IMG/VR virus record: IMGVR_UViG_2562617151_000002 | Location: 1-16,232 of that record | Reading direction: 5' to 3' (one strand) | Length of the DNA: 16,232 bases | From: a virus | Taxonomy: Duplodnaviria; Heunggongvirae; Uroviricota; Caudoviricetes | Part shown: one piece after another, positions 1 through 16,232 of the stretch | How the letters are laid out: the number at the start of each line of letters is the position of its first letter | Position numbering within the stretch: position 1 is the stretch's first letter | The notes under the pieces: generated by a model | What the model saw: only the letters and a program-made list of their open reading frames with translations | The model's database searches: none | What the model was told of the DNA's origin: nothing | Program-made: the position numbers and the translations under genes

Positions 1-1164
1 TTACGCCTTCTTTATATCCTCCATAATTCCACAGTGGGACATATTTGGGACATTATCACCAAAAATGTCGTCTATTTTCCTTGCATGCTCTGTCAAATGA
101 TTAGGCGCAAGGTGAGCATACCTACGAACCATTTCTATGGACTCCCATCCGCCCATTTCCTGAAGCACAGATAATGGGACGCCTGACTGGATCAGCCAGC
201 TTGCCCAGGTGTGTCTGAGGTCATGGAAACGGAAATCTTCAATTCCTGCACGACGACAAGCTGATAGCCATGATGTCTTGCTGTCGATGCGCATCTTCCT
301 GACCGCAGGCGTTGATGTTCCATCTGCTCGCTTAGCCGCCTTGGTATGTACAAACACCCATTTGTGATGCTTGCCTATTTGATCACGCAACACTTTACAG
401 GCGGTATCGTTCAGCGCCACACCAATGGCGCGGTTTGATTTGCTCTCTTCTGGATTCACCCAGGCAACTCGTCGCTGCATGTCGATTTGTTGCCATTCCA
501 GATTTATGATGTTCGACTTTCTCAGACCAGTTGCCAGCGCAAACTTGACGACAGATTTCAGTGGTTCGGGGCACTCATCAATAAGGCGTTTTGCTTCCTC
601 CTTTTCCAGCCATCTGACTCGCTTGTTTCTGACCGCTGGTATCTTGATGACAGGCGCTTTTTCCAGCCACTTCCAGTCGCGTTCTGCAGCACGGAGAATG
701 GCCTTTATCATGGCAAGATGCTTTGCCTTTGTCTGAGTTGATACTGGCTTTGGTTCATAAACAGGCGGTTCTTTACCTTTCCTGATGGCGGCCTGAACTT
801 TCTGTTTCCATATTTCTTTCGTCTTTCTGTTATGCATTCTGCTTACAGCAGAGTAAATCTTTGCCTCCGAGATATCTTTAAGCCTTATACCCTCAAAATG
901 TTCAAGCCAGAACTCAATCCGGCTTTTATCTGAATCGAGAGATTTTTTATCAGCTTTTTCCTCAAGCCATCTTAGGCAGGCCTCTTCAAAAGTGACATCA
1001 GGTAAATCCCCTAGCTTTTCTACTCGCCAGAGTTCTGCTTTTCGCTTGTCGTGCAACTCCTGAGCTTGCCGCTTGTCCTTTGTGCCAAGAGATTCCTTAA
1101 TTCGTTTCCCGCCCGGGAGCGAATACGAGGCATACCATATTTCATTTCTGCGGAAGAGTGACAT
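1..1164 (-). CDS. int: Phage tyrosine integrase (lambda Int family)
   Basis: 387-aa ORF. Translation shows the tyrosine-recombinase catalytic pattern ([10 protein letters not shown] ... VRRYAHL with C-terminal Tyr). ATG at 1164-1162 preceded by GAGGAAAG. Its stop codon is the first codon of the window, so attL lies outside. Confidence 0.9.
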
Positions 1165-1391
1165 TTTCTTTCCTCTGTTATGCCATCACCCGCGCTCACC
1201 TGGACAGTATGCAGCGGAGACTGAAGCGCCGCAATGCAAGCTTGCCGTGTTGTGAGGTAAGGAGATTTTGGCTTGGTTGGATCTTTACGTGTTGCCTGTA
1301 GGCGGCCTGTTCGTATCCAGTTGGTGGCGGTTGGTCTGGATATCTTAAGAAACTGACAGGCCTCATCGAGTGTGAGGCTGTATGGCTCCAT
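1020..1391 (-). CDS. xis: Excisionase-like small DNA-binding protein
   Basis: ATG at 1391-1389 shares a base with the stop of the upstream ORF (TAATG). N-terminus [31 protein letters not shown] resembles small wHTH excisionases. The frame stays open to 1020, overlapping the first 144 nt of int, so the real C-terminal extent is uncertain. Confidence 0.6.
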
Positions 1392-1696
1392 TATTTCACC
1401 TCTTGCTGTGTCATTGTTGAAAAATGGATACCAGCTCGTTGCTGCCAGACGATCCAACCGAGAGTCATATCCCATGCCATGTATTCGTTATCGCCGTTTT
1501 TTACTCTCCGACGATCTACTAAGTCACCGAAACGCTTTTCCATGAATAATTCATAGGCTTCGCGTTCATCTGGCTCTACTTCCAGAGATACGAGTGCGAT
1601 TTCATAAGCACGGCGCTCAATATCGTCTCGAACCTCTAGGCTGCTGATTCGTTCTTTGATTTCTTTAATCAGTTCTTTATTGGTAAATGTGGTCAT
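1391..1696 (-). CDS. Hypothetical phage protein (acidic, 101 aa)
   Basis: ATG at 1696-1694 overlaps the stop of the upstream ORF (TAATG), and its own stop overlaps the xis start, so it is translationally coupled in the leftward operon. No recognisable motif. Confidence 0.5.
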   Translation of the reverse strand: MTTFTNKELIKEIKERISSLEVRDDIERRAYEIALVSLEVEPDEREAYELFMEKRFGDLVDRRRVKNGDNEYMAWDMTLGWIVWQQRAGIHFSTMTQQEVK

Positions 1697-2058
1697 TATG
1701 CTCCAGCCTCCGGTGCTTTTGGCATTACTGCCCAGTGAGTGATATTGAAGTTTTCAAGGTCCCCGACCTGAAATGTCCACTGCCATTCTCCGGTTTCTTT
1801 TTGTCCCCAGGTGTACCAGAGAGAACGCCAGCCAATCAGCCAGCCTTCTCCATTAGCATCAAATAACAGAACACTTTCATTTGCTGGTGGCAGTTCAGCT
1901 GACACTGGTATTATTTTGTTTTCCAGTGCCGCACATTTAGCTTCAAGCGCGTCGAATTTACGTAACAGGTACTCAGCATTTGTTTCATTCACTTTCAGAT
2001 CTCGCGGTACACATTTCCCGCGAAGAAACCCTTCCATTTCGAAAACATTCATGCGCAT
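1696..2058 (-). CDS. Hypothetical phage protein (120 aa, Trp-rich C-terminus)
   Basis: ATG at 2058-2056 is the first gene of the leftward operon. C-terminal GEGWLIGWRSLWYTWGQKETGEWQW pattern resembles small lambdoid b-region/Ea-type proteins. Assignment is by position only. Confidence 0.5.
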   Translation of the reverse strand: MRMNVFEMEGFLRGKCVPRDLKVNETNAEYLLRKFDALEAKCAALENKIIPVSAELPPANESVLLFDANGEGWLIGWRSLWYTWGQKETGEWQWTFQVGDLENFNITHWAVMPKAPEAGA

Positions 2059-2180
2059 TTGCGTAACTCCGATAACTCGTTAAAACGTTCCATAAACATC
2101 CCGTAACCGCAATGCGTCGAATGTTTATCAGCTTAACGTTGCGAAGCTTCAGGCTGCGGCATTTTCTCAACTGTCAGATT

Positions 2181-2240
2181 CTGACCCGTCAAAATCTGAC
2201 GCATCAAAATCTGACCCGTCAAAATTTGATGCGTCGAAAT
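2181..2240. repeat. Four tandem 15-bp iteron-like repeats
   Basis: Units read directly: CTGACCCGTCAAAAT, CTGACGCATCAAAAT, CTGACCCGTCAAAAT, TTGATGCGTCGAAAT. Each carries a 10-bp near-palindrome (TGACNNGTCA) followed by an A-tract. Partial units flank both sides. Confidence 0.6.
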
Positions 2241-2260
2241 CTGGCAAAAAAGCGGGTTTT

Positions 2261-2320
2261 CACCCGTCAGAATCTGGCGGGGATCCGTCAGTAAAATCAA
2301 AACATGATCCGTCAGATAAA
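2261..2320. repeat. Additional CCGTCAG half-site repeats
   Basis: CCGTCAG occurs at 2264-2270, 2285-2291 and 2309-2315, each followed by A-rich sequence. Looks like a continuation of the iteron array. Confidence 0.4.
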
Positions 2321-2814
2321 AAACCTTCTCGTCCGGACGCTTCGCAACCGGACACGCAGACGGCTGAACAGGATTTTTTAACTCGCCATCCTGATGCGGT
2401 TGTATTCAGCCCTAAAAAGCGCCAGTGGGGGACGCAGGATGATTTGACCTGCGCACAGTGGCTCTGGAAAAAAATCATCGCCCTGTACGAGCAGGCTGCC
2501 GAATGTGACGGCGAGGTGGTTCGTCCCAAAGAACCGAACTGGACAGCCTGGGCAAACGAAATTCGCCTGATGTGTGTGCAGGATGGTCGTACTCACAAAC
2601 AAATCTGCGAGATGTACAGCCGCGTCAGCCGCGATCCGTTCTGGTGCCGTAACGTGCTCAGCCCGTCGAAGCTGCGGGAAAAATGGGATGAGCTTTCCCT
2701 GCGCTTATCGCCGTCCGTAAGCACGTACACCGAAAAACGCGAAGACGCGTACTTCAAAGCCAGTTACGACAACGTGGACTACAGCCAGATCCCGGCAGGA
2801 TTCAGGGGGTAATC

Positions 2815-3303
2815 ATGAGTCTTTTGAATGAAGTTCAGAAATTCATTGAAGCCCATCCGGGGTGTACTTCCGGAGACATTGCGGATGCTTTTGCAGGCTA
2901 CTCACGGCAGCGCGTTCTGCAGTCAGCAAGCAAGTTACGTCAGAGTGGGCGTGTGGCTCACCGTTGTGAAGGGGATACACGCAGACATTTCCCGCGCCTG
3001 ACTGAGAGAGCGCAGGAGCCGGAACCACAACCAGTTCGTGAAACCAGACCTGCGCGCAATTTCTATGTCGGCACTAACGATCCACGGGTAATTTTGTGCC
3101 TGACCCGCCAGGCTGAAGAACTGGAGTCCAGGGGCTTATACCGTCGTGCTGCAACCGTGTGGATGGCGGCATTCCGTGAAAGCCACTCCCAACCAGAACG
3201 AAACAATTTTCTGGCGCGTCGTGAGCGGTGTTTACGGAAAAGCAGCAAGCGCGCTGCATCGGGTGAAGAGTGGTATCTGTCAGGGAATTACGTGGGGGCT
3301 TAA
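2815..3303 (+). CDS. Putative regulator: N-terminal wHTH-like region plus PerC-like C-terminal domain
   Basis: ATG 2815 follows the upstream stop by 2 nt. C-terminal segment QAEELESRGLYRRAATVWMAAFRESHSQPERNNFLARRERCLR matches the PerC/Pch family signature (LE..GLYRRAA..W). N-terminus MSLLNEVQKFIEAHPGCTSGDIADAF looks like a small HTH. Confidence 0.5.
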   Translation: MSLLNEVQKFIEAHPGCTSGDIADAFAGYSRQRVLQSASKLRQSGRVAHRCEGDTRRHFPRLTERAQEPEPQPVRETRPARNFYVGTNDPRVILCLTRQAEELESRGLYRRAATVWMAAFRESHSQPERNNFLARRERCLRKSSKRAASGEEWYLSGNYVGA

Positions 3304-3956
3304 TGAGTAATAAATATTGCCAGGCGCTGGTGGAACTGCGGAACAAACCAGCCCATGAACTGAAGGAAGTGGGCGATCAGTGGCGCACGCCGGACAACAT
3401 TTTCTGGGGAATTAACACCCTGTTTGGCCCGTTTGTTCTGGATCTGTTCACTGACGGTGATAACACCAAATGTGCTGCGTATTACACGGCGGAAGACAAC
3501 GCGCTGGCGCATGACTGGTCAGAACGTCTTGCGGAGCTTAAAGGTGCTGCCTTTGGTAATCCCCCATACAGCCGCGCCAGTCAGCATGAGGGGCAATACA
3601 TCACAGGCATGCGTTACATCATGAAGCATGCCAGTGCCATGCGTGATAAAGGTGGGCGCTATGTTTTCCTGATCAAAGCTGCCACCAGCGAAGTGTGGTG
3701 GCCGGAAGATGCAGATCATATTGCTTTTATTCGCGGGCGTATTGGTTTTGAACTGCCTGCCTGGTTTATCCCGAAAGATGAGAAGCAGGTGCCGACAGGC
3801 GCTTTCTTCGCTGGTGCTATTGCTGTTTTCGACAAGACCTGGAAGGGACCGGCAATCAGCTACATCGGGCGCGATGAACTTGAGGCATGTGGTGAGGCGT
3901 TTCTGGCGCAGGTTCGCCAGCAGGCGGAAAAACTGGTCAGGGAGATGGCGGCATGA
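3303..3956 (+). CDS. Phage DNA N6-adenine methyltransferase (Dam-type, orphan)
   Basis: ATG 3303 overlaps the upstream stop (TAATG). Translation has W-TP near the N-terminus, FVLDLFTDGDN, and the catalytic NPPY motif (GNPPYSRAS). An in-frame GTG at 3270 is a less likely start. No restriction partner is adjacent. Confidence 0.8.
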   Translation: MSNKYCQALVELRNKPAHELKEVGDQWRTPDNIFWGINTLFGPFVLDLFTDGDNTKCAAYYTAEDNALAHDWSERLAELKGAAFGNPPYSRASQHEGQYITGMRYIMKHASAMRDKGGRYVFLIKAATSEVWWPEDADHIAFIRGRIGFELPAWFIPKDEKQVPTGAFFAGAIAVFDKTWKGPAISYIGRDELEACGEAFLAQVRQQAEKLVREMAA

Positions 3957-4279
3957 CGACGTTAACTCAATGCCAGCAGCAGGTGCTGGATATGCTGATT
4001 TCTTATCAGAAAGAACGTGGCTTCCCGCCAACCAATCAGGAGGTGGCAACCATGCTGGGATACCGTTCAGTGAATGCAGCGGTGGAGCATCTTCGCGCAC
4101 TGGAGAAAAAAGGCGTCATCACGATAAAGCGTGGTGTGGCCCGGGGGATCACGCTTCATACCGTGGTGAAGGACGACGACAGCGAGGCGGTCGGGATTAT
4201 CCGCTCACTGCTTGCCGGTGAGGAAAACGCCAGGCTGCGTGCAGCCCACTGGTTACATGAGAGGGGCCTGAAAGTATGA
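3953..4279 (+). CDS. LexA N-terminal DNA-binding-domain homolog lacking the S24 peptidase domain
   Basis: ATG 3953 overlaps the dam stop (ATGA). The 108-aa product aligns by eye with LexA residues 1-70 (LT..QQ.V.D.I...G.PPT..E.A..LGYRS.NAA.EHL.AL.KKGVI.I..G..RGI.L). The protein ends before any Ala-Gly cleavage site or Ser/Lys dyad. Confidence 0.75.
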   Translation: MTTLTQCQQQVLDMLISYQKERGFPPTNQEVATMLGYRSVNAAVEHLRALEKKGVITIKRGVARGITLHTVVKDDDSEAVGIIRSLLAGEENARLRAAHWLHERGLKV

Positions 4280-4671
4280 AGCTGATCCTACCTTTTCCGC
4301 CCAGCGTGAACACGTACTGGCGACACCCCAACAAAGGGGCGTTTGCTGGTAAGAGCCTGATAAGCGCGGCGGGGCGAAAATTCCAGAGCGCGGCGTGTGC
4401 AGCAATAGTTGAGCAGTTACGTCGTCTGCCGAAACCAACGTCGGCACCTGCTTCAGTGGAGATCGTGTTGTTTCCTCCGGATAACCGGATCCGCGATCTG
4501 GACAACTATAACAAGGCGCTGTTTGACGCCCTGACCCACGCGGGTGTGTGGGAAGACGACAGTCAGGTGAAAAGAATGCTGGTGGAGTGGGGACCGGTTA
4601 TCCCGGAGGGGAAGGTCGAGATCACTATCAGTAAGTACGAAAAAGCGAGTTGCAAATTAGCAACTCGGTAA
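4276..4671 (+). CDS. rusA: RusA-family Holliday junction resolvase
   Basis: ATG 4276 overlaps the upstream stop (ATGA). Translation has LPFPPSVNTYWR and RDLDNYNKALFDALTHAGVWEDDSQV, the RusA core with catalytic Asp residues. Confidence 0.8.
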   Translation: MKLILPFPPSVNTYWRHPNKGAFAGKSLISAAGRKFQSAACAAIVEQLRRLPKPTSAPASVEIVLFPPDNRIRDLDNYNKALFDALTHAGVWEDDSQVKRMLVEWGPVIPEGKVEITISKYEKASCKLATR

Positions 4672-4716
4672 CGGAATTGAGCAACACCCTAAATTTGGGT
4701 ATTACCTCGTTAAAGA

Positions 4717-4736
4717 TACTGTATTTATGAACAGTG
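4717..4736. promoter_or_regulatory. Near-consensus LexA operator (SOS box)
   Basis: TACTGTATTTATGAACAGTG matches the E. coli LexA box TACTG-(N10)-CAGTA, with CTGT at 4719-4722 and ACAG at 4731-4734. It sits about 100 bp upstream of the next gene start, next to a candidate TTGATA(4742-4747)-17-TAAGTT(4765-4770) promoter. Confidence 0.65.
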
Positions 4737-4833
4737 TATCCTTGATAACTATTAAAAATCGCAGTAAGTTCATCCTGCATCAACGAAAAGGGAGTGCAGT
4801 CCCGCTCGTGGATAAAAATTTGTGGAGAAACCA

Positions 4834-5649
4834 ATGAATCAGTTGCTTGTAATTGATGGCGTTTCTGTGCGCCAGTACTTCGAATCTAACTACTGTCTTA
4901 ACGACCTTCAGAAAGCAGCTCTTCTTGCCGCTGGTGAGAATCGCTCCTCCCGTTCGCTGGAAGTTCACGAGTTTATGCGTCGTCCTGAAACGAAGGCTCT
5001 TGTGGAATTATTGGAAGAAGAAACTACGGGAGATTCCCGTAGTATTCCTGTCATCACCATTCAGGGGCGCAATGGTGGGACGTATGTCTGTAAAGAGCTG
5101 GTCTATGCATATGCAATGTGGATCAGCCCGGCATTCAGCTTAAAAGTGATACGTACTTTTGATGCGCTTCATAATTCATCACCAGAAGAAACCACATCCG
5201 ACAAAATTAAATCCGGGGTCATTCTGCTTGAATCAGCAGCAAAGACTCTAAATCTGTCAAACTCCTCGAAACTTGGTGCATACCAGAAATTATCAAAGGT
5301 AGCTGGTCTTCCTGAACTTATGCCGATCTATGCCATTGATGCACCTGCTGATGCGCCAGATGGTTCAAGCCGCCCTACGCTGTCGCTGAGTGCACTGCTG
5401 AAGCAGTATGGTATCCGCCTGACGGCTAATCAGGCATATCACCAGATGGCGAAGCTGGGGATCGTTGAACAACGCGAACGATACAGCCGTACCGCGATTA
5501 ACAACATCAAAAAATTCTGGTCGCTGACCGCGAAAGGCTGCATGTTCGGCAAGAACATCACCAGTCCTGCAAATCCGCGCGAGACGCAGCCGCATTTCTT
5601 CGAATCCCGATTCCCTGAGCTGTTAAAGCTGCTCGATACCGTTCATTGA
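4834..5649 (+). CDS. Phage antirepressor-like protein (Bro-N/AntA-like N-terminus, KilA-C/ANT-like C-terminus)
   Basis: ATG 4834 has GGAG 6 nt upstream; the in-frame GTG at 4822 is less likely. N-terminal LLVIDGVSVRQYFESNYCLNDLQKAA ... GTYVCKELVYAYAMWISPAFSLKVI and C-terminal AKLGIVEQRE ... KGCMFGKNI resemble phage antirepressor domains. Confidence 0.6.
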   Translation: MNQLLVIDGVSVRQYFESNYCLNDLQKAALLAAGENRSSRSLEVHEFMRRPETKALVELLEEETTGDSRSIPVITIQGRNGGTYVCKELVYAYAMWISPAFSLKVIRTFDALHNSSPEETTSDKIKSGVILLESAAKTLNLSNSSKLGAYQKLSKVAGLPELMPIYAIDAPADAPDGSSRPTLSLSALLKQYGIRLTANQAYHQMAKLGIVEQRERYSRTAINNIKKFWSLTAKGCMFGKNITSPANPRETQPHFFESRFPELLKLLDTVH

Positions 5650-5650
5650 G

Positions 5651-6646
5651 GTGACCGTGAGAGCACTACTGACCCCTGAAATTGCCCCGCGTATGGGGAT
5701 CGTATTGTTCAGACCAGGTTCAGAGCTGATGCCCTTGTTTATGCAGGGGCGTGTCCTGCTGGAGCCTGAGCCGGAACGTTATTCATCTTTCGCCAGTGGT
5801 GCCGTTCCGGCGGCATCACAACCGCTGGCGGATGATCCTGCCGTTCGGGCCGTGTTCCGCAATGAGGCAGTGATCCGTCGTGCTGGTGGCGTGGAATGTC
5901 TTGAAAGCTGGTTACTTCGTGAAAAAGGCTGCCAGTGGCCTCATTCCGACTGGCACAGCGAGAACATGACAACAATGCGACACGCTCCGGGCGCAATCCG
6001 TCTGTGCTGGCACTGCGATAACCAGCTGCGCGATCAGTTCACGGAACGGCTGGAATCAATGGCAACGGATAACTGTGCCCGCTGGGTGTTGTCTGTTGTG
6101 CGTCGGGATCTCGGTTTTGATGACAGTCATGTTGTGACAATGCCGGAACTGTGCTGGTGGCTGATTCGTAATGATCTGGCGGATGCCTTACCGGAAAGTG
6201 CAGCCCGTAAGGCACTGAGATTACCGAAGCCTGTTGTGCCGTCTGTTACCCGGGAAAGTGACCTTGTGCCTTCGGTTCCTGCCACCAGCATCATCCAGGA
6301 TAAGGCGAAAAAGGTGCTGGCGCTGAAAGTGGATCCGGAGTCGCCGGAGTCTTTTATGTTACGCCCAAAACGTCACCGCTGGGTTAATGAAAAGTACACG
6401 CGCTGGGTTAAGACGCAGCCGTGCGCATGTTGTGGAAAACCTGCTGATGATCCCCACCACCTGATAGGCCACGGTCAGGGGGGAATGGGTACAAAAGCGC
6501 ATGACCTTTTTGTGTTGCCTTTGTGCAGAAAGCATCACGACGAGCTGCATGCGGATACCGTGGCATTTGAAGAGAAGTATGGCTCCCAGCTGGAGCTGAT
6601 ATTTCGTTTTATCGATCGCGCACTGGCGATTGGTGTGCTGGCCTGA
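5651..6646 (+). CDS. Prophage protein with C-terminal Cys/His HNH-like motif (DUF968-like)
   Basis: 331-aa ORF immediately after the upstream stop. C-terminus [23 protein letters not shown] ... [10 protein letters not shown] looks like a zinc-binding HNH-type module. Start is uncertain: GTG 5651, GTG 5657 or ATG 5693. Confidence 0.55.
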
Positions 6647-6663
6647 TTTTGTGGAGAAAGTTA

Positions 6664-7047
6664 ATGCGTGATATTCAGATGGTTCTTGAACGTTGGGGAG
6701 CGTGGGCGGCTAATAATCATGAAGATGTGACCTGGTCGTCCATTGCCGCCGGTTTTAAGGGATTAATTCCTTCAAAAGTAAAATCTCGCCCGCAATGTTG
6801 TGACGATGACGCGATGATCATTTGCGGGTGCATGGCCCGTCTGAAAAAGAACAACAGCGATTTACACGATTTATTAGTAGATTATTATGTATGTGGTATG
6901 ACATTCATGTCACTGGCAAGTAAGCATTGCTGCTCGGATGGTTATATCGGGAAAAGGTTACAGAAGGCTGAGGGCATAATTGAAGGGATGTTAATGGCAT
7001 TAGATATCCGGTTAGATATGGATATCGTTGCTAATAATTCTAATTGA
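6664..7047 (+). CDS. Late-gene antiterminator Q-like protein (small QuuD-type)
   Basis: ATG 6664 preceded by GGAG (6652-6655). The 127-aa product is Cys-rich ([23 protein letters not shown]), consistent with a zinc-binding Q. It lies directly upstream of the porin and lysis genes, as in DLP12. The ORF track extends to TTG 6649. Confidence 0.6.
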
Positions 7048-7079
7048 TATGCAATTGTTTACTAAAAGTTATTAAAAAT

Positions 7080-7098
7080 GGGGCGTGGAAACGCCCCC
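7080..7098 (-). terminator. Rho-independent terminator candidate for the porin gene
   Basis: 7-bp GC stem GGGGCGT/ACGCCCC with a 4-nt loop. On the minus strand it is followed by ATTTTTAAT. It lies about 140 nt downstream of the porin stop. Confidence 0.5.
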
Positions 7099-7184
7099 AA
7101 AATAAAGGGTAATATATAACAGAAGGTTTATATAGTAAGAAGCAAGGTAGTGCTTCTAAAGGAAGTGGCTTGAGGGCTCCACTT

Positions 7185-7224
7185 ATATGTTGCGGAGGCA
7201 AAGCCTCCCGCAACATATCTTTTT
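7185..7224 (+). terminator. Rho-independent terminator candidate downstream of Q
   Basis: Long inverted repeat ATATGTTGCGGAGGC / GCCTCCCGCAACATAT (one bulge) followed by CTTTTT on the plus strand. Confidence 0.55.
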
Positions 7225-7235
7225 CGTAAGTCAGA

Positions 7236-8318
7236 TTAGAACTGATAAACCAGACCTACAGCGACGATGTCGTCGGTATCAATACCAGCTGTTTTGGTAA
7301 ACTTACTATCGTCAATTAAGTTGATTTTGTAATCAACAAAAGTGGACATGTTTTTATTAAAGTAGTAAGTAGCACCGACATCGACATACTTGACTAAGTC
7401 TCGGTCACCATGAACACCAAGGTCTTTACCTTTTGACTGAAGGTAAGCAACAGATGGACGCAGACCGAAGTCAAACTGATATTGTGCTACTGCTTCAAAG
7501 TTTTGTGCTTTGTTTGCAATATGGTTATTACCAAAAACGGTCATATTCTGAGTTTCAGAATATGTGGTAGCCAGATAGATATTGTTCGCATCATATTTCA
7601 GGCCTGCAGCCCATACTTCCGCATTTTTGCCGGAGGCATTGAATTTGCTCTTACCATAGGCGACCTGACCGTCAGTGCGATCTGATTTAGCATAGGTTGC
7701 ACCCACGCCGAATCCTTCATACTCATAAGTAGTGGAGAAACCGAAACCATCACCATTGGCTTCAGTTACGTCAGTGCGGTCATTTTTACCCTGATACTGA
7801 GCAGCAAAGTTCAGGCCATCGACCAGACCAAAGAAGTCGTTGTTACGATAAGTTGCAACACCAGTAGTGCGACCAGTCATGAACACATCTGTTTGGGTCC
7901 AGGTATCACCACCGAATTCTGGCAGGACGTCAGTCCACGCACCGATGTCGTATGCTACACCGTAGTTACGGCCGTAATCGATTGAGCCGTAATCACCAAA
8001 TTTCAGGCCTGCAAATGCAAGACGGGTTTTGTCTTTGGAAGAACCTTGAGATTCAGCACGGTTGCCTTTGAATTCATATTCCCACTGACCGAAACCAGTC
8101 AGTTGATCGTTGATTTGGGTTTCACCTTTGAAGCCAAGACGGGCATAAGTAGTATCACCATCATCTGCATCATTAGAGGAGAAGTAGTGCTTGGCATTAA
8201 CTTTCCCGTATAGATCCAGCTTGTTACTGTCTTTATTATAAATTTCAGCTGCCTGAGCAGACATCGCCATCAGTACTGATGCAGCTACAGCAGAAATTGC
8301 CACTGTTAATTTTTTCAT
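7236..8318 (-). CDS. nmpC: Prophage-encoded general porin (OmpC/OmpF/PhoE family; NmpC/Lc type)
   Basis: 360-aa ORF with a signal peptide ([23 protein letters not shown]|AEIYNKD), porin motifs ([52 protein letters not shown]) and C-terminal VGLVYQF. It sits between Q and the holin on the opposite strand, as nmpC does in DLP12 and lc in PA-2. The exact symbol is uncertain. Confidence 0.85.
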
Positions 8319-8745
8319 TGTACGCCCTTTTTTTTGAACTATTATTAAAAAATGATGTCACTGCGCGATAAATATTCATCTAATCAATGCGATTATTTCA
8401 AGATGTAAGTTTTAGTTTCTCATTTAATTTGTGAAGTAGATCTCTATTTTTATCTAAACCTTTTCTATCTAATCCTATTCATGGCTCTTGTTTGAACGAA
8501 AATAAATCTATTAGCTAATTTATATTAATGGCACTTATTTATAAGAGATCTATAATTCTTTAGCTTAATTTAAACAAACTAAAAATAACATCGGAAATTA
8601 TTCATTGGTTATTTGTTGAAGTTTTCTTATGTATTTGTGGTGGTGTTTTGAACACTCGGTGGCATTCTCACAAATATCATTTAGTAGTTTACGTACGTAA
8701 AAAATTGGTTATGCTGTTAAGAGTGGTTACTTCGTCACACAGCTT
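8319..8745. promoter_or_regulatory. AT-rich non-coding region upstream of the porin and lysis cassette
   Basis: About 430 bp with no ORF of 60 aa or more and many A/T runs (8340-8640). Probably holds the porin promoter (minus strand) and possibly a late promoter, for example TTGAAC at 8648-8653 with AAATAT about 18 bp downstream. Confidence 0.4.
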
Positions 8746-8775
8746 AAACCCGCCGTCGAGCGGGTTTTTCCATTT
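8746..8775 (+). terminator. Rho-independent terminator candidate about 130 bp upstream of the holin (tR'-like)
   Basis: Stem AACCCGC/GCGGGTT (8747-8753 / 8760-8766) with loop CGTCGA, followed by TTTTCCATTTTTT on the plus strand. Confidence 0.5.
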
Positions 8776-8907
8776 TTTGAGTCTCGATATTAGCTGATAA
8801 CCCAATACCTGAGTTATTCACTGACTCCGAATCTGTTACGTTTCTGCCTTTATTGCGATACGTAGTATCCCCTTAATTTACACCCGCTTTGTCTGCGAGG
8901 TGGGGTT

Positions 8908-9123
8908 ATGAAATCCATGGATAAGTTAACAACGGGTGTCGCCTATGGCACCTCAGCAGGTAGTGCCGGATACTGGTTTTTACAGCTGCTAGATAAAGTC
9001 ACGCCCTCACAGTGGGCGGCAATTGGAGTGCTGGGTAGCCTGGTATTTGGCCTGCTGACGTACCTGACAAACCTTTATTTCAAGATTAAAGAAGATAAGC
9101 GCAAGGCTGCGAGAGGTGGATAA
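8908..9123 (+). CDS. S: Class II holin, phage-21 S-type (pinholin) with dual-start motif
   Basis: 71-aa ORF beginning MKSM (Met1 and Met4). Two hydrophobic segments and a basic C-terminus ([13 protein letters not shown]). Stop overlaps the endolysin start (TAATG). Confidence 0.85.
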
Positions 9124-9620
9124 TGCCTCCATCATTACGAAAAGCTGTTGCTGCTGCTATTGGTGGCGGGGCTATTGCTATAGCATCTGTGTTAATCACT
9201 GGCCCAAGTGGTAACGATGGTCTGGAAGGTGTGAGACATAATCCTTACAAAGACATAGTTGGTGTATGGACTGTATGTTACGGGCATACAGGAAAAGACA
9301 TCATTCCCGGTAAAACGTATACCGAAGCAGAGTGCAAAGCCCTCCTGAATAAAGACCTTGCCACTGTCGCCAGACAAATTAACCCGTACATCAAAGTCGA
9401 TATACCGGAAACAACGCGCGGCGCTCTTTACTCGTTCGTCTACAACGTGGGTGCTGGCAATTTCAGAACATCGACGCTTCTTCGCAAAATCAACCAGGGC
9501 GATATCAAAGGCGCATGTGACCAGCTACGTCGCTGGACATACGCTGGCGGTAAGCAATGGAAAGGGCTGATGACTCGCCGTGAGATTGAGCGTGAAGTCT
9601 GTTTGTGGGGGCAGCAATGA
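9123..9620 (+). CDS. R: SAR endolysin (T4-lysozyme-like muramidase, R21-type)
   Basis: N-terminal Gly/Ala-rich signal-anchor-release segment [30 protein letters not shown], followed by a lysozyme catalytic region ([25 protein letters not shown]). 165 aa. Confidence 0.9.
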
Positions 9621-10054
9621 GCAGGTTAACCGCGATTATCTCCGCTCTGGTTATCTGCATCATCGTCTGTCTGTCATGGGCTGTTAATCATTACCGTGAT
9701 AACGCCATTACCTATAAAGAACAGCGCGATAAAGCCACGTACATCATCGCTGACATGCAGAAGCGTCAACGTGACGTAGCAGAACTCGATGCCAGATATA
9801 CAAAGGAGCTTGCTGATGCTAACGCGACTATCGAAAGTCTCCGTGCTGATGTTTCTGCTGGGCGTAAGCGCCTGCAAGTCGCCGCCACCTGTGCAAAGTC
9901 AACGACCGGAGCCAGCGGCATGGGCGATGGAGAAAGCCCAGGACTTACAGCAGATGCTGAACTCAATTATTACCGTCTCCGAAGTGGAATCGACAAGATA
10001 ACCGCGCAGGTTAACTACCTGCAGGAATACATCAGGACGCAATGCCTGAATTAA
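9617..10054 (+). CDS. Rz: Rz i-spanin
   Basis: ATG 9617 overlaps the endolysin stop (ATGA). N-terminal TM segment ([20 protein letters not shown]), then a coiled-coil periplasmic domain. The ORF track extends to GTG 9605. Confidence 0.8.
9816..10001 (+). CDS. Rz1: Rz1 o-spanin lipoprotein, embedded in Rz in the +1 frame
   Basis: ATG 9816 preceded by AAAGGAG (9802-9808). Lipoprotein signal [20 protein letters not shown], then a Pro-rich mature region ([13 protein letters not shown]). Lies entirely within the Rz coordinates. Confidence 0.7.
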
Positions 10055-10083
10055 TTTTTTTGCAAATCACAAAGTCCATTTAA

Positions 10084-10107
10084 TGAGCCTCGCGATGCGG
10101 GGCTTTT
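10084..10107 (+). terminator. Terminator candidate after Rz (first of two)
   Basis: Hairpin GAGCCTCGC-GAT-GCGGGGCT followed by TTTTT. Confidence 0.45.
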
Positions 10108-10114
10108 TGCAATA

Positions 10115-10139
10115 AATGCGTACCGCAACGCATGTTTTT
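10115..10139 (+). terminator. Terminator candidate after Rz (second of two)
   Basis: Stem ATGCGT/ACGCAT with loop ACCGCA, followed by GTTTTTT. Confidence 0.55.
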
Positions 10140-10255
10140 TACACCGAACCTGCCCCTTTGGAATGGGCCTTTGAGGATACCAGTTAGTGCTGGCGAGCCT
10201 CGGTGGGCTGGTTTCCTGTGCGGCAAAGGTTCATTTCAAAGAGTAGGTACACGCT

Positions 10256-10753
10256 ATGAAATCATTAACCCTCTTCAATCAACCAATTCGTATCGGTGAA
10301 GATGGCATGATCTGCCTCACTGATATGTGGAAAGCCAGTGGTAAAAGTGAATCTGAATCGCCTTACCACTACCTGCGAAACAAGCAGACCAAAGAGTTCT
10401 TAGCCGAGCTGGAGAAAAACCACGAATCTGTGGTTTTTACTGAGCGCGGTGTACACGGTGGAACATATGGCGGGAAGTTTGTTGCTTACGATTATGCGGC
10501 TTGGTTAAACCCCGGGTTCAAGTACGCGGCCTATAAAGTCCTCGATGACTACTTCACCGGAGAACTTCAGCATCGCAACAGCTTAAGTGCGCAGCTCAAC
10601 ATGAAATGTCATGAGTTTGACCAGAAGAAAGACATGGCGAGCTTCTGCGGACAAGGGCTGGCAGCATGGCGCTATACGAAGCCAGTGTTGGTCGCTGAGA
10701 TTAACTCCCTGGCTAACCAGCTGCAGATTACGATCCCCGGGCTTCCGGGATGA
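10256..10753 (+). CDS. KilA-N domain protein
   Basis: ATG 10256 preceded by AGAGTAGG. Translation FNQPIRIGEDGMICLTDMWKASGK ... GTYGGKFVAYDYAAWLNPGFKYA fits the KilA-N/APSES-type fold pattern. Occupies the post-lysis position where bor sits in DLP12. Confidence 0.7.
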   Translation: MKSLTLFNQPIRIGEDGMICLTDMWKASGKSESESPYHYLRNKQTKEFLAELEKNHESVVFTERGVHGGTYGGKFVAYDYAAWLNPGFKYAAYKVLDDYFTGELQHRNSLSAQLNMKCHEFDQKKDMASFCGQGLAAWRYTKPVLVAEINSLANQLQITIPGLPG

Positions 10754-11007
10754 GTGATCGTGTTATTGAATGCGCCTCCAGAGCGGGGCGCGACTTCTCA
10801 GAGTTCATGAAAGGCGAGAAGGGCATGATGGAAGCATTGGCCTCGGTGGATGAGTTTGGCGAGCAGCTGCGCCTCAACGGCTGTGTCAATCATCACTTTG
10901 TTAGCTACATGATGCGGAACTCGATCATGCAGGCATTCATGGACATGGCAAAAGCCGAGAGGAAAGAAGAGCGCCGGCGTAAGCGAGCGGAAGCAAAAGC
11001 GAAGTAG
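10750..11007 (+). CDS. Hypothetical protein (85 aa) with basic C-terminal tail
   Basis: ATG 10750 overlaps the KilA-N stop (ATGA). C-terminus KAERKEERRRKRAEAKAK. No recognisable family. Confidence 0.5.
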   Translation: MSDRVIECASRAGRDFSEFMKGEKGMMEALASVDEFGEQLRLNGCVNHHFVSYMMRNSIMQAFMDMAKAERKEERRRKRAEAKAK

Positions 11008-11293
11008 CCATTACAAAGCCTATCTACGGGTGGGCTTGATAATGGCTTATACCCTACACGGGATAACTTAACTGATATCCCTTTTAAAGGATAAAGGTAT
11101 TCAAGCCTGACACATCATGCGCTGTATCGTCGCCGTGTTCCCGTATTAACAGAGACCGTAGCCCGACGGGGAACTCCTTCTGCGCGAGTGTGCGGGAATA
11201 ATCAAAAACGATGCACACCGGGGTTACCGGGTACACATATTTCATCATGCCAGCGAGTCCGGTTCTGGCACGGAAGAAACCGGACGTTATGAT

Positions 11294-11704
11294 TTAGTGC
11301 GGAAATATTTGTGTAGTGTTCTGAATGTTCTCAGTAAAGAGTAATGAATTATCAAAGGTATAGTAATACCTTTTGTTTTCGTGGATATTTGTAATCCATC
11401 TGAAAACCCCTGCTGTAGCAAGATTTTTCCTGTATTCGTAAAATGATAACTCTCCTGATTTGAATCCTTTTAAGGTGGCTTCTATAAGGCATTTATTTTT
11501 TGAAAATCTTACATTTACAACCTTACCCTGTCCTTTTATTAAAACCGTATTATCGTTTTCAAGAACAAGATGAATATTCTCTGTGGCTAAATAGTAAATG
11601 TAATGTGAGACATTGTGACGTTTTAGTTCAGAATAAAACCAGTGATAGTTTAAATTATTTCGCACTTTATCGAATATTTGTTTAAAAATGGCAACCTGAG
11701 CCAT
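11294..11704 (-). CDS. AT-rich cargo gene, hypothetical (possibly YbcV-like envelope-protein family)
   Basis: Visibly lower G+C than its flanks. The ATG at 11704-11702 has GGAAGG 8 nt upstream and gives 136 aa; the ORF track starts 5 codons earlier at 11719. Opposite strand to the late operon. The family guess rests on position and size only. Confidence 0.5.
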
Positions 11705-11761
11705 TGTAGTACCTTCCATGTGATATGAGGGGGCGTAGTCTGCACGATTATCTAGATTGCT

Positions 11762-11995
11762 TCAATCTGGTCTAACCTGTTTTCTGAGCAATTCAGTAAT
11801 GTCACTCTTTTCTTTGTTTGCTTCAGGCGAAACTCTTTTTTCTGAGCACAGTCTCCGGCGGCAGGCTTCAATGACCCAGGCTGAGAAATTCCCGGACCCT
11901 TTTTGAACAAGAGCGATGTTAATTTGTTCAATCATTTGGTTAGGAAAGCGGATGTTGCGGGTTGTTGTTCTGCGGGTTCTGTTCTTCGTTGACAT
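11762..11995 (-). CDS. Small basic ribbon-helix-helix-like putative DNA-binding protein
   Basis: 77-aa ORF. N-terminal basic stretch then IRFPNQMIEQINIALVQKGSGNFSAWVIEACRRRL looks like an Arc/MetJ-type strand-helix-helix. Lies 42 bp upstream of the AT-rich gene on the same strand. Confidence 0.45.
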   Translation of the reverse strand: MSTKNRTRRTTTRNIRFPNQMIEQINIALVQKGSGNFSAWVIEACRRRLCSEKRVSPEANKEKSDITELLRKQVRPD

Positions 11996-12059
11996 GAGGT
12001 TGCCCTGTATTCAGTGTCGCTGATTTGTATTGTCTGAAGTTGTTTTTACGTTAAGTTGA

Positions 12060-12376
12060 TGCAGATCAATTAATACGATACCTGCGTCATAATTGATTAT
12101 TTGACGTGGTTTGATGGCGTAGATGCACGTTGTGACATGTAGATGATAATTATTATCATTTTTCGGGTCCTTTCCGGCGATCCGACAGGTTACGGGGCGG
12201 CGACCTCGCGGGTTTTCGCTATTTATGAAAATTTTCCGGTTTAAGGCGTTTCCGTTCTTCTTCGTCGTAACTTAATGTTTTTATTTAAAATACCCCCTGA
12301 AAAGAAAGGAAACGACAGGTGCTGAAAACGAACTTTTGGGCCTCTGTCGTTTCCTTTCTCTGTTTTGGGCCGTGGA
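12060..12376. other. cos: Lambda-type cohesive-end site (cosQ-cosN-cosB)
   Basis: From my recollection of the lambda genome ends: ...CCGACAGGTTACG followed by cosN GGGCGGCGACCT at 12175-12186, then the cosB region CGCGGGTTTTCGCTATTTATGAAAATTTTCCGGTTTAAGGCG... up to the nu1 start, with only a few substitutions. Confidence 0.85.
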
Positions 12377-12383
12377 ATGAACA

Positions 12384-12457
12384 ATGGAAGTCAACAAAAA
12401 GCAGCTGGCTGACATTTTCGGTGCGAGTATCCGTACCATTCAGAACTGGCAGGAACA
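12384..12457 (+). pseudogene. nu1: Terminase small subunit nu1, 5' stub (first about 25 codons only)
   Basis: ATGGAAGTCAACAAAAAGCAGCTGGCTGACATTTTCGGTGCGAGTATCCGTACCATTCAGAACTGGCAGGAACA matches the lambda nu1 start (MEVNKKQLADIFGASIRTIQNWQE). Identity ends after 12457 and the frame stops soon after. Confidence 0.85.
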
Positions 12458-12661
12458 CCGGGCAGCATGGCGGACAGTCGGTCGCAGGCGTCCGGGAAGT
12501 TTGAGCAGAATAACCATGTGGTGATTAACAACGACGGCACGAACGGGCAGATAGGTCCGGCTGCTCTGAAGGCGGTGTATGACATGGCCCGCAAGGGTGC
12601 CCGTGATGAAATTCAGACACAGATGCGTGATGGTGGCCTGTTCTCCGGAGGTGGACGATGA
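12458..12661 (+). pseudogene. H: 3' remnant of tail tape-measure gene H
   Basis: Sequence after the junction encodes ...SQASGKFEQNNHVVINNDGTNGQIGPAALKAVYDMARKGARDEIQTQMRDGGLFSGGGR, and its stop overlaps the M start (ATGA) as in lambda. It is in a different frame from the nu1 stub. Confidence 0.8.
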
Positions 12662-12987
12662 AGACCTTCCGCTGGAAAGTGAAACCCGGTATGGATGTGG
12701 CTTCGGTCCCTTCTGTAAGAAAGGTGCGCTTTGGTGATGGCCATTCCCAGCGAGCGCCTGCCGGGCTGAATGCCAACCTGAAAACGTACAGCGTGACGCT
12801 TTCTGTCCCCCGTGAGGAGGCCACGGTACTGGAGTCGTTTCTGGAAGAGCACGGGGGCTGGAAATCCTTTCTGTGGACGCCGCCTTATGAGTGGCGGCAG
12901 ATAAAGGTGACCTGCGCAAAATGGTCGTCGCGGGTCAGTATGCTGCGTGTTGAGTTCAGCGCAGAGTTTGAACAGGTGGTGAACTGA
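12658..12987 (+). CDS. M: Minor tail protein M (intact)
   Basis: The 109-aa product (MKTFRWKVKPGMDVASVPSVRKVRFGDG...SAEFEQVVN) matches lambda gpM from memory over essentially its full length. Confidence 0.9.
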   Translation: MKTFRWKVKPGMDVASVPSVRKVRFGDGHSQRAPAGLNANLKTYSVTLSVPREEATVLESFLEEHGGWKSFLWTPPYEWRQIKVTCAKWSSRVSMLRVEFSAEFEQVVN

Positions 12988-14936
12988 TGCAGGATAACAG
13001 CGCACAGGCGGCAGCGGCCTCGCAGACTGCATCGGCAAACTCCGCAACAGCAGCTAAAAAATCAGAAACCAACGCGAAAAATAGCGAGACAGCCGCAAAG
13101 ACGAGCGAAACCAACGCAAAGTCCAGCCAGACGGCAGCGAAGACCAGCGAAACGAATGCTAAAGCCAGTGAAACTGCAGCAAAAAACAGCCAGGTTGCAG
13201 CAGCCCAAAGCGAGAGCGCGGCAGCCGGTTCTGCGACTTCAGCAGCTGGATCAGCAACTGCTGCGGCTAACAGCCAGAAAGCTGCGAAGACGAGTGAAAC
13301 TAACGCAAAGTCCAGCCAGACGGCAGCGAAGACCAGCGAAACGAATGCCAAAGCCAGTGAAACTGCGGCGAAAAGCAGTCAGGATGCAGCAGCCCAAAGC
13401 GAGAGTGCTGCAGCTGGTTCTGCAAGCGCGGCGGCTGCTTCTGCCACTGCATCAGCCAACAGTCAAAAAGCAGCAAAAACCAGTGAAACCAATGCAAAGA
13501 CAAGCGAGACTGCAGCGGCGAACTCGGCGAAAGCATCGGCAGCAAGCCAGACGGCAGCTAAAGCAAGCGAAGATGCAGCCAGAGAGTACGCAAGCCAGGC
13601 TGCGGAGCCGTATGAATATGTCTTACAGCCGCTGCCTGATGTGTGGATACCGTTTAACGATTCGCTGGATATGATTACGGGCTTTTCGCCATCATATAAA
13701 AAAATTGTTATTGGTGACGATGAAATAACGATGCCTGGCGACAAGATTGTTAAGTTTAAACGTGCATCGAAAGCAACCTATATTAACAAATCTGGTGTGC
13801 TGACAGAGGCTGCCATTGACGAGCCACGATTTGAACGTGATGGCCTGCTTATTGAGGGGCAAAGAACAAACTACATGCTCAATTCGGAAAGCCCTGCCAG
13901 TTGGGGGCGATCGTCAAATATGGATGTGCCCGAAACTGGGACGGATAGTTTTGGTTTTACCTATGGAAAGTTTGTCTGTAACGATTCTCTGATTGGGCAA
14001 ACCTCAGCCATTAATATGGCATCAATTGCTGCAACAAAGTCAGTTGATGTCTCAGGCGATAATAAATACGTGACAACCTCATGTCGTTTTAAAACAGAAC
14101 TGCAGGTAAGGTTGCGTATCCGGTTTGATAAATATGACGGTAGCGCAACAACTTTTCTTGGTGATGCGTATATTGATACACAAACGCTTGAAACTAATAT
14201 GACAGGCGGCGCTGCCTCAAGGATTACAGCGAGAGTCAGAAAGGACGAAGCTACCGGATGGATTTTTGCAGAGGCAACAATTCAGGCAATTGATGGGGAG
14301 TTAAAAATAGGTTCTCAGATACAGTATTCTCCTAAGCAGGGCGGGGCAACCGTATCTGGTGACTATATTTATCTGGCCACCCCACAAGTAGAAAATGGGC
14401 CTTGTGTATCATCTTTTATTATATCAGGAACGACGGCGGCGACCCGTGCAAGTGATATGGTAACTATTCCCGCAAGAAACAATATTTATAAACAACCTAT
14501 CAGTGTTCTTATTGAAGTTAATAAGAATTGGGATATTGTGCCAAACGGAGCACCAAGAATTTTTGACCTGAACGCAACATCATCATTCGCTGAAGAGTCT
14601 TTTATATTTGCATTCCGAGGGCCGACATCAACAGTTCTTCCTGGATCGGCATATGTTAGTGTTGGTTCCCCGTCAAGAGGAACTGGTAACAATGAAGTTG
14701 TAAACACTGGAATATATGGAGTTAAAATAGACAAAGATGGCGGCTTAGCAGCGTCGCTGAATGGTAACATTTCATCAAAAGTCAGTACTTCATGGGGTGG
14801 TGCTATAAAATCAACGGCAATAAGAATAGGAGGGCAGACAACTGCCGGAACGAGGCATTTGTTTGGACACATCAGGAATTTCAGAATATGGCATAAAGAA
14901 TTAACTGATGCGCAAATGGGGGAGAGTATTAAATGA
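12987..14936 (+). CDS. Side-tail-fibre-like protein; apparent fusion of the L start to an internal Stf repeat region, with a lectin-like C-terminal domain
   Basis: First 10 nt ATGCAGGATA equal the lambda L start (MQD), then the sequence switches to Ala-rich AKTSETNAKSSQTAAK repeats typical of Stf. The C-terminal approx 400 aa are non-repetitive and end in GHIRNFRIWHKELTDAQM, resembling the last strand of LamG/concanavalin-like jelly rolls. ATG overlaps the M stop. Confidence 0.7.
   Translation: MQDNSAQAAAASQTASANSATAAKKSETNAKNSETAAKTSETNAKSSQTAAKTSETNAKASETAAKNSQVAAAQSESAAAGSATSAAGSATAAANSQKAAKTSETNAKSSQTAAKTSETNAKASETAAKSSQDAAAQSESAAAGSASAAAASATASANSQKAAKTSETNAKTSETAAANSAKASAASQTAAKASEDAAREYASQAAEPYEYVLQPLPDVWIPFNDSLDMITGFSPSYKKIVIGDDEITMPGDKIVKFKRASKATYINKSGVLTEAAIDEPRFERDGLLIEGQRTNYMLNSESPASWGRSSNMDVPETGTDSFGFTYGKFVCNDSLIGQTSAINMASIAATKSVDVSGDNKYVTTSCRFKTELQVRLRIRFDKYDGSATTFLGDAYIDTQTLETNMTGGAASRITARVRKDEATGWIFAEATIQAIDGELKIGSQIQYSPKQGGATVSGDYIYLATPQVENGPCVSSFIISGTTAATRASDMVTIPARNNIYKQPISVLIEVNKNWDIVPNGAPRIFDLNATSSFAEESFIFAFRGPTSTVLPGSAYVSVGSPSRGTGNNEVVNTGIYGVKIDKDGGLAASLNGNISSKVSTSWGGAIKSTAIRIGGQTTAGTRHLFGHIRNFRIWHKELTDAQMGESIK
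13116..13234. repeat. Intragenic direct repeat, copy 1 (about 119 bp)
   Basis: GCAAAGTCCAGCCAGACGGCAGCGAAGACCAGCGAAACGAATGC... recurs 189 bp downstream with a handful of substitutions. Confidence 0.7.
13305..13423. repeat. Intragenic direct repeat, copy 2 (about 119 bp)
   Basis: Near-identical to 13116-13234. The 189-bp offset equals 63 codons, so the protein repeat stays in frame. Confidence 0.7.
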
Positions 14937-15214
14937 AAGATTTAACACTCAAATTTGCCGACAGGGCCGACTTTTCGGCTTTTATGGGAAGTATTGGCTA
15001 TTATAATGACGAGTCGATGCAGGATGATATTCTTATTGATGTGATAGGTAACGTGTACAAAGAAACCGGAGAGCTGACTGAAGATGGCGAACCGGTATGT
15101 GTTAAGGAAGACGGATATTTTGTAAACGTGCGCATCATTAATGATGTGAAAACACCGTCAATATTCGATGAATACGTGGTTGCTGTTGAGCATCAACTTC
15201 GTGGCTGGATGTGA
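14933..15214 (+). CDS. Hypothetical small acidic protein (93 aa)
   Basis: ATG 14933 overlaps the fibre gene stop (ATGA). No recognisable motif. Sits where tfa would be in lambda but is not Tfa-like. Confidence 0.5.
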   Translation: MKDLTLKFADRADFSAFMGSIGYYNDESMQDDILIDVIGNVYKETGELTEDGEPVCVKEDGYFVNVRIINDVKTPSIFDEYVVAVEHQLRGWM

Positions 15215-15223
15215 GGAAGAAAA

Positions 15224-15928
15224 ATGGCTACATCGACAGTAATTCCGGGAGACATCACCACGCTAAAGGGAGATGTTAGTAAAGCAAAGGAAGATATTTC
15301 CTCTATTAACGGAAAAGTATCAACGCTTCAGACTGATATGGCCAGTGCACAGCAGGATATCAGCACCAGATACACAAAAACTGAAGTTGATAATAAGCTG
15401 AAAAACAAACTGGAAGTGAATGCTCTGGAAAGCGGTAATTATGGTGGAGATTTTTACCCGCTGACTGGTCGTGAAGCGTTTTATTTATGGAATTTGGGCA
15501 CGACTACAGCGGCGGCAAACCTTTATCTTAATCCTGACCCTGCAATTTCGTCTGTACTGCGGTCAACATCGTCTATTCGCTATAAACATTCAGTAGAGAC
15601 GATAGATTCAGAGCACGCCGATCTCATTTTCAGGATGCGCCCTGTATGGTACAGGTCGCAATGTGAAAATGACAGGCGTGACTGGGGATTCTACGGATTA
15701 ATTGCCGAGGAAGTAGGAGAAATTGCCCCTCAGTTTGTACACTGGCGACCAGCCAACGAGAATGATGCTCCTGAAGCTATTTCCAGCAATGGTCTTGTTG
15801 CCGAAGGTGTAATGTACGAACGTCTGGTTGTTCCACTGATTCACCATATCCAGAAACTGACTGAAAGAGTTGATGAACTTGAGTCAGAATTGAAGTTGTT
15901 ATCAACTTCCCAAAGCGATATCGGATAA
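15224..15928 (+). CDS. Short coiled-coil fibre-like protein with C-terminal intramolecular chaperone (peptidase S74-like) domain
   Basis: ATG 15224 preceded by GAGGAAGA. N-terminal heptad-like region. C-terminus has the motif series seen in tail-spike chaperone domains: SSIRYK (compare SDIRLK), WGFYGLIAEEVGEIAPQFV (compare GVIAQEVEEVFPEVV), GVMYERLVVPLIHHIQKLTERVDELE. Confidence 0.6.
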   Translation: MATSTVIPGDITTLKGDVSKAKEDISSINGKVSTLQTDMASAQQDISTRYTKTEVDNKLKNKLEVNALESGNYGGDFYPLTGREAFYLWNLGTTTAAANLYLNPDPAISSVLRSTSSIRYKHSVETIDSEHADLIFRMRPVWYRSQCENDRRDWGFYGLIAEEVGEIAPQFVHWRPANENDAPEAISSNGLVAEGVMYERLVVPLIHHIQKLTERVDELESELKLLSTSQSDIG

Positions 15929-15938
15929 AGGAGGAGTA

Positions 15939-16232
15939 ATGGATATAACACCTTTTCTTCATGCGCTTTGTGCTGTGGCTGCGCAGGTAATGATTGGTCT
16001 TTTTGCCGGAAACTGGGTTTACGGGGCGATAGCCGGTTGTACGTTCTTCATTGCGCGTGAACACACCCAGGCAGAATATCGCTGGATTGAAATGTTCGGG
16101 CATGGCAAGCGGATTAACATGCCGTGGTGGGGCGGTTTTGATCCGCGTGTTTGGGATGTGGCAAGCCTGATAGATTTTGCTGTGCCGGTGGTGGCGTGTC
16201 TGCTGGTCTGGCTGTTGGTTAATCGTGGGTGA
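15939..16232 (+). CDS. Small integral membrane protein (two predicted TM segments)
   Basis: ATG 15939 preceded by AAGGAGGAG. Hydrophobic segments ALCAVAAQVMIGLFAGNWVYGAIAGCTFFI and LIDFAVPVVACLLVWLLV. Stop codon is the last triplet of the window. Confidence 0.5.
   Translation: MDITPFLHALCAVAAQVMIGLFAGNWVYGAIAGCTFFIAREHTQAEYRWIEMFGHGKRINMPWWGGFDPRVWDVASLIDFAVPVVACLLVWLLVNRG

Follow-up and report, generated by a model that had tools for sequence, protein, structure and literature searches.

The defective prophage DLP12 of Escherichia coli K-12 lies at the 3′ end of the tRNA-Arg gene argU, where its 47-bp argU core has been described (PMC6379469). The element considered here has the same integration site, the same 47-bp core at attR, and an integrase region (positions 1-1259 of the window, the whole 16,232-nt stretch that was analysed) with 99.4% nucleotide identity to K-12 intD. 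The two also share the late block of Q, porin, S-R-Rz, ybcV/ylcI, cos, and nohD at 83-96% nucleotide identity, and both are without immunity region, heads, and tails. The early and nin regions differ, as K-12 has exoD′, renD::IS3, emrE, and ybcK-ybcO, whereas the element has yfdT/yfdR-type genes and O/PerC/Dam/KilA-N. The junctions are independent and different as well, for in K-12 nohD is complete and what remains of A (A′) is joined to tfaD. Furthermore, the element carries no IS elements and its porin is intact, while K-12 nmpC is an IS5-disrupted homologue of that porin.

Gram-negative PICIs such as EcCICFT073 resemble the element in having int at the left end, a cos potentially usable by lambda-type terminase, no capsid genes, and a size far below that of the helper, and multimers of E. 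coli PICIs are packaged into full-size lambda or phi80 capsids (PMC6092414). However, PICIs are also marked by att sites of their own that prophages never occupy, an AlpA activator, a Pri-Rep replicon, the lack of lytic and structural genes, and a distinct cosB, none of which the element has. In KK19-02 and E28, intact prophages of the PhiR49_1 type occupy argU, so the att site is not the element's own. It retains lytic and structural genes, namely those for holin, lysozyme, Rz, tail protein M, and tail fibres; AlpA and Pri-Rep are absent, the HTH_17 protein being a full-length phage excisionase (phrog_2907). PICI-exclusive genes are likewise absent, as all genes of the element are ~100% shared with a phage. 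Judged by its sequence, the element is a truncated phage copy and not a PICI. The defective prophages of O157 Sakai offer another parallel, since, given help, these deleted lambdoid prophages can be released and transferred, and interactions with other prophages may allow them to be excised, packaged, or moved (PMC2669165). That work rests on experiments.

Extent and Parentage of the Element

The first-pass annotation took the window for the whole element, but its 16.2 kb are only part of the defective lambdoid prophage, which measures 20.7 kb. The attL core lies 13 nt left of window position 1, a position read from a sister assembly with 100% identity to window 1-8294. On the source contig, attR lies ~4.5 kb past position 16232 (core L002 17694-17740, window coordinate 20680-20726), between ompT and envY, where the argU core is duplicated. 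The measured attL-attR distance of ~20.7 kb equals the parental length minus three deletions (45,270 - 24,543), which are referred to by their junctions, J1, J2, and J3.

The viable Escherichia phage PhiR49_1 (PV340568.1; 45.3 kb) has 99.9-100% identity with the window over 12.4 kb. Window segments 1-2105 and 2103-12457 are each 99.9-100% identical to PhiR49_1 and to the argU prophage of KK19-02. The tail segments are colinear with the same intact prophages, and the H-M and tail-fibre segments are 94-99% identical to them; the window tail is a mosaic module closer to FG92-1. Gene order is shared, and there is no difference in Int, Xis, Q, S, R, or Rz, but the intact relatives are complete at 45.3 kb, with cI/cro, a full O, terminase, head, and tail. 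Every retained open reading frame (ORF) is intact and, save for one porin residue, none differs from its counterpart in the viable phage.

The element shows the site and 47-bp core of a DLP12-type argU defective prophage, an IntD-type integrase beside argU, and a retained late block (Q-porin-S-R-Rz-cos-nohD) with lost morphogenesis genes (terminase, portal, capsid, and tail shaft). It is not a functional temperate lambdoid phage, as J1-J3 deprived it of the repressor/cro switch, a complete initiator, terminase, and the genes for head and tail. It is an ordinary defective lambda-like prophage, a deletion derivative of a viable phage, and one more DLP12-type cryptic prophage that, as an element, matters little.

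Gene Content of the Window

The left arm begins with an intact 387-aa integrase of the IntD type (1..1164, minus strand; Pfam Phage_integrase, 5.5e-47), the protein being identical to PhiR49_1 Int. Overlapping its 5′ end is a full-length excisionase, Xis, of ~123 aa (1020..1391, minus strand; phrog_2907, 1.3e-45, positions 2-117/117; Pfam HTH_17), which is identical to the PhiR49_1 copy. In RefSeq relatives, the xis locus is annotated only as a 63-nt pseudogene. A yfdT-like gene (1391-1696, minus strand) and a DUF551/EaE-like gene (1696-2058, minus strand) were mapped from the KK19-02 annotation, and PHROGs 660 and 583 cover the pair. They are followed by yfdR′, the last 57 nt of a 5′-deoxynucleotidase gene (2049..2105, minus strand; window 1..2105 corresponds to L001 6001..8105, in which yfdR occupies 8049..8585).

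The sole replication gene in the element is O′ (2105..2812, plus strand), the C-terminal 235 codons of a lambda-O-like initiator. O′ matches phrog_391 ("replication initiation O-like") at positions 79-298/298, compared with 1-298 for the intact gene, and has no in-frame start before a TTG at 2444, which corresponds to the K-12 yfdO-type 122-aa ORF. Inside O′, a repeat search located an origin-like iteron array with a 15-bp period (TCTGACCCGTCAAAA; 2159..2320), for which TRF gives period 15 and 4.3 copies at 2180-2243. The nin-type region (2815..6646, plus strand), assigned by Pfam on the source contig and the KK19-02 annotation, encodes PerC/YfdN (2815-3303), a Dam-type methyltransferase (3303-3956), a 108-aa LexA_DNA_bind protein (3953-4279), RusA (4276-4671), KilA-N (4834-5649), and DUF968/HNH (5657-6646).

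The late region opens with an intact 127-aa antiterminator Q of the QuuD type (6664..7047, plus strand; PF06530), identical to the KK19-02 copy and with 95% nucleotide identity to K-12 quuD. Next is an intact 360-aa porin moron of the OmpC/NmpC/Lc type (7236..8318, minus strand; PF00267/PF13609). Upstream of the holin gene, consensus matches suggest a candidate late promoter (8528-8556, plus strand) and a candidate terminator (8746-8767, plus strand); promoter-like sites are no more numerous in the window than shuffling would lead one to expect. The lysis cassette (8908..10054, plus strand) comprises intact holin S (8908-9123; PF04971), lysozyme R (9123-9620; PF00959), and Rz (9617-10054; PF03245), each identical to its KK19-02 copy. 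Between lysis and cos lie four accessory genes: KilA-N/ORF11CD3 (10256-10753, plus strand), an 85-aa ORF (10750-11007, plus strand), DUF1398/YbcV (11294-11704, minus strand), and DUF3950/YlcI (11762-11995, minus strand).

Alignment to circularised lambda ends identified a cosQ-cosN-cosB site (11995..12383, plus strand), with ~96% identity over 463 nt to the joined ends and an alignment that stops exactly at J2. The 12-nt cohesive-end sequence of cosN, GGGCGGCGACCT, is exact at 12195-12206. Having cosN between cosQ and cosB (R sites/I1), all upstream of Nu1, the site is by sequence of the lambda type. The earlier claim that int, xis, the iteron array, Q, the lysis genes, and cos are kept is therefore borne out.

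To the right of cos, the nohD′/Nu1′ stump (12384..12457, plus strand; PF07471 Phage_Nu1, positions 1-25/164) retains the first 24-25 codons, which in translation run on into 16 foreign codons. The 3′ end of H (H′, 12458..12661, plus strand) and an intact tail-tip gene M (12658-12987, plus strand; PF05939) have 98.9% identity to the H-M region of KK19-02. An in-frame chimeric ORF of 649 aa (12987..14936, plus strand) fuses L codons 1-3 to stf codons ~150-795 (phrog_1419, positions 150-793/793). It is 98.8% identical to the full-length stf of FG92-1, beginning 439 nt into that gene, and TRF finds a 189-bp tandem repeat within it at 13083-13517. Finally, Pfam and PHROG assign three tail-fibre accessory ORFs of 93, 234 (Peptidase_S74 chaperone domain), and 97 aa (14933..16232, plus strand).

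The Three Deletions and Their Spread

The first-pass annotation was correct in describing a prophage pared down by three internal deletions and left with no immunity region. All three junctions exist. Compared with intact relatives, each is a deletion that leaves the order colinear, no rearrangement being involved, and the total loss is 24.5 kb. J2 and J3 lie where they had been placed (12457/12458 and 12996/12997). J1 is real but lies at 2103-2105, a few bases to the right of the "about 2059-2100" first proposed. The list of absent genes holds for cI, cro, an intact O, terminase, capsid, and most tail genes; exo/bet and N, however, are missing from the intact parent as well, and thus were not deleted.

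J1 (2103..2105, shared GTA) is a 5,206-bp deletion relative to the KK19-02 prophage and PhiR49_1, in both of which the missing 5.2 kb sits in place. It removed most of yfdR, together with yfdQ, yfdP, cI (S24 repressor), cro, ymfL/ymfM, and O codons 1-77. J2 (12455..12457, shared ACA) is a 12,674-bp deletion that starts at codon 25 of Nu1 and reaches as far as the 3′ end of the tape-measure gene H; lost with it are Nu1 past codon 24-25, terminase A, the portal, the capsid, and the tail shaft. J3 (12995..12996) shares TA within ATGCAGGATA/ATGCAGCTAA, an imperfect 10-nt match, and removed ~6.6-6.7 kb between codon 4 of L and codon ~150 of stf, so that L, K, I, J, lom, and the 5′ part of stf are gone. 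All six deletion ends are intragenic and leave stumps (yfdR′, O′, nohD′, H′, and the L′::stf′ chimera), and the joints are microhomologies of 2-3 nt. The deletions are recent, for their flanks still match a viable phage at 99.9-100% identity.

J1 occurs in few sister assemblies only, including GCA_012451305.1 and Logan SRR30656959. The exact J2 40-mer is present in nine contigs (NCBI, ENA, and Logan), and the J3 40-mer in only two, the source contig and one Logan contig. Neither J2 nor J3 was found in IMG/VR, and their combination occurs in 0 of 5,426 complete E. coli genomes. In a stepwise series whose flanks are all 100% identical, one sister contig (L162) carries J2 and an I′→J′ deletion, L and K still being intact. 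Another (L161) has the L162 state plus an L′→K′ deletion, and keeps lom and the full stf. The window has J2 plus the L′→stf′ deletion. J2 came before J3, and the sister assemblies show erosion stage by stage. Because the parent is cultured and intermediates are preserved in sister strains, the element provides a rare, datable, step-by-step view of prophage erosion, which is its main use. The same general layout was reached via other deletions in K-12 DLP12, OHT76-1, A25 (A′→H′), and FG92-1 (rrrD′→J′).

Decay, Mobilization, or Domestication

Decay of the DLP12 kind, recent and stepwise, is the favoured explanation: the element descends from a temperate phage like PhiR49_1 and is not an evolved satellite (probability about 0.85). 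Three separate illegitimate, microhomology-mediated deletions stripped 24.5 kb from the 45.3-kb phage at argU. One took the immunity switch, the two early promoters, and the N-terminal, DNA-binding part of the O initiator; another, terminase through head and tail shaft; and another, tail tip, J, and lom. What is left may be what the deletions missed and what the host tolerates or profits from, namely the porin, ompT farther to the right, and the remaining accessory genes. As J1 took repressor, promoters, and initiator together, the remnant would be transcriptionally stranded and is probably silent. Alone, it is presumably incapable of SOS induction, replication, and lysis, which would allow a cell to carry it without a repressor, and selection probably filtered the deletions that survived. 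Pure decay has against it the survival of every cis site and both recombinases that mobilization requires (att sites, int, xis, iterons, and cos), while pure chance has against it the right end of J1, a recurrent endpoint (see below), so that at least one of the three deletions seems to be shaped by site-specific mutational bias.

As between a randomly decayed prophage and a helper-dependent mobilizable element, the first-pass annotation placed the prophage nearer the latter, a reading that is not supported. On that reading, a PhiR49_1- or lambda-type helper, co-resident or superinfecting, would supply Int/Xis expression, O, Q, terminase, heads, and tails; the element would be excised, replicate from the iterons, and enter capsids by way of its lambda-type cos, probably in dimeric form. 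Both att cores are intact, Int and Xis are those of a viable phage, and the iterons and a near-lambda cos with exact cosN are retained. A dimer (2 x 20.7 = 41.5 kb) would be 92% of the parental length and in principle packageable, and the PICI multimers and O157 prophages are precedents (PMC6092414; PMC2669165). Nevertheless, truncated stumps, a chimeric ORF, microhomology joints, private and very recent junctions, decay intermediates in sister strains, DLP12-like layouts, and an att site shared with intact phage all speak against this origin, which we consider improbable. There are no satellite-specific genes, int/xis lack a promoter of their own, no helper-sensing regulator, primase/helicase, AlpA-type activator, or interference genes are present, and lytic genes are retained. 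Origin activation by pR transcription has been lost, and by analogy with lambda biology, settling in a recipient would need Int expression beyond the element's own drive. Passive mobilization by a lambda-type helper is conceivable.

Alternatively, host-level selection might keep the porin, ompT, an alpha/beta hydrolase, the lysis cassette, and KilA-N, with deletions favoured as disarming the phage. Such domestication would complement decay, as the two are not mutually exclusive. It accords with the repeated loss of the immunity region in this phage family while late region and accessory genes are kept, with the near-perfect ORFs, and with the same blocks in K-12 DLP12. However, with flanks ~100% identical to intact phage, purifying selection has had too little time to show, so ORF intactness is uninformative, and domestication is rather doubtful, if less so than a helper-dependent origin. 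That the junctions were mis-joined in assembly, or that missing parts lie elsewhere in the genome, could be suspected given that the source is a draft scaffold (GCA_000158415.2 JH660540.1) and lambdoid prophages are repeat-rich. The independent assemblies carrying J1, the further contigs with J2 and J3, and a source contig that, as in K-12, continues past ompT and attR into envY and nfrA make this extremely improbable.

A Recurrent Deletion Endpoint Beside the Origin

The part of the case worth pursuing is the right end of J1 (T^AACCGC in O), which is the right stop of at least 10 deletion classes, that of K-12 CPS-53 included, and is shared by many unrelated strains. In eight testable classes, each right flank matches a different intact haplotype. 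Partner ends are joined by 2-8 nt microhomology, and recurrent endpoints have in common the motif GGRTAWCC, one copy of which adjoins the origin iterons (GGGT^AACCGC in O). Every characterised class loses the O N-terminus and the early genes upstream, and most lose the whole immunity region. J1 may therefore be one instance of a site-specific, polar deletion at an 8-bp GG(A/G)TA(A/T)CC hub broken at the central T^A, a tentative reading held at slightly under even odds. The break could stem from a fork barrier, from a double-strand end that is protected, or from a topoisomerase or nuclease site. If the reading is right, a built-in fragile site repeatedly turns these temperate phages into repressor-less, replication-dead remnants. 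A motif beside the origin that directs the loss of immunity and initiator would give a mechanistic reason why remnants of this family are alike, including CPS-53 with its yfdO stump, and would provide a simple, testable model for how bacteria "ground" prophages.

Deletion hot spots at replication forks arrested at terB were reportedly described by Bierne, Ehrlich and Michel in 1991. J1 resembles these in its base-precise fixed endpoint, its many variable partners joined via short homologies, and its polarity, but its endpoint has no Ter site and GGRTAWCC is not a Tus site. Within K-12, CPS-53 (KpLE1) has an immunity-region deletion with its right end at the same O base as J1 (...T^AACCGCAATG), and it is left with the same 122-aa yfdO ORF followed by yfdN. 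It differs in its att site (argW), integrase, and haplotype, and in a left end upstream of yfdP (PhiR49_1 position 3997).

Parent Phage and Extent of the Element

The window belongs to an element of a well-known kind, a cryptic prophage of the DLP12 type. Its interest lies in a known living parent, in preserved intermediate stages of decay and, above all, in a recurrent, motif-anchored deletion endpoint that ties one of its junctions (J1) to the K-12 prophage CPS-53 and to many other strains.

A megablast search with the entire window found 80% or more of it at one locus in none of 5,426 complete E. coli genomes. In the best of these genomes, positions 1-12457 are matched at 100%, but as two pieces that together extend over 17.7 kb. 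The counterpart region in strain KK19-02 (L001) is a complete prophage adjoining tRNA-Arg, in the order intD, a cI/cro-type switch, an O-like gene, Q, a porin gene, S-R-Rz and nohD, followed by terminase and head genes. Local BLAST places window 1-2105 at L001 6001-8105 and window 2103-12457 at L001 13309-23663, both exactly. In the phage collection, Escherichia phage PhiR49_1 (PV340568.1, 45,270 bp; L007) proved to be a cultured parent, 99.9-100% identical to both window blocks and with the 5.2 kb between them in place; a source paper for this phage was not found in the literature.

The window lies on scaffold JH660540.1 of GCA_000158415.2, which encodes the exact 649-aa ORF of window positions 12987-14936. 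Rightward of the window this scaffold carries a methyltransferase gene, an alpha/beta hydrolase gene, ompT, envY and nfrA, the same right flank as that of DLP12 in K-12. The left 47-bp argU core, read from a sister assembly identical to the window over 1-8294, and its second copy, which JH660540.1 carries between ompT and envY, are 20.7 kb apart. The first-pass annotation had treated the window as the whole element, but the argU cores lie outside it on both sides. The three losses total about 24.5 kb and leave 20.7 kb, equal to the distance between the cores; all pieces are colinear with the intact phage.

A further PhiR49_1-type prophage, in strain E28 (L004; NZ_CM143889.1 3712540-3760816), appears in head-to-tail tandem with a unit of 44,960 bp and a second int directly after ompT. 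The tandem reflects either double lysogeny or DNA of replicating phage caught in the assembly.

The Three Deletion Junctions

An earlier proposal of three internal deletions holds against the parental alignments, which locate J1, J2 and J3 individually, and in the alignment of the whole element the intact relative has the missing regions in place. The positions proposed for J2 and J3 were correct, whereas that for J1 was off by a few bases.

J1 falls at 2103-2105, at a shared GTA, and parental alignment puts the loss there at 5,206 bp. With the break written as a slash, ...CATCCCGTA/GGCATG in the left parent and ...CCAGGGTA/ACCGCAATG in the right parent have become ...CATCCCGTAACCGCAATG in the window. 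At J2 (12455-12457, ACA shared), the Nu1 homologue runs to 12457 (...GGCAGGAACA) and sequence from the tape-measure 3′ end begins at 12455; compared with KK19-02, the loss is 12,674 bp. J3 joins the start of L (ATGCAGGATA/TCC) to about codon 150 of stf (AATGCAGCTA/ACAGC) with a loss of about 6.6-6.7 kb, and the shared TA sits inside an imperfect 10-nt match. The joints at J1-J3 are thus short microhomologies, and all six deletion ends are intragenic. They leave as stumps 57 nt of yfdR, 24-25 codons of Nu1, a 64-codon tail of H and an in-frame L′::stf′ chimera, while the truncated O′ has no in-frame start before codon 114.

J3 is in frame, and the start codon of L and its upstream context head the 649-aa tail-fibre fragment (12987-14936), a predicted ORF that lacks the N-terminal ~149 residues. 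Within it, a 189-bp tandem repeat at 13083-13517, present in 2.3 copies at 83% matches and containing nested 42-bp units, codes for a protein repeat rich in Ala, Ser, Lys and Thr, and this accounts for the AT-skew spike of 0.57 at 13001-13500.

Genes Lost and Kept

J1 removed most of yfdR and, in addition, yfdQ, yfdP, two small ORFs, an S24-type cI, cro, ymfL/ymfM and codons 1-77 of O. The match of O′ to the PHROG profile 'replication initiation O-like' begins at position 79 of 298, whereas intact O covers 1-298. The loss of cI and cro and the truncation of the O initiator agree with the first-pass annotation, which also listed exo/bet and N among the absent genes; these are unannotated in the intact parent too, and their absence therefore does not stem from deletion.

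The retention of integration and excision genes, an iteron array, Q, lysis genes and cos, likewise proposed earlier, is confirmed by profiles, annotation and alignment to lambda. Int, the nin-type genes, Q, the porin gene, S, R and Rz are intact, the excisionase is full length (profile positions 2-117 of 117), and the 15-bp iteron array is kept inside O′. The cos region is about 96% identical to lambda cos over 463 nt, and the 12-nt cohesive-end sequence is exact. Furthermore, the Int, Xis, Q, S, R and Rz proteins are identical to copies in PhiR49_1 or the KK19-02 prophage.

At the excisionase locus (1020-1391, minus strand), the PHROG excisionase profile is covered end to end; RefSeq (PGAP) relatives annotate there just a 63-nt 'helix-turn-helix, partial' pseudogene, and the PhiR49_1 record annotates nothing. 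A 108-aa LexA_DNA_bind protein (PHROG 'transcriptional repressor') survives in the nin region at 3953-4279 and is not the immunity repressor. No Rfam family reached its gathering score and the tRNA scan found none. The promoter scan gave 18 sites against 21.3 expected from shuffled sequence, a count at expectation and hence uninformative on residual transcription.

Recent Erosion or Mobilisation by a Helper

The flanks of the junctions are essentially identical to the living phage, and the deletions are therefore young. The combination of J2 and J3 occurs in none of the 5,426 complete E. coli genomes, neither junction sequence was found in IMG/VR, and J1 is limited to a few near-identical assemblies. 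Contigs that carry J2 with flanks 99.8-100% identical to the window differ downstream of it. In ERZ652232 NODE_784 (L162), L and K are intact and a 1.1-kb deletion joins I′ to J′; ERZ18740350 NODE_16 (L161) has the same I′-J′ junction plus an L′-to-K′ deletion and keeps lom and full-length stf; JH660540.1 has the L′-to-stf′ junction instead. Judged by sequence, these contigs represent a stepwise erosion series of successive or alternative stages. The different states downstream of a common J2 make J2 older than J3.

The J′ endpoint common to L161 and L162 was considered as a recurrent break and rejected, as both carry one I′/J′ junction inherited by descent; their comparison also contains an additional 66-nt piece missed by BLAST. 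Other lambdoid remnants have reached the same general layout via different deletions. DLP12 of K-12 has full nohD, an A′ stump and tfaD, strain A25 (L009 9655-10035) has terminase A′ fused to the end of H, and strain FG92-1 (L005 10036-10051) has rrrD′ fused to J′ with 19 kb lost and TAC shared.

The first-pass annotation had read the element as closer to a helper-dependent mobilisable element than to a randomly decayed prophage. Its deletions and its lack of an immunity region stand, but the gene stumps, the short microhomologies, the young junctions and, most of all, the erosion series speak for plain decay and against a helper-dependent nature. So does the comparison with PICIs, which are defined by their own att site, the absence of structural and lytic genes, AlpA and Pri-Rep, and exclusive genes (Fillol-Salom et al., PMC6092414); the element does not answer to this description and resembles PICIs only in a predicted usable cos and in its small size. 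Passive mobilisation by a helper would nevertheless draw on the surviving att cores, int/xis, iterons and cos, and a dimer of the element has 92% of the parental length. There are precedents in PICIs, which are packaged as multimers in full-size capsids (PMC6092414), and in defective O157 prophages that are mobilisable by their neighbours (PMC2669165). However, J1 also took the early promoters and regulators, so that, by analogy with lambda, expression of int/xis, O and Q by the element itself would be impossible, and the element has nothing that senses a helper. Mobilisation is therefore considered improbable, and recent erosion is preferred with a probability of about 0.85.

A Recurrent Deletion Endpoint in O

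The right end of J1 lies in a hot spot at window 2103-2123 (PhiR49_1 7321-7343), at about codon 78 of O. Three complete genomes have a yfdR′-O′ junction other than J1. OHT76-1 has its left end 164 bp away from that of J1 and its right end at the same place in O. The K-12 prophage CPS-53, which sits at argW, has yet another left end, located upstream of yfdP, and its right end is once more identical; this yfdO/yfdP junction leaves the familiar yfdO ORF. A deletion hot spot in yfdO or the O gene was not found described in the literature.

Scans of IMG/VR, metagenomes and species-representative genomes, together with exact-protein look-ups, widened the count to at least 10 distinct classes of deletion with this right end, all of which read ...T/AACCGCAATG. 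Known left ends map to 2087, 2118, 2279, 3997, 4421, 6127, 6184 and 6194 of PhiR49_1, and two further partners have another origin. The left partners are 1-5 kb away, and the microhomologies of 2-8 nt always include TA.

Descent of all classes from one J1-type deletion that arose in an ancestor and was then spread by recombination was considered. In each of the 8 testable classes, the right flank (700 nt) matches a different intact haplotype to within 0-2 nt, and these haplotypes are 6-14 nt apart from one another. All eight thus represent independent events and not one inherited deletion, which rules out a single origin. In an unbiased sample of 120 anchor-containing viral contigs, just one other break occurs in the 230 nt of O upstream, at GTT^AAC. 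The retained side of the O site carries, 7 nt in, a degenerate iteron-like ATGCGTCGAA, and the main iteron array begins about 55 nt farther right.

One heavily deleted IMG/VR contig (L059, UViG_2778261533_000002) joins, at 3561-3565, the left end of J1 (PhiR49_1 2118, CCCGT^A) to another right partner (GTT^AACAGAC at 3174), and also has its own O-site junction. An additional TAAC-to-TAAC deletion in such a genome would exactly recreate J1.

Shared Motif and Candidate Causes

The junction scan of all sequences against PhiR49_1 yielded 25 junctions. Gene-cassette boundaries at ATGA overlaps aside, the recurrent ends share GG(A/G)TA(A/T)CC, with the break at its central T^A. Copies at endpoints comprise the O site (motif word GGGTAACC), sites at 2276 and 4418, and two inverted GGATAACCG copies inside rusA, at window 4479-4487 (+) and 4595-4603 (-), which serve other deletions, in IMG/VR contigs L041 and L056, as right end (two classes) and as left end. 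A further copy at the start of L (window 12990-12997, GGATATCC) is used by J3 and by the L161 deletion. Across the 45-kb genome the motif occurs at 11 positions, with endpoints at 6 of the 8 within sampled regions, and the longer GG(A/G)TAACCG occurs at three, all of them endpoints with the AACCG side retained every time, counts that are partly circular because the motif was derived from the endpoints themselves. Even so, chance alone is very unlikely to have put the same 8-9-nt word, in phase, at several independent endpoints.

A hairpin directly left of the hot spot was considered as a pause site and is unsupported (DNA fold -15.3 kcal/mol, z = -1.4). The string GGTTAC-N(2-6)-GGCGAC occurs just twice in the 45-kb phage, at cosN (17406-17422, +) and at the O hot spot (7314-7328, -). 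The total similarity to cos is not significant, with many random windows aligning better, and the polarity is at odds with survival; a pseudo-cosN at the hot spot was therefore rejected, and this cos-like stretch may be at best a weak lead to the cause. Gyrase cleavage is a further candidate, for which the Topo-Seq paper states no central consensus in its text.

Deletions reportedly arise at replication forks arrested at terB. The pattern at the O site, one fixed, base-precise, polar end with variable partners joined via short homology, resembles such arrested-fork deletions, or a protected double-strand end.

Follow-up and report, generated by a model that had tools for sequence, protein, structure and literature searches.

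The closest known counterpart of the locus described here is yfdO (oweS) of CPS-53 (KpLE1) in Escherichia coli K-12, which is annotated as a defective phage replication protein O. In gSELEX on the K-12 genome, the LysR-type regulator SrsR (YgfI) gives its highest peak at the "spacer" between yfdO and yfdP, and it has been found by gel shift and by a 66-bp DNase I footprint that SrsR binds this spacer, at four boxes of the type TCAGATTTTGa, and that it activates the yfdONMLK operon (Kobayashi et al., PMC9181523). In that study the region is treated as intergenic, the words "iteron" and "pseudogene" are absent, and "origin" does not occur in the sense of a replication origin. Deletion of yfdO has been reported to lower H2O2 resistance (PMC3105296). 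A second K-12 gene, ymfN (oweE + aaaE) of e14, is a chimera of replication protein and terminase. In phage lambda and in the Stx phages, O consists of an N-terminal domain that binds DNA and a C-terminal one for recruitment, the stretch of the gene that encodes the linker holds the origin repeats, and specificity is exchanged as a module of N-domain plus repeats (PMC7466680).

The DNA analysed here, called the window in what follows, is the whole stretch of 16,232 nucleotides of an IMG/VR virus record. It contains an open frame without a start, inside which tandem repeats are found, and a sequence-only reading had proposed that this is what remains of an O-like replication gene from which a deletion removed the 5' DNA-binding part and left the origin. 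The results below support this interpretation in essence, with corrections. The features are collected in Table 1.

The truncated initiator gene and the 5.2-kb deletion

The frame that begins at position 2096 is preceded by a TAA stop (2093-2095) and remains open for 238 sense codons until the TAA at 2810-2812. The earliest ATG, GTG or TTG in this frame is the TTG at 2444, its codon 117, so that the first 116 codons lack a start, just as the sequence-only reading had stated. The 238-residue translation matches the PHROGs family phrog_391, "replication initiation O-like", with an E value of 3.8e-96 and only over profile positions 78-298 of 298, which agrees with the O-like gene that had been proposed. 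When the window is compared with phage genomes by megablast, the sequence from 2103 and rightward is 98-100% identical to genes that bear the annotation replication protein O or primosomal protein, and the phages among these matches include PhiR49_1, SfIV, SfII and SKA5. The gene belongs to the SfII/SfIV/PhiR49_1/e14/CPS-53 group of lambdoid phages in E. coli and Shigella, and its phrog_391 relatives include gp41 of SfIV, "O" of PhiR49_1 and the remnants in e14 and CPS-53.

The intact initiator gene of PhiR49_1 has 313 codons, and the intact homologue has an HTH_36 winged-helix domain at residues 23-70 (E 4.2e-11), with weaker matches to DnaD_N and to MarR-type winged helices. Identity with the intact genes starts at G2103, which is the second base of codon 78, and initiator codons 1-77, which hold the whole HTH_36 DNA-binding domain, are absent from the window. 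From these intact relatives the lost 5' part can be pinpointed as 77 codons, and since the HTH_36 codons are deleted, the window holds a fragment of a phrog_391 initiator and not a functional member of the family. Searches of the 238-residue fragment against Pfam and NCBIfam gave no usable match; in particular, Phage_rep_O (Pfam PF04492) is unmatched by the fragment at E <= 0.01 and by the intact homologue at E <= 1, and a PDB sequence search with the intact protein returned weak MarR-type winged-helix matches only. The protein is O-like in architecture only, and it is not a homologue of lambda O.

How the 5' part was lost is seen when the window is aligned with PhiR49_1 (blastn and junction alignment). 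Window positions 1-2105 correspond to PhiR49_1 15-2119 with 99.9% identity, while 2103-12457 correspond to 7323-17675 with 99.98% identity. The two alignments overlap by the trinucleotide GTA, from which it follows that 5,203 bp of PhiR49_1 are missing from the window. According to the annotation of PhiR49_1, the lost segment comprises most of yfdR as well as yfdQ, yfdP, three small ORFs, cI, cro, ymfL and ymfM, and the same gap also took the initiator 5' end (codons 1-77). The segment that carries cI and cro has also taken the early promoters of the immunity region with it. Where a deletion of the whole immunity, N and recombination region had been proposed, the loss therefore extends to cI, cro and the flanking early genes, and the interval as annotated in PhiR49_1 contains neither an N gene nor recombination genes.

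Table 1. Features of the window around the deletion junction and the repeat array
Feature	Position in window	Strand	Basis
Prophage integrase gene, left end of element	1-1164	-	Pfam Phage_integrase, E 5.5e-47; PhiR49_1 15-1178
yfdT-like gene, surviving leftward early gene	1391-1696	-	PhiR49_1 annotation; 99.9% identity
yfdS/DUF551 gene, surviving leftward early gene	1696-2058	-	Pfam DUF551; PhiR49_1 annotation; 99.9% identity
Left stump of yfdR (5'-deoxynucleotidase), last 18 codons and stop	2049-2105	-	PhiR49_1 yfdR at 2063-2599, minus strand
Deletion junction with GTA microhomology, PhiR49_1 2119 joined to 7323	2103-2105		blastn and junction alignment
Truncated O-like initiator gene, second base of codon 78 to codon 313 and stop	2103-2812	+	100% identical to PhiR49_1 7323-8032
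Five contiguous 15-bp units with alternating GTCARA / TCTGAC half-sites, presumptive origin core	2171-2245	+	Tandem Repeats Finder and mismatch search
Four SrsR boxes: TCAGAATCTGA, TCAGATTTTGA (twice), TCAAATTTTGA	2174-2229	-	K-12 box list, PMC9181523
Sixth unit (2264-2278), CCGTCAG half-sites (2285-2291, 2309-2315) and A-rich stretch	2264-2315	+	
122-codon ORF from TTG, equivalent of K-12 YfdO, initiator C-terminal domain only	2444-2812	+	K-12 yfdO, 369 nt, same position
yfdN-like gene of the PerC family	2815-3303	+	Pfam PerC, E 7.5e-9
Phage Dam methyltransferase gene, after the yfdN-like gene	to 3956	+	Pfam Dam, E 9.6e-46

The start-less frame could in principle belong to a gene that is not decapitated, if it were expressed by a programmed frameshift from the ATG at 2112 or from a non-canonical start. 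There is indeed an ATG-initiated ORF of 60 codons in the +1 frame (2112-2294), which overlaps the 5' part, but this ORF results from reading the repeat array in another frame, and it has no family match; in the intact relatives, moreover, the 2096 frame continues without a break from a start 232 nt upstream, which is absent here. An undamaged gene is, for these reasons, hardly credible.

The junction itself rests on one sequence, since the exact 40-nt junction of the window is found in no other searched record: neither the 5,426 complete E. coli genomes nor IMG/VR, the GTDB species representatives or the JGI metagenomes contain it. Such an absence is what an assembly or chimera artefact at 2103 would give, but the 3-bp microhomology is typical of illegitimate recombination, other decay deletions are present in the element, and more than 20 other records have deletions that end at the same nucleotides. 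An artefact must on this evidence be considered very unlikely.

One further record, the IMG/VR prophage L054 (3561-3565), shares the left breakpoint of the window (CCCGTA|, PhiR49_1 2119) and has another right partner, at 3172; its join reads CCCGTAAC, the same as in the window. Since L054 uses the same left breakpoint with another partner, deletions may have ended repeatedly at the left site, too; alternatively, an intermediate like L054 may have given rise to the window.

The repeat array and its possible roles

Tandem Repeats Finder reports a repeat with period 15 and 4.3 copies at 2180-2243. When the window is searched with CCGTCAAAATCTGAC and up to three mismatches are allowed, six units are found on the plus strand, at 2171, 2186, 2201, 2216, 2231 and 2264. 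Two of these are palindromic and match the minus strand too, which gives eight matches where 0.44 would be expected (18-fold), and none occurs elsewhere in the 16 kb. The heptamer CCGTCAG occurs at 2264, 2285 and 2309, i.e., three of its six copies in the window (1.2 expected) are located here. The description in the sequence-only reading, four tandem 15-bp units plus CCGTCAG half-sites, was accordingly real and slightly conservative, and the repeats sit, as in the lambda precedent to which it had pointed, within the initiator gene, in the segment that encodes the linker between the N- and C-domains.

What the repeats are for is suggested by relatives in which the N-domain is of another type. 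In phage mEp460_4F5 the C-domain is about 98% identical from SRPDASQPD onward, while the N-domain is unrelated, and a different array, with a period of 23 bp and 5.4 copies, is found at the same place. In phage 2H10 the N-domain is only 39% identical, and a third kind of repeat lies directly behind it. Since the repeats at this place change when the N-domain does, a co-exchange seen in these two comparisons, the 15-bp array (2171-2315) is likely to be the phage origin, now orphaned.

Among 120 IMG/VR relatives the copy number of the array varies in steps of 15 bp (-30, -15, +15 and +30). In closely related sequences, to which the comparison is confined, 10 of 63 third-codon positions are polymorphic in the array region vs 72 of 220 in the coding sequence on either side (Fisher p = 0.011), which suggests constraint on silent sites and, like the variation in copy number, speaks for an origin. 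Variants of the array region are seen in L012, L013, L034, L045, L046, L051, L057, L078 and L085, where L085 has a different junction within the array and the array of L012 is interrupted by the end of an inserted sequence, which is presumably that of an IS3-family (IS629-like) element, judging from its terminal sequence.

If the array is the origin, its units would be the sites bound by the lost N-domain, and the array would now be an orphan cis element, which could fire only when a co-resident phage with the same type of N-domain supplies an initiator in trans. The region from N-domain to array is unbroken in 1,575 of the 5,426 complete E. coli genomes, so that matching helper initiators are common.

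The same repeats are also SrsR sites. The SrsR boxes are the reverse complement of the 15-bp repeat units, and of the four TCAGATTTTGC-type boxes on the minus strand at 2174-2229, three are identical to boxes in the K-12 list and one is off by 1 nt. Window and CPS-53 are 98% identical over 2103-2460 and differ by 1 nt in the array. Judged by this alignment, the K-12 "spacer" is the 5' part, without a start, of a decapitated initiator gene, and the strongest SrsR site of K-12, published as lying in an intergenic spacer, is an array in such a gene. Two explanations offer themselves: the orphaned repeats of an origin have been taken over by a host regulator and now work as a promoter element, or a live phage origin is bound by SrsR.

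This raises the question whether the repeats could be an operator or activator site for SrsR or another regulator and nothing else, with the phage origin elsewhere. The SrsR footprint and activation at the K-12 repeats are the only direct biochemistry (PMC9181523), and SrsR, a host transcription factor and not an initiator, is the only protein demonstrated on them. Nor is there a clear AT-rich unwinding element adjoining the array: over 2190-2340 the GC content is 0.40-0.48, with A-runs at 2246-2251 and 2316-2321, and no sharp AT-rich block is seen. Against a purely regulatory role, the repeats occur inside the initiator gene in intact, inducible phages, mEp460_4F5 and 2H10 swap them together with the N-domain, as expected of initiator sites and not of sites for a conserved host factor, and the architecture matches the ori-in-O arrangement of lambda and the Stx phages (PMC7466680). 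A regulator-only array is, when all this is taken together, improbable. The sequence-only reading had counted as evidence against itself that the repeats be footprinted by a regulator and that, at the same time, the downstream translation resemble no initiator. SrsR does protect the repeats in K-12 (PMC9181523), but the similarity to initiators is strong, and for this reason the reading stands despite the footprint.

The array thus probably serves two roles, as origin and as SrsR-controlled element. In CPS-53 it is rightward transcription, of yfdO and of what lies behind it, that SrsR activates. The PerC-like gene and the Dam gene lie downstream of the truncated initiator (2815-3956) and share its orientation, and in the window the array is, by analogy with K-12, probably also a host-controlled promoter region for the 122-residue fragment, the PerC-like protein and Dam. 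A consensus scan of 1900-2900 gave no sigma-70-like promoter.

A recurrent deletion endpoint at codon 78

The right-hand breakpoint of the window is not random, for deletions have ended there repeatedly in this initiator allele. At least 22 junctions with different partners end inside PhiR49_1 7319-7328, i.e., within about 9 bp around GGGTA|ACC (codon 78), where the sequence of the allele reads GGGTAACC. To exemplify, three different left ends meet one right end in the window (2119 to 7323), in CPS-53 of K-12 (3998 to 7324) and in E. coli OHT76-1 (2283 to 7321), and IMG/VR, metagenomes and GTDB genomes contribute further left partners at 2089, 6128 and 6186 and in the cro gene of another immunity type. 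L115 has an additional deletion with an endpoint 27 nt further left.

Deletions extend rightward from the same site as well. In ymfN of the K-12 element e14, codons 1-78 are retained and followed by the terminase gene, while the corresponding deletions lead into a tail-fibre gene in E. coli E2 and into a KilA-N gene in P276M. IMG/VR scans anchored on the left flank give 14 distinct rightward junction types, with partners spread over the PhiR49_1 map from about 9.3 to 37.5 kb. In all, at least 7 left and 14-15 right partners abut one site, and junctions of this kind are present, besides in the window, in L004, L005, L054, L090, L126, L129, L130, L133, L134 and L147-L162.

The scans of IMG/VR were anchored on the site and are hence biased to it, while the 200-bp segments 7223-7422 and 7061-7260, searched in complete E. 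coli genomes, are unbiased. The segment around the site (7223-7422) finds 2,003 records, of which 424 lack a match covering at least 80%, and the sampled boundaries all fall at 7319-7330. For the gene start and N-domain (7061-7260), 93 of 2,010 records lack such a match, with sampled boundaries at the gene start only. In the equivalent segment of the mEp460-type initiator the figure is 2 of 167, and the boundaries are not clustered. The initiator allele is present in about 2,000 of the 5,426 complete E. coli genomes, and roughly one in five of the records that match the site lacks an unbroken copy.

A shared breakpoint could also reflect a single ancestral deletion, inherited by all carriers, with no hot spot at all, and junctions of the K-12 CPS-53 type are in fact widespread and identical. 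Each of the at least 7 left and 14-15 right partners would, however, need an event of its own, and the deletions extend both ways from the site. The flanks of the window are moreover 99.9-100% identical to PhiR49_1, while those of other carriers are about 97.6% identical, which argues for separate deletion events. Common descent of all these junctions is therefore highly improbable, and recurrence at the site is what the data show.

The positions of the breaks are informative in themselves. In the rightward class, the departure from the intact gene comes first at 7326 in 11 of 14 types, and in the leftward class it comes first at 7323 in 5 of 7 types. From these modal positions it follows that the left piece normally extends to A7325 and that the right piece normally begins with T7324, so that the two overlap by TA. 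TA is present at the join in 14 of the 16 junctions with known partner sequence, and the partners often read GGNTA. These data fit a 2-nt TA stagger, GGG^TA^ACC, combined with microhomology repair, and they fit equally well two nascent 3' ends that meet, as at the leading-strand start point of an origin.

A nucleotide-precise fragile site at GGG-TA-ACC, where a staggered break or paired nascent 3' ends are followed by microhomology repair with deletion of either side, can tentatively be put forward as the cause, at slightly less than even chances. Such a site would lie about 65 bp to the left of the repeat array. The break might be the work of a sequence-specific enzyme, an endonuclease or a recombinase, whose cut leaves TA as a 2-nt overhang, or it might arise when the origin's own start point fires in an unexcised prophage; in either case microhomology repair would delete the DNA to one side or the other.

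Several other causes were considered and rejected. An imperfect hairpin of 28 nt (PhiR49_1 7294-7321), which adjoins the site and could stall replication, folds no better than shuffled sequences (z = -0.7) and leaves the rightward class unexplained. A TA-targeting element of the IS630/mariner type does not agree with the partners in e14 and L161, which lack TA, and no insertion sequence is seen at the site. The deletion in OHT76-1 joins the only two GGTAACC sites, as would fit a GGTNACC cut, but a cut of the BstEII/EcoO65I type (G^GTAAC^C) is at variance with the 11 of 14 rightward types that break after A7325 and not after C7327. A quasi-site for a Pin/Hin-type invertase has a poor half-site match, as compared by eye with the consensus sequences. 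Selection alone, against a prophage that replicates and kills its cell, accounts for O as the target and not for the same 2-9 nt, and a general property of ori-in-O is contradicted by the mEp460-type segment, broken in so few records.

Two observations at the site stand apart from the breakpoint statistics. The rightward deletions in e14 (L130 4671-6038), E. coli E2 (L133 from 2369 onward) and P276M (L134 2369-3352) are single annotated CDSs, in which the initiator start codon leads in frame into terminase, tail fibre and KilA-N, respectively; that all three chromosomal rightward deletions examined are in frame has a chance of about 1 in 27. In L062 (about 8520-8530, with O on the plus strand) a single base is deleted from the GGG run exactly at the hot spot, CCAGGTAACC, which shifts the frame of the initiator.

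The literature searched gave no relevant description of the hot spot, which thus appears to be undescribed as far as the searchable literature goes. If the fragile site is real, prophages of this group in E. coli have a recurrent and mechanistically specific route by which they lose replication and become cryptic, K-12 carries two of its products, ymfN of e14 and yfdO of CPS-53, and more than random decay is involved in the domestication of prophages in this large group of phages. The hot spot is also a defined sequence with which the responsible nuclease or replication intermediate can be sought.

The remnant element and its known counterparts

It is rather probable that these parts hold jointly, i.e., that a beheaded initiator gene, an orphan array which is the origin, an SrsR-controlled region and a recurrent breakpoint together explain the locus. 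Compared with PhiR49_1, the window has a second large gap (17676-30388, from Nu1 into the tape-measure gene; window 12457-12499, terminase to tape measure), with a stretch of 41 nt at 12458-12498 that has no match to PhiR49_1, and a third, from the tail tip into the side tail fibre gene (30887-37518, covering L, K, I, J, lom and the start of stf; window 12987-12996). To the right of both, the window is only about 94-95% PhiR49_1-like. Since it has suffered two or more large deletions besides the first, the element is to be counted as a cryptic remnant of an E. coli prophage, irrespective of whether it can replicate. As such it is a routine decaying prophage with a textbook counterpart in K-12; what goes beyond routine decay is that its array coincides with the SrsR boxes, and that its deletion endpoint is recurrent, bidirectional and precise to about 9 bp.

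Elsewhere in the element, a complete Gram-negative porin gene (7236-8318, minus strand; Porin_1, E 2e-151; OmpD in the PhiR49_1 annotation) is placed between the Q antiterminator gene and the lysis genes, on the opposite strand, and looks like lysogenic-conversion cargo. At 1020-1475 on the minus strand there is an ORF of 151 codons with an HTH_17 (excisionase-type) domain, which overlaps the integrase gene by 145 nt. No CDS is annotated for this region in PhiR49_1, and all that OHT76-1 has in the vicinity is a partial helix-turn-helix pseudogene of shorter length; the excisionase probably starts within the ORF.

In comparison with CPS-53, the window holds the same gene, with 98% identity and with the cut at an identical nucleotide, GGGTA|ACC in codon 78, and it shares the repeat array, the 122-codon TTG ORF and the downstream yfdN and methylase genes. 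The left partner of the deletion differs, being the start of yfdP (PhiR49_1 3998) in CPS-53 and the inside of yfdR (2119) in the window. The integrase and attachment site are different too, intS/argW in K-12, and in CPS-53 the Dam gene and everything beyond it are more eroded than in the window.

Both the division of the initiator into an N-terminal DNA-binding and a C-terminal recruitment domain, with origin repeats in the linker-coding part, and the exchange of specificity as an N-domain-plus-repeats module are shared with lambda O/ori-lambda and the Stx phages (PMC7466680). Unlike that of lambda O, the N-domain is HTH_36/DnaD_N-like, with no detectable homology, and the next gene is PerC-like and is not a P, DnaC-like or helicase gene. 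The repeat units have a length of 15 bp, while those of lambda are longer, 18-19 bp.

The e14 gene ymfN has the same initiator allele and the same break site as the window. K-12 in fact holds complementary halves of the initiator, the DNA-binding domain in ymfN of e14 (L130 4671-6038) and the repeats plus C-domain in CPS-53 (L005 6879-7600), so that YmfN might bind the CPS-53 array. In e14, codons 1-78 are kept, fused in frame to the gene for the large terminase subunit, and the array is lost, while the window keeps the array and the C-domain.

What the first reader, a model, noticed from the sequence alone, without database searches (positions are those of the whole stretch)
2815..3303. PerC/Pch-like regulatory domain fused to an N-terminal HTH in the nin region
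The C-terminal segment (LESRGLYRRAATVWMAAF...RERCLR) resembles the PerC family, whose prophage-encoded members (Pch) activate host virulence loci in pathogenic E. coli. Here it is preceded by about 60 residues that look like a winged HTH, and it is translationally coupled to a Dam methyltransferase. A prophage regulator that could act on host genes would be a lysogenic-conversion function.
Basis: partly seen in the sequence, partly recalled or inferred. Interest (0 to 1): 0.55.

Follow-up and report, generated by a model that had tools for sequence, protein, structure and literature searches.

The report
yfdN: known prophage PerC-family regulator gene
The ORF is an intact copy of yfdN, an already annotated but functionally untested prophage gene found in about half of complete E. 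coli genomes, which joins a winged-helix domain to the short helical core shared by PerC/Pch/ANR regulators; nothing here indicates that it is a Pch-type virulence activator.

Summary

It is not new. The DNA is 100% identical to RefSeq 'yfdN: PerC family transcriptional regulator', and 2668 of 5426 complete E. coli genomes hold a match. It also occurs in SfV (orf40), SfII, SfIV, mEp460, ST64B and Stx2c phages. The literature already calls yfdN the K-12 PerC homologue.

The Pch analogy is weak. Only 44-52 residues of helical core are shared with Pch-type proteins and PchE. That core also overlaps the ANR anti-activator model, and PerC-like proteins variously activate, ignore or repress LEE1.

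The gene always sits directly after an O-like replication gene in the early lytic operon. Dam is optional, and YfdN itself is optional in related phages. Both folded domains are under purifying selection.

Most likely it is an induction-phase accessory regulator: a DNA-targeting winged helix carrying a PerC/ANR-type protein-interaction module. This is inferred, not shown. This copy lies in a doubly deleted cryptic prophage that has lost its early promoter region.

The parts
2804..2809 (+). Shine-Dalgarno-like AGGGGG, 5 nt upstream of the yfdN ATG
   Evidence: Read directly from the sequence.
2815..3303 (+). yfdN coding sequence (162 aa, stop included); PerC-family two-domain protein
   Evidence: ORF. 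100% identical DNA is annotated 'yfdN: PerC family transcriptional regulator' (WP_000055021.1). phrog_1324 matches full length, E = 1.8e-78.
2815..2994 (+). N-terminal winged-helix domain (residues 1-60)
2995..3081 (+). Variable, predicted disordered linker (residues 61-89)
   Evidence: pLDDT below 50 for residues 63-84. Indels and low conservation among homologues. dN/dS is higher than in the folded domains.
3082..3261 (+). PerC/ANR-type three-helix domain (residues 90-149); Pfam PerC match at residues 98-149
3271..3297 (+). Family-specific C-terminal tail motif W-[YFC]-L-[AS]-G-x-[YF]-x-G (residues 153-161)
   Evidence: Conserved in relatives of 26-49% identity. Absent from Pch, PchE and the short PerC proteins. 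Low pLDDT. Function unknown.
3301..3305 (+). TAATG stop/start overlap between yfdN and the Dam gene
   Evidence: Read from the sequence. RefSeq has the same 1-nt overlap.
3303..3956 (+). Phage N6-adenine DNA methyltransferase (Dam family), the downstream neighbour
   Evidence: Pfam Dam 156 bits and TIGR01712 254 bits. Absent from about 15 of 80 related loci.
2102..2812 (+). 5'-truncated O-like replication gene, with 15-bp iterons at 2174-2248, ending 2 nt before yfdN
   Evidence: Window 2103 onward equals codon ~78 onward of the 313-aa O-like gene of strain ST3. phrog_391 positions 190-298. Homologous to the lambda O C-terminal domain. Iterons.
2103..2105 (.). Deletion junction that removed the immunity and early-promoter region (about 5.2 kb relative to the intact ST3 prophage)
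   Evidence: blastn of the window against L001. Annotation of the missing genes yfdR/Q/P, the cI-like ymfK, the cro-like ymfT, ymfL and DUF4222. The exact junction is in 0 of 5426 complete genomes.

Best explanation
Identity (shown). The ORF is yfdN, a member of a conserved enterobacterial prophage family (phrog_1324). It has two selectively constrained domains joined by a floppy linker. The first is an N-terminal winged helix. The second is a C-terminal three-helix module that is the homologous core of the PerC/Pch family and overlaps the ANR family. A short family-specific tail follows.

Context (shown). It is an optional accessory gene inserted directly behind the O-like replication gene in the early-right operon of SfV/mEp460/ST64B-type lambdoid prophages, ahead of the nin-type genes and Q.

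Timing (inferred). In an intact prophage it is transcribed with the early lytic genes after induction or infection, not in the repressed lysogen.

Mechanism (inferred from relatives). The winged helix places the protein on DNA. The PerC/ANR-type module then alters a nucleoprotein or regulator complex there. Pch relieves H-NS/StpA/Hha silencing at LEE1. ANR proteins bind H-NS, Ler and AraC-family activators directly. The outcome could be activation or repression, and the targets could be phage or host genes.

This copy. It sits in a cryptic prophage that has lost cI, cro and the early promoter region, so whether it is expressed at all is open.

My confidence by step: identity and architecture about 0.95; induction-phase accessory gene about 0.7; DNA-tethered modulator of H-NS/AraC-type complexes about 0.35.
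For: Identity: 100% DNA identity to the annotated yfdN and a match in 2668 of 5426 genomes. Phage homologues are listed.

PerC core: Pfam above threshold. All 32 divergent two-domain relatives hit PerC. hhalign gives 99.2%.

ANR overlap: a close short relative, P0201, passes the ANR cut-off at 45.1 bits, while YfdN scores 23.6-24.3.

Winged helix. Helix 3 and the wing carry the conserved basic positions.

The architecture is conserved down to 26-49% identity in roughly 25-30 clusters. dN/dS is 0.07-0.2 in both domains.

Synteny: the gene lies directly behind the O-like gene in 80 of 80 viral loci and in Enterobacter, Leclercia and Kosakonia relatives. It lies downstream of cI/cro in SfV and ST3.

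Expression: in CFT073, yfdN changed 12.6-fold in the nitrate/NO condition, listed next to another cryptic-prophage gene, c3192, at 12.8-fold (PMC5320621).

Mechanistic precedents: Pch relieves H-NS/StpA/Hha silencing at LEE1 (PMC4764244). Aar and Rnr bind H-NS, Ler and AraC-family proteins (PMC5570504, PMC4983702, PMC10148876).

The structural neighbours of the PerC domain are TPR-like and MIT protein-interaction folds.
Against: No experiment addresses YfdN. The literature found offers only an overexpression effect on glycogen (PMC2853380) and its deletion as a precaution in a ler reporter strain (PMC5931665).

DNA binding by the winged helix is not shown. Several top structural neighbours, including the T4 MotA N-terminal domain, RPA32C and ESCRT-II Vps36, are protein-binding winged helices.

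The authors of PMC4764244 report that they could not co-precipitate H-NS with PchA. An ANR-style direct H-NS contact therefore may not hold for the PerC branch.

YfdN lacks the C-terminal half of PerC/Pch and scores below the ANR cut-off.

Three-helix TPR-like matches are generic.

In this window the native promoter region is deleted, and no above-chance promoter-like site lies upstream (2 found against 1.3 expected).
Confidence: 0.45

Rival explanations
1. First reader's model. YfdN is a Pch/PerC-type activator that switches on host virulence loci (ler/LEE or similar) from the prophage, which would make it a lysogenic-conversion function.
For: It is a true PerC-family member above the Pfam threshold. 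The core motif is shared with Pch and PchE. Homologues occur in Stx2c-converting phages. Researchers deleted yfdN from a K-12 ler-lacZ reporter strain before testing Pch proteins (PMC5931665), which suggests they saw it as a possible confounder.
Against: Only 44-52 residues are shared, and the C-terminal half of Pch is missing. PchD, PchE and the island-encoded PerC-likes do not activate LEE1, and one PerC-like protein represses it (PMC5931665, PMC11773190). A match is present in 49% of complete E. coli genomes, and K-12 carries yfdN (PMC5931665). The gene is in an early-operon position behind the repressor-controlled region, not the post-lysis position next to an effector gene seen for the Pch-type gene.
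Confidence: 0.1
2. ANR-like soluble anti-regulator. The PerC/ANR module binds and inactivates AraC-family activators or H-NS-family proteins purely by protein-protein contact. The winged helix serves oligomerisation or a second protein contact rather than DNA binding.
For: The core overlaps the ANR model. ANR proteins act by direct binding and form oligomers (PMC4983702, PMC5570504). Several of the closest structural neighbours of the winged helix are protein-binding winged helices. A PerC-like island protein represses LEE1, and its authors suggest it is an ANR (PMC11773190).
Against: YfdN scores below the ANR cut-off (23.6-24.3 against 32). ANR proteins are described as under 10 kDa and single-domain. 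Most structural neighbours are DNA-binding regulators, and positions 40 and 49 in helix 3 and the wing are conserved basic.
Confidence: 0.15
3. Methylation-linked function. YfdN controls, or reads the product of, the DNA adenine methyltransferase encoded next to it, for example as a winged-helix 6mA reader or a controller-type regulator.
For: The gene immediately downstream, with stop/start overlap, is an N6-adenine methyltransferase from unrelated families in different relatives. These are Dam PF05869, MT-A70 PF05063, and a C5-MTase plus D12-class N6A fusion. Prokaryotic winged helices can sense 6mA (PMC11037411).
Confidence: 0.07
4. Replication-module accessory. YfdN occupies the slot that P occupies in lambda and helps the O-like initiator recruit the host helicase.
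For: It always lies 2-5 nt after, or overlapping, the O-like gene. No P-, DnaC- or DnaB-like gene is present in these early regions. The O C-terminus is homologous to the C-terminal domain of lambda O, which to my knowledge is the domain that contacts P.
Against: Phages with the same O-type lack YfdN, and vB_EcoS-716R3 also has no P-like gene. O and YfdN variants recombine freely: L064 combines a 98% O C-terminus with a 68% YfdN. YfdN has no similarity to any helicase-loader family.
Confidence: 0.06

Closest known systems
YfdN of E. coli K-12 cryptic prophage CPS-53/KpLE1, and SfV orf40 (RefSeq 'PerC family transcriptional regulator'; phrog_1324)
   Same: The same gene. DNA is 100% identical to annotated yfdN copies, and the protein is 95-99% identical to the SfV, SfII, SfIV and mEp460 homologues. 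It shares the two-domain architecture and the position after the replication gene and before Dam.
   Different: Nothing of substance. This copy lies in a prophage with two large deletions. The function of YfdN is untested in the papers found.
PchA/B/C of EHEC and PerC of EPEC (Pfam PF06069), activators of the LEE1/ler promoter
   Same: A homologous helical core of about 50 residues, A-x2-L-E-x-[KR]-G-L-[YW]-R-R-A-A-x2-W ... R-R-x2-C. Both are carried on mobile elements.
   Different: The 104-aa Pch-type protein compared here is single-domain and starts directly with the core. It has a different C-terminal half, and its gene lies after a lysis cassette next to an effector gene. YfdN adds a winged helix, a linker and its own tail, lacks that C-terminal half, and lies in the early operon. 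LEE activation has not been tested for YfdN.
PchE (ECs_1588) and PerC-like proteins of phage-inducible chromosomal islands (e.g. EcCIMP1_025)
   Same: The same core (40% identity over 52 residues to PchE). They show that PerC-family proteins can have non-LEE or repressive roles (PMC6265319, PMC7369912, PMC11773190).
   Different: PchE is 90 aa and single-domain, and is encoded in a satellite-like element next to primase and SSB genes. It has no winged helix.
ANR family (Aar, Rnr, Cnr; NCBIfam NF033650), anti-activators that bind AraC-family regulators, H-NS and Ler
   Same: The three-helix core aligns with the ANR model over positions 5-51 of 54. A short relative that is 41% identical to the YfdN core passes the ANR cut-off. 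The predicted three-helix architecture matches the description of ANRs.
   Different: YfdN scores below the ANR cut-off (23.6-24.3 against 32 bits). It is 162 aa rather than under 10 kDa, and it carries a winged helix. No interaction data exist.
Winged-helix DNA-binding regulators (MarR/SlyA, ArsR/SmtB, BlaI/MecI) and the T4 MotA N-terminal domain
   Different: Sequence identity is only 5-25%. There is no dimerisation or ligand domain of those families. Membership in any named wHTH family is not established.

Membership tests
PerC (Pfam PF06069) | Whole-protein score above Pfam's gathering threshold | tested here: met
   36.2 bits against 22.6, E = 7.5e-9. All 32 divergent two-domain relatives also match at E <= 0.01.
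PerC (Pfam PF06069) | Conserved core motif (A..LE.[KR]GL[YW]RRAA..W ... RR..C) | tested here: met
   Invariant A, L, G, R-A-A, R and C columns in the alignment with Pch, PchE and short PerC proteins. hhalign 99.2%, E = 3e-19.
PerC (Pfam PF06069) | Match over the whole 90-position profile, including the C-terminal half | tested here: not met
   Only profile positions 5-56 of 90 are matched. BLASTP against a 104-aa Pch-type protein aligns only Pch residues 7-50.
PerC (Pfam PF06069) | Transcriptional activation of LEE1/ler | not testable with these tools
   No experiment on YfdN was found. PMC5931665 only deleted yfdN from the reporter strain.
Pch group 1 (PchA/B/C) | Single-domain protein of about 104 aa (315-bp gene), close to PchA/B/C | tested here: not met
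   162 aa with two domains. 41% identity over 44 residues to the 104-aa Pch-type protein of L002. The 315-bp length is from PMC5931665.
Pch group 1 (PchA/B/C) | Position downstream of the lysis genes, beside effector genes | tested here: not met
   The Pch-type gene lies after holin, lysozyme and Rz1 and next to espS. yfdN lies between the O-like gene and Dam in the early operon.
ANR (NCBIfam NF033650) | Score above the curated cut-off (32 bits) | tested here: not met
   23.6 bits for the full length and 24.3 bits for the C-terminal domain alone.
ANR (NCBIfam NF033650) | Small (<10 kDa) protein made of three conserved helices | tested here: not met
   Three helices are predicted at 90-149. The protein is 162 aa and has an extra winged-helix domain. 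The definition is from PMC4983702.
ANR (NCBIfam NF033650) | Direct binding to AraC-family regulators and/or H-NS | not testable with these tools
   This needs two-hybrid or pull-down assays.
Winged-helix (wHTH) domain | H1-H2-H3 plus beta-hairpin wing topology, and structural similarity to solved winged helices | tested here: met
Winged-helix (wHTH) domain | Sequence-profile membership in a named wHTH family | tested here: inconclusive
   The query has no Pfam HTH hit at E <= 1. phrog_1687 (MarR) gives E = 8e-5 and BilQ gives E = 0.0035, far below its cut-off. Among 32 homologues, 4 hit Penicillinase_R, 3 hit MarR_2 and 2 hit HTH_24.
Winged-helix (wHTH) domain | DNA binding | not testable with these tools
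   Positions 40 and 49 in helix 3 and the wing are conserved basic, and the domain pI is 9.4. This is suggestive only.
YfdN family (phrog_1324) | Full-length match and conserved position directly after an O-like replication gene | tested here: met
   phrog_1324 E = 1.8e-78 over residues 1-161. The position holds in 80 of 80 viral loci and 6 divergent genome loci.

The most novel reading that the evidence does not exclude
YfdN-type proteins may be a DNA-targeted branch of the PerC/ANR superfamily, made when a prophage is induced. The winged helix would deliver the PerC/ANR module to specific sites, where it would remodel H-NS-family or AraC-family complexes. Because about half of complete E. 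coli genomes hold a match, prophage induction or leaky expression from cryptic prophages could then rewire host silencing, adhesion or metabolism genes far beyond LEE-positive pathogens. A more speculative variant is that the winged helix reads the N6-adenine methylation laid down by the neighbouring methyltransferase.
Probability: 0.2. Interest if true: 0.55.

Novelty: already known. Interest (0 to 1): 0.2.

Why it matters
As found, it matters little. The gene is already annotated as yfdN, a PerC-family regulator, and the literature already recognises it as the K-12 PerC homologue.

Three modest points may have value.

(1) Pfam and NCBIfam do not report the N-terminal winged helix for this protein. 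It is nonetheless conserved and under selection across the family. YfdN-type proteins therefore differ in architecture from every Pch (A-E) and ANR protein examined or described in the papers read.

(2) The PerC core and the ANR model overlap. Together with published cases of PerC-likes that activate, ignore or repress LEE1, this argues against reading 'PerC family' as 'virulence activator'.

(3) The family is very common in E. coli, Shigella and Salmonella prophages and has not been tested experimentally. A simple set of experiments could define a widespread regulator.

Tried and rejected
1. A PDB sequence search with the full protein gave no hit at E <= 10.

2. Porter et al. 2005 (PMC543544) is not held, so I could not check whether YfdN-type proteins were tested on LEE1.

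3. The search for related loci with the 32-sequence alignment failed because no stretch was conserved enough. A 10-sequence alignment worked, but the viral hits were all close enterobacterial relatives. The genome scan gave only 8 loci.

5. The promoter scan of 1600-3500 found 2 promoter-like sites against 1.3 expected. None lies near yfdN or at the dam promoter annotated inside SfV orf40. At those positions the window has poor hexamers (TGGCGC and TACGGA by my reading).

6. I considered that YfdN is an obligate partner of the O-like initiator. I rejected this as the main explanation because related phages with the same O-type lack it.

7. I considered that the overlap with Dam signals a functional unit. 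I downgraded this because Dam is missing in about 15 of 80 loci and such overlaps are general in this operon.

8. I asked whether PchD or PchE are the two-domain type. PchE is 90 aa and single-domain. PchD was not retrieved.

9. P0198, a 462-aa protein with six matched stretches, looks like a repetitive, unrelated protein. I did not pursue it.

Full report

Yes. Window 2815-3303 (+) is an open reading frame of 162 codons starting at ATG 2815. An AGGGGG ribosome-binding-like site lies five bases upstream. The stop TAA at 3301-3303 shares its last base with the ATG of the next gene.

That next gene encodes a phage N6-adenine DNA methyltransferase (Pfam Dam 156 bits; TIGR01712 254 bits).

Residues 98-149 match Pfam PerC (PF06069) with 36.2 bits against a curated threshold of 22.6, E = 7.5e-9.

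**2. The N-terminal winged helix**

An AlphaFold2 model built on 19 homologues gives two confident domains and a disordered linker.
- Residues 1-60: helices 3-13, 19-25 and 31-44, then a beta-hairpin at 47-60, pLDDT 85-92.
- Residues 63-84: disordered linker.
- Residues 90-149: three helices, pLDDT about 90.

Sequence support for the query alone is weak: a PHROG MarR family at E = 8e-5 and nothing in Pfam. Among 32 divergent homologues, however, several hit Penicillinase_R, MarR_2, HTH_24, PaaX, F-93_WHD, DsrD or FaeA, all of which are winged-helix families. Positions 40 and 49, in helix 3 and the wing, are the most conserved basic positions.

The fold assignment rests on a predicted structure, and DNA binding is not shown. 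Some of the best structural neighbours are protein-binding winged helices.

**3. What the gene is**

It is yfdN.
- The 489 bases are 100% identical to genes that RefSeq annotates 'yfdN: PerC family transcriptional regulator', followed by 'phage N-6-adenine-methyltransferase'.
- 2668 of 5426 complete E. coli genomes hold a match.
- Homologues at 95-100% protein identity occur in SfV (orf40), SfII, SfIV, mEp460, Ayreon and Stx2c-converting phages. A 68% homologue occurs in Salmonella phage ST64B.
- A full-length PHROG family exists (phrog_1324, E = 1.8e-78).
- The literature calls yfdN 'the K12 unique PerC homologue' (PMC5931665).
- No experiment on its function was found. There is an overexpression effect on glycogen (PMC2853380). 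There is a 12.6-fold change in CFT073 in the nitrate/NO condition, listed next to another cryptic-prophage gene (PMC5320621). It also appears in multi-gene hit regions of two UPEC expression screens.

**4. The architecture is a conserved family feature**

An exhaustive search of 1.84 billion representative proteins found 100 hits at E <= 0.001. They include roughly 25-30 clusters of 140-165 aa that align end to end with the query at 26-49% identity.

Both domains are conserved across them and the linker is not. A family-specific C-terminal tail, W-[YFC]-L-[AS]-G-x-[YF]-x-G, is also conserved.

Against the group at about 70% identity, dN/dS is 0.07-0.2 in the winged helix and about 0.1 in the PerC domain. 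It is higher in the linker. The two-domain protein is therefore a functional unit under selection.

**5. How close it is to Pch/PerC**

Not very close. I compared it with a 104-aa PerC-family gene that lies after a lysis cassette next to espS. Its 315-bp length is the one published for pchA/B/C. Only YfdN 100-143 aligns, to Pch residues 7-50, at 41% identity.

PchE of O157 Sakai (ECs_1588) is 90 aa and sits in a satellite-like element. It aligns over 52 residues at 40% identity.

A profile-profile comparison confirms that the core is homologous (99.2%, E = 3e-19, 57 columns). The short proteins start directly with the core and continue into a C-terminal half that YfdN lacks. YfdN matches only positions 5-56 of the 90-position Pfam profile.

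The same core overlaps NCBI's ANR (AraC negative regulator) model. YfdN scores 23.6-24.3 bits against a cut-off of 32. A short relative, P0201, passes at 45.1 bits.

**6. What relatives are known to do**

- Group 1 Pch proteins activate LEE1 by relieving H-NS/StpA/Hha silencing. The authors report that they could not co-precipitate H-NS with PchA (PMC4764244).
- PchD has no effect on ler, and PchE has less than a 2-fold effect (PMC5931665). PchE instead represses csgD and curli and increases flagellar expression and motility (PMC6265319, PMC7369912).
- PerC-like proteins of chromosomal islands had no effect on LEE1. EcCIMP1_025 represses it, and its authors suggest it may be an ANR (PMC11773190).
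- ANR proteins bind AraC-family activators, H-NS and Ler directly (PMC4983702, PMC5570504, PMC10148876).

PerC-family membership therefore predicts neither the direction nor the target of regulation.

**7. Genomic context**

In the intact prophage of strain ST3 the gene order is as follows:
- integrase, yfdT, DUF551, yfdR/Q/P
- a cI-like and a cro-like gene, ymfL, DUF4222
- the O-like initiator, then yfdN
- Dam, a LexA-DBD-only protein, RusA, KilA-N, DUF968, Q
- a porin gene and the lysis genes

SfV has the same early-region order.

In 80 of 80 related viral loci, yfdN follows the O-like gene within a few bases. Dam follows in about 65 loci and is absent in about 15.

Relatives at about 27-29% identity to the window protein, in Enterobacter, Leclercia and Kosakonia, keep the position behind a replication initiator with overlapping stop and start. 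Their downstream gene is an adenine methyltransferase of a different family: MT-A70, a larger protein with a Dam domain, or a C5 plus D12-class fusion.

YfdN is optional. Phage vB_EcoS-716R3 has an O-type with a 64% identical C-terminus, followed directly by a methylase, RusA and Q. mEp460_ev081 also lacks YfdN.

The position behind the repressor-controlled early promoter implies expression after induction, not in the lysogen. This is an inference from gene order.

**8. This particular copy**

Relative to ST3, the window carries two deletions.
- A deletion of about 5.2 kb at 2103-2105 removes yfdR/Q/P, cI, cro, ymfL, DUF4222 and about the first 77 codons of the O-like gene.
- A second junction near 12452-12457 joins the start of the DNA-packaging gene to distal tail genes.

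The exact first junction occurs in none of the 5426 complete genomes. No promoter-like site above chance lies upstream of yfdN. The ORF is intact, but its expression here is uncertain.

**9. Explanation and rivals**

Best supported: an optional, induction-phase accessory regulator in which a winged helix targets DNA and a PerC/ANR-type helical module acts on a nucleoid-protein or regulator complex. Identity and architecture are shown. Timing is inferred from synteny. The mechanism is inferred from relatives and is uncertain (about 0.35).

Rivals:
- Pch-like LEE activator or lysogenic-conversion factor (0.1).
- Soluble ANR-like anti-regulator with a non-DNA-binding winged helix (0.15).
- Methylation-linked reader or controller (0.07). 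This was prompted by the recurrent adenine-methyltransferase neighbour and by 6mA-sensing winged helices (PMC11037411).
- Replication accessory in the lambda P slot (0.06). This is weakened.

**10. Verdict**

The functional reading is not supported, and the feature is already known and annotated.

Interest is low (0.2). Three side points have some value. Pfam and NCBIfam do not report the winged helix. The PerC core overlaps the ANR model. The family is very common and experimentally untouched.

Noticed in passing
window 2103-2105 (context 1696-2812): Deletion junction. The 3' end of a yfdR-like gene is fused to codon ~78 of the O-like replication gene. About 5.2 kb is missing, including cI, cro and the early promoter region. 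The exact junction is absent from 5426 complete E. coli genomes; three genomes have a similar but different deletion.
   Followed up: yes
window ~12452-12457 (context 12300-16232): Second large deletion. The start of the DNA-packaging (small terminase) gene is joined to the end of the tape-measure/minor-tail region. Downstream are a minor tail protein (12658-12987), a J-like tail protein lacking its N-terminal ~150 profile positions (12987-14936) and a tail-fibre C-terminus with a Peptidase_S74 chaperone domain (15224-15928). The prophage is a cryptic remnant.
   Followed up: partly
window 2174-2248: Five or six 15-bp direct repeats (TCAAAATCTGAC-type) inside the truncated O-like gene. They look like origin iterons that survived although the initiator's N-terminal DNA-binding domain is deleted.
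   Followed up: partly
window 7236-8318 (-), flanks 6801-7400 and 8001-9000: A complete OmpC/NmpC-type porin gene (Porin_1, 505 bits) lies on the opposite strand between antiterminator Q and the lysis cassette. It is flanked by AT-rich DNA (GC 0.34-0.39). It is a more classical lysogenic-conversion candidate than yfdN.
   Followed up: no
window 3953-4279 (+): A 108-aa protein consisting only of a LexA-type DNA-binding domain (LexA_DNA_bind, 69 bits), with no peptidase domain. It is conserved two genes downstream of yfdN, or directly after it where Dam is absent. Its role is unknown.
   Followed up: no
window 3271-3297 (YfdN residues 153-161): A conserved C-terminal tail motif, W-[YFC]-L-[AS]-G-x-[YF]-x-G, specific to the two-domain YfdN family. 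It is predicted disordered and is absent from Pch, PchE and the short PerC proteins. It may be a docking peptide.
   Followed up: partly
L085/L086 4495-5154; L087 4456-5685; L089 ~4460-5664; L090 1543-3726; L091 4429-6252: The gene immediately downstream of divergent YfdN-like genes is a DNA methyltransferase of a different family each time. They are MT-A70 (L085), a 409-aa protein with a Dam domain (L087) and a C5-MTase plus D12-class N6A fusion (L091). L086, L089 and L090 carry close homologues judged by sequence only. Every family-tested case includes an N6-adenine enzyme.
   Followed up: partly
P0180 (214 aa): A relative with two tandem winged-helix-like N-terminal segments ahead of the PerC core. 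This suggests that the DNA-targeting part of the family can be duplicated.
   Followed up: no
L092 21773-22045 (E. coli O157 Sakai, prophage Sp7): pchE (ECs_1588) lies in a small satellite-like element next to primase and SSB genes, upstream of capsid genes. This is the same kind of element in which PerC-like genes are reported for phage-inducible chromosomal islands.
   Followed up: partly

Follow-up and report, generated by a model that had tools for sequence, protein, structure and literature searches.

A LexA DNA-binding-domain-only protein encoded near a predicted SOS box in a lambdoid prophage remnant of Escherichia coli

A phage gene whose product resembles the DNA-binding half of LexA lies shortly upstream of a predicted LexA operator, and this locus raises the question of whether the protein and the operator work together. 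We analyzed the locus in a 16,232-nucleotide stretch of viral DNA (IMG/VR record IMGVR_UViG_2562617151_000002), hereafter the window. As a deletion remnant of an SfV/SfIV-like lambdoid prophage of E. coli, the window corresponds to the nin (delayed-early) segment, and its genes follow the order Dam, LexA-like, RusA, the box, KilA-N, DUF968/HNH, and Q (Table 1). The position of dam in this order matches that in SfV, Stx2a_1447, and O104:H4. Stop and start codons overlap from dam through the LexA-like gene to rusA, the LexA-like stop and the rusA start sharing an ATGA, and the gaps between kilA-N, the DUF968 gene, and Q are only 1-2 bp. No strong terminator was found between 5650 and 7047, where only weak candidates lie, in the coding region. 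The DUF968/HNH gene, whose order is unchanged across all architectures compared, is probably co-transcribed with kilA-N, and Q is a possible distal target of SOS-gated transcription.

Table 1. Features of the locus (positions are those of the window; an empty strand cell means that none applies)
Feature	Position	Strand	Details
Phage Dam (N6-adenine) methyltransferase gene	3270-3956	+	Pfam PF05869, E 9.6e-46; PADLOC MTase_II
LexA N-terminal-domain-only protein gene	3953-4279	+	108 aa, ATG start; phrog_362; wHTH 1-69; two-helix extension 74-103
RusA Holliday-junction resolvase gene	4276-4671	+	Pfam PF05866, E 6.4e-15
Perfect 8-bp hairpin	4646-4667		CGAGTTGC-AAATTA-GCAACTCG; straddles rusA stop; T-run after hairpin on minus strand only
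SOS box / LexA operator, predicted	4717-4736		TACTGTATTTATGAACAGTG (CTGT-N8-ACAG); PWM 21.9 bits
Candidate -10	4737-4742	+	TATCCT; abuts box
Candidate promoter	4742-4747 and 4765-4770	+	TTGATA, 17 bp, TAAGTT; 8 of 12 matches
5'-UTR hairpin	4790-4803	+	GGGAGTGCAGTCCC; small
KilA-N domain protein gene	4834-5649	+	271 aa; first gene downstream of box; RBS GGAGAA 4823-4828
DUF968/HNH-like protein gene	5651-6646	+	Pfam PF06147, E 3.4e-81; 1 bp past kilA-N stop
Late antiterminator Q gene	6649-7047	+	Pfam PF06530, E 7.7e-54; 2 bp past DUF968

The LexA-like protein

When we searched the 108-aa protein against Pfam, LexA_DNA_bind (PF01726) covered residues 1-65 at the full length of the model (1-65 of 65, E 2.9e-19), and phmmer aligned residues 2-69 with PDB LexA chains at about 50% identity (E 7.5e-16 to 1.6e-15). 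The AF2 model (pLDDT 78.6) contains the LexA winged helix followed by extra helices at 74-87 and 93-103, and its top PDB fold match was the LexA-DNA complex 3jso_B, with an rmsd of 1.2 Å over 68 residues at 50% identity. The sequence-only reading had proposed homology to the LexA N-terminal winged-helix domain, and the Pfam, phmmer, and fold matches agree in confirming it. The score against TIGR00498, the lexA equivalog, was 71 bits and fell under the cutoff of 110.95 because model positions 1-91 of 203 alone are present; RefSeq names the protein 'LexA family protein/transcriptional regulator'. LexA reads the CTGT half-site through S39, N41, A42, and E45 (PMC11442139), and pairwise alignment revealed that all four residues are identical in the 108-aa protein. 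In a family alignment, the C-terminal helical hairpin is common to the diversified LexA-like family, and E45 is not conserved across the wider family, so that DNA specificity may differ by lineage.

The chain ends at residue 108 (...RGLKV), no Pfam match to Peptidase_S24 was found in it, and the cleavage site and the Ser/Lys dyad (Ser119/Lys156 equivalents) are absent. The earlier expectation that RecA could not inactivate the protein thus stands. An 'AGE' at 88-90 aligns with A84-G85-E86 of LexA, but its Ala varies within the family (I, V or N in loci L042-L045). The dN/dS values of the gene against diverged homologues were 0.20-0.27, indicating purifying selection on the gene and ruling out a decaying fragment. 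Isolated LexA N-terminal domains bind DNA weakly unless dimerised. The two-helix C-terminal module probably provides a new interface for dimerisation, although a dimer held together by helices 74-103 is a guess. We infer the DNA binding, the dimerisation, and the sign of the effect of this protein. A literature search returned no study of the enterobacterial LexA-NTD-only family.

The SOS box and the kilA-N gene

The box lies in the 163-bp intergenic spacer between rusA and kilA-N, about 440 bp downstream of the LexA-like gene and 98 bp upstream of the good RBS and the ATG of kilA-N. We scored it with a PWM made from 26 E. coli SOS boxes, and its 21.9 bits compare with a training median of 21.2 (range 12.9-27.5). 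Among 2000 dinucleotide-shuffled versions of the window, only about 0.1% scored as high (p≈0.001), and the second-best site in the window scored 8.5 bits. CTGT-N8-ACAG occurs once in the window, at the box, and the 8-base core alone is not rare (0.20 expected; at least one in 34 of 200 shuffles). By its sequence, the predicted box ranks with genuine E. coli operators, and the description of it as a near-perfect LexA operator in the sequence-only reading is borne out by the score, the p value, and its being the sole strong site in the window. LexA would be expected to bind there; a literature search found no ChIP or expression report covering 4717-4736.

The box is identical, or differs by a final A (24.0 bits), in 35 IMG/VR loci, in SfIV, where it is the only strong one in the 39.8-kb genome, and in sampled E. 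coli copies from 187 genomes. It has stayed intact in every IMG/VR copy (35) and in every E. coli copy sampled, with an 11-bp indel and point changes beside it. It is invariant only among near-identical E. coli/Shigella copies, and this invariance is therefore uninformative. In the nearest cross-genus KilA-N orthologues the box is decayed or absent (Citrobacter -1.3 bits, Cedecea 4.7) and the LexA-like gene is still there. SOS-like palindromes were also observed 70-120 bp upstream of related kilA-N genes, scoring 17.2 bits in L047, 19.4 in L078/L082, 12.5 in L044/45, and 11.6 in L067 and L080.

A promoter scan of the spacer found no sigma-70 promoter with at least 9 of 12 matches, and a promoter would have to be placed there by weaker candidates. 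TATCCT stands to the box in the same geometry as TAGAAT/TACAAT does in L082 and EPP-1, and the geometry of one candidate promoter puts the box upstream of the -35. The small hairpin GGGAGTGCAGTCCC is conserved upstream of this KilA-N variant, box-less relatives included. Here, we need to consider that the box might be a non-functional relic or a chance palindrome, with kilA-N read through from upstream nin transcription. We regard this as very improbable: the box outscores the median real operator (p about 0.001), SfIV has no other strong site, and the box is intact in all of the IMG/VR and sampled E. coli copies despite the nearby indel and point changes, although boxes at the homologous position have decayed in Cedecea, Citrobacter, and L044, the spacer has no clear promoter, and SfV-type kilA-N is expressed without the spacer.

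The protein encoded by 4834-5649 matched KilA-N (PF04383) with an E of 1.3e-15 and 57.6 bits (cutoff 23.8) and belongs to phrog_129 (E 4e-109), which PHROG labels 'transcriptional regulator'. It is 37% identical to P1 KilA over about 105 aa and 43% identical to 'ant' of phage Emek in the N-terminal domain only. Searches of Pfam, NCBIfam, PDB sequences, and PDB folds gave no match for residues ~123-271, and no ANT/KilAC or other antirepressor signature was found in the product. The name 'antirepressor-like', which had been given to this product from the sequence, found no support, as it goes back to the KilA-N domain alone and the C-terminal half is without any match. The same reading had suggested that the KilA-N protein could be a trans-acting antirepressor of co-resident prophages and that the LexA mimic could shut its promoter during SOS. 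The layout here, with genes behind a predicted LexA box, is that of the antirepressor loci in Gifsy, 186, and N15, and KilA-N-type N-terminal domains occur on some annotated antirepressors (Emek 'ant') and on P1 KilA. We nevertheless consider this model improbable, for the protein has no ANT/KilAC domain and a C-terminal half unmatched in sequence and fold, and permanent closure of the box by the mimic would leave the SOS gating purposeless. The model also drew on the statement that the element has no repressor of its own, which is correct for the window, where a repressor gene is missing because the window is a deletion remnant, but not for the intact relative SfIV. SfIV has its own CI repressor gene, the product of which is annotated as 'UmuD-like protein', i.e. 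LexA/S24-related, and an antirepressor should therefore be unneeded.

Distribution of the two elements and the proposed mechanism

The LexA-like gene was found in 2233 of 5426 complete E. coli genomes (41%), Stx2 phages included, as a fixed member of a Dam-LexA-like-RusA cassette, while the boxed spacer was found in 187 E. coli genomes only. The box follows only about 7% of the copies of the gene, which occurs about 14 times more often without a neighbouring box, and in most copies (e.g. SfV, Stx2c phages) kilA-N begins 19 bp after rusA with no box. The spacer and the N-terminal ~60-80 codons of kilA-N form a mosaic module unlike the common SfV-type allele, with exchange boundaries at the rusA 3' end and at about codon 60-80 of kilA-N. 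The last ~10 codons of rusA are part of the swapped module, and the RusA C-terminus is unlike that of SfV. As far as sequence comparison tells, the adjacency of the LexA-like gene and the box in the window is the product of a mosaic module swap, and it is therefore no evidence of a dedicated pair; a functional link between the two is only inferred. A small control gave no sign of a general enrichment: boxes scoring 16 bits or more were present in 2 of 21 loci that lack the LexA-like gene and in 3 of 22 that have one.

In other lineages, the LexA-like family lies inside SOS-box operons without rusA or dam. First, in Klebsiella-type prophages the phrog_362 gene is downstream of a 17-30-bit box in all 28 of 28 loci, half of which (14) have a box-DinI-ORF101-LexA-like operon whose box overlaps the -10 (read in L206). 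Second, the Edwardsiella EPP-1-like lineage has the order box-KilA-N/Rha-LexA71, in which the boxed gene is followed by a translationally coupled gene for a LexA NTD of 71-72 aa (FRSPNAAEDHLKAL). Before the KilA-N or Rha gene of L082 and of Edwardsiella phage EPP-1, a good -10 (TAGAAT or TACAAT) is overlapped by the box. A scan of LexA-like loci totalling 1.63 Mb gave 46 boxes that score 20 bits or more, versus 0.2 expected from shuffles. The three architectures represent about three independent events, not dozens.

We tentatively favor, at somewhat less than even confidence, an SOS-gated internal operon of the Gifsy style together with a LexA surrogate that is RecA-proof and would take up SOS boxes again. 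The rusA/kilA-N spacer would act as an SOS-gated internal promoter/operator. In undamaged cells, host LexA on the box would silence kilA-N and probably also DUF968-HNH and Q, and upon DNA damage RecA-stimulated cleavage of LexA would free all three genes. The 108-aa protein would be expressed from the early cassette, with the two-helix module in place of the cleavable catalytic/dimerisation domain of LexA and without the degradation signal carried by the cleaved host fragment. Once host LexA is destroyed, the protein would most likely occupy CTGT-type operators of host and phage (e.g. 4717-4736), and this occupancy would damp SOS-dependent expression or limit it in time.

It is also conceivable that the two elements are unrelated neighbours, the LexA-like protein serving the Dam-LexA-like-RusA cassette and the boxed spacer with the kilA-N 5' end having come later, under host LexA only. 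The protein might then be a DNA-binding partner or regulator of recombination and methylation, or might have its own non-SOS operator. The overlapping codons of dam, the LexA-like gene, and rusA, the constant coupling of the LexA-like gene to rusA, the counts of 2233 genomes for the cassette and 187 for the boxed spacer, and the exchange boundaries all fit such a history, as do an in-frame LexA-NTD/RusA arrangement in L062, the control without enrichment, and the box-less orthologous loci that keep the LexA-like gene. However, all four CTGT-reading residues are kept, which is hard to explain if the target is not SOS-like, and the same family occurs elsewhere in SOS-box operons lacking rusA and dam. 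We hold this explanation to be unlikely, though well worth keeping in view.

The proposed surrogate mechanism can be extended to the whole family: phrog_362 proteins, whose carriers include Stx2a and Stx2c phages and O104:H4, may be RecA-proof LexA surrogates in ~40% of E. coli genomes that re-silence CTGT-N8-ACAG operators after LexA destruction, a generalization that we find rather doubtful. If true, phrog_362 would switch off the SOS regulon of the host along with LexA-gated operons (antirepressors, KilA-N, DinI) of the carrier and its rivals. It would thereby govern how long SOS lasts, the hierarchy among prophages at induction, and possibly the output of toxin phages; the box-kilA-N-DUF968-Q string of the window would be one cis target. 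Prophage induction under SOS control lies behind Shiga-toxin release, horizontal gene transfer, and antibiotic killing. Very common prophages of E. coli, Shigella, and Klebsiella carry in their early operon an uncleavable, putatively stable LexA DNA-binding module whose operator-reading residues are unchanged. Should this module act as proposed, it would give phages a means of their own to end or reshape SOS from within the cell and could arbitrate among co-resident LexA-gated prophages. In addition, in this remnant without a repressor gene the predicted SOS operator lies directly before kilA-N-DUF968-Q, which suggests that DNA damage could turn on Q and the intact lysis cassette of a 'cryptic' prophage.

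Comparison with known systems

LexA-controlled induction operons have been described as dinI-gfoA/gftA/gfhA-irsA in Gifsy-1/2/3, tum in coliphage 186, and antC in N15 (Lemire et al. 2011, PMC3121763). The Gifsy operons and the window are alike in layout: away from the immunity region, between the replication genes and Q, a palindrome is followed by a LexA box (predicted in the window) and then by an operon (putative in the window), and the hairpin at 4646-4667 sits where Gifsy prophages have a terminator-like palindrome preceding the LexA box (PMC3121763). The Gifsy-2 box TACTGTGTTTATATACAGTG is 39 bp before dinI. While the first genes of the Gifsy operons encode DinI and a ~70-aa antirepressor, the first gene here encodes the KilA-N protein of 271 aa. 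The Klebsiella relatives have a Gifsy-like DinI-first operon with a LexA-NTD as the third gene, but Gifsy IrsA is DUF1367 and not LexA-like, and Klebsiella ORF101 is not similar to Gifsy GftA.

The nin slot just upstream of Q is usual for modular DNA-binding proteins of the KilA-N / Bro-N / Rha type, a group with P1 KilA and the nin-region Roi-like genes among its members; it is filled by KilA-N here, and a Rha-domain protein fills the equivalent boxed slot in EPP-1. [quoted passage not shown]

The LexA(1-84) cleavage fragment of the host is in effect a natural NTD-only LexA, with the same fold and base contacts as the 108-aa protein. The latter differs from it in being encoded by a stand-alone gene under purifying selection and in its added helical hairpin. 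Cleavage exposes a C-terminal degradation signal on the N-terminal fragment of host LexA, which is then cleared by ClpXP and Lon. Neher and co-workers reportedly found in 2003 that LexA 1-84 of the host is still active as a repressor and that ClpXP has to remove it. Degradation of the host LexA cleavage fragments is supported in the literature.

The nearest studied relative of the 108-aa protein, and its only characterised analogue, is gp6 of the Bacillus thuringiensis tectivirus GIL01, a truncated homologue of LexA encoded by this phage (Fornelos et al. 2018, PMC6182141). Both are early-gene phage products that consist essentially of the LexA winged helix with no catalytic domain, both are close to host LexA (44% identity for gp6, ~50% here), and in each case the phage genome also contains operators for host LexA (predicted here). 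The 108-aa protein derives from a Gram-negative LexA, and its origin is therefore independent of gp6. The C-terminal extension is 14 residues (wing strands) in gp6 and a ~40-residue two-helix module here. What gp6 does is different: it activates the LexA-repressed late promoter P3 from -43.5, through a K38-dependent recognition site (GaCACA..TGTGaC) distinct from the LexA box (PMC6182141). By analogy, the 108-aa protein could bind at or near the box and activate kilA-N-DUF968-Q once host LexA is gone, so that entry into late expression would depend on DNA damage and on early phage expression together, in the manner of GIL01 P3. Besides the gp6 precedent, the box centre at about -50 relative to the TTGATA/TAAGTT candidate, the weak candidate -35 elements, which fit a need for an activator, and the position of Q downstream in the gene string are in line with this. 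Most carriers of the LexA-like gene, however, have no box before kilA-N, and in Klebsiella and EPP-1 the gene is downstream of a box overlapping the -10, a repressor-type position that suggests negative feedback. Moreover, whereas gp6 relies on K38 and a site different from the LexA box, the 108-aa protein keeps S39, N41, A42, and E45 of LexA, and these unchanged contacts argue against an altered operator specificity. We therefore give gp6-like activation only a small chance, and the comparison sets an activator with a changed target site beside a protein that retains the operator contacts of LexA itself.

The LexA-like protein

The 108-aa product can be identified without doubt as a LexA N-terminal domain. 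It was matched end to end by Pfam LexA_DNA_bind (E 2.9e-19), phmmer against the PDB returned LexA chains only (E ~1e-15, ~50% identity over residues 2-69), and the TIGR00498 lexA equivalog matched over positions 1-91 of 203, with a score below its cutoff. When we examined the AlphaFold2 model (pLDDT 78.6), it showed three helices and a two-stranded wing as in LexA, followed by a low-confidence linker (residues 71-75) and the helices 74-87 and 93-103. Foldseek ranked the LexA-operator complex 3jso first, with an rmsd of 1.2 Å over 68 residues. The identity proposed in the sequence-only reading is thus borne out by sequence and predicted structure alike, as is its claim that the protein stops short of the LexA catalytic domain, since the S24 domain is absent from the 108-aa product. 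Because the catalytic and cleavage features that define LexA are missing, the protein is not a LexA orthologue; the database label of the family is merely "LexA family transcriptional regulator". HMMER aligned "AGE" at residues 88-90 with the LexA cleavage site, and we considered a vestigial cleavage site or a LexA/RecA decoy, which was ruled out because the Ala is variable across the family.

It has been described that E. coli LexA reads out CTGT through S39, N41, A42 and E45 (PMC11442139). All four residues are identical in the phage protein, and P40, E44 and R28 differ. Comparison of the gene with diverged homologues gave dN/dS values of 0.20-0.27, indicating purifying selection. The C-terminal amphipathic helical hairpin is kept across the family with invariant L86, L87, A93, A97 and L101, and it could serve as a dimerising element.

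The SOS box and the surrounding prophage

The 16.2-kb window holds the degraded remains of a lambdoid E. coli prophage, 100% identical to several human isolates, and its immunity region and most replication functions have been deleted. The iteron-like repeats just upstream of the O remnant look like a scar left when the immunity/replication region was deleted. Shigella phage SfIV, an intact relative, has a nin region 99% identical to that of the window and carries in addition cI, cro and cII, its CI being annotated as "UmuD-like protein". The earlier statement that this element lacks its own repressor therefore holds for the window but reflects decay. Q-dependent late transcription would need to cross the antisense porin gene, whose position between Q and the holin gene we take to be shared with DLP12. 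No SOS box was found upstream of the second KilA-N gene.

Features of the window and of the spacer in front of the KilA-N gene
Feature	Position	Remarks
Integrase	1-1164	minus strand
Xis-like HTH gene		after integrase in gene order
Iteron-like 15-bp repeats	2180-2243	TCTGACCCGTCAAAA, 4.3 tandem copies
Lambda-O-type replication protein, C-terminal remnant	2444-2812	only C-terminal third of such initiators matched
PerC-like gene	2815-3303
Dam methyltransferase	3270-3956
LexA-like gene	3953-4279	108 aa
RusA	4276-4671
Hairpin preceding the box	4646-4667	like the Gifsy arrangement
Spacer		163 bp, between RusA and KilA-N gene
SOS box	4717-4736	TACTGTATTTATGAACAGTG
Promoter candidate TATCCT	4737-4742	abuts box
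Promoter candidate TTGATA-17-TAAGTT	4742-4770	would put box centre near -50
Hairpin GGGAGTGCAGTCCC	4790-4803	kilA-N 5' UTR
KilA-N protein	4834-5649
DUF968/HNH	5651-6646
Antiterminator Q	6649-7047
Porin gene, OmpC/NmpC-type	7236-8318	complete; minus strand; antisense insertion between Q and holin gene
Holin, lysozyme, Rz		downstream of porin gene; cassette intact
Second KilA-N gene	10256-10753	165 aa; after lysis cassette; N-terminal part phrog_129, C-terminal ORF11CD3 domain
Tail genes		after second KilA-N gene
649-aa tail-fibre-like ORF, N-terminal third	12987-13600	long low-complexity SETNAK/SQTAAK/AAKTSE repeat

The box lies in the spacer, 98 bp upstream of the KilA-N ATG, and is the sole CTGT-N8-ACAG of the window, a bare core that is expected by chance in ~17% of shuffles. 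On a matrix built from 26 E. coli operators (training range 12.9-27.5 bits, median 21.2) the 20-mer scores 21.9 bits; when the window was dinucleotide-shuffled 2000 times, ~0.1% of the shuffles reached this score. It is the unique strong site in SfIV as well. To judge from its sequence, the site is probably the near-perfect LexA operator that had been claimed. Among near-identical copies the box is intact in all (33 end in G and 2 in A), and an 11-bp indel segregates next to it; that the box is a relic we regard as very improbable.

When 3800-5800 was scanned for promoters and terminators, none of the sigma-70 candidates in the spacer reached 9/12. Spacer copies in E. coli are 98-100% identical and hence uninformative for phylogenetic footprinting, and in divergent spacers the alignment was too poor to define conserved -35/-10 elements. 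The hairpin in the kilA-N 5' UTR is conserved in the box-less relatives from Citrobacter and L042 (..GGGAGTGCAGTCCCC..), and might act on RNA stability or translation independently of LexA control. For a minus-strand small gene or sRNA (4834-4646), hinted at by a minus-strand terminator-like site, we found neither a promoter nor a coding signal.

In the product of the boxed gene, the KilA-N domain is the only recognisable part. For the C-terminal ~150 residues, Pfam (with E values allowed up to 10), NCBIfam, PADLOC, PDB sequences and Foldseek-PDB gave no significant match, and PHROG 129, the KilA-N family, is annotated only as "transcriptional regulator". The label "antirepressor-like" is accordingly weak. 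We consider the antirepressor model of the sequence-only reading quite unlikely. P0359, a protein in which LexA-like residues 1-79 run into the middle of a KilA-N protein, is a decay product; as a Rosetta-stone fusion it was ruled out, since it arose by a deletion from LexA-like residue 79 to mid KilA-N.

Distribution and linkage of the gene and the box

The LexA-like gene is among the commonest E. coli prophage genes: of 5426 complete genomes, 2233 carry it, in a total of 2855 copies with identities of 90% or more. It is also carried by SfV (orf42), SfII, SfIV, mEp460, the cdtI phage, and Stx2a and Stx2c phages, always within a translationally coupled string of Dam (or PerC), LexA-like and RusA. 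Its function might be tied to Dam and RusA, with the adjacency to the box being accidental. The overlap of these genes argues for such a link, as does an in-frame LexA-NTD-RusA ORF in a related locus (L062 2228-2836; 202 aa, LexA-NTD 66% identical), which could represent a genuine fusion or the loss of a stop codon; we regard this alternative as possible, though doubtful.

In the majority form (SfV, Stx2a_1447 and Stx2c), KilA-N starts 19 bp after rusA and there is neither spacer nor box. The boxed spacer was found in 187 genomes and 5 phage records, and it travels with a distinct rusA 3' end and a distinct KilA-N N-terminal segment, indicating that the juxtaposition in the window arose by mosaic module exchange. 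Over their N-terminal 129 residues the KilA-N variants are ~50% identical as proteins, and DNA similarity returns at window position ~5020-5077. Boxes of at least 20 bits numbered 46 in 1.63 Mb of LexA-like loci, while 0.2 were expected from shuffles. However, LexA boxes are common in nin regions generally, for example in Gifsy, and in a small control drawn from divergent KilA-N loci, sites of at least 16 bits were not enriched near the LexA-like gene (3 of 22 loci with the gene, 2 of 21 without). Of the 80 loci in the P0130 protein lineage, where RusA follows the LexA-like gene, most lack a box within ±8 kb. The proposed pairing of gene and box thus stands in part: both features are real, but they were brought together by mosaic exchange, and enrichment in the control is absent.

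When we compared the closest cross-genus KilA-N orthologues (Citrobacter 80%, Cedecea 73%), the box was lost with the LexA-like gene still upstream. Upstream of kilA-N, the best Citrobacter site scores -1.3 bits and the best Cedecea site 4.7 bits, and the Cedecea site resembles a box in half-decayed state (ATG...CAG). Among more distant viral loci, SOS-like palindromes lie 70-120 bp ahead of kilA-N in L047 (17.2 bits), L044/45 (12.5) and L067 (11.6). LexA control of the kilA-N slot therefore looks old and, at the same time, evolutionarily labile.

Besides the window type, we found two further architectures combining a box with a LexA-NTD-only gene, each essentially one evolutionary event. The first belongs to an Enterobacterales lineage (IMG/VR loci L078/80/82 and L089-95, and the cultured Edwardsiella phage EPP-1) and has the order RusA, SOS box, KilA-N, a 71-72-aa LexA NTD, DUF968 and a Q-like gene, with a Rha-domain protein in the KilA-N slot of EPP-1. 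Its box scores 19.4-24.8 bits and overlaps at its 3' end a good -10 (TAGAAT or TACAAT); the LexA NTD has the recognition helix FRSPNAAEDHLKAL, and its start overlaps the upstream stop. The second is found in Klebsiella-type prophages (L184-L210, L217 and phage ST846-OXA48phi9.1), where all 28 loci have a 17-30-bit box upstream of the conserved string ORF101, LexA-like, ORF67, DUF968 and Q. Here the LexA-like protein is phrog_362, the family of the window protein, and a DinI gene comes first in half of the loci (14 of 28). Detailed reading of L206 showed a box that overlaps the -10 (TTGAAC...TATACTGTTTATTTATACAGTA) and lies 40 bp from the ATG; essentially this box recurs in the DinI loci, 39-40 bp upstream of the dinI ATG. 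In its region 6837-7206, L206 also has a second box of perfect consensus (TACTGTATATATATACAGTA, 30.4 bits) before a 109-aa UmuD'-like gene (phrog_3469), whose product starts MGFPSPAKDY, i.e. already "pre-cleaved"; a terminator and the boxed dinI operon follow.

Boxes also occur at other sites in related prophages. Near-perfect SOS boxes (23-27 bits, e.g. CACTGTTTATATATACAGTA) occur in L125 (4430-4449) and in the LexA-like-carrying prophages L115, L116, L131, L144, L166 and L215. In L125, the one locus inspected, the box lies inside a cI-like S24 repressor gene, in the HTH-peptidase linker region; in the others a strong box lies about as far ahead of the LexA-like gene. A roadblock by LexA or the LexA-like protein within cI is conceivable. 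In phages that have the LexA-like gene and no box before kilA-N, an SOS-type palindrome of 22.5 bits, TACTGTAAAAATAAACAGTG, makes up codons 3-9 (NTVKINS) in the DNA methyltransferase gene that lies between Q and lysis/stx (SfV record L088, 34170-34189; Stx2c_2409 L226, 16747-16766; L186, 11434; L212, 11824). Stx2c_2409 further carries a tandem pair of boxes at 49580-49627, which score 18.8 and 23.1 bits and are spaced 28 bp apart; they lie within the prophage, ~230 bp from its right attachment-site end.

A proposed two-layer account and related systems

The best-supported account combines a LexA-gated spacer with a RecA-insensitive SOS-box binder. In the first layer, the spacer would act as a LexA-gated internal operator/promoter for kilA-N, and its control would extend to DUF968 and Q through the 1-2-bp gene junctions. 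This layer is supported by the high score of the box, by the lack of a second such box in the window or in SfIV, by the preceding hairpin as in Gifsy, and by the canonical overlap of box and -10 in the related EPP-1 and L082 operons. In the repressor-less remnant, we infer that the spacer promoter would put Q, and hence holin, lysozyme and Rz, under SOS control.

In the second layer, the 108-aa protein would most simply be a RecA-insensitive SOS-box binder, in which the LexA reading head is kept and the cleavable dimerisation domain is swapped for a helical hairpin. It presumably lacks the C-terminal signal that targets the host N-terminal fragment to ClpXP. LexA(1-84) reportedly retains residual repressor activity, a finding ascribed to Neher et al. 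in 2003. Degradation of host LexA cleavage fragments is supported by the literature. Where the gene lies downstream of the box, as in the Klebsiella and EPP-1 types, the LexA-like protein would give negative feedback; this fits with the operon also encoding DinI, a further SOS damper. Where it lies upstream in the early operon, as in the window and SfIV, it would reclose the box after the early genes are on. The gene is noteworthy because it is so widespread, Stx phages included, and the hypothesis is directly testable.

Our literature search found no study of enterobacterial phage LexA-NTD proteins. The box-gated operon follows the same theme as those of 186, N15 and Gifsy, with a KilA-N gene as its cargo. 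The Gifsy dinI-antirepressor-irsA operon is the reference design (PMC3121763), and the Klebsiella-type architecture matches it in position and design. Unlike the LexA-NTD gene of the Klebsiella type, Gifsy-2 IrsA (STM1020) is a DUF1367 protein, which ruled it out as a LexA-like gene; ORF101 was likewise rejected as a GftA relative, having no similarity to it. The 108-aa protein belongs to a looser grouping, truncated LexA homologues encoded by phages, of which gp6 of the Bacillus thuringiensis tectivirus GIL01 is the only studied example. The 108-aa protein might be a gp6-like activator or AND gate, which seems unlikely to us. It differs from gp6 in its origin, in its C-terminal module and in its retention of host-type contact residues.

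Follow-up and report, generated by a model that had tools for sequence, protein, structure and literature searches.

A probable NmpC/Lc-type porin cassette lying antisense between a Q antiterminator and its predicted late unit in a lambdoid prophage

Introduction

Positions 7048 to 8907 of the window (the whole 16,232-nucleotide stretch of IMG/VR record IMGVR_UViG_2562617151_000002 that was analyzed) raise the question of where late transcription begins when a cargo gene separates Q from the lysis genes. In the canonical Q cassette, as in Q21 and lambda, Q is directly followed by the late promoter PR', a pause element, a terminator and the late genes (bioRxiv 10.1101/651190). The window shares with this cassette a Q21-family Q, a predicted promoter, a promoter-proximal terminator and late genes, but their adjacency is broken by antisense cargo. 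We consider it very likely that a DLP12/PA-2-like lambdoid prophage carries here a lysogenic-conversion porin cassette of the NmpC/Lc type, placed antisense between a Q of the Q21/Q933W family and the cognate late unit of that Q. Published work already covers IpeX, the placement of a porin gene within qsr' and the control of the DLP12 lysis genes by Q, and the window itself adds very little that is new; the sole possibly new angle is a broader cargo hotspot between Q and PR'.

Results

Gene content and relatives of the module

The open reading frames and Pfam gave the gene order Q (+), porin (-), holin (+), lysozyme (+), with the following features.

6664-7047, plus strand: Q antiterminator of the Q21/Q933W family (QuuD type), 127 aa, alternative start at 6649 (Phage_antitermQ, PF06530, E=7.7e-54)
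7236-8318, minus strand: NmpC/Lc-type general porin, 360 aa, with signal peptide (Porin_1, full length, 1-337/337, E=1.9e-151)
8319-8684, minus strand: upstream/regulatory region of the porin, AT-rich (27% GC), part of the cassette, 93% identical to DLP12
8908-9123, plus strand: holin S, P21-type (PF04971), first late gene
9123-9620, plus strand: lysozyme R (PF00959)

The PF06530 match places Q in the Q21/Q933W family. Q was 96% identical to K-12 QuuD, 81% identical to VT2-Sakai Q over residues 1-120, and matched the Q21 structures 6P18 and 6JNX (E=4e-8). The porin scored 521 bits against the 484-bit cutoff of the NCBIfam 'porin OmpC' subfamily, an N-terminal signal sequence was visible in its translation, and it was 91% identical over 347 aa to the K-12 (DLP12) nmpC fragment. 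Full length with a signal peptide, an antisense position between Q and the lysis genes and close relation to K-12 NmpC are the features of an NmpC/Lc porin. The original prediction, made from the letters of this DNA, had described a complete OmpC-family porin as antisense cargo between Q and S. The open reading frames and Pfam confirmed this, and Q, the porin, three hairpins and the holin spacing were all found where that prediction had placed them. It had not recognized the module as the classical nmpC/lc cassette known from DLP12/PA-2, nor the porin 3' UTR as the IpeX sRNA. Annotation pipelines likewise label the porin 'OmpC/OmpD' and overlook IpeX and the late promoter.

Gene order and orientation are shared with the K-12 cryptic prophage DLP12 (qsr'; quuD-nmpC-essD-rrrD-rzpD), in which the PR' core and its hairpin are identical to those of the window. 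An IS5 insertion disrupts K-12 nmpC close to its 3' end; the porin of the window is uninterrupted, and the phage that this prophage matches is inducible. The module was matched at 100% by an E. coli chromosome and at ∼100% by phage PhiR49_1, and was present in 2391 of 5426 complete E. coli genomes (coverage of at least 80%).

The porin would be transcribed leftward from its own predicted promoter somewhere within 8319-8684, where a sigma-70 consensus scan gave weak 8/12 candidates and nothing stronger. Homology to Stx phages starts only at 8685, beyond this upstream region.

The porin 3' UTR and its hairpins

Three overlapping features were assigned between Q and the porin reading frame.

7066-7238, minus strand: porin 3' UTR, IpeX sRNA homologue, ∼168 nt, highly structured, from the stop codon (7238-7236) to the intrinsic terminator (∼7070) (homology and fold)
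7097-7080 (or from 7098), minus strand: stem of the intrinsic terminator of the porin/IpeX transcript, GGGGCGTTTCCACGCCCC and ATTTTTAATA, with U-run 7079-7070 (terminator scan and fold)
7185-7218, plus strand: hairpin ATATGTTGCGGAGGC-AAA-GCCTCCCGCAACATAT, a 15/16-bp palindrome, followed by TTTTT at 7220-7224 (fold)

According to published work, IpeX is a 167-nt RNA in cis, made up of the 3' portion of the porin transcript (PMC12197685). The spacer between Q and the porin (the ipeX region) was 96% identical to the DLP12 quuD-nmpC spacer over its whole length. The homologue folded at -53.6 kcal/mol (z=-6.2) and was kept across 22 sequence variants, which differed mostly in hairpin loops. Its position from stop codon to terminator, its length of ∼167 nt and its identity to DLP12 ipeX are those of IpeX. 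Phage PA-2 reportedly carries the lc porin with the IpeX RNA, and this 3' UTR is said to repress host OmpC. By description rather than by sequence, the window resembles PA-2 lc/IpeX in its lysogenic-conversion porin and in the length of the RNA (167 nt for IpeX, ∼168 nt for the window 3' UTR). The window 3' UTR would accordingly correspond to an RNA reported as a repressor of the host porins OmpC and OmpF. An Rfam search of the whole window at a permissive threshold returned chance-level miRNA and snoRNA matches only, none of them in the region; IpeX and StxS are without a usable model.

The original prediction had set the porin between convergent hairpins, and both were recovered. The minus-strand hairpin past the porin 3' end was found by terminator scan and fold (7098-7080, -13.8 kcal/mol, z=-3.1); porin mRNA would end there, at 7098-7070, consistent with the published description of IpeX (PMC12197685). 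The plus-strand hairpin with a T-run (7185-7224) folded at -21.9 kcal/mol (z=-6.5, 0/200 shuffles as good); the same DNA on the minus strand gave -22.5 kcal/mol (z=-5.4), and the palindrome was kept in all porin-carrying relatives. Read on the plus strand, the palindrome forms a terminator-like hairpin past the end of Q; read on the minus strand, it is the 5' stem-loop of IpeX, its role on either strand being predicted. Its plus-strand form would most likely stop non-antiterminated early transcripts leaving Q. Scanning of 6400-9300 gave 5 terminator-like sites against 2.4 ± 1.4 expected, so the hairpins are individually real and their total is only modestly above chance.

The late promoter and its hairpin

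The predicted late unit was located to the right of the porin cassette.

8688-8745, plus strand: putative late promoter PR' with conserved initial transcribed region (homology with VT2-Sakai, SC370, SfII and Stx2a_1447)
8688-8693, plus strand: PR' -35, TTTACG; -35 with palindrome, TTTACGTACGTAAA, 8688-8701 (alignment)
8710-8715, plus strand: PR' -10, TATGCT, 16-nt spacer from the -35 (alignment)
8718-8730, plus strand: PR' core, TAAGAGTGGTTAC (conserved core)
8746-8767, plus strand: stem of the promoter-proximal hairpin AAACCCGC-CGTCGA-GCGGGTTT, T-runs up to 8778 (terminator scan and fold)

Positions 8685-8769 aligned with the DNA directly after Q in Stx phages, and 8688-8775 were homologous to the late promoter PR' of the Sakai Stx phages; the matching DNA in VT2-Sakai and SC370 is annotated 'putative late promoter / Q-utilization / terminator'. 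Transcription from the Sakai PR' has been mapped by dRNA-seq and Term-seq, with a start 258 nt upstream of tR' (PMC7547250). Projection of this 258-nt distance gave an estimated start at 8721-8723 in the window. The published Sakai start coordinate of 1,266,203 falls inside Q on NC_002695.2 and so does not fit; the distance was used instead.

The original prediction had placed a candidate promoter upstream of 8746-8775. Homology to the mapped Stx PR' supported it, while its consensus score was only 8/12, below the sigma-70 scan threshold of 9. Since the scan missed PR' at 8/12 and gave no promoter at 9/12 in 7048-7235 either, consensus scanning is uninformative here, and the case for PR' is made from homology and conservation rather than from the score. 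The conserved initial transcribed region held TAAGAGTG and an inverted repeat at +2 to +17, with no clear -10-like hexamer assignable as a sigma-dependent pause element. The hairpin at 8746-8778 (-12.2 kcal/mol, z=-2.4) was the sole terminator-like site between PR' and S in the terminator scan, and across phages its stem was invariant and its loop variable. It ends 133 nt before the holin ATG, in agreement with the plus-strand terminator that had been predicted about 130 bp before the holin.

Conservation was surveyed in 67 non-redundant Q21/Q933W-family loci from many Enterobacterales genera. The core lay downstream of Q and on its strand in all 67; the -10 positions T, A, ..., T were invariant (60 loci), and the class of upstream element agreed with the Q clade in 66/67, a pattern of conservation with co-variation of the PR' core. 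The class B upstream element of the PR' family is TAACGCGTACGCAAAA. A GC-rich hairpin with a T-run, of differing stem sequence, occupied the place equivalent to 8746-8778 in 57/67 loci. Homology to the mapped Stx PR' and conservation in these 60-67 loci both point to a PR' ahead of the late genes, with a terminator close to the promoter. The core adjoined Q in 31 loci and was displaced by 0.65-2.9 kb of cargo in the other 36, so Q-PR' adjacency is not universal in the family. The conserved core TAnnnTG(A/T)TAAGAGTG followed by a hairpin can serve to locate the late promoter of this Q family even kilobases from Q.

Among phage records, Q-like DNA was found in 362, PR'-like DNA in 360 and the Q-proximal spacer 7048-7235 in 35; among the matches listed, all spacer carriers had the porin, which suggests that the spacer travels with the porin and not with Q. 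All 80 close Q relatives in IMG/VR with enough sequence (80/80) had the porin and then the core. In some IMG/VR relatives tRNAs and ∼4.5 kb of Stx-like late cargo separate the core from the holin, so it is Q and the porin that the core accompanies, rather than S.

The Stx phages 933W and VT2-Sakai (Sp5, the source of the StxS sRNA) share with the window the Q family, the -35, the -10, the initial transcribed region and the first hairpin. PR' and the 3' end of Q overlap in these phages, and StxS is delimited by a second terminator, at +258; the window PR' does not follow Q immediately and lies 1638 nt (1.64 kb) from it. Only the first ∼50 of the 258 nt were matched, and no homologue of StxS (the 74-nt 3' fragment upstream of tR' at +258) was found in the window.

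Transcription of the late genes

Without Q, a transcript fired rightward from PR' (-35 8688-8693, -10 8710-8715, start ∼8722) would halt at the hairpin 8746-8778 as an RNA of ∼50 nt. Q, the product of the early rightward operon, would load at PR', allowing RNA polymerase to continue through S, R and Rz into the structural genes. For this phage, the activity of the promoter, its dependence on Q and the efficiency of termination are predictions from these comparisons. It had been proposed that the PR'/tR' unit lies directly upstream of S rather than beside Q. The position of PR' held, on Stx homology, the 81% identity of Q and the tie of the spacer to the porin; the name tR' for 8746-8775 is less firm, because tR' in the Stx phages was mapped to +258, not to the homologous hairpin. 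The further proposal that the porin is shielded from late antisense transcription agreed with the position of PR'. As the start at ∼8722 lies to the right of the cassette, late transcription would never cross or collide with the porin gene.

A first alternative accepts PR' and takes 8746-8778 as part of pausing or Q loading rather than as a functional terminator, with S silenced in another way (Rho, translation control). The mapped 258-nt transcript of the Sakai Stx phages passes their counterpart of this hairpin (the first one, +27 to +49) and ends at the second terminator, so the window hairpin may be a weak terminator; the conserved inverted repeat at +2 to +17 also hints at further RNA or DNA elements. 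Against this, 8778-8908 held no further terminator-like site, most family loci keep a hairpin with a T-run at this place while its stem sequence differs, and a constitutive PR' with uncontrolled transcription of holin and endolysin would be harmful. We regard this alternative as improbable, though it fares best of the three considered.

A second alternative holds 8688-8778 to be a conserved relic, with the lysis genes expressed mainly from an upstream sigma-E-type promoter, as reported for cryptic DLP12, and the hairpin acting only as an attenuator.

8336-8340 and 8358-8362, plus strand: sigma-E-like motif, GAACT and TCACT, 17-nt spacer, start ∼8367

Primer Pdlp12Fw, at -121 of the DLP12 lysis-operon start, mapped to 8246-8265 and so sets +1 at ∼8367, just downstream of this motif, which is identical in DLP12; the estimate is anchored by the forward primer only, the reverse primer Pdlp12Rv being without a match. 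The invariant -10 and the Q-clade-specific upstream elements (60-67 loci) argue instead that purifying selection maintains a functional, Q-dependent promoter, and PhiR49_1, the inducible phage matching this prophage, needs Q-dependent late expression. The relic explanation therefore appears quite unlikely. The sigma-E-dependent start of the DLP12 literature, placed by primer mapping ∼355 nt upstream of the PR' start, does count against the PR' reading; a sigma-E promoter and PR' are not mutually exclusive.

A lambda-like layout, with PR' directly after Q (7048 to ∼7150), 7185-7224 as tR' and Q-modified polymerase reading antisense through the porin and 8746-8778 to S, is very unlikely: 7185-7224 with its T5 is the strongest terminator-like structure of the region, lies at a distance from the end of Q similar to the lambda PR'-tR' spacing and is preceded by two weak 8/12 promoter-like matches (7086-7115 and 7109-7136), but the spacer, which is the ipeX region and occurs only with the porin, is homologous to no promoter adjacent to Q, the conserved core is present once in the window, at 8718-8730, and many family loci have no space for a promoter there, since their antisense cargo reaches or overlaps the stop codon of Q. 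Lambda_2E9 appears to have such a layout: its Q gene is followed at once by what look like a promoter and a tR', with an antisense lipocalin gene beyond. Its Q is 87.5% identical to the window Q, yet the conserved core was not found within 5.8 kb, which counts against the main reading of 8688-8745 as PR'.

Cargo at the Q/PR' junction

The displaced-cargo pattern between Q and PR' is well supported. That the Q/PR' junction of Q21/Q933W-family lambdoid prophages across Enterobacterales is a general hotspot for antisense cargo (lysogenic conversion and anti-phage defence), both real and unpublished, is a tentative proposal about which we are doubtful. A limited literature search found no description of this junction as a defence or cargo hotspot. 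The hotspots of P2/P4 (PMC9122126) and of E. coli prophages (bioRxiv 10.1101/2022.05.12.491691) are also fixed junctions of conserved genes with highly variable cargo, defence systems included; here, in contrast, the junction is that of Q and PR' and the cargo is almost always antisense.

If the proposal is right, NmpC/IpeX would be the E. coli example of such cargo and would protect by a receptor swap, since the porin it replaces, OmpC, serves phages as a receptor. Lying after the last early gene and before a constitutive late promoter, the site would be transcriptionally sheltered, and a lysogen could express cargo from it without collision. For prophage cargo, unknown defence genes included, the stretch from Q to the core is a good place to search. 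In the 36 loci with displaced cores the cargo was almost exclusively antisense and included PD-Lambda-5, Kiwa KwaB and PDC-M53. Antisense cargo reading frames of at least 130 aa numbered 64, in 34 sequence clusters, and PADLOC models were matched by 8 of the 20 cargo proteins tested.

Organization of the Q-holin region

The window comes from a lambdoid E. coli prophage. Genes were assigned by ORF listing and Pfam, and terminators by a terminator scan and folding. The features are as follows.

5651-6646, DUF968 gene
6664-7047, Q (Phage_antitermQ, PF06530), ATG at 6664
7097-7080, minus strand, hairpin with U-run, -13.8 kcal/mol, z = -3.1
7185-7218, plus strand, hairpin with T5 at 7220-7224, -21.9 kcal/mol, z = -6.5
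7236-8318, strand opposite Q, complete Porin_1 porin, 360 aa with signal peptide
8746-8767, plus strand, hairpin with T-runs to 8778, -12.2 kcal/mol, z = -2.4
8908-9123, P21-type holin
9123-9620, lysozyme

NCBIfam placed the porin in the 'porin OmpC' subfamily, which together with the ORFs and Pfam confirmed the complete OmpC-family gene that the original prediction had placed antisense between Q and the lysis genes. All three hairpins it had named (7185-7224 plus, 7097-7080 minus, 8746-8778 plus) were recovered.

Prevalence and known relatives

An E. coli chromosome carries the 2.6 kb segment 6600-9200 at 100% identity and the inducible phage PhiR49_1 at ∼100%; many further temperate coliphages match it at 98-99%. 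At least 80% of it is present in 2391 of 5426 complete E. coli genomes. The DLP12 prophage of K-12 has the same gene order (quuD - nmpC - essD - rrrD), with 96% identity in the Q protein, 96% in the Q-porin spacer and 93% in the porin upstream region; DLP12 nmpC is broken by IS5, whereas the window porin is complete. This order and similarity identify the window cassette as the classical nmpC/lc porin cassette known from the qsr'/DLP12 and PA-2 lineage. The connection with PA-2 and with Highton et al. 1985 is established background and also draws on the bibliographies of other papers. The module is thus already known and very common in prophages; the observation is real and its first interpretation is supported.

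The T-run directly upstream of the porin start codon (8327-8335) differs by one base between the window and both PhiR49_1 and DLP12. The shorter T-run puts an upstream ATG in frame, giving the 380-aa porin annotated in some records; the 360-aa form begins with the signal peptide. A partial CRP-like site (TGTGA-AGTAGA-TCTCT, 8430-8445) upstream of the porin is identical in DLP12.

Position of the late promoter

Searched in distant mode, the porin-holin spacer returned 360 phage records, most of which align to 8685-8769 only. In Stx phages the matching DNA sits just downstream of Q, and in VT2-Sakai and SC370 it is annotated as a putative late promoter, Q-utilization site and terminator. The window and the Stx phages align convincingly, with these elements in common: TTTACG, a 16-nt spacer, TAT..T, then TAAGAGTGGTTAC, then AACCCGCCG....GCGGGTTTTT; the last forms the first hairpin, whose stem is identical and whose loop is different. 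In both Sakai Stx phages the PR' start (dRNA-seq) and the tR' 3' end (Term-seq) are 258 nt apart (Sy et al., PMC7547250). Counted back from the tR' T-run, the VT2-Sakai start falls at 1538-1540 of its locus (L003), 6-8 nt past the -10, corresponding to window 8721-8723. The Q proteins of the window and VT2-Sakai are 81% identical over residues 1-120, and both are members of the 'Q21/Q933W family, PF06530'.

The Q-proximal spacer 7048-7235 was present in only 35 of 362 records with Q-like DNA, all of them porin carriers among the matches listed, and this spacer belongs to the porin and not to Q. The Stx-phage PR' homology at 8685-8769 upholds the proposal that the late promoter lies directly upstream of S and does not adjoin Q.

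The window PR' has a consensus match of only 8/12, and no clear sigma-dependent pause element was assignable there. Hairpin 8746-8778 is the only terminator-like site before S in the terminator scan. It may be leaky, since its Sakai homologue does not terminate the mapped 258-nt RNA.

The PR' core in Q-family loci

Relatives of Q were sought in one genome per species, and the resulting 80 loci were searched with a PR'-core profile. About 70 of the 80 gave a single match, in every case downstream of Q and on the same strand as Q; duplicate removal left 67 non-redundant loci. Across 60 cores aligned without gaps (A6), the T, A and final T of the -10 are invariant. The upstream element falls into three classes that track Q clade.

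TTTACG(TA/AT)CGTAAA: 31 loci, Q at least 64% identical to window Q
TAACGCGTACGCAAAA: 30 loci, Q 43-55% identical to window Q
TTGCGTAATTACAAA: 5 Xenorhabdus/Photorhabdus loci

A GC-rich hairpin with a T-run, of differing stem sequence, follows shortly 3' of the core in 57/67 loci. Together, the invariant -10 positions, clade-specific classes and hairpins lend support to a promoter that is functional and specific to Q.

A palindrome (TTTACGTACGTAAA; window 8688-8704, A6 columns 4-20) overlaps the -35, and this clade-tracking element behaves as would be expected of a Q-binding element. A conserved inverted repeat, GTGG....(T/C)CAC, lies at 8723-8738 on the plus strand (roughly late-transcript positions +2 to +17; A6 columns 40-44/51-55). 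It is 87% paired across the 60 loci with one co-varying pair (A-U 22, G-C 12, G-U 11), and may represent either a hairpin in the RNA or a site in the DNA.

Among 80 close Q relatives from IMG/VR, the porin and then the core followed at every locus with enough sequence. A few (L043-L045 and L028; e.g. L045 9053-13602) have Q, porin and PR' core, then tRNA-Met, tRNA-Arg and ∼4.5 kb of late genes resembling those of Stx phages, one of them a 653-aa ORF, then the holin. Here the porin cassette is joined to a different late region and, given the DNA between core and holin, the core stays with Q and the porin, not with S.

Antisense cargo between Q and PR'

The textbook arrangement has the PR' core adjoining Q. 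The core starts -10 to +136 nt from the Q stop codon in 31/67 loci and is displaced by 0.65-2.9 kb in 36/67. The distance is 1638 nt in the window and 2852 nt, including IS5, in DLP12. The inserts hold 64 antisense ORFs of at least 130 aa (34 sequence clusters) and only a handful of sense ORFs. Cluster representatives matched PD-Lambda-5 A and B, Kiwa KwaB, PDC-M53 A and B, an NsnB/OLD-like ATPase, a PDC-M68A-like nuclease, and NA37, NYN and SDH-protease domains; many had no match whatever. Example gaps are L132 8404-10682, L155 8364-9771, L144 8357-9968 and L131 8393-11158. SfII and Stx2a_1447 share this architecture, with uncharacterised antisense genes.

This varied cargo indicates that the interval between Q and PR' repeatedly holds antisense cargo, of which the porin cassette is one example; the interval is likely a defence/moron hotspot. 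A limited literature search found no description of the junction as such. This generalization is of modest interest, the window by itself of low interest.

The porin 3' UTR

The segment that starts at the porin stop codon (7238-7236) and ends with the minus-strand terminator (U-run to ∼7070) is ∼168 nt long, and by sequence the porin 3' end is IpeX, named among ompC repressors in other papers. It is 96% identical to its DLP12 counterpart, and its fold (-53.6 kcal/mol) is far more stable than those of shuffled controls (z = -6.2); 22 sequence variants found in related prophages differ mostly within hairpin loops. The palindrome 7185-7218, read as a plus-strand hairpin in the original prediction, is the 5' stem-loop of IpeX on the minus strand (-22.5 kcal/mol).

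If both spacer terminators work, the 3' ends of the Q transcript (∼7224) and of porin/IpeX (∼7070) would overlap as perfect antisense by ∼155 nt, within 7070-7228. Interplay of early phage transcripts with IpeX would then be possible, speculatively, at the RNA-RNA level.

Proposed transcription

From these identities, homologies, structures and conservation we infer porin/IpeX transcription, PR' firing and the effect of Q as follows. Porin and IpeX would be transcribed leftward from a putative promoter within the 27%-GC segment 8319-8684, ending at 7098-7070. PR' would fire rightward from ∼8722, so late transcription would never meet the porin gene; it would end at 8746-8778 without Q, and proceed into S, R, Rz and further with Q. 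The plus-strand hairpin and T5 at 7185-7224 probably stop early transcripts exiting Q without antitermination. This is the least certain step, as the sequence is equally constrained by IpeX.

Other promoter-like sites and repeats

A sigma-E-like plus-strand promoter (GAACT 8336-8340, 17-nt spacer, TCACT 8358-8362) lies upstream of PR', divergent from the porin start codon and identical in DLP12. A published primer whose first base is given as -121 relative to the lysis-operon start of DLP12 falls at 8246-8265, which would place a start at ∼8367. A sigma-E-type transcript would cross PR' and also meet hairpin 8746-8778.

Phage Lambda_2E9 (L006 2893-3050, L008 3380-3555), whose Q is 87.5% identical to window Q with a different C-terminal segment, had no PR' core within 5.8 kb. 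Its Q is followed directly by a promoter-like site and a Stx-tR'-like terminator, with an antisense Blc lipocalin gene beyond them and a second promoter/terminator-like pair ahead of the holin.

Repeated ATCTGAC/GTCAAAA units at 2172-2246 cause a spurious Rfam miRNA match; they are probably origin iterons, as they lie inside the region corresponding to the PhiR49_1 replication O gene.

Follow-up and report, generated by a model that had tools for sequence, protein, structure and literature searches.

In the Qin prophage of Escherichia coli K-12, ynfO (b4533) is followed by ydfO (b1549), and this is the closest described counterpart of the locus reported here. Qin agrees with the window (the whole stretch of 16,232 nucleotides of caudoviricete DNA that was analysed) in the families, order and strand relation of the two genes and in their 57-bp gap, and also in the lengths of ynfO (234 bp) and ydfO (411 bp) and in the 388 bp that separate ynfO from the small-terminase homologue, nohA in Qin. 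The two differ in the DUF1398 allele, which is only 75% identical to YdfO, and in the left neighbours, which are a KilA-N gene and an 85-aa ORF in the window and gnsB/ynfN/cspI in Qin. Homologues of both genes also lie in the same place and orientation beside cos in phage lambda, whose right end carries bor, lambdap78, lambdap79, an unannotated ylcI homologue and cos, and in the DLP12 prophage (borD-ybcV-ybcW-ylcI-nohD). Between cos and ynfO codon ~50, these elements are 96% identical to the window, and the lambda ylcI homologue, which is absent from the reference annotation, was detected by tblastn with 94.5% identity over residues 1–55. Unlike the window, lambda and DLP12 have an opposite-strand gene of ~560 bp, ybcW/lambdap79, between the two genes, a shorter and different YlcI tail, and bor, which is located further left.

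The locus also resembles lambdoid morons such as bor, the phi80 Tai immunity genes and the LT-II toxin genes, which likewise occupy a slot at the lysis–packaging junction, are transcribed in reverse or independently, deviate in composition, and are present in some related phages and absent from others. The literature recognises the site 5' of the packaging module as a hotspot for morons and immunity genes (PMC11364771; PMC3252337). Type II toxin-antitoxin systems with ribbon-helix-helix (RHH) antitoxins (ParDE, RelBE, and MazEF with an RHH-type MazE) resemble the locus in that a gene for a small RHH-like protein, variable in its C-terminal tail, precedes a second gene on the same strand; however, the two genes here do not obligately co-occur, the product of the second has no toxin fold, and no report describes it as toxic. 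Both families are already curated and K-12 carries annotations for the pair, and the analysis revealed no new kind of system. The features of the region are as follows.

11257–11285, no strand assigned: conserved hairpin GTCCGGTT...AACCGGAC, 9 bp beyond the DUF1398 stop codon and near the left edge of the variable slot
11294–11704, minus strand: DUF1398 gene of the YdfO/YbcV type, 136 aa; an upstream ATG at 11719 gives 141 aa
11705–11761, minus strand: 57-bp spacer between ynfO and the DUF1398 gene, with the alternative ATG (11719–11717) and GGAAGG (11712–11717) inside
11762–11995, minus strand: ynfO, YlcI/YnfO family (DUF3950), 77 aa, pI 10.9, with matches to PF13132 and NF041551
11762–11845, minus strand: variable C-terminal tail of YnfO, differing between the Qin type and the lambda/DLP12 type
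11846–11995, minus strand: conserved N-terminal core of YnfO, residues 1–50, with a basic arm and a probable ribbon-helix-helix DNA-binding domain
11996–12383, no strand assigned: divergent intergenic region, 388 bp long, from ynfO to the small-terminase (Nu1) gene, including cosN and an inverted repeat at 12065–12097
12195–12206, plus strand: cosN, an exact match to the lambda cohesive-end sequence GGGCGGCGACCT

The two genes correspond to minus-strand ORFs at 11294–11719 (141 aa from its first ATG) and 11762–11995 (77 aa). The initial annotation had combined a 136-aa protein with a gap of 42 bp; the 42 bp belong to the 141-aa reading only, and the 136-aa start, ATG 11704, gives an intergenic gap of 57 bp. 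In the NCBI annotation of an identical E. coli ST3 sequence, the 136-aa start is chosen and the small gene is named ynfO, and the Shine-Dalgarno-like motif GGAAGG is found 7 nt 5' of ATG 11704. The holin, lysozyme and Rz genes (8908–10054) are transcribed in the opposite direction to both genes, which lie left of cosN, confirming the proposed reverse-oriented pair between the lysis genes and cos; in phage DE3, a cos site is annotated at the position equivalent to that of cosN here. The pair had also been thought to sit where lambda carries bor, an assignment that we abandon, as lambda and DLP12 carry bor and also both homologues, and the place of bor in the window is taken by a KilA-N/ORF11CD3 gene and the 85-aa ORF. 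The 388-bp intergenic region retains 90% identity to a locus in which the synonymous sites of ynfO are near saturation, and scans for a minus-strand sigma-70 promoter for ynfO returned no convincing match, the best scoring 8/12.

The second gene is, as proposed, much more AT-rich than the rest of the element. A windowed calculation placed its G+C content at 31.7% (GC3 30%), clearly below the window mean of 47.8% (SD 6.2%, 426-bp windows), and only 1.9% of the 426-bp windows are as low; the remaining low-G+C windows fall at ~8143–8846, covering the 5' end of the porin gene and the porin–holin intergenic region. The G+C content of ynfO (44.4%) is ordinary for the window. The suggestion of a separate acquisition agrees with this deviant composition; the acquisition would be old and not recent, however, as the lambdoid DUF1398 alleles of Qin, DLP12, lambda and the window all have 31–33% G+C at a mutual dS of up to 0.67. 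In other Enterobacteriaceae, the G+C content of the DUF1398 homologue is below that of its own flanks in 19 of 19 loci. AT-richness is thus an old trait of the family and not the mark of a recent arrival.

The initial annotation had taken the AT-rich gene to be DUF1398/YbcV-like, and profile searches bore this out: residues 13–131 of its product cover the whole PF07166 domain (profile positions 1–119 of 119; E 3e-43, 147 bits, cutoff 22), and the protein matches the NMR structure of E. coli YdfO (PDB 2HH8; E 1e-69), to which it is 75% identical. Its fold is that of the solved YdfO, an internally duplicated, orphan alpha/beta fold for which no toxin relative was found, and the structure model is that of a small, globular protein free of membrane segments; neither a signal peptide nor a membrane segment was predicted from the 136-aa sequence. 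Between the alleles of the window, Qin, DLP12 and lambda, dN/dS is 0.2–0.37. Against PADLOC-DB 2.0, the protein gave only one match, at chance level (Csx23, E 0.025).

The product of the small gene matched Pfam PF13132 (DUF3950; E 2e-20, 72.8 bits, cutoff 25) and NCBIfam NF041551 (YlcI_YnfO_N; 35.2 bits, cutoff 30), is 97% identical to K-12 YnfO (b4533) and is basic, with a pI of 10.9 for the whole protein and 11.8 for the core. Comparison of codons 1–50 with three divergent alleles (loci L110, L111 and L113) gave a dS of 0.8–1.0 and a dN of ~0.05, i.e. a dN/dS of 0.05–0.09, and in one divergent-allele locus the core is retained although the upstream DNA is unrelated. These two observations show that ynfO is a genuine protein-coding gene, with its core under very strong purifying selection, and not a by-product of conserved cos DNA; the ORF on whose conservation in relatives the initial annotation had made its reading depend is indeed conserved. 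The divergent alleles were obtained through single-protein searches, a search for related loci with the YnfO alignment having returned only relatives of 97–100% identity. A tblastn match in the Pasteurella phage Pmp7 that falls under a 'transcriptional repressor' gene lies on the wrong strand of that gene and was discarded. YnfO had no match in PADLOC-DB 2.0, and we found no paper that assigns a function to YlcI/YnfO.

Both the place of ynfO and the type of its tail could be followed across related elements. It is the last gene before the packaging module, reading away from it and lying immediately left of cos, and it holds this same position in Qin, DLP12, lambda, L110, L111, L113 and an Stx2a phage, with the small-terminase (Nu1) gene as its packaging-side neighbour or, in HK97-like and Stx phages, an HNH gene. 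This showed ynfO to be a fixed resident of the lysis/packaging junction. Its tail is type-specific, one form belonging to the Qin type and another to the lambda/DLP12 type; the homology breakpoint against lambda/DLP12-type loci falls inside the tail, at about 11833–11850, and therefore accounts for the type-specific C-termini.

The initial annotation had described the small basic protein as RHH-like, of which the basic character stands and the RHH fold is plausible and not proven. An AlphaFold2 model of the YnfO monomer (mean pLDDT 70, core 84–87) contains an extended segment at residues 13–17, helices at 18–31 and 33–51, and a weak third helix; an RHH strand would form only in the dimer. YnfO has in common with the RHH repressors Arc, Mnt and AmrZ its size, a basic N-terminal arm and an 'xRxP' strand motif followed by two helices. 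In a profile comparison with these three proteins, whose sequences were verified against the PDB, the strand and first helix came into register (NIRFPNQMIEQI with FNLRWPREVLDLV), at an hhalign P of 0.0018 and a probability of only 15%, which is below significance. This sub-significant resemblance has no HMMER or Foldseek match beside it: a search of the YnfO-alignment profile against PDB sequences returned nothing at E up to 10, no RHH family in Pfam matched at E up to 10, and Foldseek of the model against the PDB gave two meaningless matches only. We regard an RHH fold for YnfO as probable, not proven.

Next, we surveyed the spread of the region. A search of 5426 complete E. coli genomes located a 1451-bp segment around the pair in 4897 of them (90%), at 13,057 places with a median of two per genome; the segment also occurs in 262 phage records and in phage lambda itself, and phage PhiR49_1 and E. 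coli ST3 carry it with 100% identity. Few prophage genes are as widespread in the species as these two, which are often present in multiple copies and form part of its uncharacterised 'y-ome'. Alignment of related loci yielded a conserved block at 12450–11833 (cos to ynfO codon ~50), a variable slot at 11833–11232 and a second conserved block at 11232–11117. Among related phages, the slot holds DUF1398 alone, ybcW together with DUF1398, or other cassettes. The description of the pair as cargo accordingly holds for the DUF1398 gene, which lies in this slot of variable content between conserved flanks and shows two hallmarks of a moron, presence or absence between conserved flanks and deviant composition; several AT-rich cassettes were shown to alternate downstream of the ynfO core, this gene being one of them.

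Within the Qin type, DUF1398 lies ~60 bp downstream of a 97–100% identical YnfO in 79 of 80 viral contigs, which is compatible with simple linkage and equally with a functional pair, and the Qin-type YnfO tail is combined with either of two DUF1398 alleles that are 25% apart. Across 50,697 phage records searched by tblastn, the YnfO core was detected in 153, of which 66 are Stx-converting, and DUF1398 in 43, none of them Stx phages; at least 110 of the 153 YlcI/YnfO records therefore lack DUF1398. Individual loci illustrate the other contents: L110 has the order Nu1, cos, ylcI, a different AT-rich cassette and Rz1; L113 and an Stx2a phage have an HNH endonuclease gene facing ylcI, followed by lysis genes; and L106 has ylcI, ybcW and other cargo. 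At 20 distant loci, found with an alignment of a five-member DUF1398 subgroup in Kluyvera, Pseudocitrobacter, Klebsiella, Raoultella and Salmonella diarizonae, no YnfO-like gene lay within 3 kb of the DUF1398 homologue (0/20), and the third K-12 paralogue, ycgX, is a stand-alone gene adjoining bluR, without YnfO. The comparison showed ynfO and the DUF1398 gene to be two independent accessory genes that are neighbours in a variable slot, not a matched pair.

Published data on homologues bear mainly on the DUF1398 genes. Knock-down of the lambda DUF1398 gene, lambdap78, by CRISPRi left plating unaffected (PMC10695390). Transcripts of ydfO rose about 100-fold under ionic-liquid stress, and YdfO overexpression was reported to increase resistance to oxidative stress (PMC4077768). 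PdhR was bound at ybcV/ybcW and inside ydfO, and ybcV mRNA was down tenfold in a pdhR mutant (PMC7660256); ydfO is also one of four DicC-responsive Qin genes. Overproduction of T4 MotB, which alters H-NS-dependent repression, raised ybcV and ybcW more than 1000-fold (PMC7827196), an effect for which prophage induction is an alternative to lost H-NS silencing. All of these expression data come from the K-12 paralogues and thus from elements other than that of the window. The gene that separates the two in lambda, lambdap79, triggers the Vulcan NADase defence, and lambda escapers of Vulcan drop it through recombination with Qin (bioRxiv 10.64898/2026.09.04.749371); this recombination produces exactly the ynfO–DUF1398 adjacency of the window.

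The explanation that we favour, and hold with somewhat better than even confidence when the roles below are included, is that the locus is a Qin-type ynfO-ydfO arrangement of two independent accessory genes set against the late operon. YnfO would act as an Arc-like RHH dimer, a DNA-binding transcriptional regulator that probably represses its own leftward promoter, the scans having recognised no such promoter; assuming co-transcription across the 57-bp same-strand gap, this autoregulation would also set DUF1398 expression. The DUF1398 protein may be a non-toxic cytoplasmic factor of host physiology or stress, expressed from the prophage and probably kept down by silencing of AT-rich DNA, and is expected to be neither a toxin nor a virion part. 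Both genes would be dispensable for lytic growth.

Alternatively, YnfO could act on late or packaging functions of the phage, for example by binding near cos with effects on read-through, cos use or superinfecting relatives, with DUF1398 as an unrelated passenger. The constant place and outward orientation of YnfO beside two unrelated packaging modules would suit such a role, as would the conservation of its core, which is far above that of any neighbouring cargo, and the reported occurrence of YlcI/YnfO in capsid-forming PICIs that carry their own terminase genes (PMC13612085). Nevertheless, we consider it unlikely: the upstream DNA of the Nu1 type and the HNH type is unrelated, with no shared binding site seen, and late transcription runs antisense through ynfO.

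The initial annotation had pointed out that an RHH protein with a downstream partner is the layout of many antitoxin-toxin and exclusion modules. Read in this way, the locus would be a type II toxin-antitoxin or abortive-infection/exclusion module in which YnfO, as an RHH antitoxin, uses its variable tail to neutralise a DUF1398 toxin that is released on phage attack or when YnfO is lost. The genomic evidence makes this quite improbable. The families occur independently in both directions, with DUF1398 missing from at least 110 of 153 YlcI/YnfO phage records and YnfO from 20 of 20 distant DUF1398 loci and from ycgX; the opposite-strand ybcW/lambdap79 stands between the two genes in lambda and DLP12; and one YnfO tail is found with DUF1398 alleles differing by 25%. 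There is, moreover, no defence-model match in PADLOC and no toxin relative of the DUF1398 fold. Experimental reports point the same way, as the NMR work on YdfO (2HH8) relied on overproduction of the protein and YdfO overexpression was reported as protective, both in hosts that carried ynfO/ylcI copies, and the lambdap78 knock-down was neutral for plating.

A broader version would make YnfO a universal 'gatekeeper' of the cargo slot at the lysis–packaging junction of lambdoid phages, its almost invariant RHH-like domain controlling any downstream cassette and its cassette-specific tail contacting the cargo product, such that, in the Qin-type layout, YnfO with DUF1398 would constitute an undescribed two-part prophage defence or exclusion switch; to this we attach a very slim chance. 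Hardly credible is a third assignment, in which the DUF1398 protein is a virion part. It derives from PHROG 413 and several RefSeq records, labelled 'head protein', and from the GenBank records of lambda and DE3, labelled 'putative envelope protein'. The gene, however, reads against the late operon and is dispensable in lambda, it is missing from most of the lambdoid phages that share these head genes, stand-alone chromosomal paralogues exist, and the modelled protein is small, globular and without membrane segments. To our knowledge, the DUF1398 protein is not among the known head proteins of lambda, and both labels appear to be propagated annotation. Finally, that ynfO is no gene at all, its conservation stemming from cis-acting DNA beside cos, has a near-negligible probability, for although the neighbouring non-coding DNA is itself 90–97% conserved and no gene is annotated at this place in the lambda reference, divergent alleles differ at about half of their synonymous sites (dS 0.8–1.0) with a dN of 0.05, and the core is kept beside unrelated upstream DNA as well.

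The analysis thus settles that the two genes are no matched pair, the small protein being strongly selected and locked in position and the AT-rich gene an exchangeable passenger, and it narrows the sensible experiments to the DNA-binding targets of YnfO and to a physiological or phage-challenge phenotype of DUF1398.

Several further elements were considered at the left edge of the slot. A 54-aa ORF at 11084–11248 is broken in relatives by 1-nt and 11/12-nt indels and was rejected as a gene, and an RNA-structure reading of the conserved 116-bp block left of the slot was likewise set aside, its folding being not above that of shuffled sequences (z +0.8 and +1.3). An Rfam scan of 10950–12400 gave zero matches at the gathering score and chance-level ones only. 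The hairpin at 11257–11285 is not a canonical terminator, because the minus strand has no U-tract after the stem. It folds better than expected, with z-scores of -3.1 and -3.3 on the two strands and none of 200 shuffles folding equally well, and it is kept in six of six aligned loci, two of which lack DUF1398; in the Qin version, the stem is changed on both sides with the pairing retained.

Phage lambda itself encodes a homologue of YlcI/YnfO, the small basic protein family to which the ynfO product of the window belongs, and the gene lies about 200 bp to the left of cos, at the following positions:

L002 (phage DE3) 3772-3936, corresponding to lambda about 48149-48304: lambda YlcI/YnfO homologue.

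The classical lambda annotation (J02459, DE3) does not include this gene, and in most lambda-like records the homologue is labelled only as 'hypothetical protein' or carries no label. Dozens of noisy YlcI variants (proteins P0020-P0119) originate from ENA contigs that are about 3.4-3.6 kb long. Instead of natural diversity, they seem to represent a single lambda fragment read with many errors, and they make the family seem larger.

Near the left end of the variable slot that holds the DUF1398 gene, a hairpin (11257-11285, GTCCGGTT...AACCGGAC) is conserved, with a folding z-score of about -3.2 on either strand. It is kept even where the locus lacks DUF1398, and the version in the K-12 prophage Qin carries a change on both sides. 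On the minus strand, no U-tract follows the hairpin. The element may serve in processing or stability, or it may mark a recombination boundary. To the left of the slot lies a block of about 116 bp (11117-11232), whose conservation is 89-90% in L110 and L113, two phages with different neighbouring genes, and about 80% in lambda and the K-12 prophage DLP12. The block is absent from Qin, and its folding was no better than that of shuffled sequence. A 54-aa ORF spanning it (11084-11248) was rejected as a candidate gene, being disrupted in relatives by indels.

In L110, a relative that lacks DUF1398, a different AT-rich cassette (L110 3190-3620) occupies the slot after the YlcI gene; inspection by eye suggests that this cassette includes a short ORF on the strand of the late operon, encoding about 50 hydrophobic-rich residues. 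Many distant DUF1398 genes, from Kluyvera and related genomes (L086-L105), have a conserved, divergent 74-aa ORF (MLEGYFDLDGATG...AIQDAL) about 250 bp upstream, and have among their neighbours genes such as umuDC, dinI and a cold-shock-domain gene. Together, this ORF and these neighbours hint at a stress-response setting for the distant DUF1398 genes outside prophages.

At the place of bor in lambda and DLP12, the window encodes a 165-aa KilA-N/ORF11CD3 protein together with an 85-aa ORF (10256-11007), and in an Stx2a phage these two genes likewise lie ahead of the YlcI homologue. The KilA-N protein weakly matches PDC-S22, a candidate defence model (E 1.2e-8). A second cargo gene in reverse orientation is located further left:

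7236-8318, minus strand: OmpC/NmpC-like porin gene, flanked by the genes for the Q antiterminator and the holin (window 7236-8907).

After this gene, the window reaches its highest AT content (about 8250-8850, 27-35% G+C).

Close to cos, a near-perfect palindrome (ATGATAATTATTATCAT, 12130-12159) lies 36-53 bp to the left of cosN and coincides with the region's best match to a promoter (10/12, plus strand), which is directed at cos and the small-terminase gene Nu1. Likeness of Nu1 (12384-12990 region) to intact relatives is limited to its first 74 nt, ending at about 12457, beyond which it is fused to the end of a tape-measure gene and to a gene for a minor tail protein (12658-12987), with a tail-fibre gene directly after. 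When 5,426 complete E. coli genomes were searched, none had this junction as a contiguous match. Lacking the head genes and most of the tail genes, the prophage copy in the window is defective. The tail-fibre protein comprises 649 aa, the N-terminal third of which consists of long Ala/Ser/Thr/Lys-rich repeats (AAKTSETNAK..., window 12987-13700), and these repeats account for the strongest AT skew in the window (0.4-0.6).

Follow-up and report, generated by a model that had tools for sequence, protein, structure and literature searches.

Why should a lambda-type cos site be retained in DNA that carries no terminase for it to serve, and does its retention mark a mobile element packaged by other phages, a trait kept for the benefit of the host or simply the state reached so far by a prophage in decay? 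This question is raised by a 16,232-bp stretch of DNA, hereafter called the window, in which an apparently intact cos site lies beside a junction between the beginning of nu1 and the end of H. Here we consider in turn the structure of the site and its junction, the element that contains them, the distribution of the junctions and the readings that might account for the site.

The cos site and the nu1/H junction

Window positions 11833-12457 correspond to the lambda cos region and are 100% identical to that of the phage PhiR49_1. In blastn comparisons with lambda (NC_001416), 11833-12194 aligns to lambda 48141-48502 with 95.0% identity (E 5e-164) and 12195-12457 to lambda 1-264 with 97.0% identity (7 mismatches, 1 gap, E 3e-123), which places the top-strand nick between 12194 and 12195. 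With the subsite definitions of the Feiss laboratory (PMC4669245, PMC9026076), the following elements were located:

12165-12171, plus strand: cosQ, GGGTCCT, the packaging-termination subsite (role as in PMC4669245), equivalent to lambda 48473-48479
12195-12206, plus strand: 12-nt cohesive end GGGCGGCGACCT within cosN, window 12195 aligning to lambda bp 1
12244-12359, plus strand: cosB, with R3, the I1 interval, R2 and R1 in lambda order
12244-12259, plus strand: R3, identical to lambda bp 50-65
12303-12318, minus strand (inverted): R2, exact 16-mer
12344-12359, plus strand: R1, exact 16-mer

The distance from cosQ to the nick is 23 bp, which is the lambda spacing, and from lambda 48487 to bp 72 the window sequence is identical to that of lambda. 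A 55-nt pattern running from cosQ through cosN has a single match in the window (none is expected by chance), and the 16-bp R sequence has two exact matches in opposite orientations. The interval expected to hold the IHF site I1 (12260-12302) shows two differences from lambda, A73G and T102C, and is identical to that of PhiR49_1; the spacer between R2 and R1 is 1 bp shorter than in lambda, with the same spacing found in PhiR49_1, in the K-12 prophages DLP12 and Qin and in strain A25. From cosQ to the ATG of nu1 there are nine differences from lambda, all lying outside the cosQ, cohesive-end and R subsites. Judged from its sequence, the site is structurally complete and of lambda type with a complex cosB, as an earlier note on this DNA had claimed, and the alignment and pattern matches confirm cosQ, cosN and cosB one by one. 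Given its 100% identity to the cos of PhiR49_1, it is presumably also cleavable and usable by terminase.

To the right of cos, identity with nu1 ends at 12457, after 24 codons and 2 nt, in agreement with the earlier estimate of a cut after about codon 25. The alignment with lambda called for in the earlier note fixes the breakpoint of this junction, hereafter J2, and defines the features around it:

12384-12521, plus strand: nu1 stub ORF, with Nu1 codons 1-24 (to 12455), 21 out-of-frame codons and a stop
12455-12457: junction J2, microhomology ACA, lambda 264 joined to lambda 12897
12458-12661, plus strand: 3' end of the tape-measure gene H, lambda H residues 785-853 (69 aa)
12658-12987, plus strand: minor tail gene M, intact, 109 aa, 99% to lambda M (Pfam Phage_min_tail, E 5e-38)

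All 24 complete codons of the stub are identical to those of lambda Nu1, its profile match to Pfam Phage_Nu1 covers residues 1-25 (E 5e-10) and its stop codon lies at 12519-12521. On the other side, window 12452-12996 matches lambda 12894-13438 with 98.9% identity by blastn, which comprises the last 210 nt of H, the whole of M and the first 10 nt of L; within the H tail (98.9% to lambda 12894-13103) an ATG at 12467 opens a 64-aa ORF. The sequences surrounding the breakpoint, GGAACA in nu1 and GGTACA in H, match at five of six positions. The join is indeed out of frame, as previously proposed, whereas the number of H codons retained is exactly 69 instead of about 68.

The loss across J2 amounts to ~12.6 kb and includes the rest of nu1, A, W, B, C/nu3, D, E, FI, FII, Z, U, V, G, T and H codons 1-784, so that the proposal of one event removing everything from nu1 through most of H is upheld, this single junction accounting for the loss. 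When 19 lambda head and tail proteins were compared by tblastn with the element plus about 8.3-8.7 kb of flank per side (33 kb), the matches were restricted to Nu1 1-25, H 785-853 and M. Genes for terminase, capsid or tail tube were absent from these 33 kb, as the earlier note had also concluded from the window. With residues 1-25 as the sole Nu1 match, an intact nu1 in another frame or elsewhere in the searched DNA is ruled out, while the elements of cosN and cosB are all in place.

The host locus and the parent phage

The host of the window is Escherichia sp. 4_1_40B, in scaffold JH660540.1 of draft assembly GCA_000158415.2. The window is a 16.2-kb excerpt of a prophage remnant flanked by att sites, and the previously suggested size of roughly 16 kb has to be corrected to 20.74 kb, the distance between 47-bp direct repeats of the argU 3' end located at window -59 and +20680. 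The argU gene, encoding tRNA-Arg(UCU), lies outside the window, 16 bp beyond the integrase gene in the source scaffold, and is followed on the left flank by fimZ and the sfm fimbrial operon; the right flank carries genes for a ybcY-like methyltransferase and an omptin, followed by envY-like, ybcH-like and nfrA-like genes. The locus is that of the cryptic prophage DLP12 in K-12, according to gene calls and blastn against K-12 positions 563000-590000. Besides cos and M, the remnant retains these genes and sites:

1-1164, minus strand: integrase, 387 aa, PF00589, identical to the integrase of PhiR49_1
1020-1475, minus strand: xis candidate ORF overlapping the 5' end of int (HTH_17, E 2e-8, residues 34-64)
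2174-2281, plus strand: origin-type iterons with a period of about 15 bp, in truncated O, found by repeat search
6664-7047, plus strand: antiterminator Q, 127 aa, Pfam Phage_antitermQ
8908-10054, plus strand: lysis cassette, assigned by Pfam families and identical to that of PhiR49_1
8908-9123, plus strand: class II holin (Pfam)
9123-9620, plus strand: lysozyme (Pfam)
9617-10054, plus strand: Rz-type spanin (Pfam)

The true start of the xis candidate is probably internal to its ORF, and its layout with int matches that of xisD and intD in the DLP12 of K-12. The frame of truncated O has no start codon before 2444, and a candidate late promoter and terminator lie upstream of the holin gene. An Rfam search of the whole window at gathering thresholds gave no matches. 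The argU site with its att repeats, the tyrosine integrase (PF00589), the lambdoid order of the late region and the flanks syntenic with those of DLP12 are combined with the loss of genes for autonomous lytic growth (cI, cro, the 5' end of O, terminase, all head genes, tail tube, L, K, I and J); the remnant is a defective (cryptic) lambdoid prophage of the DLP12/argU family.

The remnant is collinear in gene order with Escherichia phage PhiR49_1 (PV340568.1, 45,270 bp), a phage that is viable according to its GenBank description and on which a literature search found no paper; prophages identical to it occupy argU in several complete E. coli genomes. The correspondence is as follows:

Window -13 to 2105: PhiR49_1 1-2119, 2 substitutions
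2103-2105: junction J1, microhomology GTA, removing 5,203 bp of the PhiR49_1 map (2120-7322)
Window 2103-12457: PhiR49_1 7323-17675, 0 substitutions in 10,355 bp and 2 homopolymer-length differences
12995-12996: junction J3, microhomology TA, L codon 3 joined in frame to stf codon ~150
12987-14936, plus strand: L'-'stf fusion, L codons 1-3 followed by stf from codon ~150 on, 649 aa, EIG72172.1
Window 16233-20730: right end of PhiR49_1 up to 45270, 2 substitutions in about 4.5 kb (~99.96%)

Identity is thus 99.9-100% over window 1-2105 and 2103-12457, cos included. PhiR49_1 differs from the remnant in being complete at 45.3 kb and in the segment that extends from the H tail to tfa: window 12458-16232, comprising the H tail, M and stf with the genes beyond them, represents another allele that shares 93-94% identity with PhiR49_1, whereas H and M are 98.9% identical to lambda. 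This makes the parent a mosaic sibling of PhiR49_1. The nu1/H deletion previously described is real, but it is one of three, since the immunity region with the 5' end of O and the stretch from L to stf are also gone. All three deletions lie at exact microhomologies of 2-3 bp and leave the remnant without 24.5 kb of the PhiR49_1 map in three blocks, about 45 kb being reduced to 20.7 kb. J1 took away the genes for an HD hydrolase, yfdQ, yfdP, cI, cro, ymfL, ymfM and the first 77 codons of O, and both pL and pR are deleted from the remnant; the loss at J3, about 6.6 kb, comprises L, K, I, J, lom and the N-terminal domain of stf.

Distribution of the junctions and related elements

The 64-aa ORF of the H tail provides a search handle for J2, being called as a separate gene only where H is truncated. 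It was found at nine places, the source scaffold and eight other assemblies, and all eight of the latter (two from ENA, two Logan runs and four metagenome scaffolds) have the 40-mer spanning J2 without a mismatch. The junction is missing from all 5,426 complete E. coli genomes, and its 40-mer is absent from GTDB representative genomes, JGI metagenome contigs and IMG/VR viral contigs; these last, empty scans are no guide to its rarity, given that it does occur in draft assemblies of ENA, Logan and NCBI. Three of the contigs with J2 (L020, L024 and L026) have the start of L intact, while in assembly ERZ18740350 (contigs L018 and L027) J1 and J2 occur together at argU, and the deletions that follow M are different ones. 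The 40-mer across J1 is present in L027, L029 and L033, and J3 was seen in the source and in Logan SRR015749, and a few further NCBI isolates have it in the form of a Q2P protein variant; the 649-aa L'-'stf ORF was found on one contig, the source scaffold JH660540.1.

From the copies of J2 in other assemblies, some with intact L, it follows that this junction is real, inherited and older than J3. Two contigs beyond the source have chromosomal flanks around J2 (L027 and L029), and both lie at argU near fimZ and sfm; with all flanked copies at this one site there is no hint of horizontal movement, and inheritance of the remnant looks vertical. Decay is ongoing independently in sister lineages, for example in L018.

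Retention of cos after loss of the neighbouring genes is found in other lambdoid remnants as well:

K-12 DLP12: lambda 1018 joined to 22119 (A' to 'tfa), cos kept
K-12 Qin: lambda 719 joined to about 21245, cos kept
Strain A25: lambda 908 joined to 12917, an in-frame A'-'H fusion, with cos, M, L, K, I and J kept
GCA_013359045.1 and GCA_012172615.1 (L028, L031): Nu1-J fusion gene at argU, cos kept

The deletions in DLP12, Qin, A25 and the two drafts are independent of J2. In the independent remnants cos is kept with no more than about 1 kb on its right side, and morphogenesis genes are lost, in a set of five that is biased by having been collected through a search for cos; FG92-1 provides a counterexample, in which a deletion from lysozyme to J took cos out. 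Aligned at cos, the remnants DLP12, Qin and A25 show identical cosQ, cosN and R2/R1 and a nearly identical R3. The H-side breakpoints of the window and A25 are close to each other (lambda 12897 and 12917); sequence comparison found no motif shared by the two junctions, and their nearness is possibly a coincidence.

Among the closest known counterparts is DLP12, which has the same integration site and flanks and the same order of genes, with int, Q, porin, holin, lysozyme and Rz followed by ybcV (DUF1398), DUF3950, cos, a nu1 homologue, a tail-fibre deletion, ybcY and ompT. Its cos region is 96.5-96.9% identical to that of the window and contains all the subsites. In DLP12 (nohD, aaaD', 'tfaD), however, the nu1 homologue nohD is complete and about 100 codons of A remain, the deletion ending in tfa, whereas the remnant has nu1 cut at codon 24/25, a deletion that ends in H and a retained M. 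DLP12 is also older, with insertions of IS3 and IS5 and another early region, while the remnant is still identical to a deposited phage, PhiR49_1, over 10 kb. In Qin (ydfO, ynfO, cos, nohA, stfQ, tfaQ), too, DUF1398, DUF3950, cos with every subsite conserved and a nu1 homologue (nohA) follow one another, the latter joined directly to stf/tfa remnants, but the chromosomal site is different, the breakpoint lies at the nu1/A boundary and there is no remnant of H or M.

[quoted passage not shown] They differ in lacking a lambda-type cosB, in encoding next to cos the protein Rpp that redirects TerS and in possessing their own modules of regulation and replication without a phage lysis cassette, whereas the remnant has a full lambda-type cosB, the nu1 stub by cos and otherwise plain phage DNA. 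Membership among PICIs or satellites is ruled out by the lambda-type cosB and the Nu1 stub in the place of Rpp, as well as by the phage Q, the lysis cassette, M, the stf remnants and the 99.9-100% identity to phage over 12.4 kb.

A further comparison is offered by the defective lambdoid prophages of O157 Sakai, in which packaging or morphogenesis genes are likewise deleted; with complementation from co-resident prophages, some of them still undergo excision, packaging and transfer (PMC2669165, Asadulghani et al. 2009). Most of these prophages are nearly of full length and still have their modules for regulation and replication, unlike the remnant, in which the immunity region and a working O have also been lost. 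Retention of cos is an ordinary state of cryptic lambdoid prophages and does not define a new kind of element; what is new here is an allele of a well-known kind, the cryptic prophage of the DLP12 family that retains cos.

Readings of the retained cos site

Very probably, the cos site belongs to a DLP12-family prophage at argU in an early stage of decay and is a passive relic that should still be cleavable. Three illegitimate recombination events at homologies of 2-3 bp would have cut down a parent similar to PhiR49_1, J2 stripping away all the head and tail-shaft genes. Survival of cos can be attributed to a breakpoint that fell 263 bp to its right and to a time too short for point mutations to accumulate. 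With no substitution relative to PhiR49_1 over 10,355 bp, selection need not be invoked for the intact cos. That a remnant without repressor is tolerated although its Q and lysis cassette are intact may be explained by the joint loss of cI, pL, pR, cro and the start of O.

The remnant itself would make no use of cos. A terminase of lambda specificity, brought by an infecting phage or made by a co-resident one, would bind cosB and nick the DNA at 12194/12195, a prediction which follows from the lambda character of the R3 bases and of Nu1 residues 1-24 with the recognition helix. The ensuing double-strand break would probably turn the site into a recombination hot spot for incoming lambdoid phages, which would exchange the adjacent Q, lysis and cos module with the remnant. 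A role as donor of this module would be the most likely biological consequence of the site, productive transfer of the remnant not being the predicted outcome. The precedent is again DLP12, where recombination of the cos region with lambda exceeds that of Qin or Rac about 100-fold; of the junctions, half are adjacent to cos, and the rescued DLP12 genes are functional (PMC3945230, De Paepe et al. 2014). The near invariance of cosQ, cosN and the R sites in the old prophages DLP12 and Qin could reflect selection or repeated gene conversion as opposed to pure neutrality.

Alone, the remnant matters little except as a clean and datable case of early prophage decay, in which the type of the parent is known, three junctions are mapped and sister lineages give the order of events. 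As a further instance, it extends a pattern already known from the cryptic lambdoid prophages of E. coli, in which a usable cos is kept; such retained sites matter because terminase breaks promote exchange of late-region modules, as shown for DLP12.

Packaging in trans by a helper, which the earlier note had put forward, survives as a possibility that we regard as improbable: the remnant would be a helper-dependent mobilisable element, a natural cosmid or nascent satellite, whose 20.74-kb circle is replicated and packaged from cos as a head-to-tail dimer of 41.5 kb while a related phage supplies Int and Xis, O and other replication machinery, Q, terminase and virions. The 47-bp att repeats, int, the xis candidate, the ori iterons and cos have been preserved intact, without difference from PhiR49_1; the candidate late promoter and terminator lie ahead of the holin gene, and the dimer would have 92% of the length of the PhiR49_1 genome. 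Lambda accepts DNA of about 75-105% of its genome length for packaging, and small cosmids become packaged in multimeric form. There are also precedents in the O157 Sakai prophages without head or packaging genes that are packaged by complementation (PMC2669165) and in the small cos island EcCICFT073, which enters phage-sized capsids (PMC6739421).

Several findings weigh against such mobilisation. All flanked contigs with J2 sit at argU by fimZ and sfm, which fits vertical inheritance, and there were no matches in IMG/VR, JGI metagenome contigs and GTDB representatives. Because pL, pR and the N-terminus of O are deleted, excision and replication would depend wholly on a nearly identical helper, which would also recombine with the remnant. 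Moreover, int and xis are left without a promoter, and the remnant lacks immunity as well as any gene specific to satellites (Rpp, its own repressor, a replicase or a capsid-size factor), and the further deletions in sister lineages such as L018 indicate decay instead of a maintained element. It seems decidedly improbable that this is a satellite in the making, in which the deletions spared int, xis and the cis sites (attL, attR, ori iterons, cos and probably the late promoter) but took away the genes that act in trans, and a helper of PhiR49_1 type packages the dimer, moving the porin and omptin genes with it. Were the remnant transferable as a cos-packaged dimer, it would illustrate the origin of a satellite-like element from a phage by deletion alone.

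It is very unlikely that cos was kept by selection for a benefit to the host, for example as a decoy that titrates the terminase of invading lambdoid phages or is cut by it, or through M and the fusion proteins disturbing tail assembly. The site is kept in at least five independent remnants, with subsites almost invariant in the old DLP12 and Qin, and M is kept between two deletions both in the window and in L018, each time joined in frame at L codon 3; a defence that acts by blocking virion assembly is reported from other prophages (PMC10884400). However, the set of remnants was collected by a search for cos, the cos of the window has no substitution from PhiR49_1, so that selection cannot be deduced from the window, and a single chromosomal copy is unlikely to titrate terminase. 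The weakest alternative, with a probability close to nil, would make J2 an assembly artefact, as might be suspected from a draft scaffold (GCA_000158415.2) of a genome rich in similar prophages and from the absence of J2 in the complete genomes, but it is rejected given the exact 40-mer in eight other, independently assembled data sets, the position of the join at a 3-bp microhomology instead of a long repeat and the finding of J1 and J3, too, in other assemblies.

A separate observation concerns the region downstream of M. Among the contexts of the M protein, nine have intact H-M-L-K-I-J and one (L042) is rearranged. The window and L018 carry different deletions, the left ends of which lie within 1 bp of each other at L codon 3, in the centre of the palindrome GGAT/ATCC (which contains GATATC), and both produce in-frame fusions.

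Deletion endpoints beside cos, in H and at the start of L

Two different deletions downstream of M, one in the window (12987-12997) and one in its sister lineage L018, assembly ERZ18740350 (6521-6532), have left breakpoints that lie no more than 1 bp apart. They map to the midpoint of an 8-bp palindrome, GGAT/ATCC, which lies at codon 3 of L and encloses GATATC, the EcoRV site. In the window this codon is joined to stf, and in L018 to gene I (lambda 14829; coordinates of NC_001416), the latter lineage carrying a second junction further on (lambda 14901 to 16060). The first junction of each is in frame with the start codon of L, which overlaps the stop codon of M. The near-coincidence of these breakpoints could reflect a break hot spot, an effect of the palindrome or selection. 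Within the stf remnant of the window (13080-13517) there are internal repeats, offset by 189 bp and approximately 83% identical, which encode SETNAK-type repeats rich in Ala, Ser and Thr.

The H-side breakpoint of the nu1/H deletion (lambda 12897; window 12452-12661) lies 20 bp from that found in the remnant of E. coli strain A25 (lambda 12917; L006 9955-10141), where an independent deletion has joined A' to 'H in frame, giving a 126-aa fusion. Comparison of these two junction sequences revealed no common motif, and the closeness of the breakpoints may be a coincidence. Prophages of the same family as that in the window, also located at argU, are present in the draft E. coli genomes GCA_013359045.1 (L028 19941-20369) and GCA_012172615.1 (L031 11016-11444), both of which have a 657-aa gene call combining the Pfam domain Phage_Nu1 with J-protein domains. 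This Nu1-J gene is a further independent nu1-to-tail deletion in which cos is kept.

In Qin, a cryptic lambdoid prophage of K-12 (L017 6295-6652), the sequence left of the cos nick matches lambda 48260-48502 with 100% identity over 243 bp. This identity is above that of all other remnants examined and is in keeping with a past exchange between lambda and Qin.

Early region and iterons

The 5.2-kb deletion at window 2103-2105 has removed cI, cro and codons 1-77 of O, together with the expected site of pL and pR, and ends about 70 bp short of a set of repeats that look like a replication origin:

2174-2281, iterons with 15-bp spacing, of the TCAAAATCTGAC type

Different deletions affect the same early region in other draft genomes (L009, L012, L028 and L031).

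Porin gene, late region and differences from PhiR49_1

Two features lie between Q and the holin gene:

7236-8318, minus strand, intact porin gene of the nmpC/ompD type, 360 aa
8528-8767, promoter-like site (ATGGCA, 17-nt spacer, TATAAT) and terminator-like hairpin

The homologous nmpC of K-12 DLP12 is interrupted by IS5. Beyond the window, genes for an omptin and an alpha/beta hydrolase are located at the element's right end. Downstream of the promoter-like site, the strong terminator-like hairpin is located 140 bp before the holin gene, and the two are placed where a late promoter and a Q-antiterminated terminator are expected.

Over 10.3 kb, the window differs from the phage PhiR49_1 (PV340568.1) only in the length of two homopolymers, at 6478 (G7 against G6) and 8328 (T9 against T8). 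The G run, whose difference in length probably reflects a sequencing error in one of the records, lies inside a DUF968 gene, the product of which has 329 aa in the window and 313 aa in the PhiR49_1 record; the 329-aa form is also found in many other genomes.

Follow-up and report, generated by a model that had tools for sequence, protein, structure and literature searches.

The window (the whole 16,232-nt stretch of viral DNA analysed here) ends in four genes on the + strand, a truncated side tail fibre gene and three small genes encoding proteins of 93, 234 and 97 aa (Table 1). The TGA stop of the fibre gene (14934–14936) overlaps the ATG of the 93-aa gene (ATGA), while the following gaps measure 9 nt between the 93- and 234-aa genes and 10 nt between the 234- and 97-aa genes. 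Each of the three starts is preceded by a Shine-Dalgarno-like site 4–8 nt upstream, and the three tightly spaced, well-initiated genes described in the initial annotation are thus confirmed.

Table 1. Features at the 3′ end of the window.
Feature	Position	Strand	Basis
Truncated side tail fibre, 649 aa	12987–14936	+	PHROG, BLAST, NCBIfam and PDB matches
Shine-Dalgarno-like site of the 93-aa gene, GGAG	14921–14924		
93-aa gene	14933–15214	+	ORF list
Shine-Dalgarno-like site of the 234-aa gene, GAGGA	15213–15217		
234-aa gene; putative mini distal fibre (adaptor, coiled-coil stalk, short beta tip, C-terminal chaperone domain)	15224–15928	+	ORF list; PHROG, Pfam, AF2
N-terminal adaptor, codons 1–20 of the 234-aa gene	15224–15283	+	Conserved N-termini, DNA homology edge
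Coiled-coil stalk, codons 9–50, six heptads	15248–15373	+	Heptad register, AF2
Peptidase_S74 intramolecular-chaperone domain, codons 116–234	15569–15925	+	Pfam, motif, fold matches
Shine-Dalgarno-like site of the 97-aa gene, AGGAGG	15929–15934		
97-aa gene; small membrane protein	15939–16232	+	ORF list; PHROG, hydropathy, alignment

Organization of the locus

The 93-, 234- and 97-aa proteins gave very strong PHROG matches (E 3e-45, 9e-140 and 1.5e-57, respectively), indicating that the three ORFs are real genes and not chance ORFs, and all three genes are under purifying selection as judged by dN/dS. We found no promoter-like or terminator-like sites on the + strand between them, which fits their co-transcription with the fibre gene. 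Although the cassette had been thought to run beyond the window, the TGA of the 97-aa gene forms the final three bases, and the next real gene in the source contig, a ybcY-like methyltransferase, lies on the opposite strand. An opposite-strand gene likewise follows the 97-aa gene in PhiR49_1, HannyBb, phage 21 and strain FG92-1. Just past the cassette, the source contig retains the 3′ end of a former lambda-type tfa gene.

The best explanation, which we hold with moderate confidence, is that the cassette is the tail-fibre (distal) end of a lambdoid late (tail) operon built from three separable modules: a fibre partner, a swappable mini distal fibre and a membrane protein. The initial annotation had treated the three genes as one cassette; their linkage differs, with the 93-aa gene tied to the fibre, the 234-aa gene optional and the 97-aa gene independent.

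The truncated fibre and its 93-aa neighbour

In the fibre gene, tail gene L contributes its start codon and its first three codons, which are fused in frame to approximately codon 147 of stf, and BLAST places a 10-nt overlap (12987–12996) at the joint. Its product matches positions 150–793 of 793 of phrog_1419 and has 649 aa, compared with 790–812 aa in full-length relatives. The N-terminal tail anchor is absent, while the repeat shaft, rich in Ala/Ser/Thr, is retained together with the receptor-binding part formed by the C-terminal ~430 aa. This C-terminal part has a GTA-head-spike-fibre-like region and a lectin-like end; NCBIfam NF048003 matches at fibre residues 288–488, and the fibre also matches the RcGTA head spike fibre (PDB 6tb9, E 1.2e-5). 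The initial annotation had overlooked that this fusion lacks the N-terminal part of the fibre and that the prophage has no tail genes.

Because the fibre is truncated, nothing in the window can be assembled on a tail, and since the head and tail genes have been lost from the prophage as well, the cassette is a remnant that is unable to build fibres on its own.

The protein encoded directly after the fibre is small and acidic as annotated (pI 4.19) and belongs to phrog_1361, a family annotated as function unknown. It has no match in Pfam, NCBIfam, PADLOC or PDB, shows no similarity to known fibre chaperones, including Tfa-type families, in Pfam or PHROG, and its AF2 model is unusable (pLDDT 43.9). 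The dN/dS of its gene is 0.16–0.52. Homologues of the protein occur in 179 phage records and those of the fibre C-terminus in 218.

We found that the linkage partner of the 93-aa gene is the C-terminal ~430-aa portion of the fibre encoded upstream and not the mini-fibre. In all eight loci inspected (lambdoid, T1-like, 9g-like, T5-like and rV5-like), a 93-aa homologue directly follows a fibre whose C-terminal ~430 aa are homologous to residues 216–649, and its identity roughly tracks that of the fibre in more distant pairs (93-aa protein/fibre: phage 21, 54%/62%; PeterMerian, 47%/47%; Stokescottia, 39%/50%; EmilHeitz, 38%/39%). Moreover, the gene is retained in phage 21 and rV5-like phages, both of which lack an adaptor-bearing distal fibre. 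In the 11 phage records listed in both searches, an S74 gene is invariably located ≤20 nt from the 93-aa gene.

The 93-aa protein probably acts as an assembly chaperone for the fibre C-terminal domain or stays with it as an accessory. Its gene is translationally coupled to the fibre gene, and the protein is a dedicated partner of the lectin-tipped domain, most likely aiding its folding or trimerisation or remaining bound to it. This resembles lambda Stf/Tfa, where a small gene directly 3′ of the fibre gene co-varies with the fibre C-terminal domain; unlike Tfa-type proteins, however, the 93-aa protein is half their size and has no detectable similarity to them.

The 234-aa protein and the distal-fibre slot

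In the 234-aa protein, six heptads (GDITTLK/GDVSKAK/EDISSIN/GKVSTLQ/TDMASAQ/QDISTRY) carry hydrophobic residues at positions 3 and 6, and the AF2 model (pLDDT 70.7 overall, 79–96 at residues 121–230) places a helix at residues 9–47, in agreement with the short coiled coil noted initially. A natural 227-aa variant lacks exactly one heptad, and the stalk has weak matches to the coiled coil of the P22 tail needle gp26 (PDB 4lin, E 5e-4).

The proposed chaperone domain was also recovered: Pfam Peptidase_S74 (PF13884) matches residues 116–172 with 27.2 bits, above the curated cut-off of 22 bits, and both expected motifs are present as SSIRYK at residues 116–121 (15569–15586) and GLIAEE at 158–163. 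Ser116 and Lys121 are invariant in the alignment. The only PDB sequence match for this region was the chaperone region of DT57C LtfA (8hqz_d), while the fold matches were exclusively to the chaperone domains of MyRF ICA (7DC3), endoNF (3GW6) and the GA-1 neck appendage (3GUD). As in the classical domains, to which T5 pb1 also belongs, the S-x-x-R-x-K motif has Ser and Lys five residues apart and the domain is C-terminal, after a trimeric stalk. In contrast, the classical carrier proteins are far longer than 234 aa, and the solved domains share only 10–26% sequence identity with the domain here, whose cleavage is predicted.

These features support a short, fibre-like product in which a coiled coil is combined with a true S74 domain, for which auto-processing is predicted from sequence. 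Ser116 is the predicted nucleophile and Lys121 the predicted base, which would place the cut at Ser116, where the initial annotation had guessed "near residue 115", and give predicted products of 12.4 kDa (residues 1–115) and 13.7 kDa (residues 116–234). The six heptads would form a trimeric stalk, and a small beta tip would be made by the ~50 residues that separate this stalk from the cleavage site; the S74 domain would nucleate trimer folding and then cleave itself off, leaving a 12.4-kDa mature subunit. The ~50-residue region shows good conservation across lambdoid and T1-like copies. Being short and conserved, unlike a typical specificity-determining tip, it suggests that the protein may not bind a receptor.

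The N-terminal adaptor has the consensus M-[AV]-T-x-T-V-I-P-x-D-I-x-x-L-K, which is common to otherwise unrelated distal fibres (the window, PhiR49_1, PeterMerian, HannyBb with 343 aa, ESCO3 with 351 aa, Stokescottia with 576 aa and IrisVonRoten with 574 aa), and matches positions 1–32 of phrog_4563. DNA homology with HannyBb and ESCO3 ends at 15283, which is codon 20 of the gene, and that with HannyBb resumes 1 nt before the 97-aa gene, giving breaks at 15283 and 15938. The adaptor is therefore the left edge, and the 97-aa gene the right edge, of a swappable segment, which supports the recombination hotspot suggested 3′ of the fibre genes.

Among 80 related E. coli prophage loci, ~45 carry the 234-aa type, ~26 a 345/346-aa type and ~7–9 no distal fibre. 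The initial annotation held that such domains are not normally found on a protein this short, yet stand-alone S74 proteins of 227–241 aa with exactly the same architecture are common, and the 90%-identity cluster of the 234-aa protein contains 2,928 members. The distal-fibre slot is optional and swappable; of its alleles, the 234-aa gene is both the shortest and the most frequent, and the conserved ~20-residue N-terminus of its product would dock the protein onto the proximal fibre tip.

The ORF might instead be a functionless, decaying leftover, namely the 3′ end of a long fibre gene whose receptor-binding part was deleted. The protein aligns to the last ~238 positions of phrog_3299 (1147–1384 of 1385), its residues ~75–234 match the C-termini of longer fibres, and the gene sits in a decayed prophage. 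We regard this as very improbable because the gene is preceded by a Shine-Dalgarno site and begins with a start codon of its own, the adaptor is absent from long fibres, the catalytic residues are preserved, differences in length between variants correspond to whole heptads and dN/dS is 0.15 (versus PhiR49_1). In addition, length and architecture are retained in lytic T1-like siphoviruses, whose 231-aa orthologues (such as PeterMerian bas05_0029 and Jahat_MG145) are 56–60% identical over 91–93% of their length and share the domain order and the position after a fibre and a 92-aa gene. In these phages, the fibre gene is complete and no 97-aa gene follows.

The names given to these orthologues point to another possibility, that the protein is a trans-acting assembly chaperone and not a virion component, with its S74 domain templating trimerisation of the upstream fibre. 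For the orthologues from T1-like phages and Seuratvirus, including bas05_0029, the BASEL authors chose the label "putative lateral tail fiber chaperone", and some records, such as Jahat_MG145, read "chaperone of endosialidase". The mature part is tiny and conserved, not hypervariable, and Pfam searches found neither an S74 domain nor a Tfa-type gene for the upstream fibre. However, phage 21 and many lambdoids have the same fibre type and the 92–93-aa gene with no S74 gene, indicating that the fibre folds without an S74 protein. The S74 domains of endoNF, GA-1 and T5 pb1 act in cis on the polypeptide that they terminate, and the slot also holds 343–576-aa proteins that have the shared adaptor, clear middle domains and S74 domains of their own. 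We consider a role in trans quite unlikely and favor a mini distal fibre.

The 97-aa membrane protein and related loci

The 97-aa protein has hydrophobic segments at residues ~5–24, 25–39 and 74–94, supporting its annotation as a small membrane protein, and the phage 21 record of a homologue notes two TMDs by TMHMM. The loop at residues 37–72 (16047–16154) is almost invariant (FIAREHTQAEYRWI..FG.GKR.NMPWWGGFD), and the family alignment (A2), which spans Escherichia, Aeromonas, Comamonas, Leclercia and Salmonella, contains 28 invariant columns. The protein belongs to phrog_1443, annotated as function unknown, and has no match in Pfam, NCBIfam, PADLOC or PDB. The family comprises 433 clusters at 50% identity, the best 150 of which are 58–146 aa long. 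Its members adjoin receptor-binding genes in several phage types, and many others lie in ordinary housekeeping neighbourhoods of non-phage chromosomes. The gene is a member of a separate, widespread small membrane-protein family, independent of the fibre modules.

The cassette, or at least this protein, could be exclusion, defence or lysogenic-conversion cargo that alters the envelope and blocks adsorption or injection by related phages. Cor, Llp and Gtr are known precedents beside receptor-binding genes. In P22-like phages, the homologue lies between tailspike and integrase, the classic conversion-gene site, and in Gally it is separated from the tailspike gene by a terminator-like hairpin and a promoter-like site, as in a moron. 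Strong matches in the phage collection are mostly from temperate-type Escherichia phages, and the invariant loop of this membrane protein suggests that its target in the host is conserved. On the other hand, the cargo proposed in the initial annotation found no counterpart, as no defence or exclusion family in PADLOC matched any of the three proteins. In the window, a 10-nt gap ties the 97-aa gene to the late operon, and the gene lacks a separate promoter. A Kuttervirus-like lytic phage contig carries a full-length copy flanked by tailspikes, many copies are in housekeeping contexts, and the neighbouring receptor-binding proteins, although very different, show no co-variation with the 97-aa sequence. 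We therefore rate cargo as unlikely. In the late-operon explanation, the 97-aa protein would be an unrelated, conserved inner-membrane protein whose gene has come to lie, repeatedly and in phages of several morphotypes, at the end of receptor-binding clusters, most likely with a host-envelope or exclusion function.

Lambdoid (PhiR49_1, HannyBb), T1-like (PeterMerian), 9g-like (ESCO3) and T5-like (Stokescottia, IrisVonRoten) phages and the Seuratvirus VogelGryff share the order of lectin-tipped fibre, 92–93-aa protein and chaperone-bearing distal fibre. Many E. coli phages have this layout, which is hence known rather than unusual.

The accessible text of the IrisVonRoten (Bas32) preprint models a proximal fibre, Gp22 (named Gp22 in one place and Gp23 elsewhere), whose C-terminal domain is galectin-like, and a distal fibre, Gp24, which carries a chaperone domain and is attached to Gp22; that text discusses no role for the 92-aa protein (10.1101/2024.09.12.612763). 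IrisVonRoten shares the order and spacing of the window, in that a 92-aa gene overlaps the fibre gene and lies 9 nt from the distal-fibre gene. An S74 domain terminates this distal fibre, which opens with the shared adaptor (MVTKTVIPTDITKLK). Over 719 aligned positions, the window fibre shares 49.5% identity with the proximal fibre of Stokescottia, a close relative of IrisVonRoten; the Stokescottia small protein has 39% identity to the 93-aa protein. In contrast, the IrisVonRoten distal fibre has 574 aa and, in the same text, two receptor-binding domains, compared with 234 aa and ~50 residues from stalk to cleavage site here, and the T5-like locus lacks the 97-aa gene.

In the branched L-shaped tail fibres of DT57C, composed of LtfA and LtfB, the second fibre protein is also held via the first by a short conserved N-terminal segment, and both proteins end in auto-cleaving pfam13884 domains (PMC4728585, PMC10713586). 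Unlike the window, the DT57C adaptor is of the 45-aa phiEco32 gp14/gp15 type, no small acidic gene separates the two fibre genes, and LtfA has its own chaperone domain, which the proximal fibre here lacks. Within the decayed prophage, the cassette persists as intact, recombination-ready spare parts.

Layout of the cassette in a decayed prophage

The three genes that follow the truncated side tail fibre (stf) gene form a compact set, as the initial annotation had described. The start ATG of the 93-aa gene overlaps the TGA of the 649-aa fibre ORF (ATGA), the next two genes follow after gaps of 9 and 10 nt, and a purine-rich Shine-Dalgarno site lies 4–8 nt upstream of each of the three starts. 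All three ORFs have the marks of real genes under selection: the 93-, 234- and 97-aa proteins match PHROG families with E values of 3e-45, 9e-140 and 1.5e-57, the public contigs that carry the identical sequence number 152, 115 and 958, and dN/dS in pairwise comparison with relatives is 0.15–0.5. No + strand promoter-like or terminator-like site was found inside the cassette; therefore, separate transcription units for its genes are unsupported. Antisense ORFs at 15777–16103, 14486–14872 and 15001–15138 have no family matches and were dismissed as genes.

Genes of the cassette downstream of the side tail fibre gene (window positions)
Feature	Position	Strand	Remark
93-aa gene	14933-15214	+	ORF at window end
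234-aa gene	15224-15928	+	ORF at window end
97-aa gene	15939-16232	+	ORF at window end

The cassette had been thought to continue past the window edge, which turned out to be wrong. In the source contig (GCA_000158415.2 JH660540.1), the next elements are a 3′ remnant of tfa, a hairpin and ybcY on the opposite strand, followed by an omptin and an AraC-type gene, so that the cassette ends with the 97-aa gene. The lambda-type tfa 3′ end (source contig locus 9262–9440, read by eye) comes directly after the 97-aa gene, and the hairpin 3′ of it is GC-rich with a T-run. We also noticed that many IMG/VR predicted provirus contigs end exactly 3 nt past the 97-aa stop codon, as the window does; the edge is therefore probably an artefact of the provirus-boundary call rather than biology.

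The window belongs to a lambdoid prophage of E. coli at the DLP12 site (argU/intD). Its genes for integrase, regulation, Q, porin and lysis remain, while head genes are absent and M is the only tail gene left; a close relative has a full set of head and tail genes. BLAST comparison with this relative located two deletion joints. At 12452–12457 the 5′ end of nohD and the 3′ end of the tape-measure gene have been fused. At 12987–12996 tail gene L is joined by its start (MQD...), over a 10-nt overlap and with the reading frame kept, to about codon 147 of stf. Because of this second joint, the 649-aa fibre, which covers positions 150–793 of phrog_1419, has no tail-anchoring N-terminus; full-length relatives retain it. 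Among public contigs, the fused protein was found on the source contig only. Since its fibre has no N-terminal anchor, the locus is a remnant of a two-part fibre system and not a working one. The cassette genes have stayed behind intact in a prophage no longer able to build tails, and their present significance is likely that of recombination donors for incoming lambdoid phages, a point on which PMC3945230 bears. The tfa remnant, in turn, looks like what is left of an earlier stf-tfa arrangement, since replaced by the present cassette.

Two further features of the window are recorded here. The fibre shaft (13000–13600) carries Ala/Ser/Thr-rich near-repeats (SETNAK.., AAKTSETNAK..), internal duplications of ~250 nt at 81–84% identity and a very high AT skew, and its composition is clearly unlike that of the fibre tip and the cassette (~56% G+C in the repeat part versus 40–48%). 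On the - strand, an intact gene for a 360-aa OmpC/NmpC-like porin lies at 7236–8318, with the Q antiterminator on one side and the lysis genes of the prophage on the other.

The 234-aa protein and the distal-fibre slot

The call of an intramolecular-chaperone auto-processing domain (Peptidase_S74, hereafter S74) at the C-terminus of the 234-aa protein proved right. PF13884 matches residues 116–172 over profile positions 1–57 of 58, with 27.2 bits against a curated cut-off of 22, and the protein carries SSIRYK at 116–121, which places the S-x-x-R-x-K motif at the domain start, as well as GLIAEE at 158–163. Across 28 aligned homologues, with identities as low as 28%, neither S116 nor K121 varies; E125, P140, V141, Y143, R144, S145, D150, G158, I160, A161 and E162 are invariant as well, and R119 is conserved in most rows. 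S116 and K121 are the Ser-Lys pair, spaced by five residues, of auto-processing chaperone domains. The sole PDB sequence match of the protein is chain 8hqz_d (E 1e-6 with the single sequence, 4e-7 with the profile), the chaperone end of LtfA of phage DT57C (PMC10713586). An AF2 model with pLDDT of 79–96 over residues 121–230 matched, in a fold search, solved chaperone domains only, including that of GA-1 (3gud).

Autoproteolysis is predicted to occur before Ser116 and to give fragments of 12.4 and 13.7 kDa; the earlier placement of the cleavage near residue 115 is sound as a prediction. The short coiled coil proposed for this protein is likewise present, with six clean heptads at residues 9–50, and a natural 227-aa variant is shorter by exactly one heptad. 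As regards a receptor-binding domain in the distal subunit, only ~50 residues (66–115) separate the stalk from the predicted cleavage site; the AF2 model has four short strands there, at low confidence, and among homologues the segment is conserved rather than variable.

An S74 protein of this size had been considered unusual, which was overstated. The 90%-identity cluster of the 234-aa protein has 2,928 members, and 231-aa orthologues with 56–60% identity occur in many T1-like lytic phages, where they are annotated as 'chaperone of endosialidase', 'tail fiber protein' or 'putative lateral tail fiber chaperone'. The papers found that mention S74 domains of T1-like phages do not address a small stand-alone S74 protein, and a search by accession number or PHROG id found no literature on the three cassette proteins.

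The two ends of the 234-aa protein have different relatives. Residues ~75–234 are homologous to the C-termini of longer fibres, and residues 1–20 (MATSTVIPGDITTLKGDVSK) recur at the N-termini of otherwise unrelated proteins in the same genomic position. These carriers of the N-terminal segment, which we call the adaptor, are the distal fibres of HannyBb (343 aa), ESCO3 (351 aa), Stokescottia (576 aa) and IrisVonRoten (574 aa), each with an S74 domain of its own. At the DNA level, homology of the window with HannyBb and ESCO3 extends over 14826–15283; it takes in the last ~110 nt of stf, the whole 93-aa gene and the 234-aa gene as far as codon 20, and homology with HannyBb picks up again at 15938, 1 nt 5′ of the 97-aa gene. 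The boundaries of the swap are thereby mapped exactly: the left one is codon 20 of the distal fibre, and the right one falls where the 97-aa gene starts. When we surveyed the slot 5′ of the 97-aa gene in 80 related E. coli prophage loci, ~45 held a protein of 227–241 aa and ~26 a HannyBb-type protein of 345/346 aa, while ~7–9 had no distal fibre. Because the adaptor is shared, homology breaks at the slot edges and the alleles vary over the 80 loci, the 234-aa gene is one allele, both the shortest and the commonest, of a distal-fibre slot that is optional and swappable. The recombination hotspot suspected downstream of the fibre genes is borne out by the breaks at 15283 and 15938 and by the alternative alleles, and the conserved 20-residue adaptor could serve to equip lambda-type side fibres with new receptor-binding modules.

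One of the alternative distal fibres, that of Stokescottia (locus 5289–7019), reads C-D-E-R-L-K at the nucleophile position, where IrisVonRoten has S-D-S-R-L-K. Either Cys may take the place of Ser in the auto-processing site of Stokescottia, or a nearby Ser may be the nucleophile.

The two-part fibre and the 93-aa protein

The gene order of the locus is that of two-part lateral fibres of siphoviruses, in which a proximal fibre, here the stf-type fibre, is followed by a distal fibre with a conserved N-terminal adaptor. The same order is found in the T5-like phage IrisVonRoten, where bas32_0022, 0023 and 0024 encode a fibre, a 92-aa homologue of the 93-aa protein and the distal fibre. In the models of the BASEL-2 preprint (10.1101/2024.09.12.612763), Gp22 is a proximal fibre whose galectin-like C-terminal domain protrudes, and Gp24, predicted together with its chaperone domain, is a distal fibre joined to Gp22. 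Genetic evidence from DT57C indicates that one fibre can carry another by way of a short conserved N-terminal segment of the second (PMC4728585), although the DT57C adaptor differs from that of the cassette, and the BASEL-1 paper describes lateral fibres of small siphoviruses as consisting of one polypeptide or of two or more. Given these parallels, the cassette is a lambdoid member of a recognised two-part fibre design. T5-like and other coliphages were already known to have the proximal plus distal design, and databases already annotate it, so the fibre part holds little that is new and adds a decayed lambdoid example of a modular side fibre; the residual interest lies in the two uncharacterised small proteins.

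A tblastn search found homologues of the 93-aa protein in 179 phage records, and the C-terminal domain of the window fibre occurs in 218. This domain matches the head-spike fibre of RcGTA (NCBIfam NF048003; PDB 6tb9, E 1.2e-5). In 8 of 8 loci from five phage groups, among them the lambdoids PhiR49_1, HannyBb and phage 21, the 9g-like ESCO3, the T1-like PeterMerian, the T5-like Stokescottia and the rV5-like EmilHeitz, the 93-aa homologue lies directly 3′ of a fibre with a homologous tip, usually with a stop/start overlap; the C-terminal ~430 residues of these fibres are homologous to residues 216–649 of the window fibre. Identities to the 93-aa protein and to the fibre tip drop roughly together in more distant pairs: 54 and 62% in phage 21, 47 and 47% in PeterMerian, 39 and 50% in Stokescottia, and 38 and 39% in EmilHeitz, respectively.

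The 93-aa protein goes with the tip of the proximal fibre, and the distal fibre depends on that pair, because the 93-aa gene is retained without an adaptor-bearing distal fibre in phage 21 and rV5-like phages, whereas the S74 gene accompanies the 93-aa gene, lying within 20 nt of it in 11 of 11 phage records common to both searches among the matches listed.

No Pfam or NCBIfam match ties the 93-aa protein to the known fibre-chaperone families (Tfa, gp38 or Mu U type); its sole PHROG matches are the function-unknown families 1361 and 18574, and a PDB profile search with the family gave no match below E 0.5. The AF2 model, built from a shallow alignment of sequences 85–98% identical, had a pLDDT of 43.9 and was too poor for a fold search. 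The gene has the placement of a fibre-chaperone gene, being directly 3′ of the fibre and inherited together with the C-terminal domain of that fibre. Its position, the translational coupling and this joint inheritance lead us to infer that the protein is a chaperone or a retained accessory.

The 97-aa membrane protein and the meaning of the two small proteins

The third gene was correctly taken to encode a small membrane protein, since three hydrophobic stretches (about residues 5–24, 25–39 and 74–94) fall within its 97 residues. The loop at residues 37–72 is almost invariant (FIAREHTQAEYRWI..FG.GKR.NMPWWGGFD), and the family alignment, which includes members from Escherichia, Aeromonas, Comamonas, Leclercia, Salmonella and others, has 28 invariant columns overall. 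In a profile search of 1.84 billion representatives, the family comprised 433 clusters at 50% identity, the best 150 of which are stand-alone proteins of 58–146 aa with no fusions; hence, no fusion partner hints at the function. The protein has no Pfam, NCBIfam, PADLOC or PDB relative, no match ties it to a described exclusion or defence family, such as the superinfection-exclusion or lysogenic-conversion membrane proteins of Cor, Llp, Gtr or SieA type that lie next to receptor-binding genes, a Pfam scan of ten distant family members gave no match, and PDB profile searches with the 93-aa and 97-aa families returned nothing below E 0.16. The suggestion that the cassette carries defence cargo was therefore too strong, as neither small protein has a PADLOC match.

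The neighbours of the 97-aa gene vary widely among phages. In phage 21, it comes directly after the pair of fibre and 92-aa genes. The P22-like Gally and 611R6 have the homologue between tailspike and integrase. It comes directly after an S74-ended fibre in a P2-like Leclercia prophage, between two tailspikes on a Kuttervirus-like contig, and in Comamonas after a giant tail-tip protein that resembles GpJ (2,520 aa) and a 72-aa ORF. At the Gally locus, 3789–3855 contains a terminator-like hairpin with a 9-bp stem and a promoter-like site between the tailspike and the 97-aa homologue, a moron-type layout, with promoter-like sites no more frequent there than in shuffled sequence; this layout is absent from the window copy, which has a 10-nt gap and no promoter-like site. 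The linkage of the 97-aa gene is independent of fibre type, and the 93-aa gene is tied to the proximal fibre tip, so that the description of the three genes as one unit went too far.

The family, to which no database gives a name, extends over Gamma-, Beta-, Alpha- and Deltaproteobacteria; it adjoins receptor-binding genes in four or five types of phage, and homologues are also found in housekeeping neighbourhoods in Aeromonas, sphingomonads and others. We considered that the gene might always be prophage-borne beside a receptor-binding gene and rejected this: at 44 loci of species-representative genomes, tail-fibre families accounted for only a minority of the 44 ORFs lying upstream; the others included pirin (three Aeromonas genomes), DNA ligase, DAHP synthase, RNase PH and similar genes. 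We read the family as cellular small membrane proteins that phages have repeatedly captured beside receptor-binding genes, and our best guess for the 97-aa protein is a role at the envelope or in exclusion.

In summary, the 93-aa protein accompanies this fibre tip at every locus examined, and the 97-aa gene adjoins many different receptor-binding genes. A bolder joint reading, which we regard as unlikely, takes the 97-aa protein as a member of an undescribed, host-derived family and the 93-aa protein as a new class of fibre-tip chaperone. The family would then consist of small inner-membrane proteins with an almost invariant 35-residue loop (REHTQAEYRW...MPWWGGFD), placed beside receptor-binding genes independently in at least four morphotypes (lambdoid, P22-like, P2-like and Kuttervirus-like). 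The 93-aa protein would represent a chaperone class specific to lectin-tipped fibres. The 97-aa protein would act on a conserved envelope process, such as polysaccharide/LPS export or DNA entry, and would benefit the phage by receptor-independent exclusion or by preventing adsorption to the producing cell.
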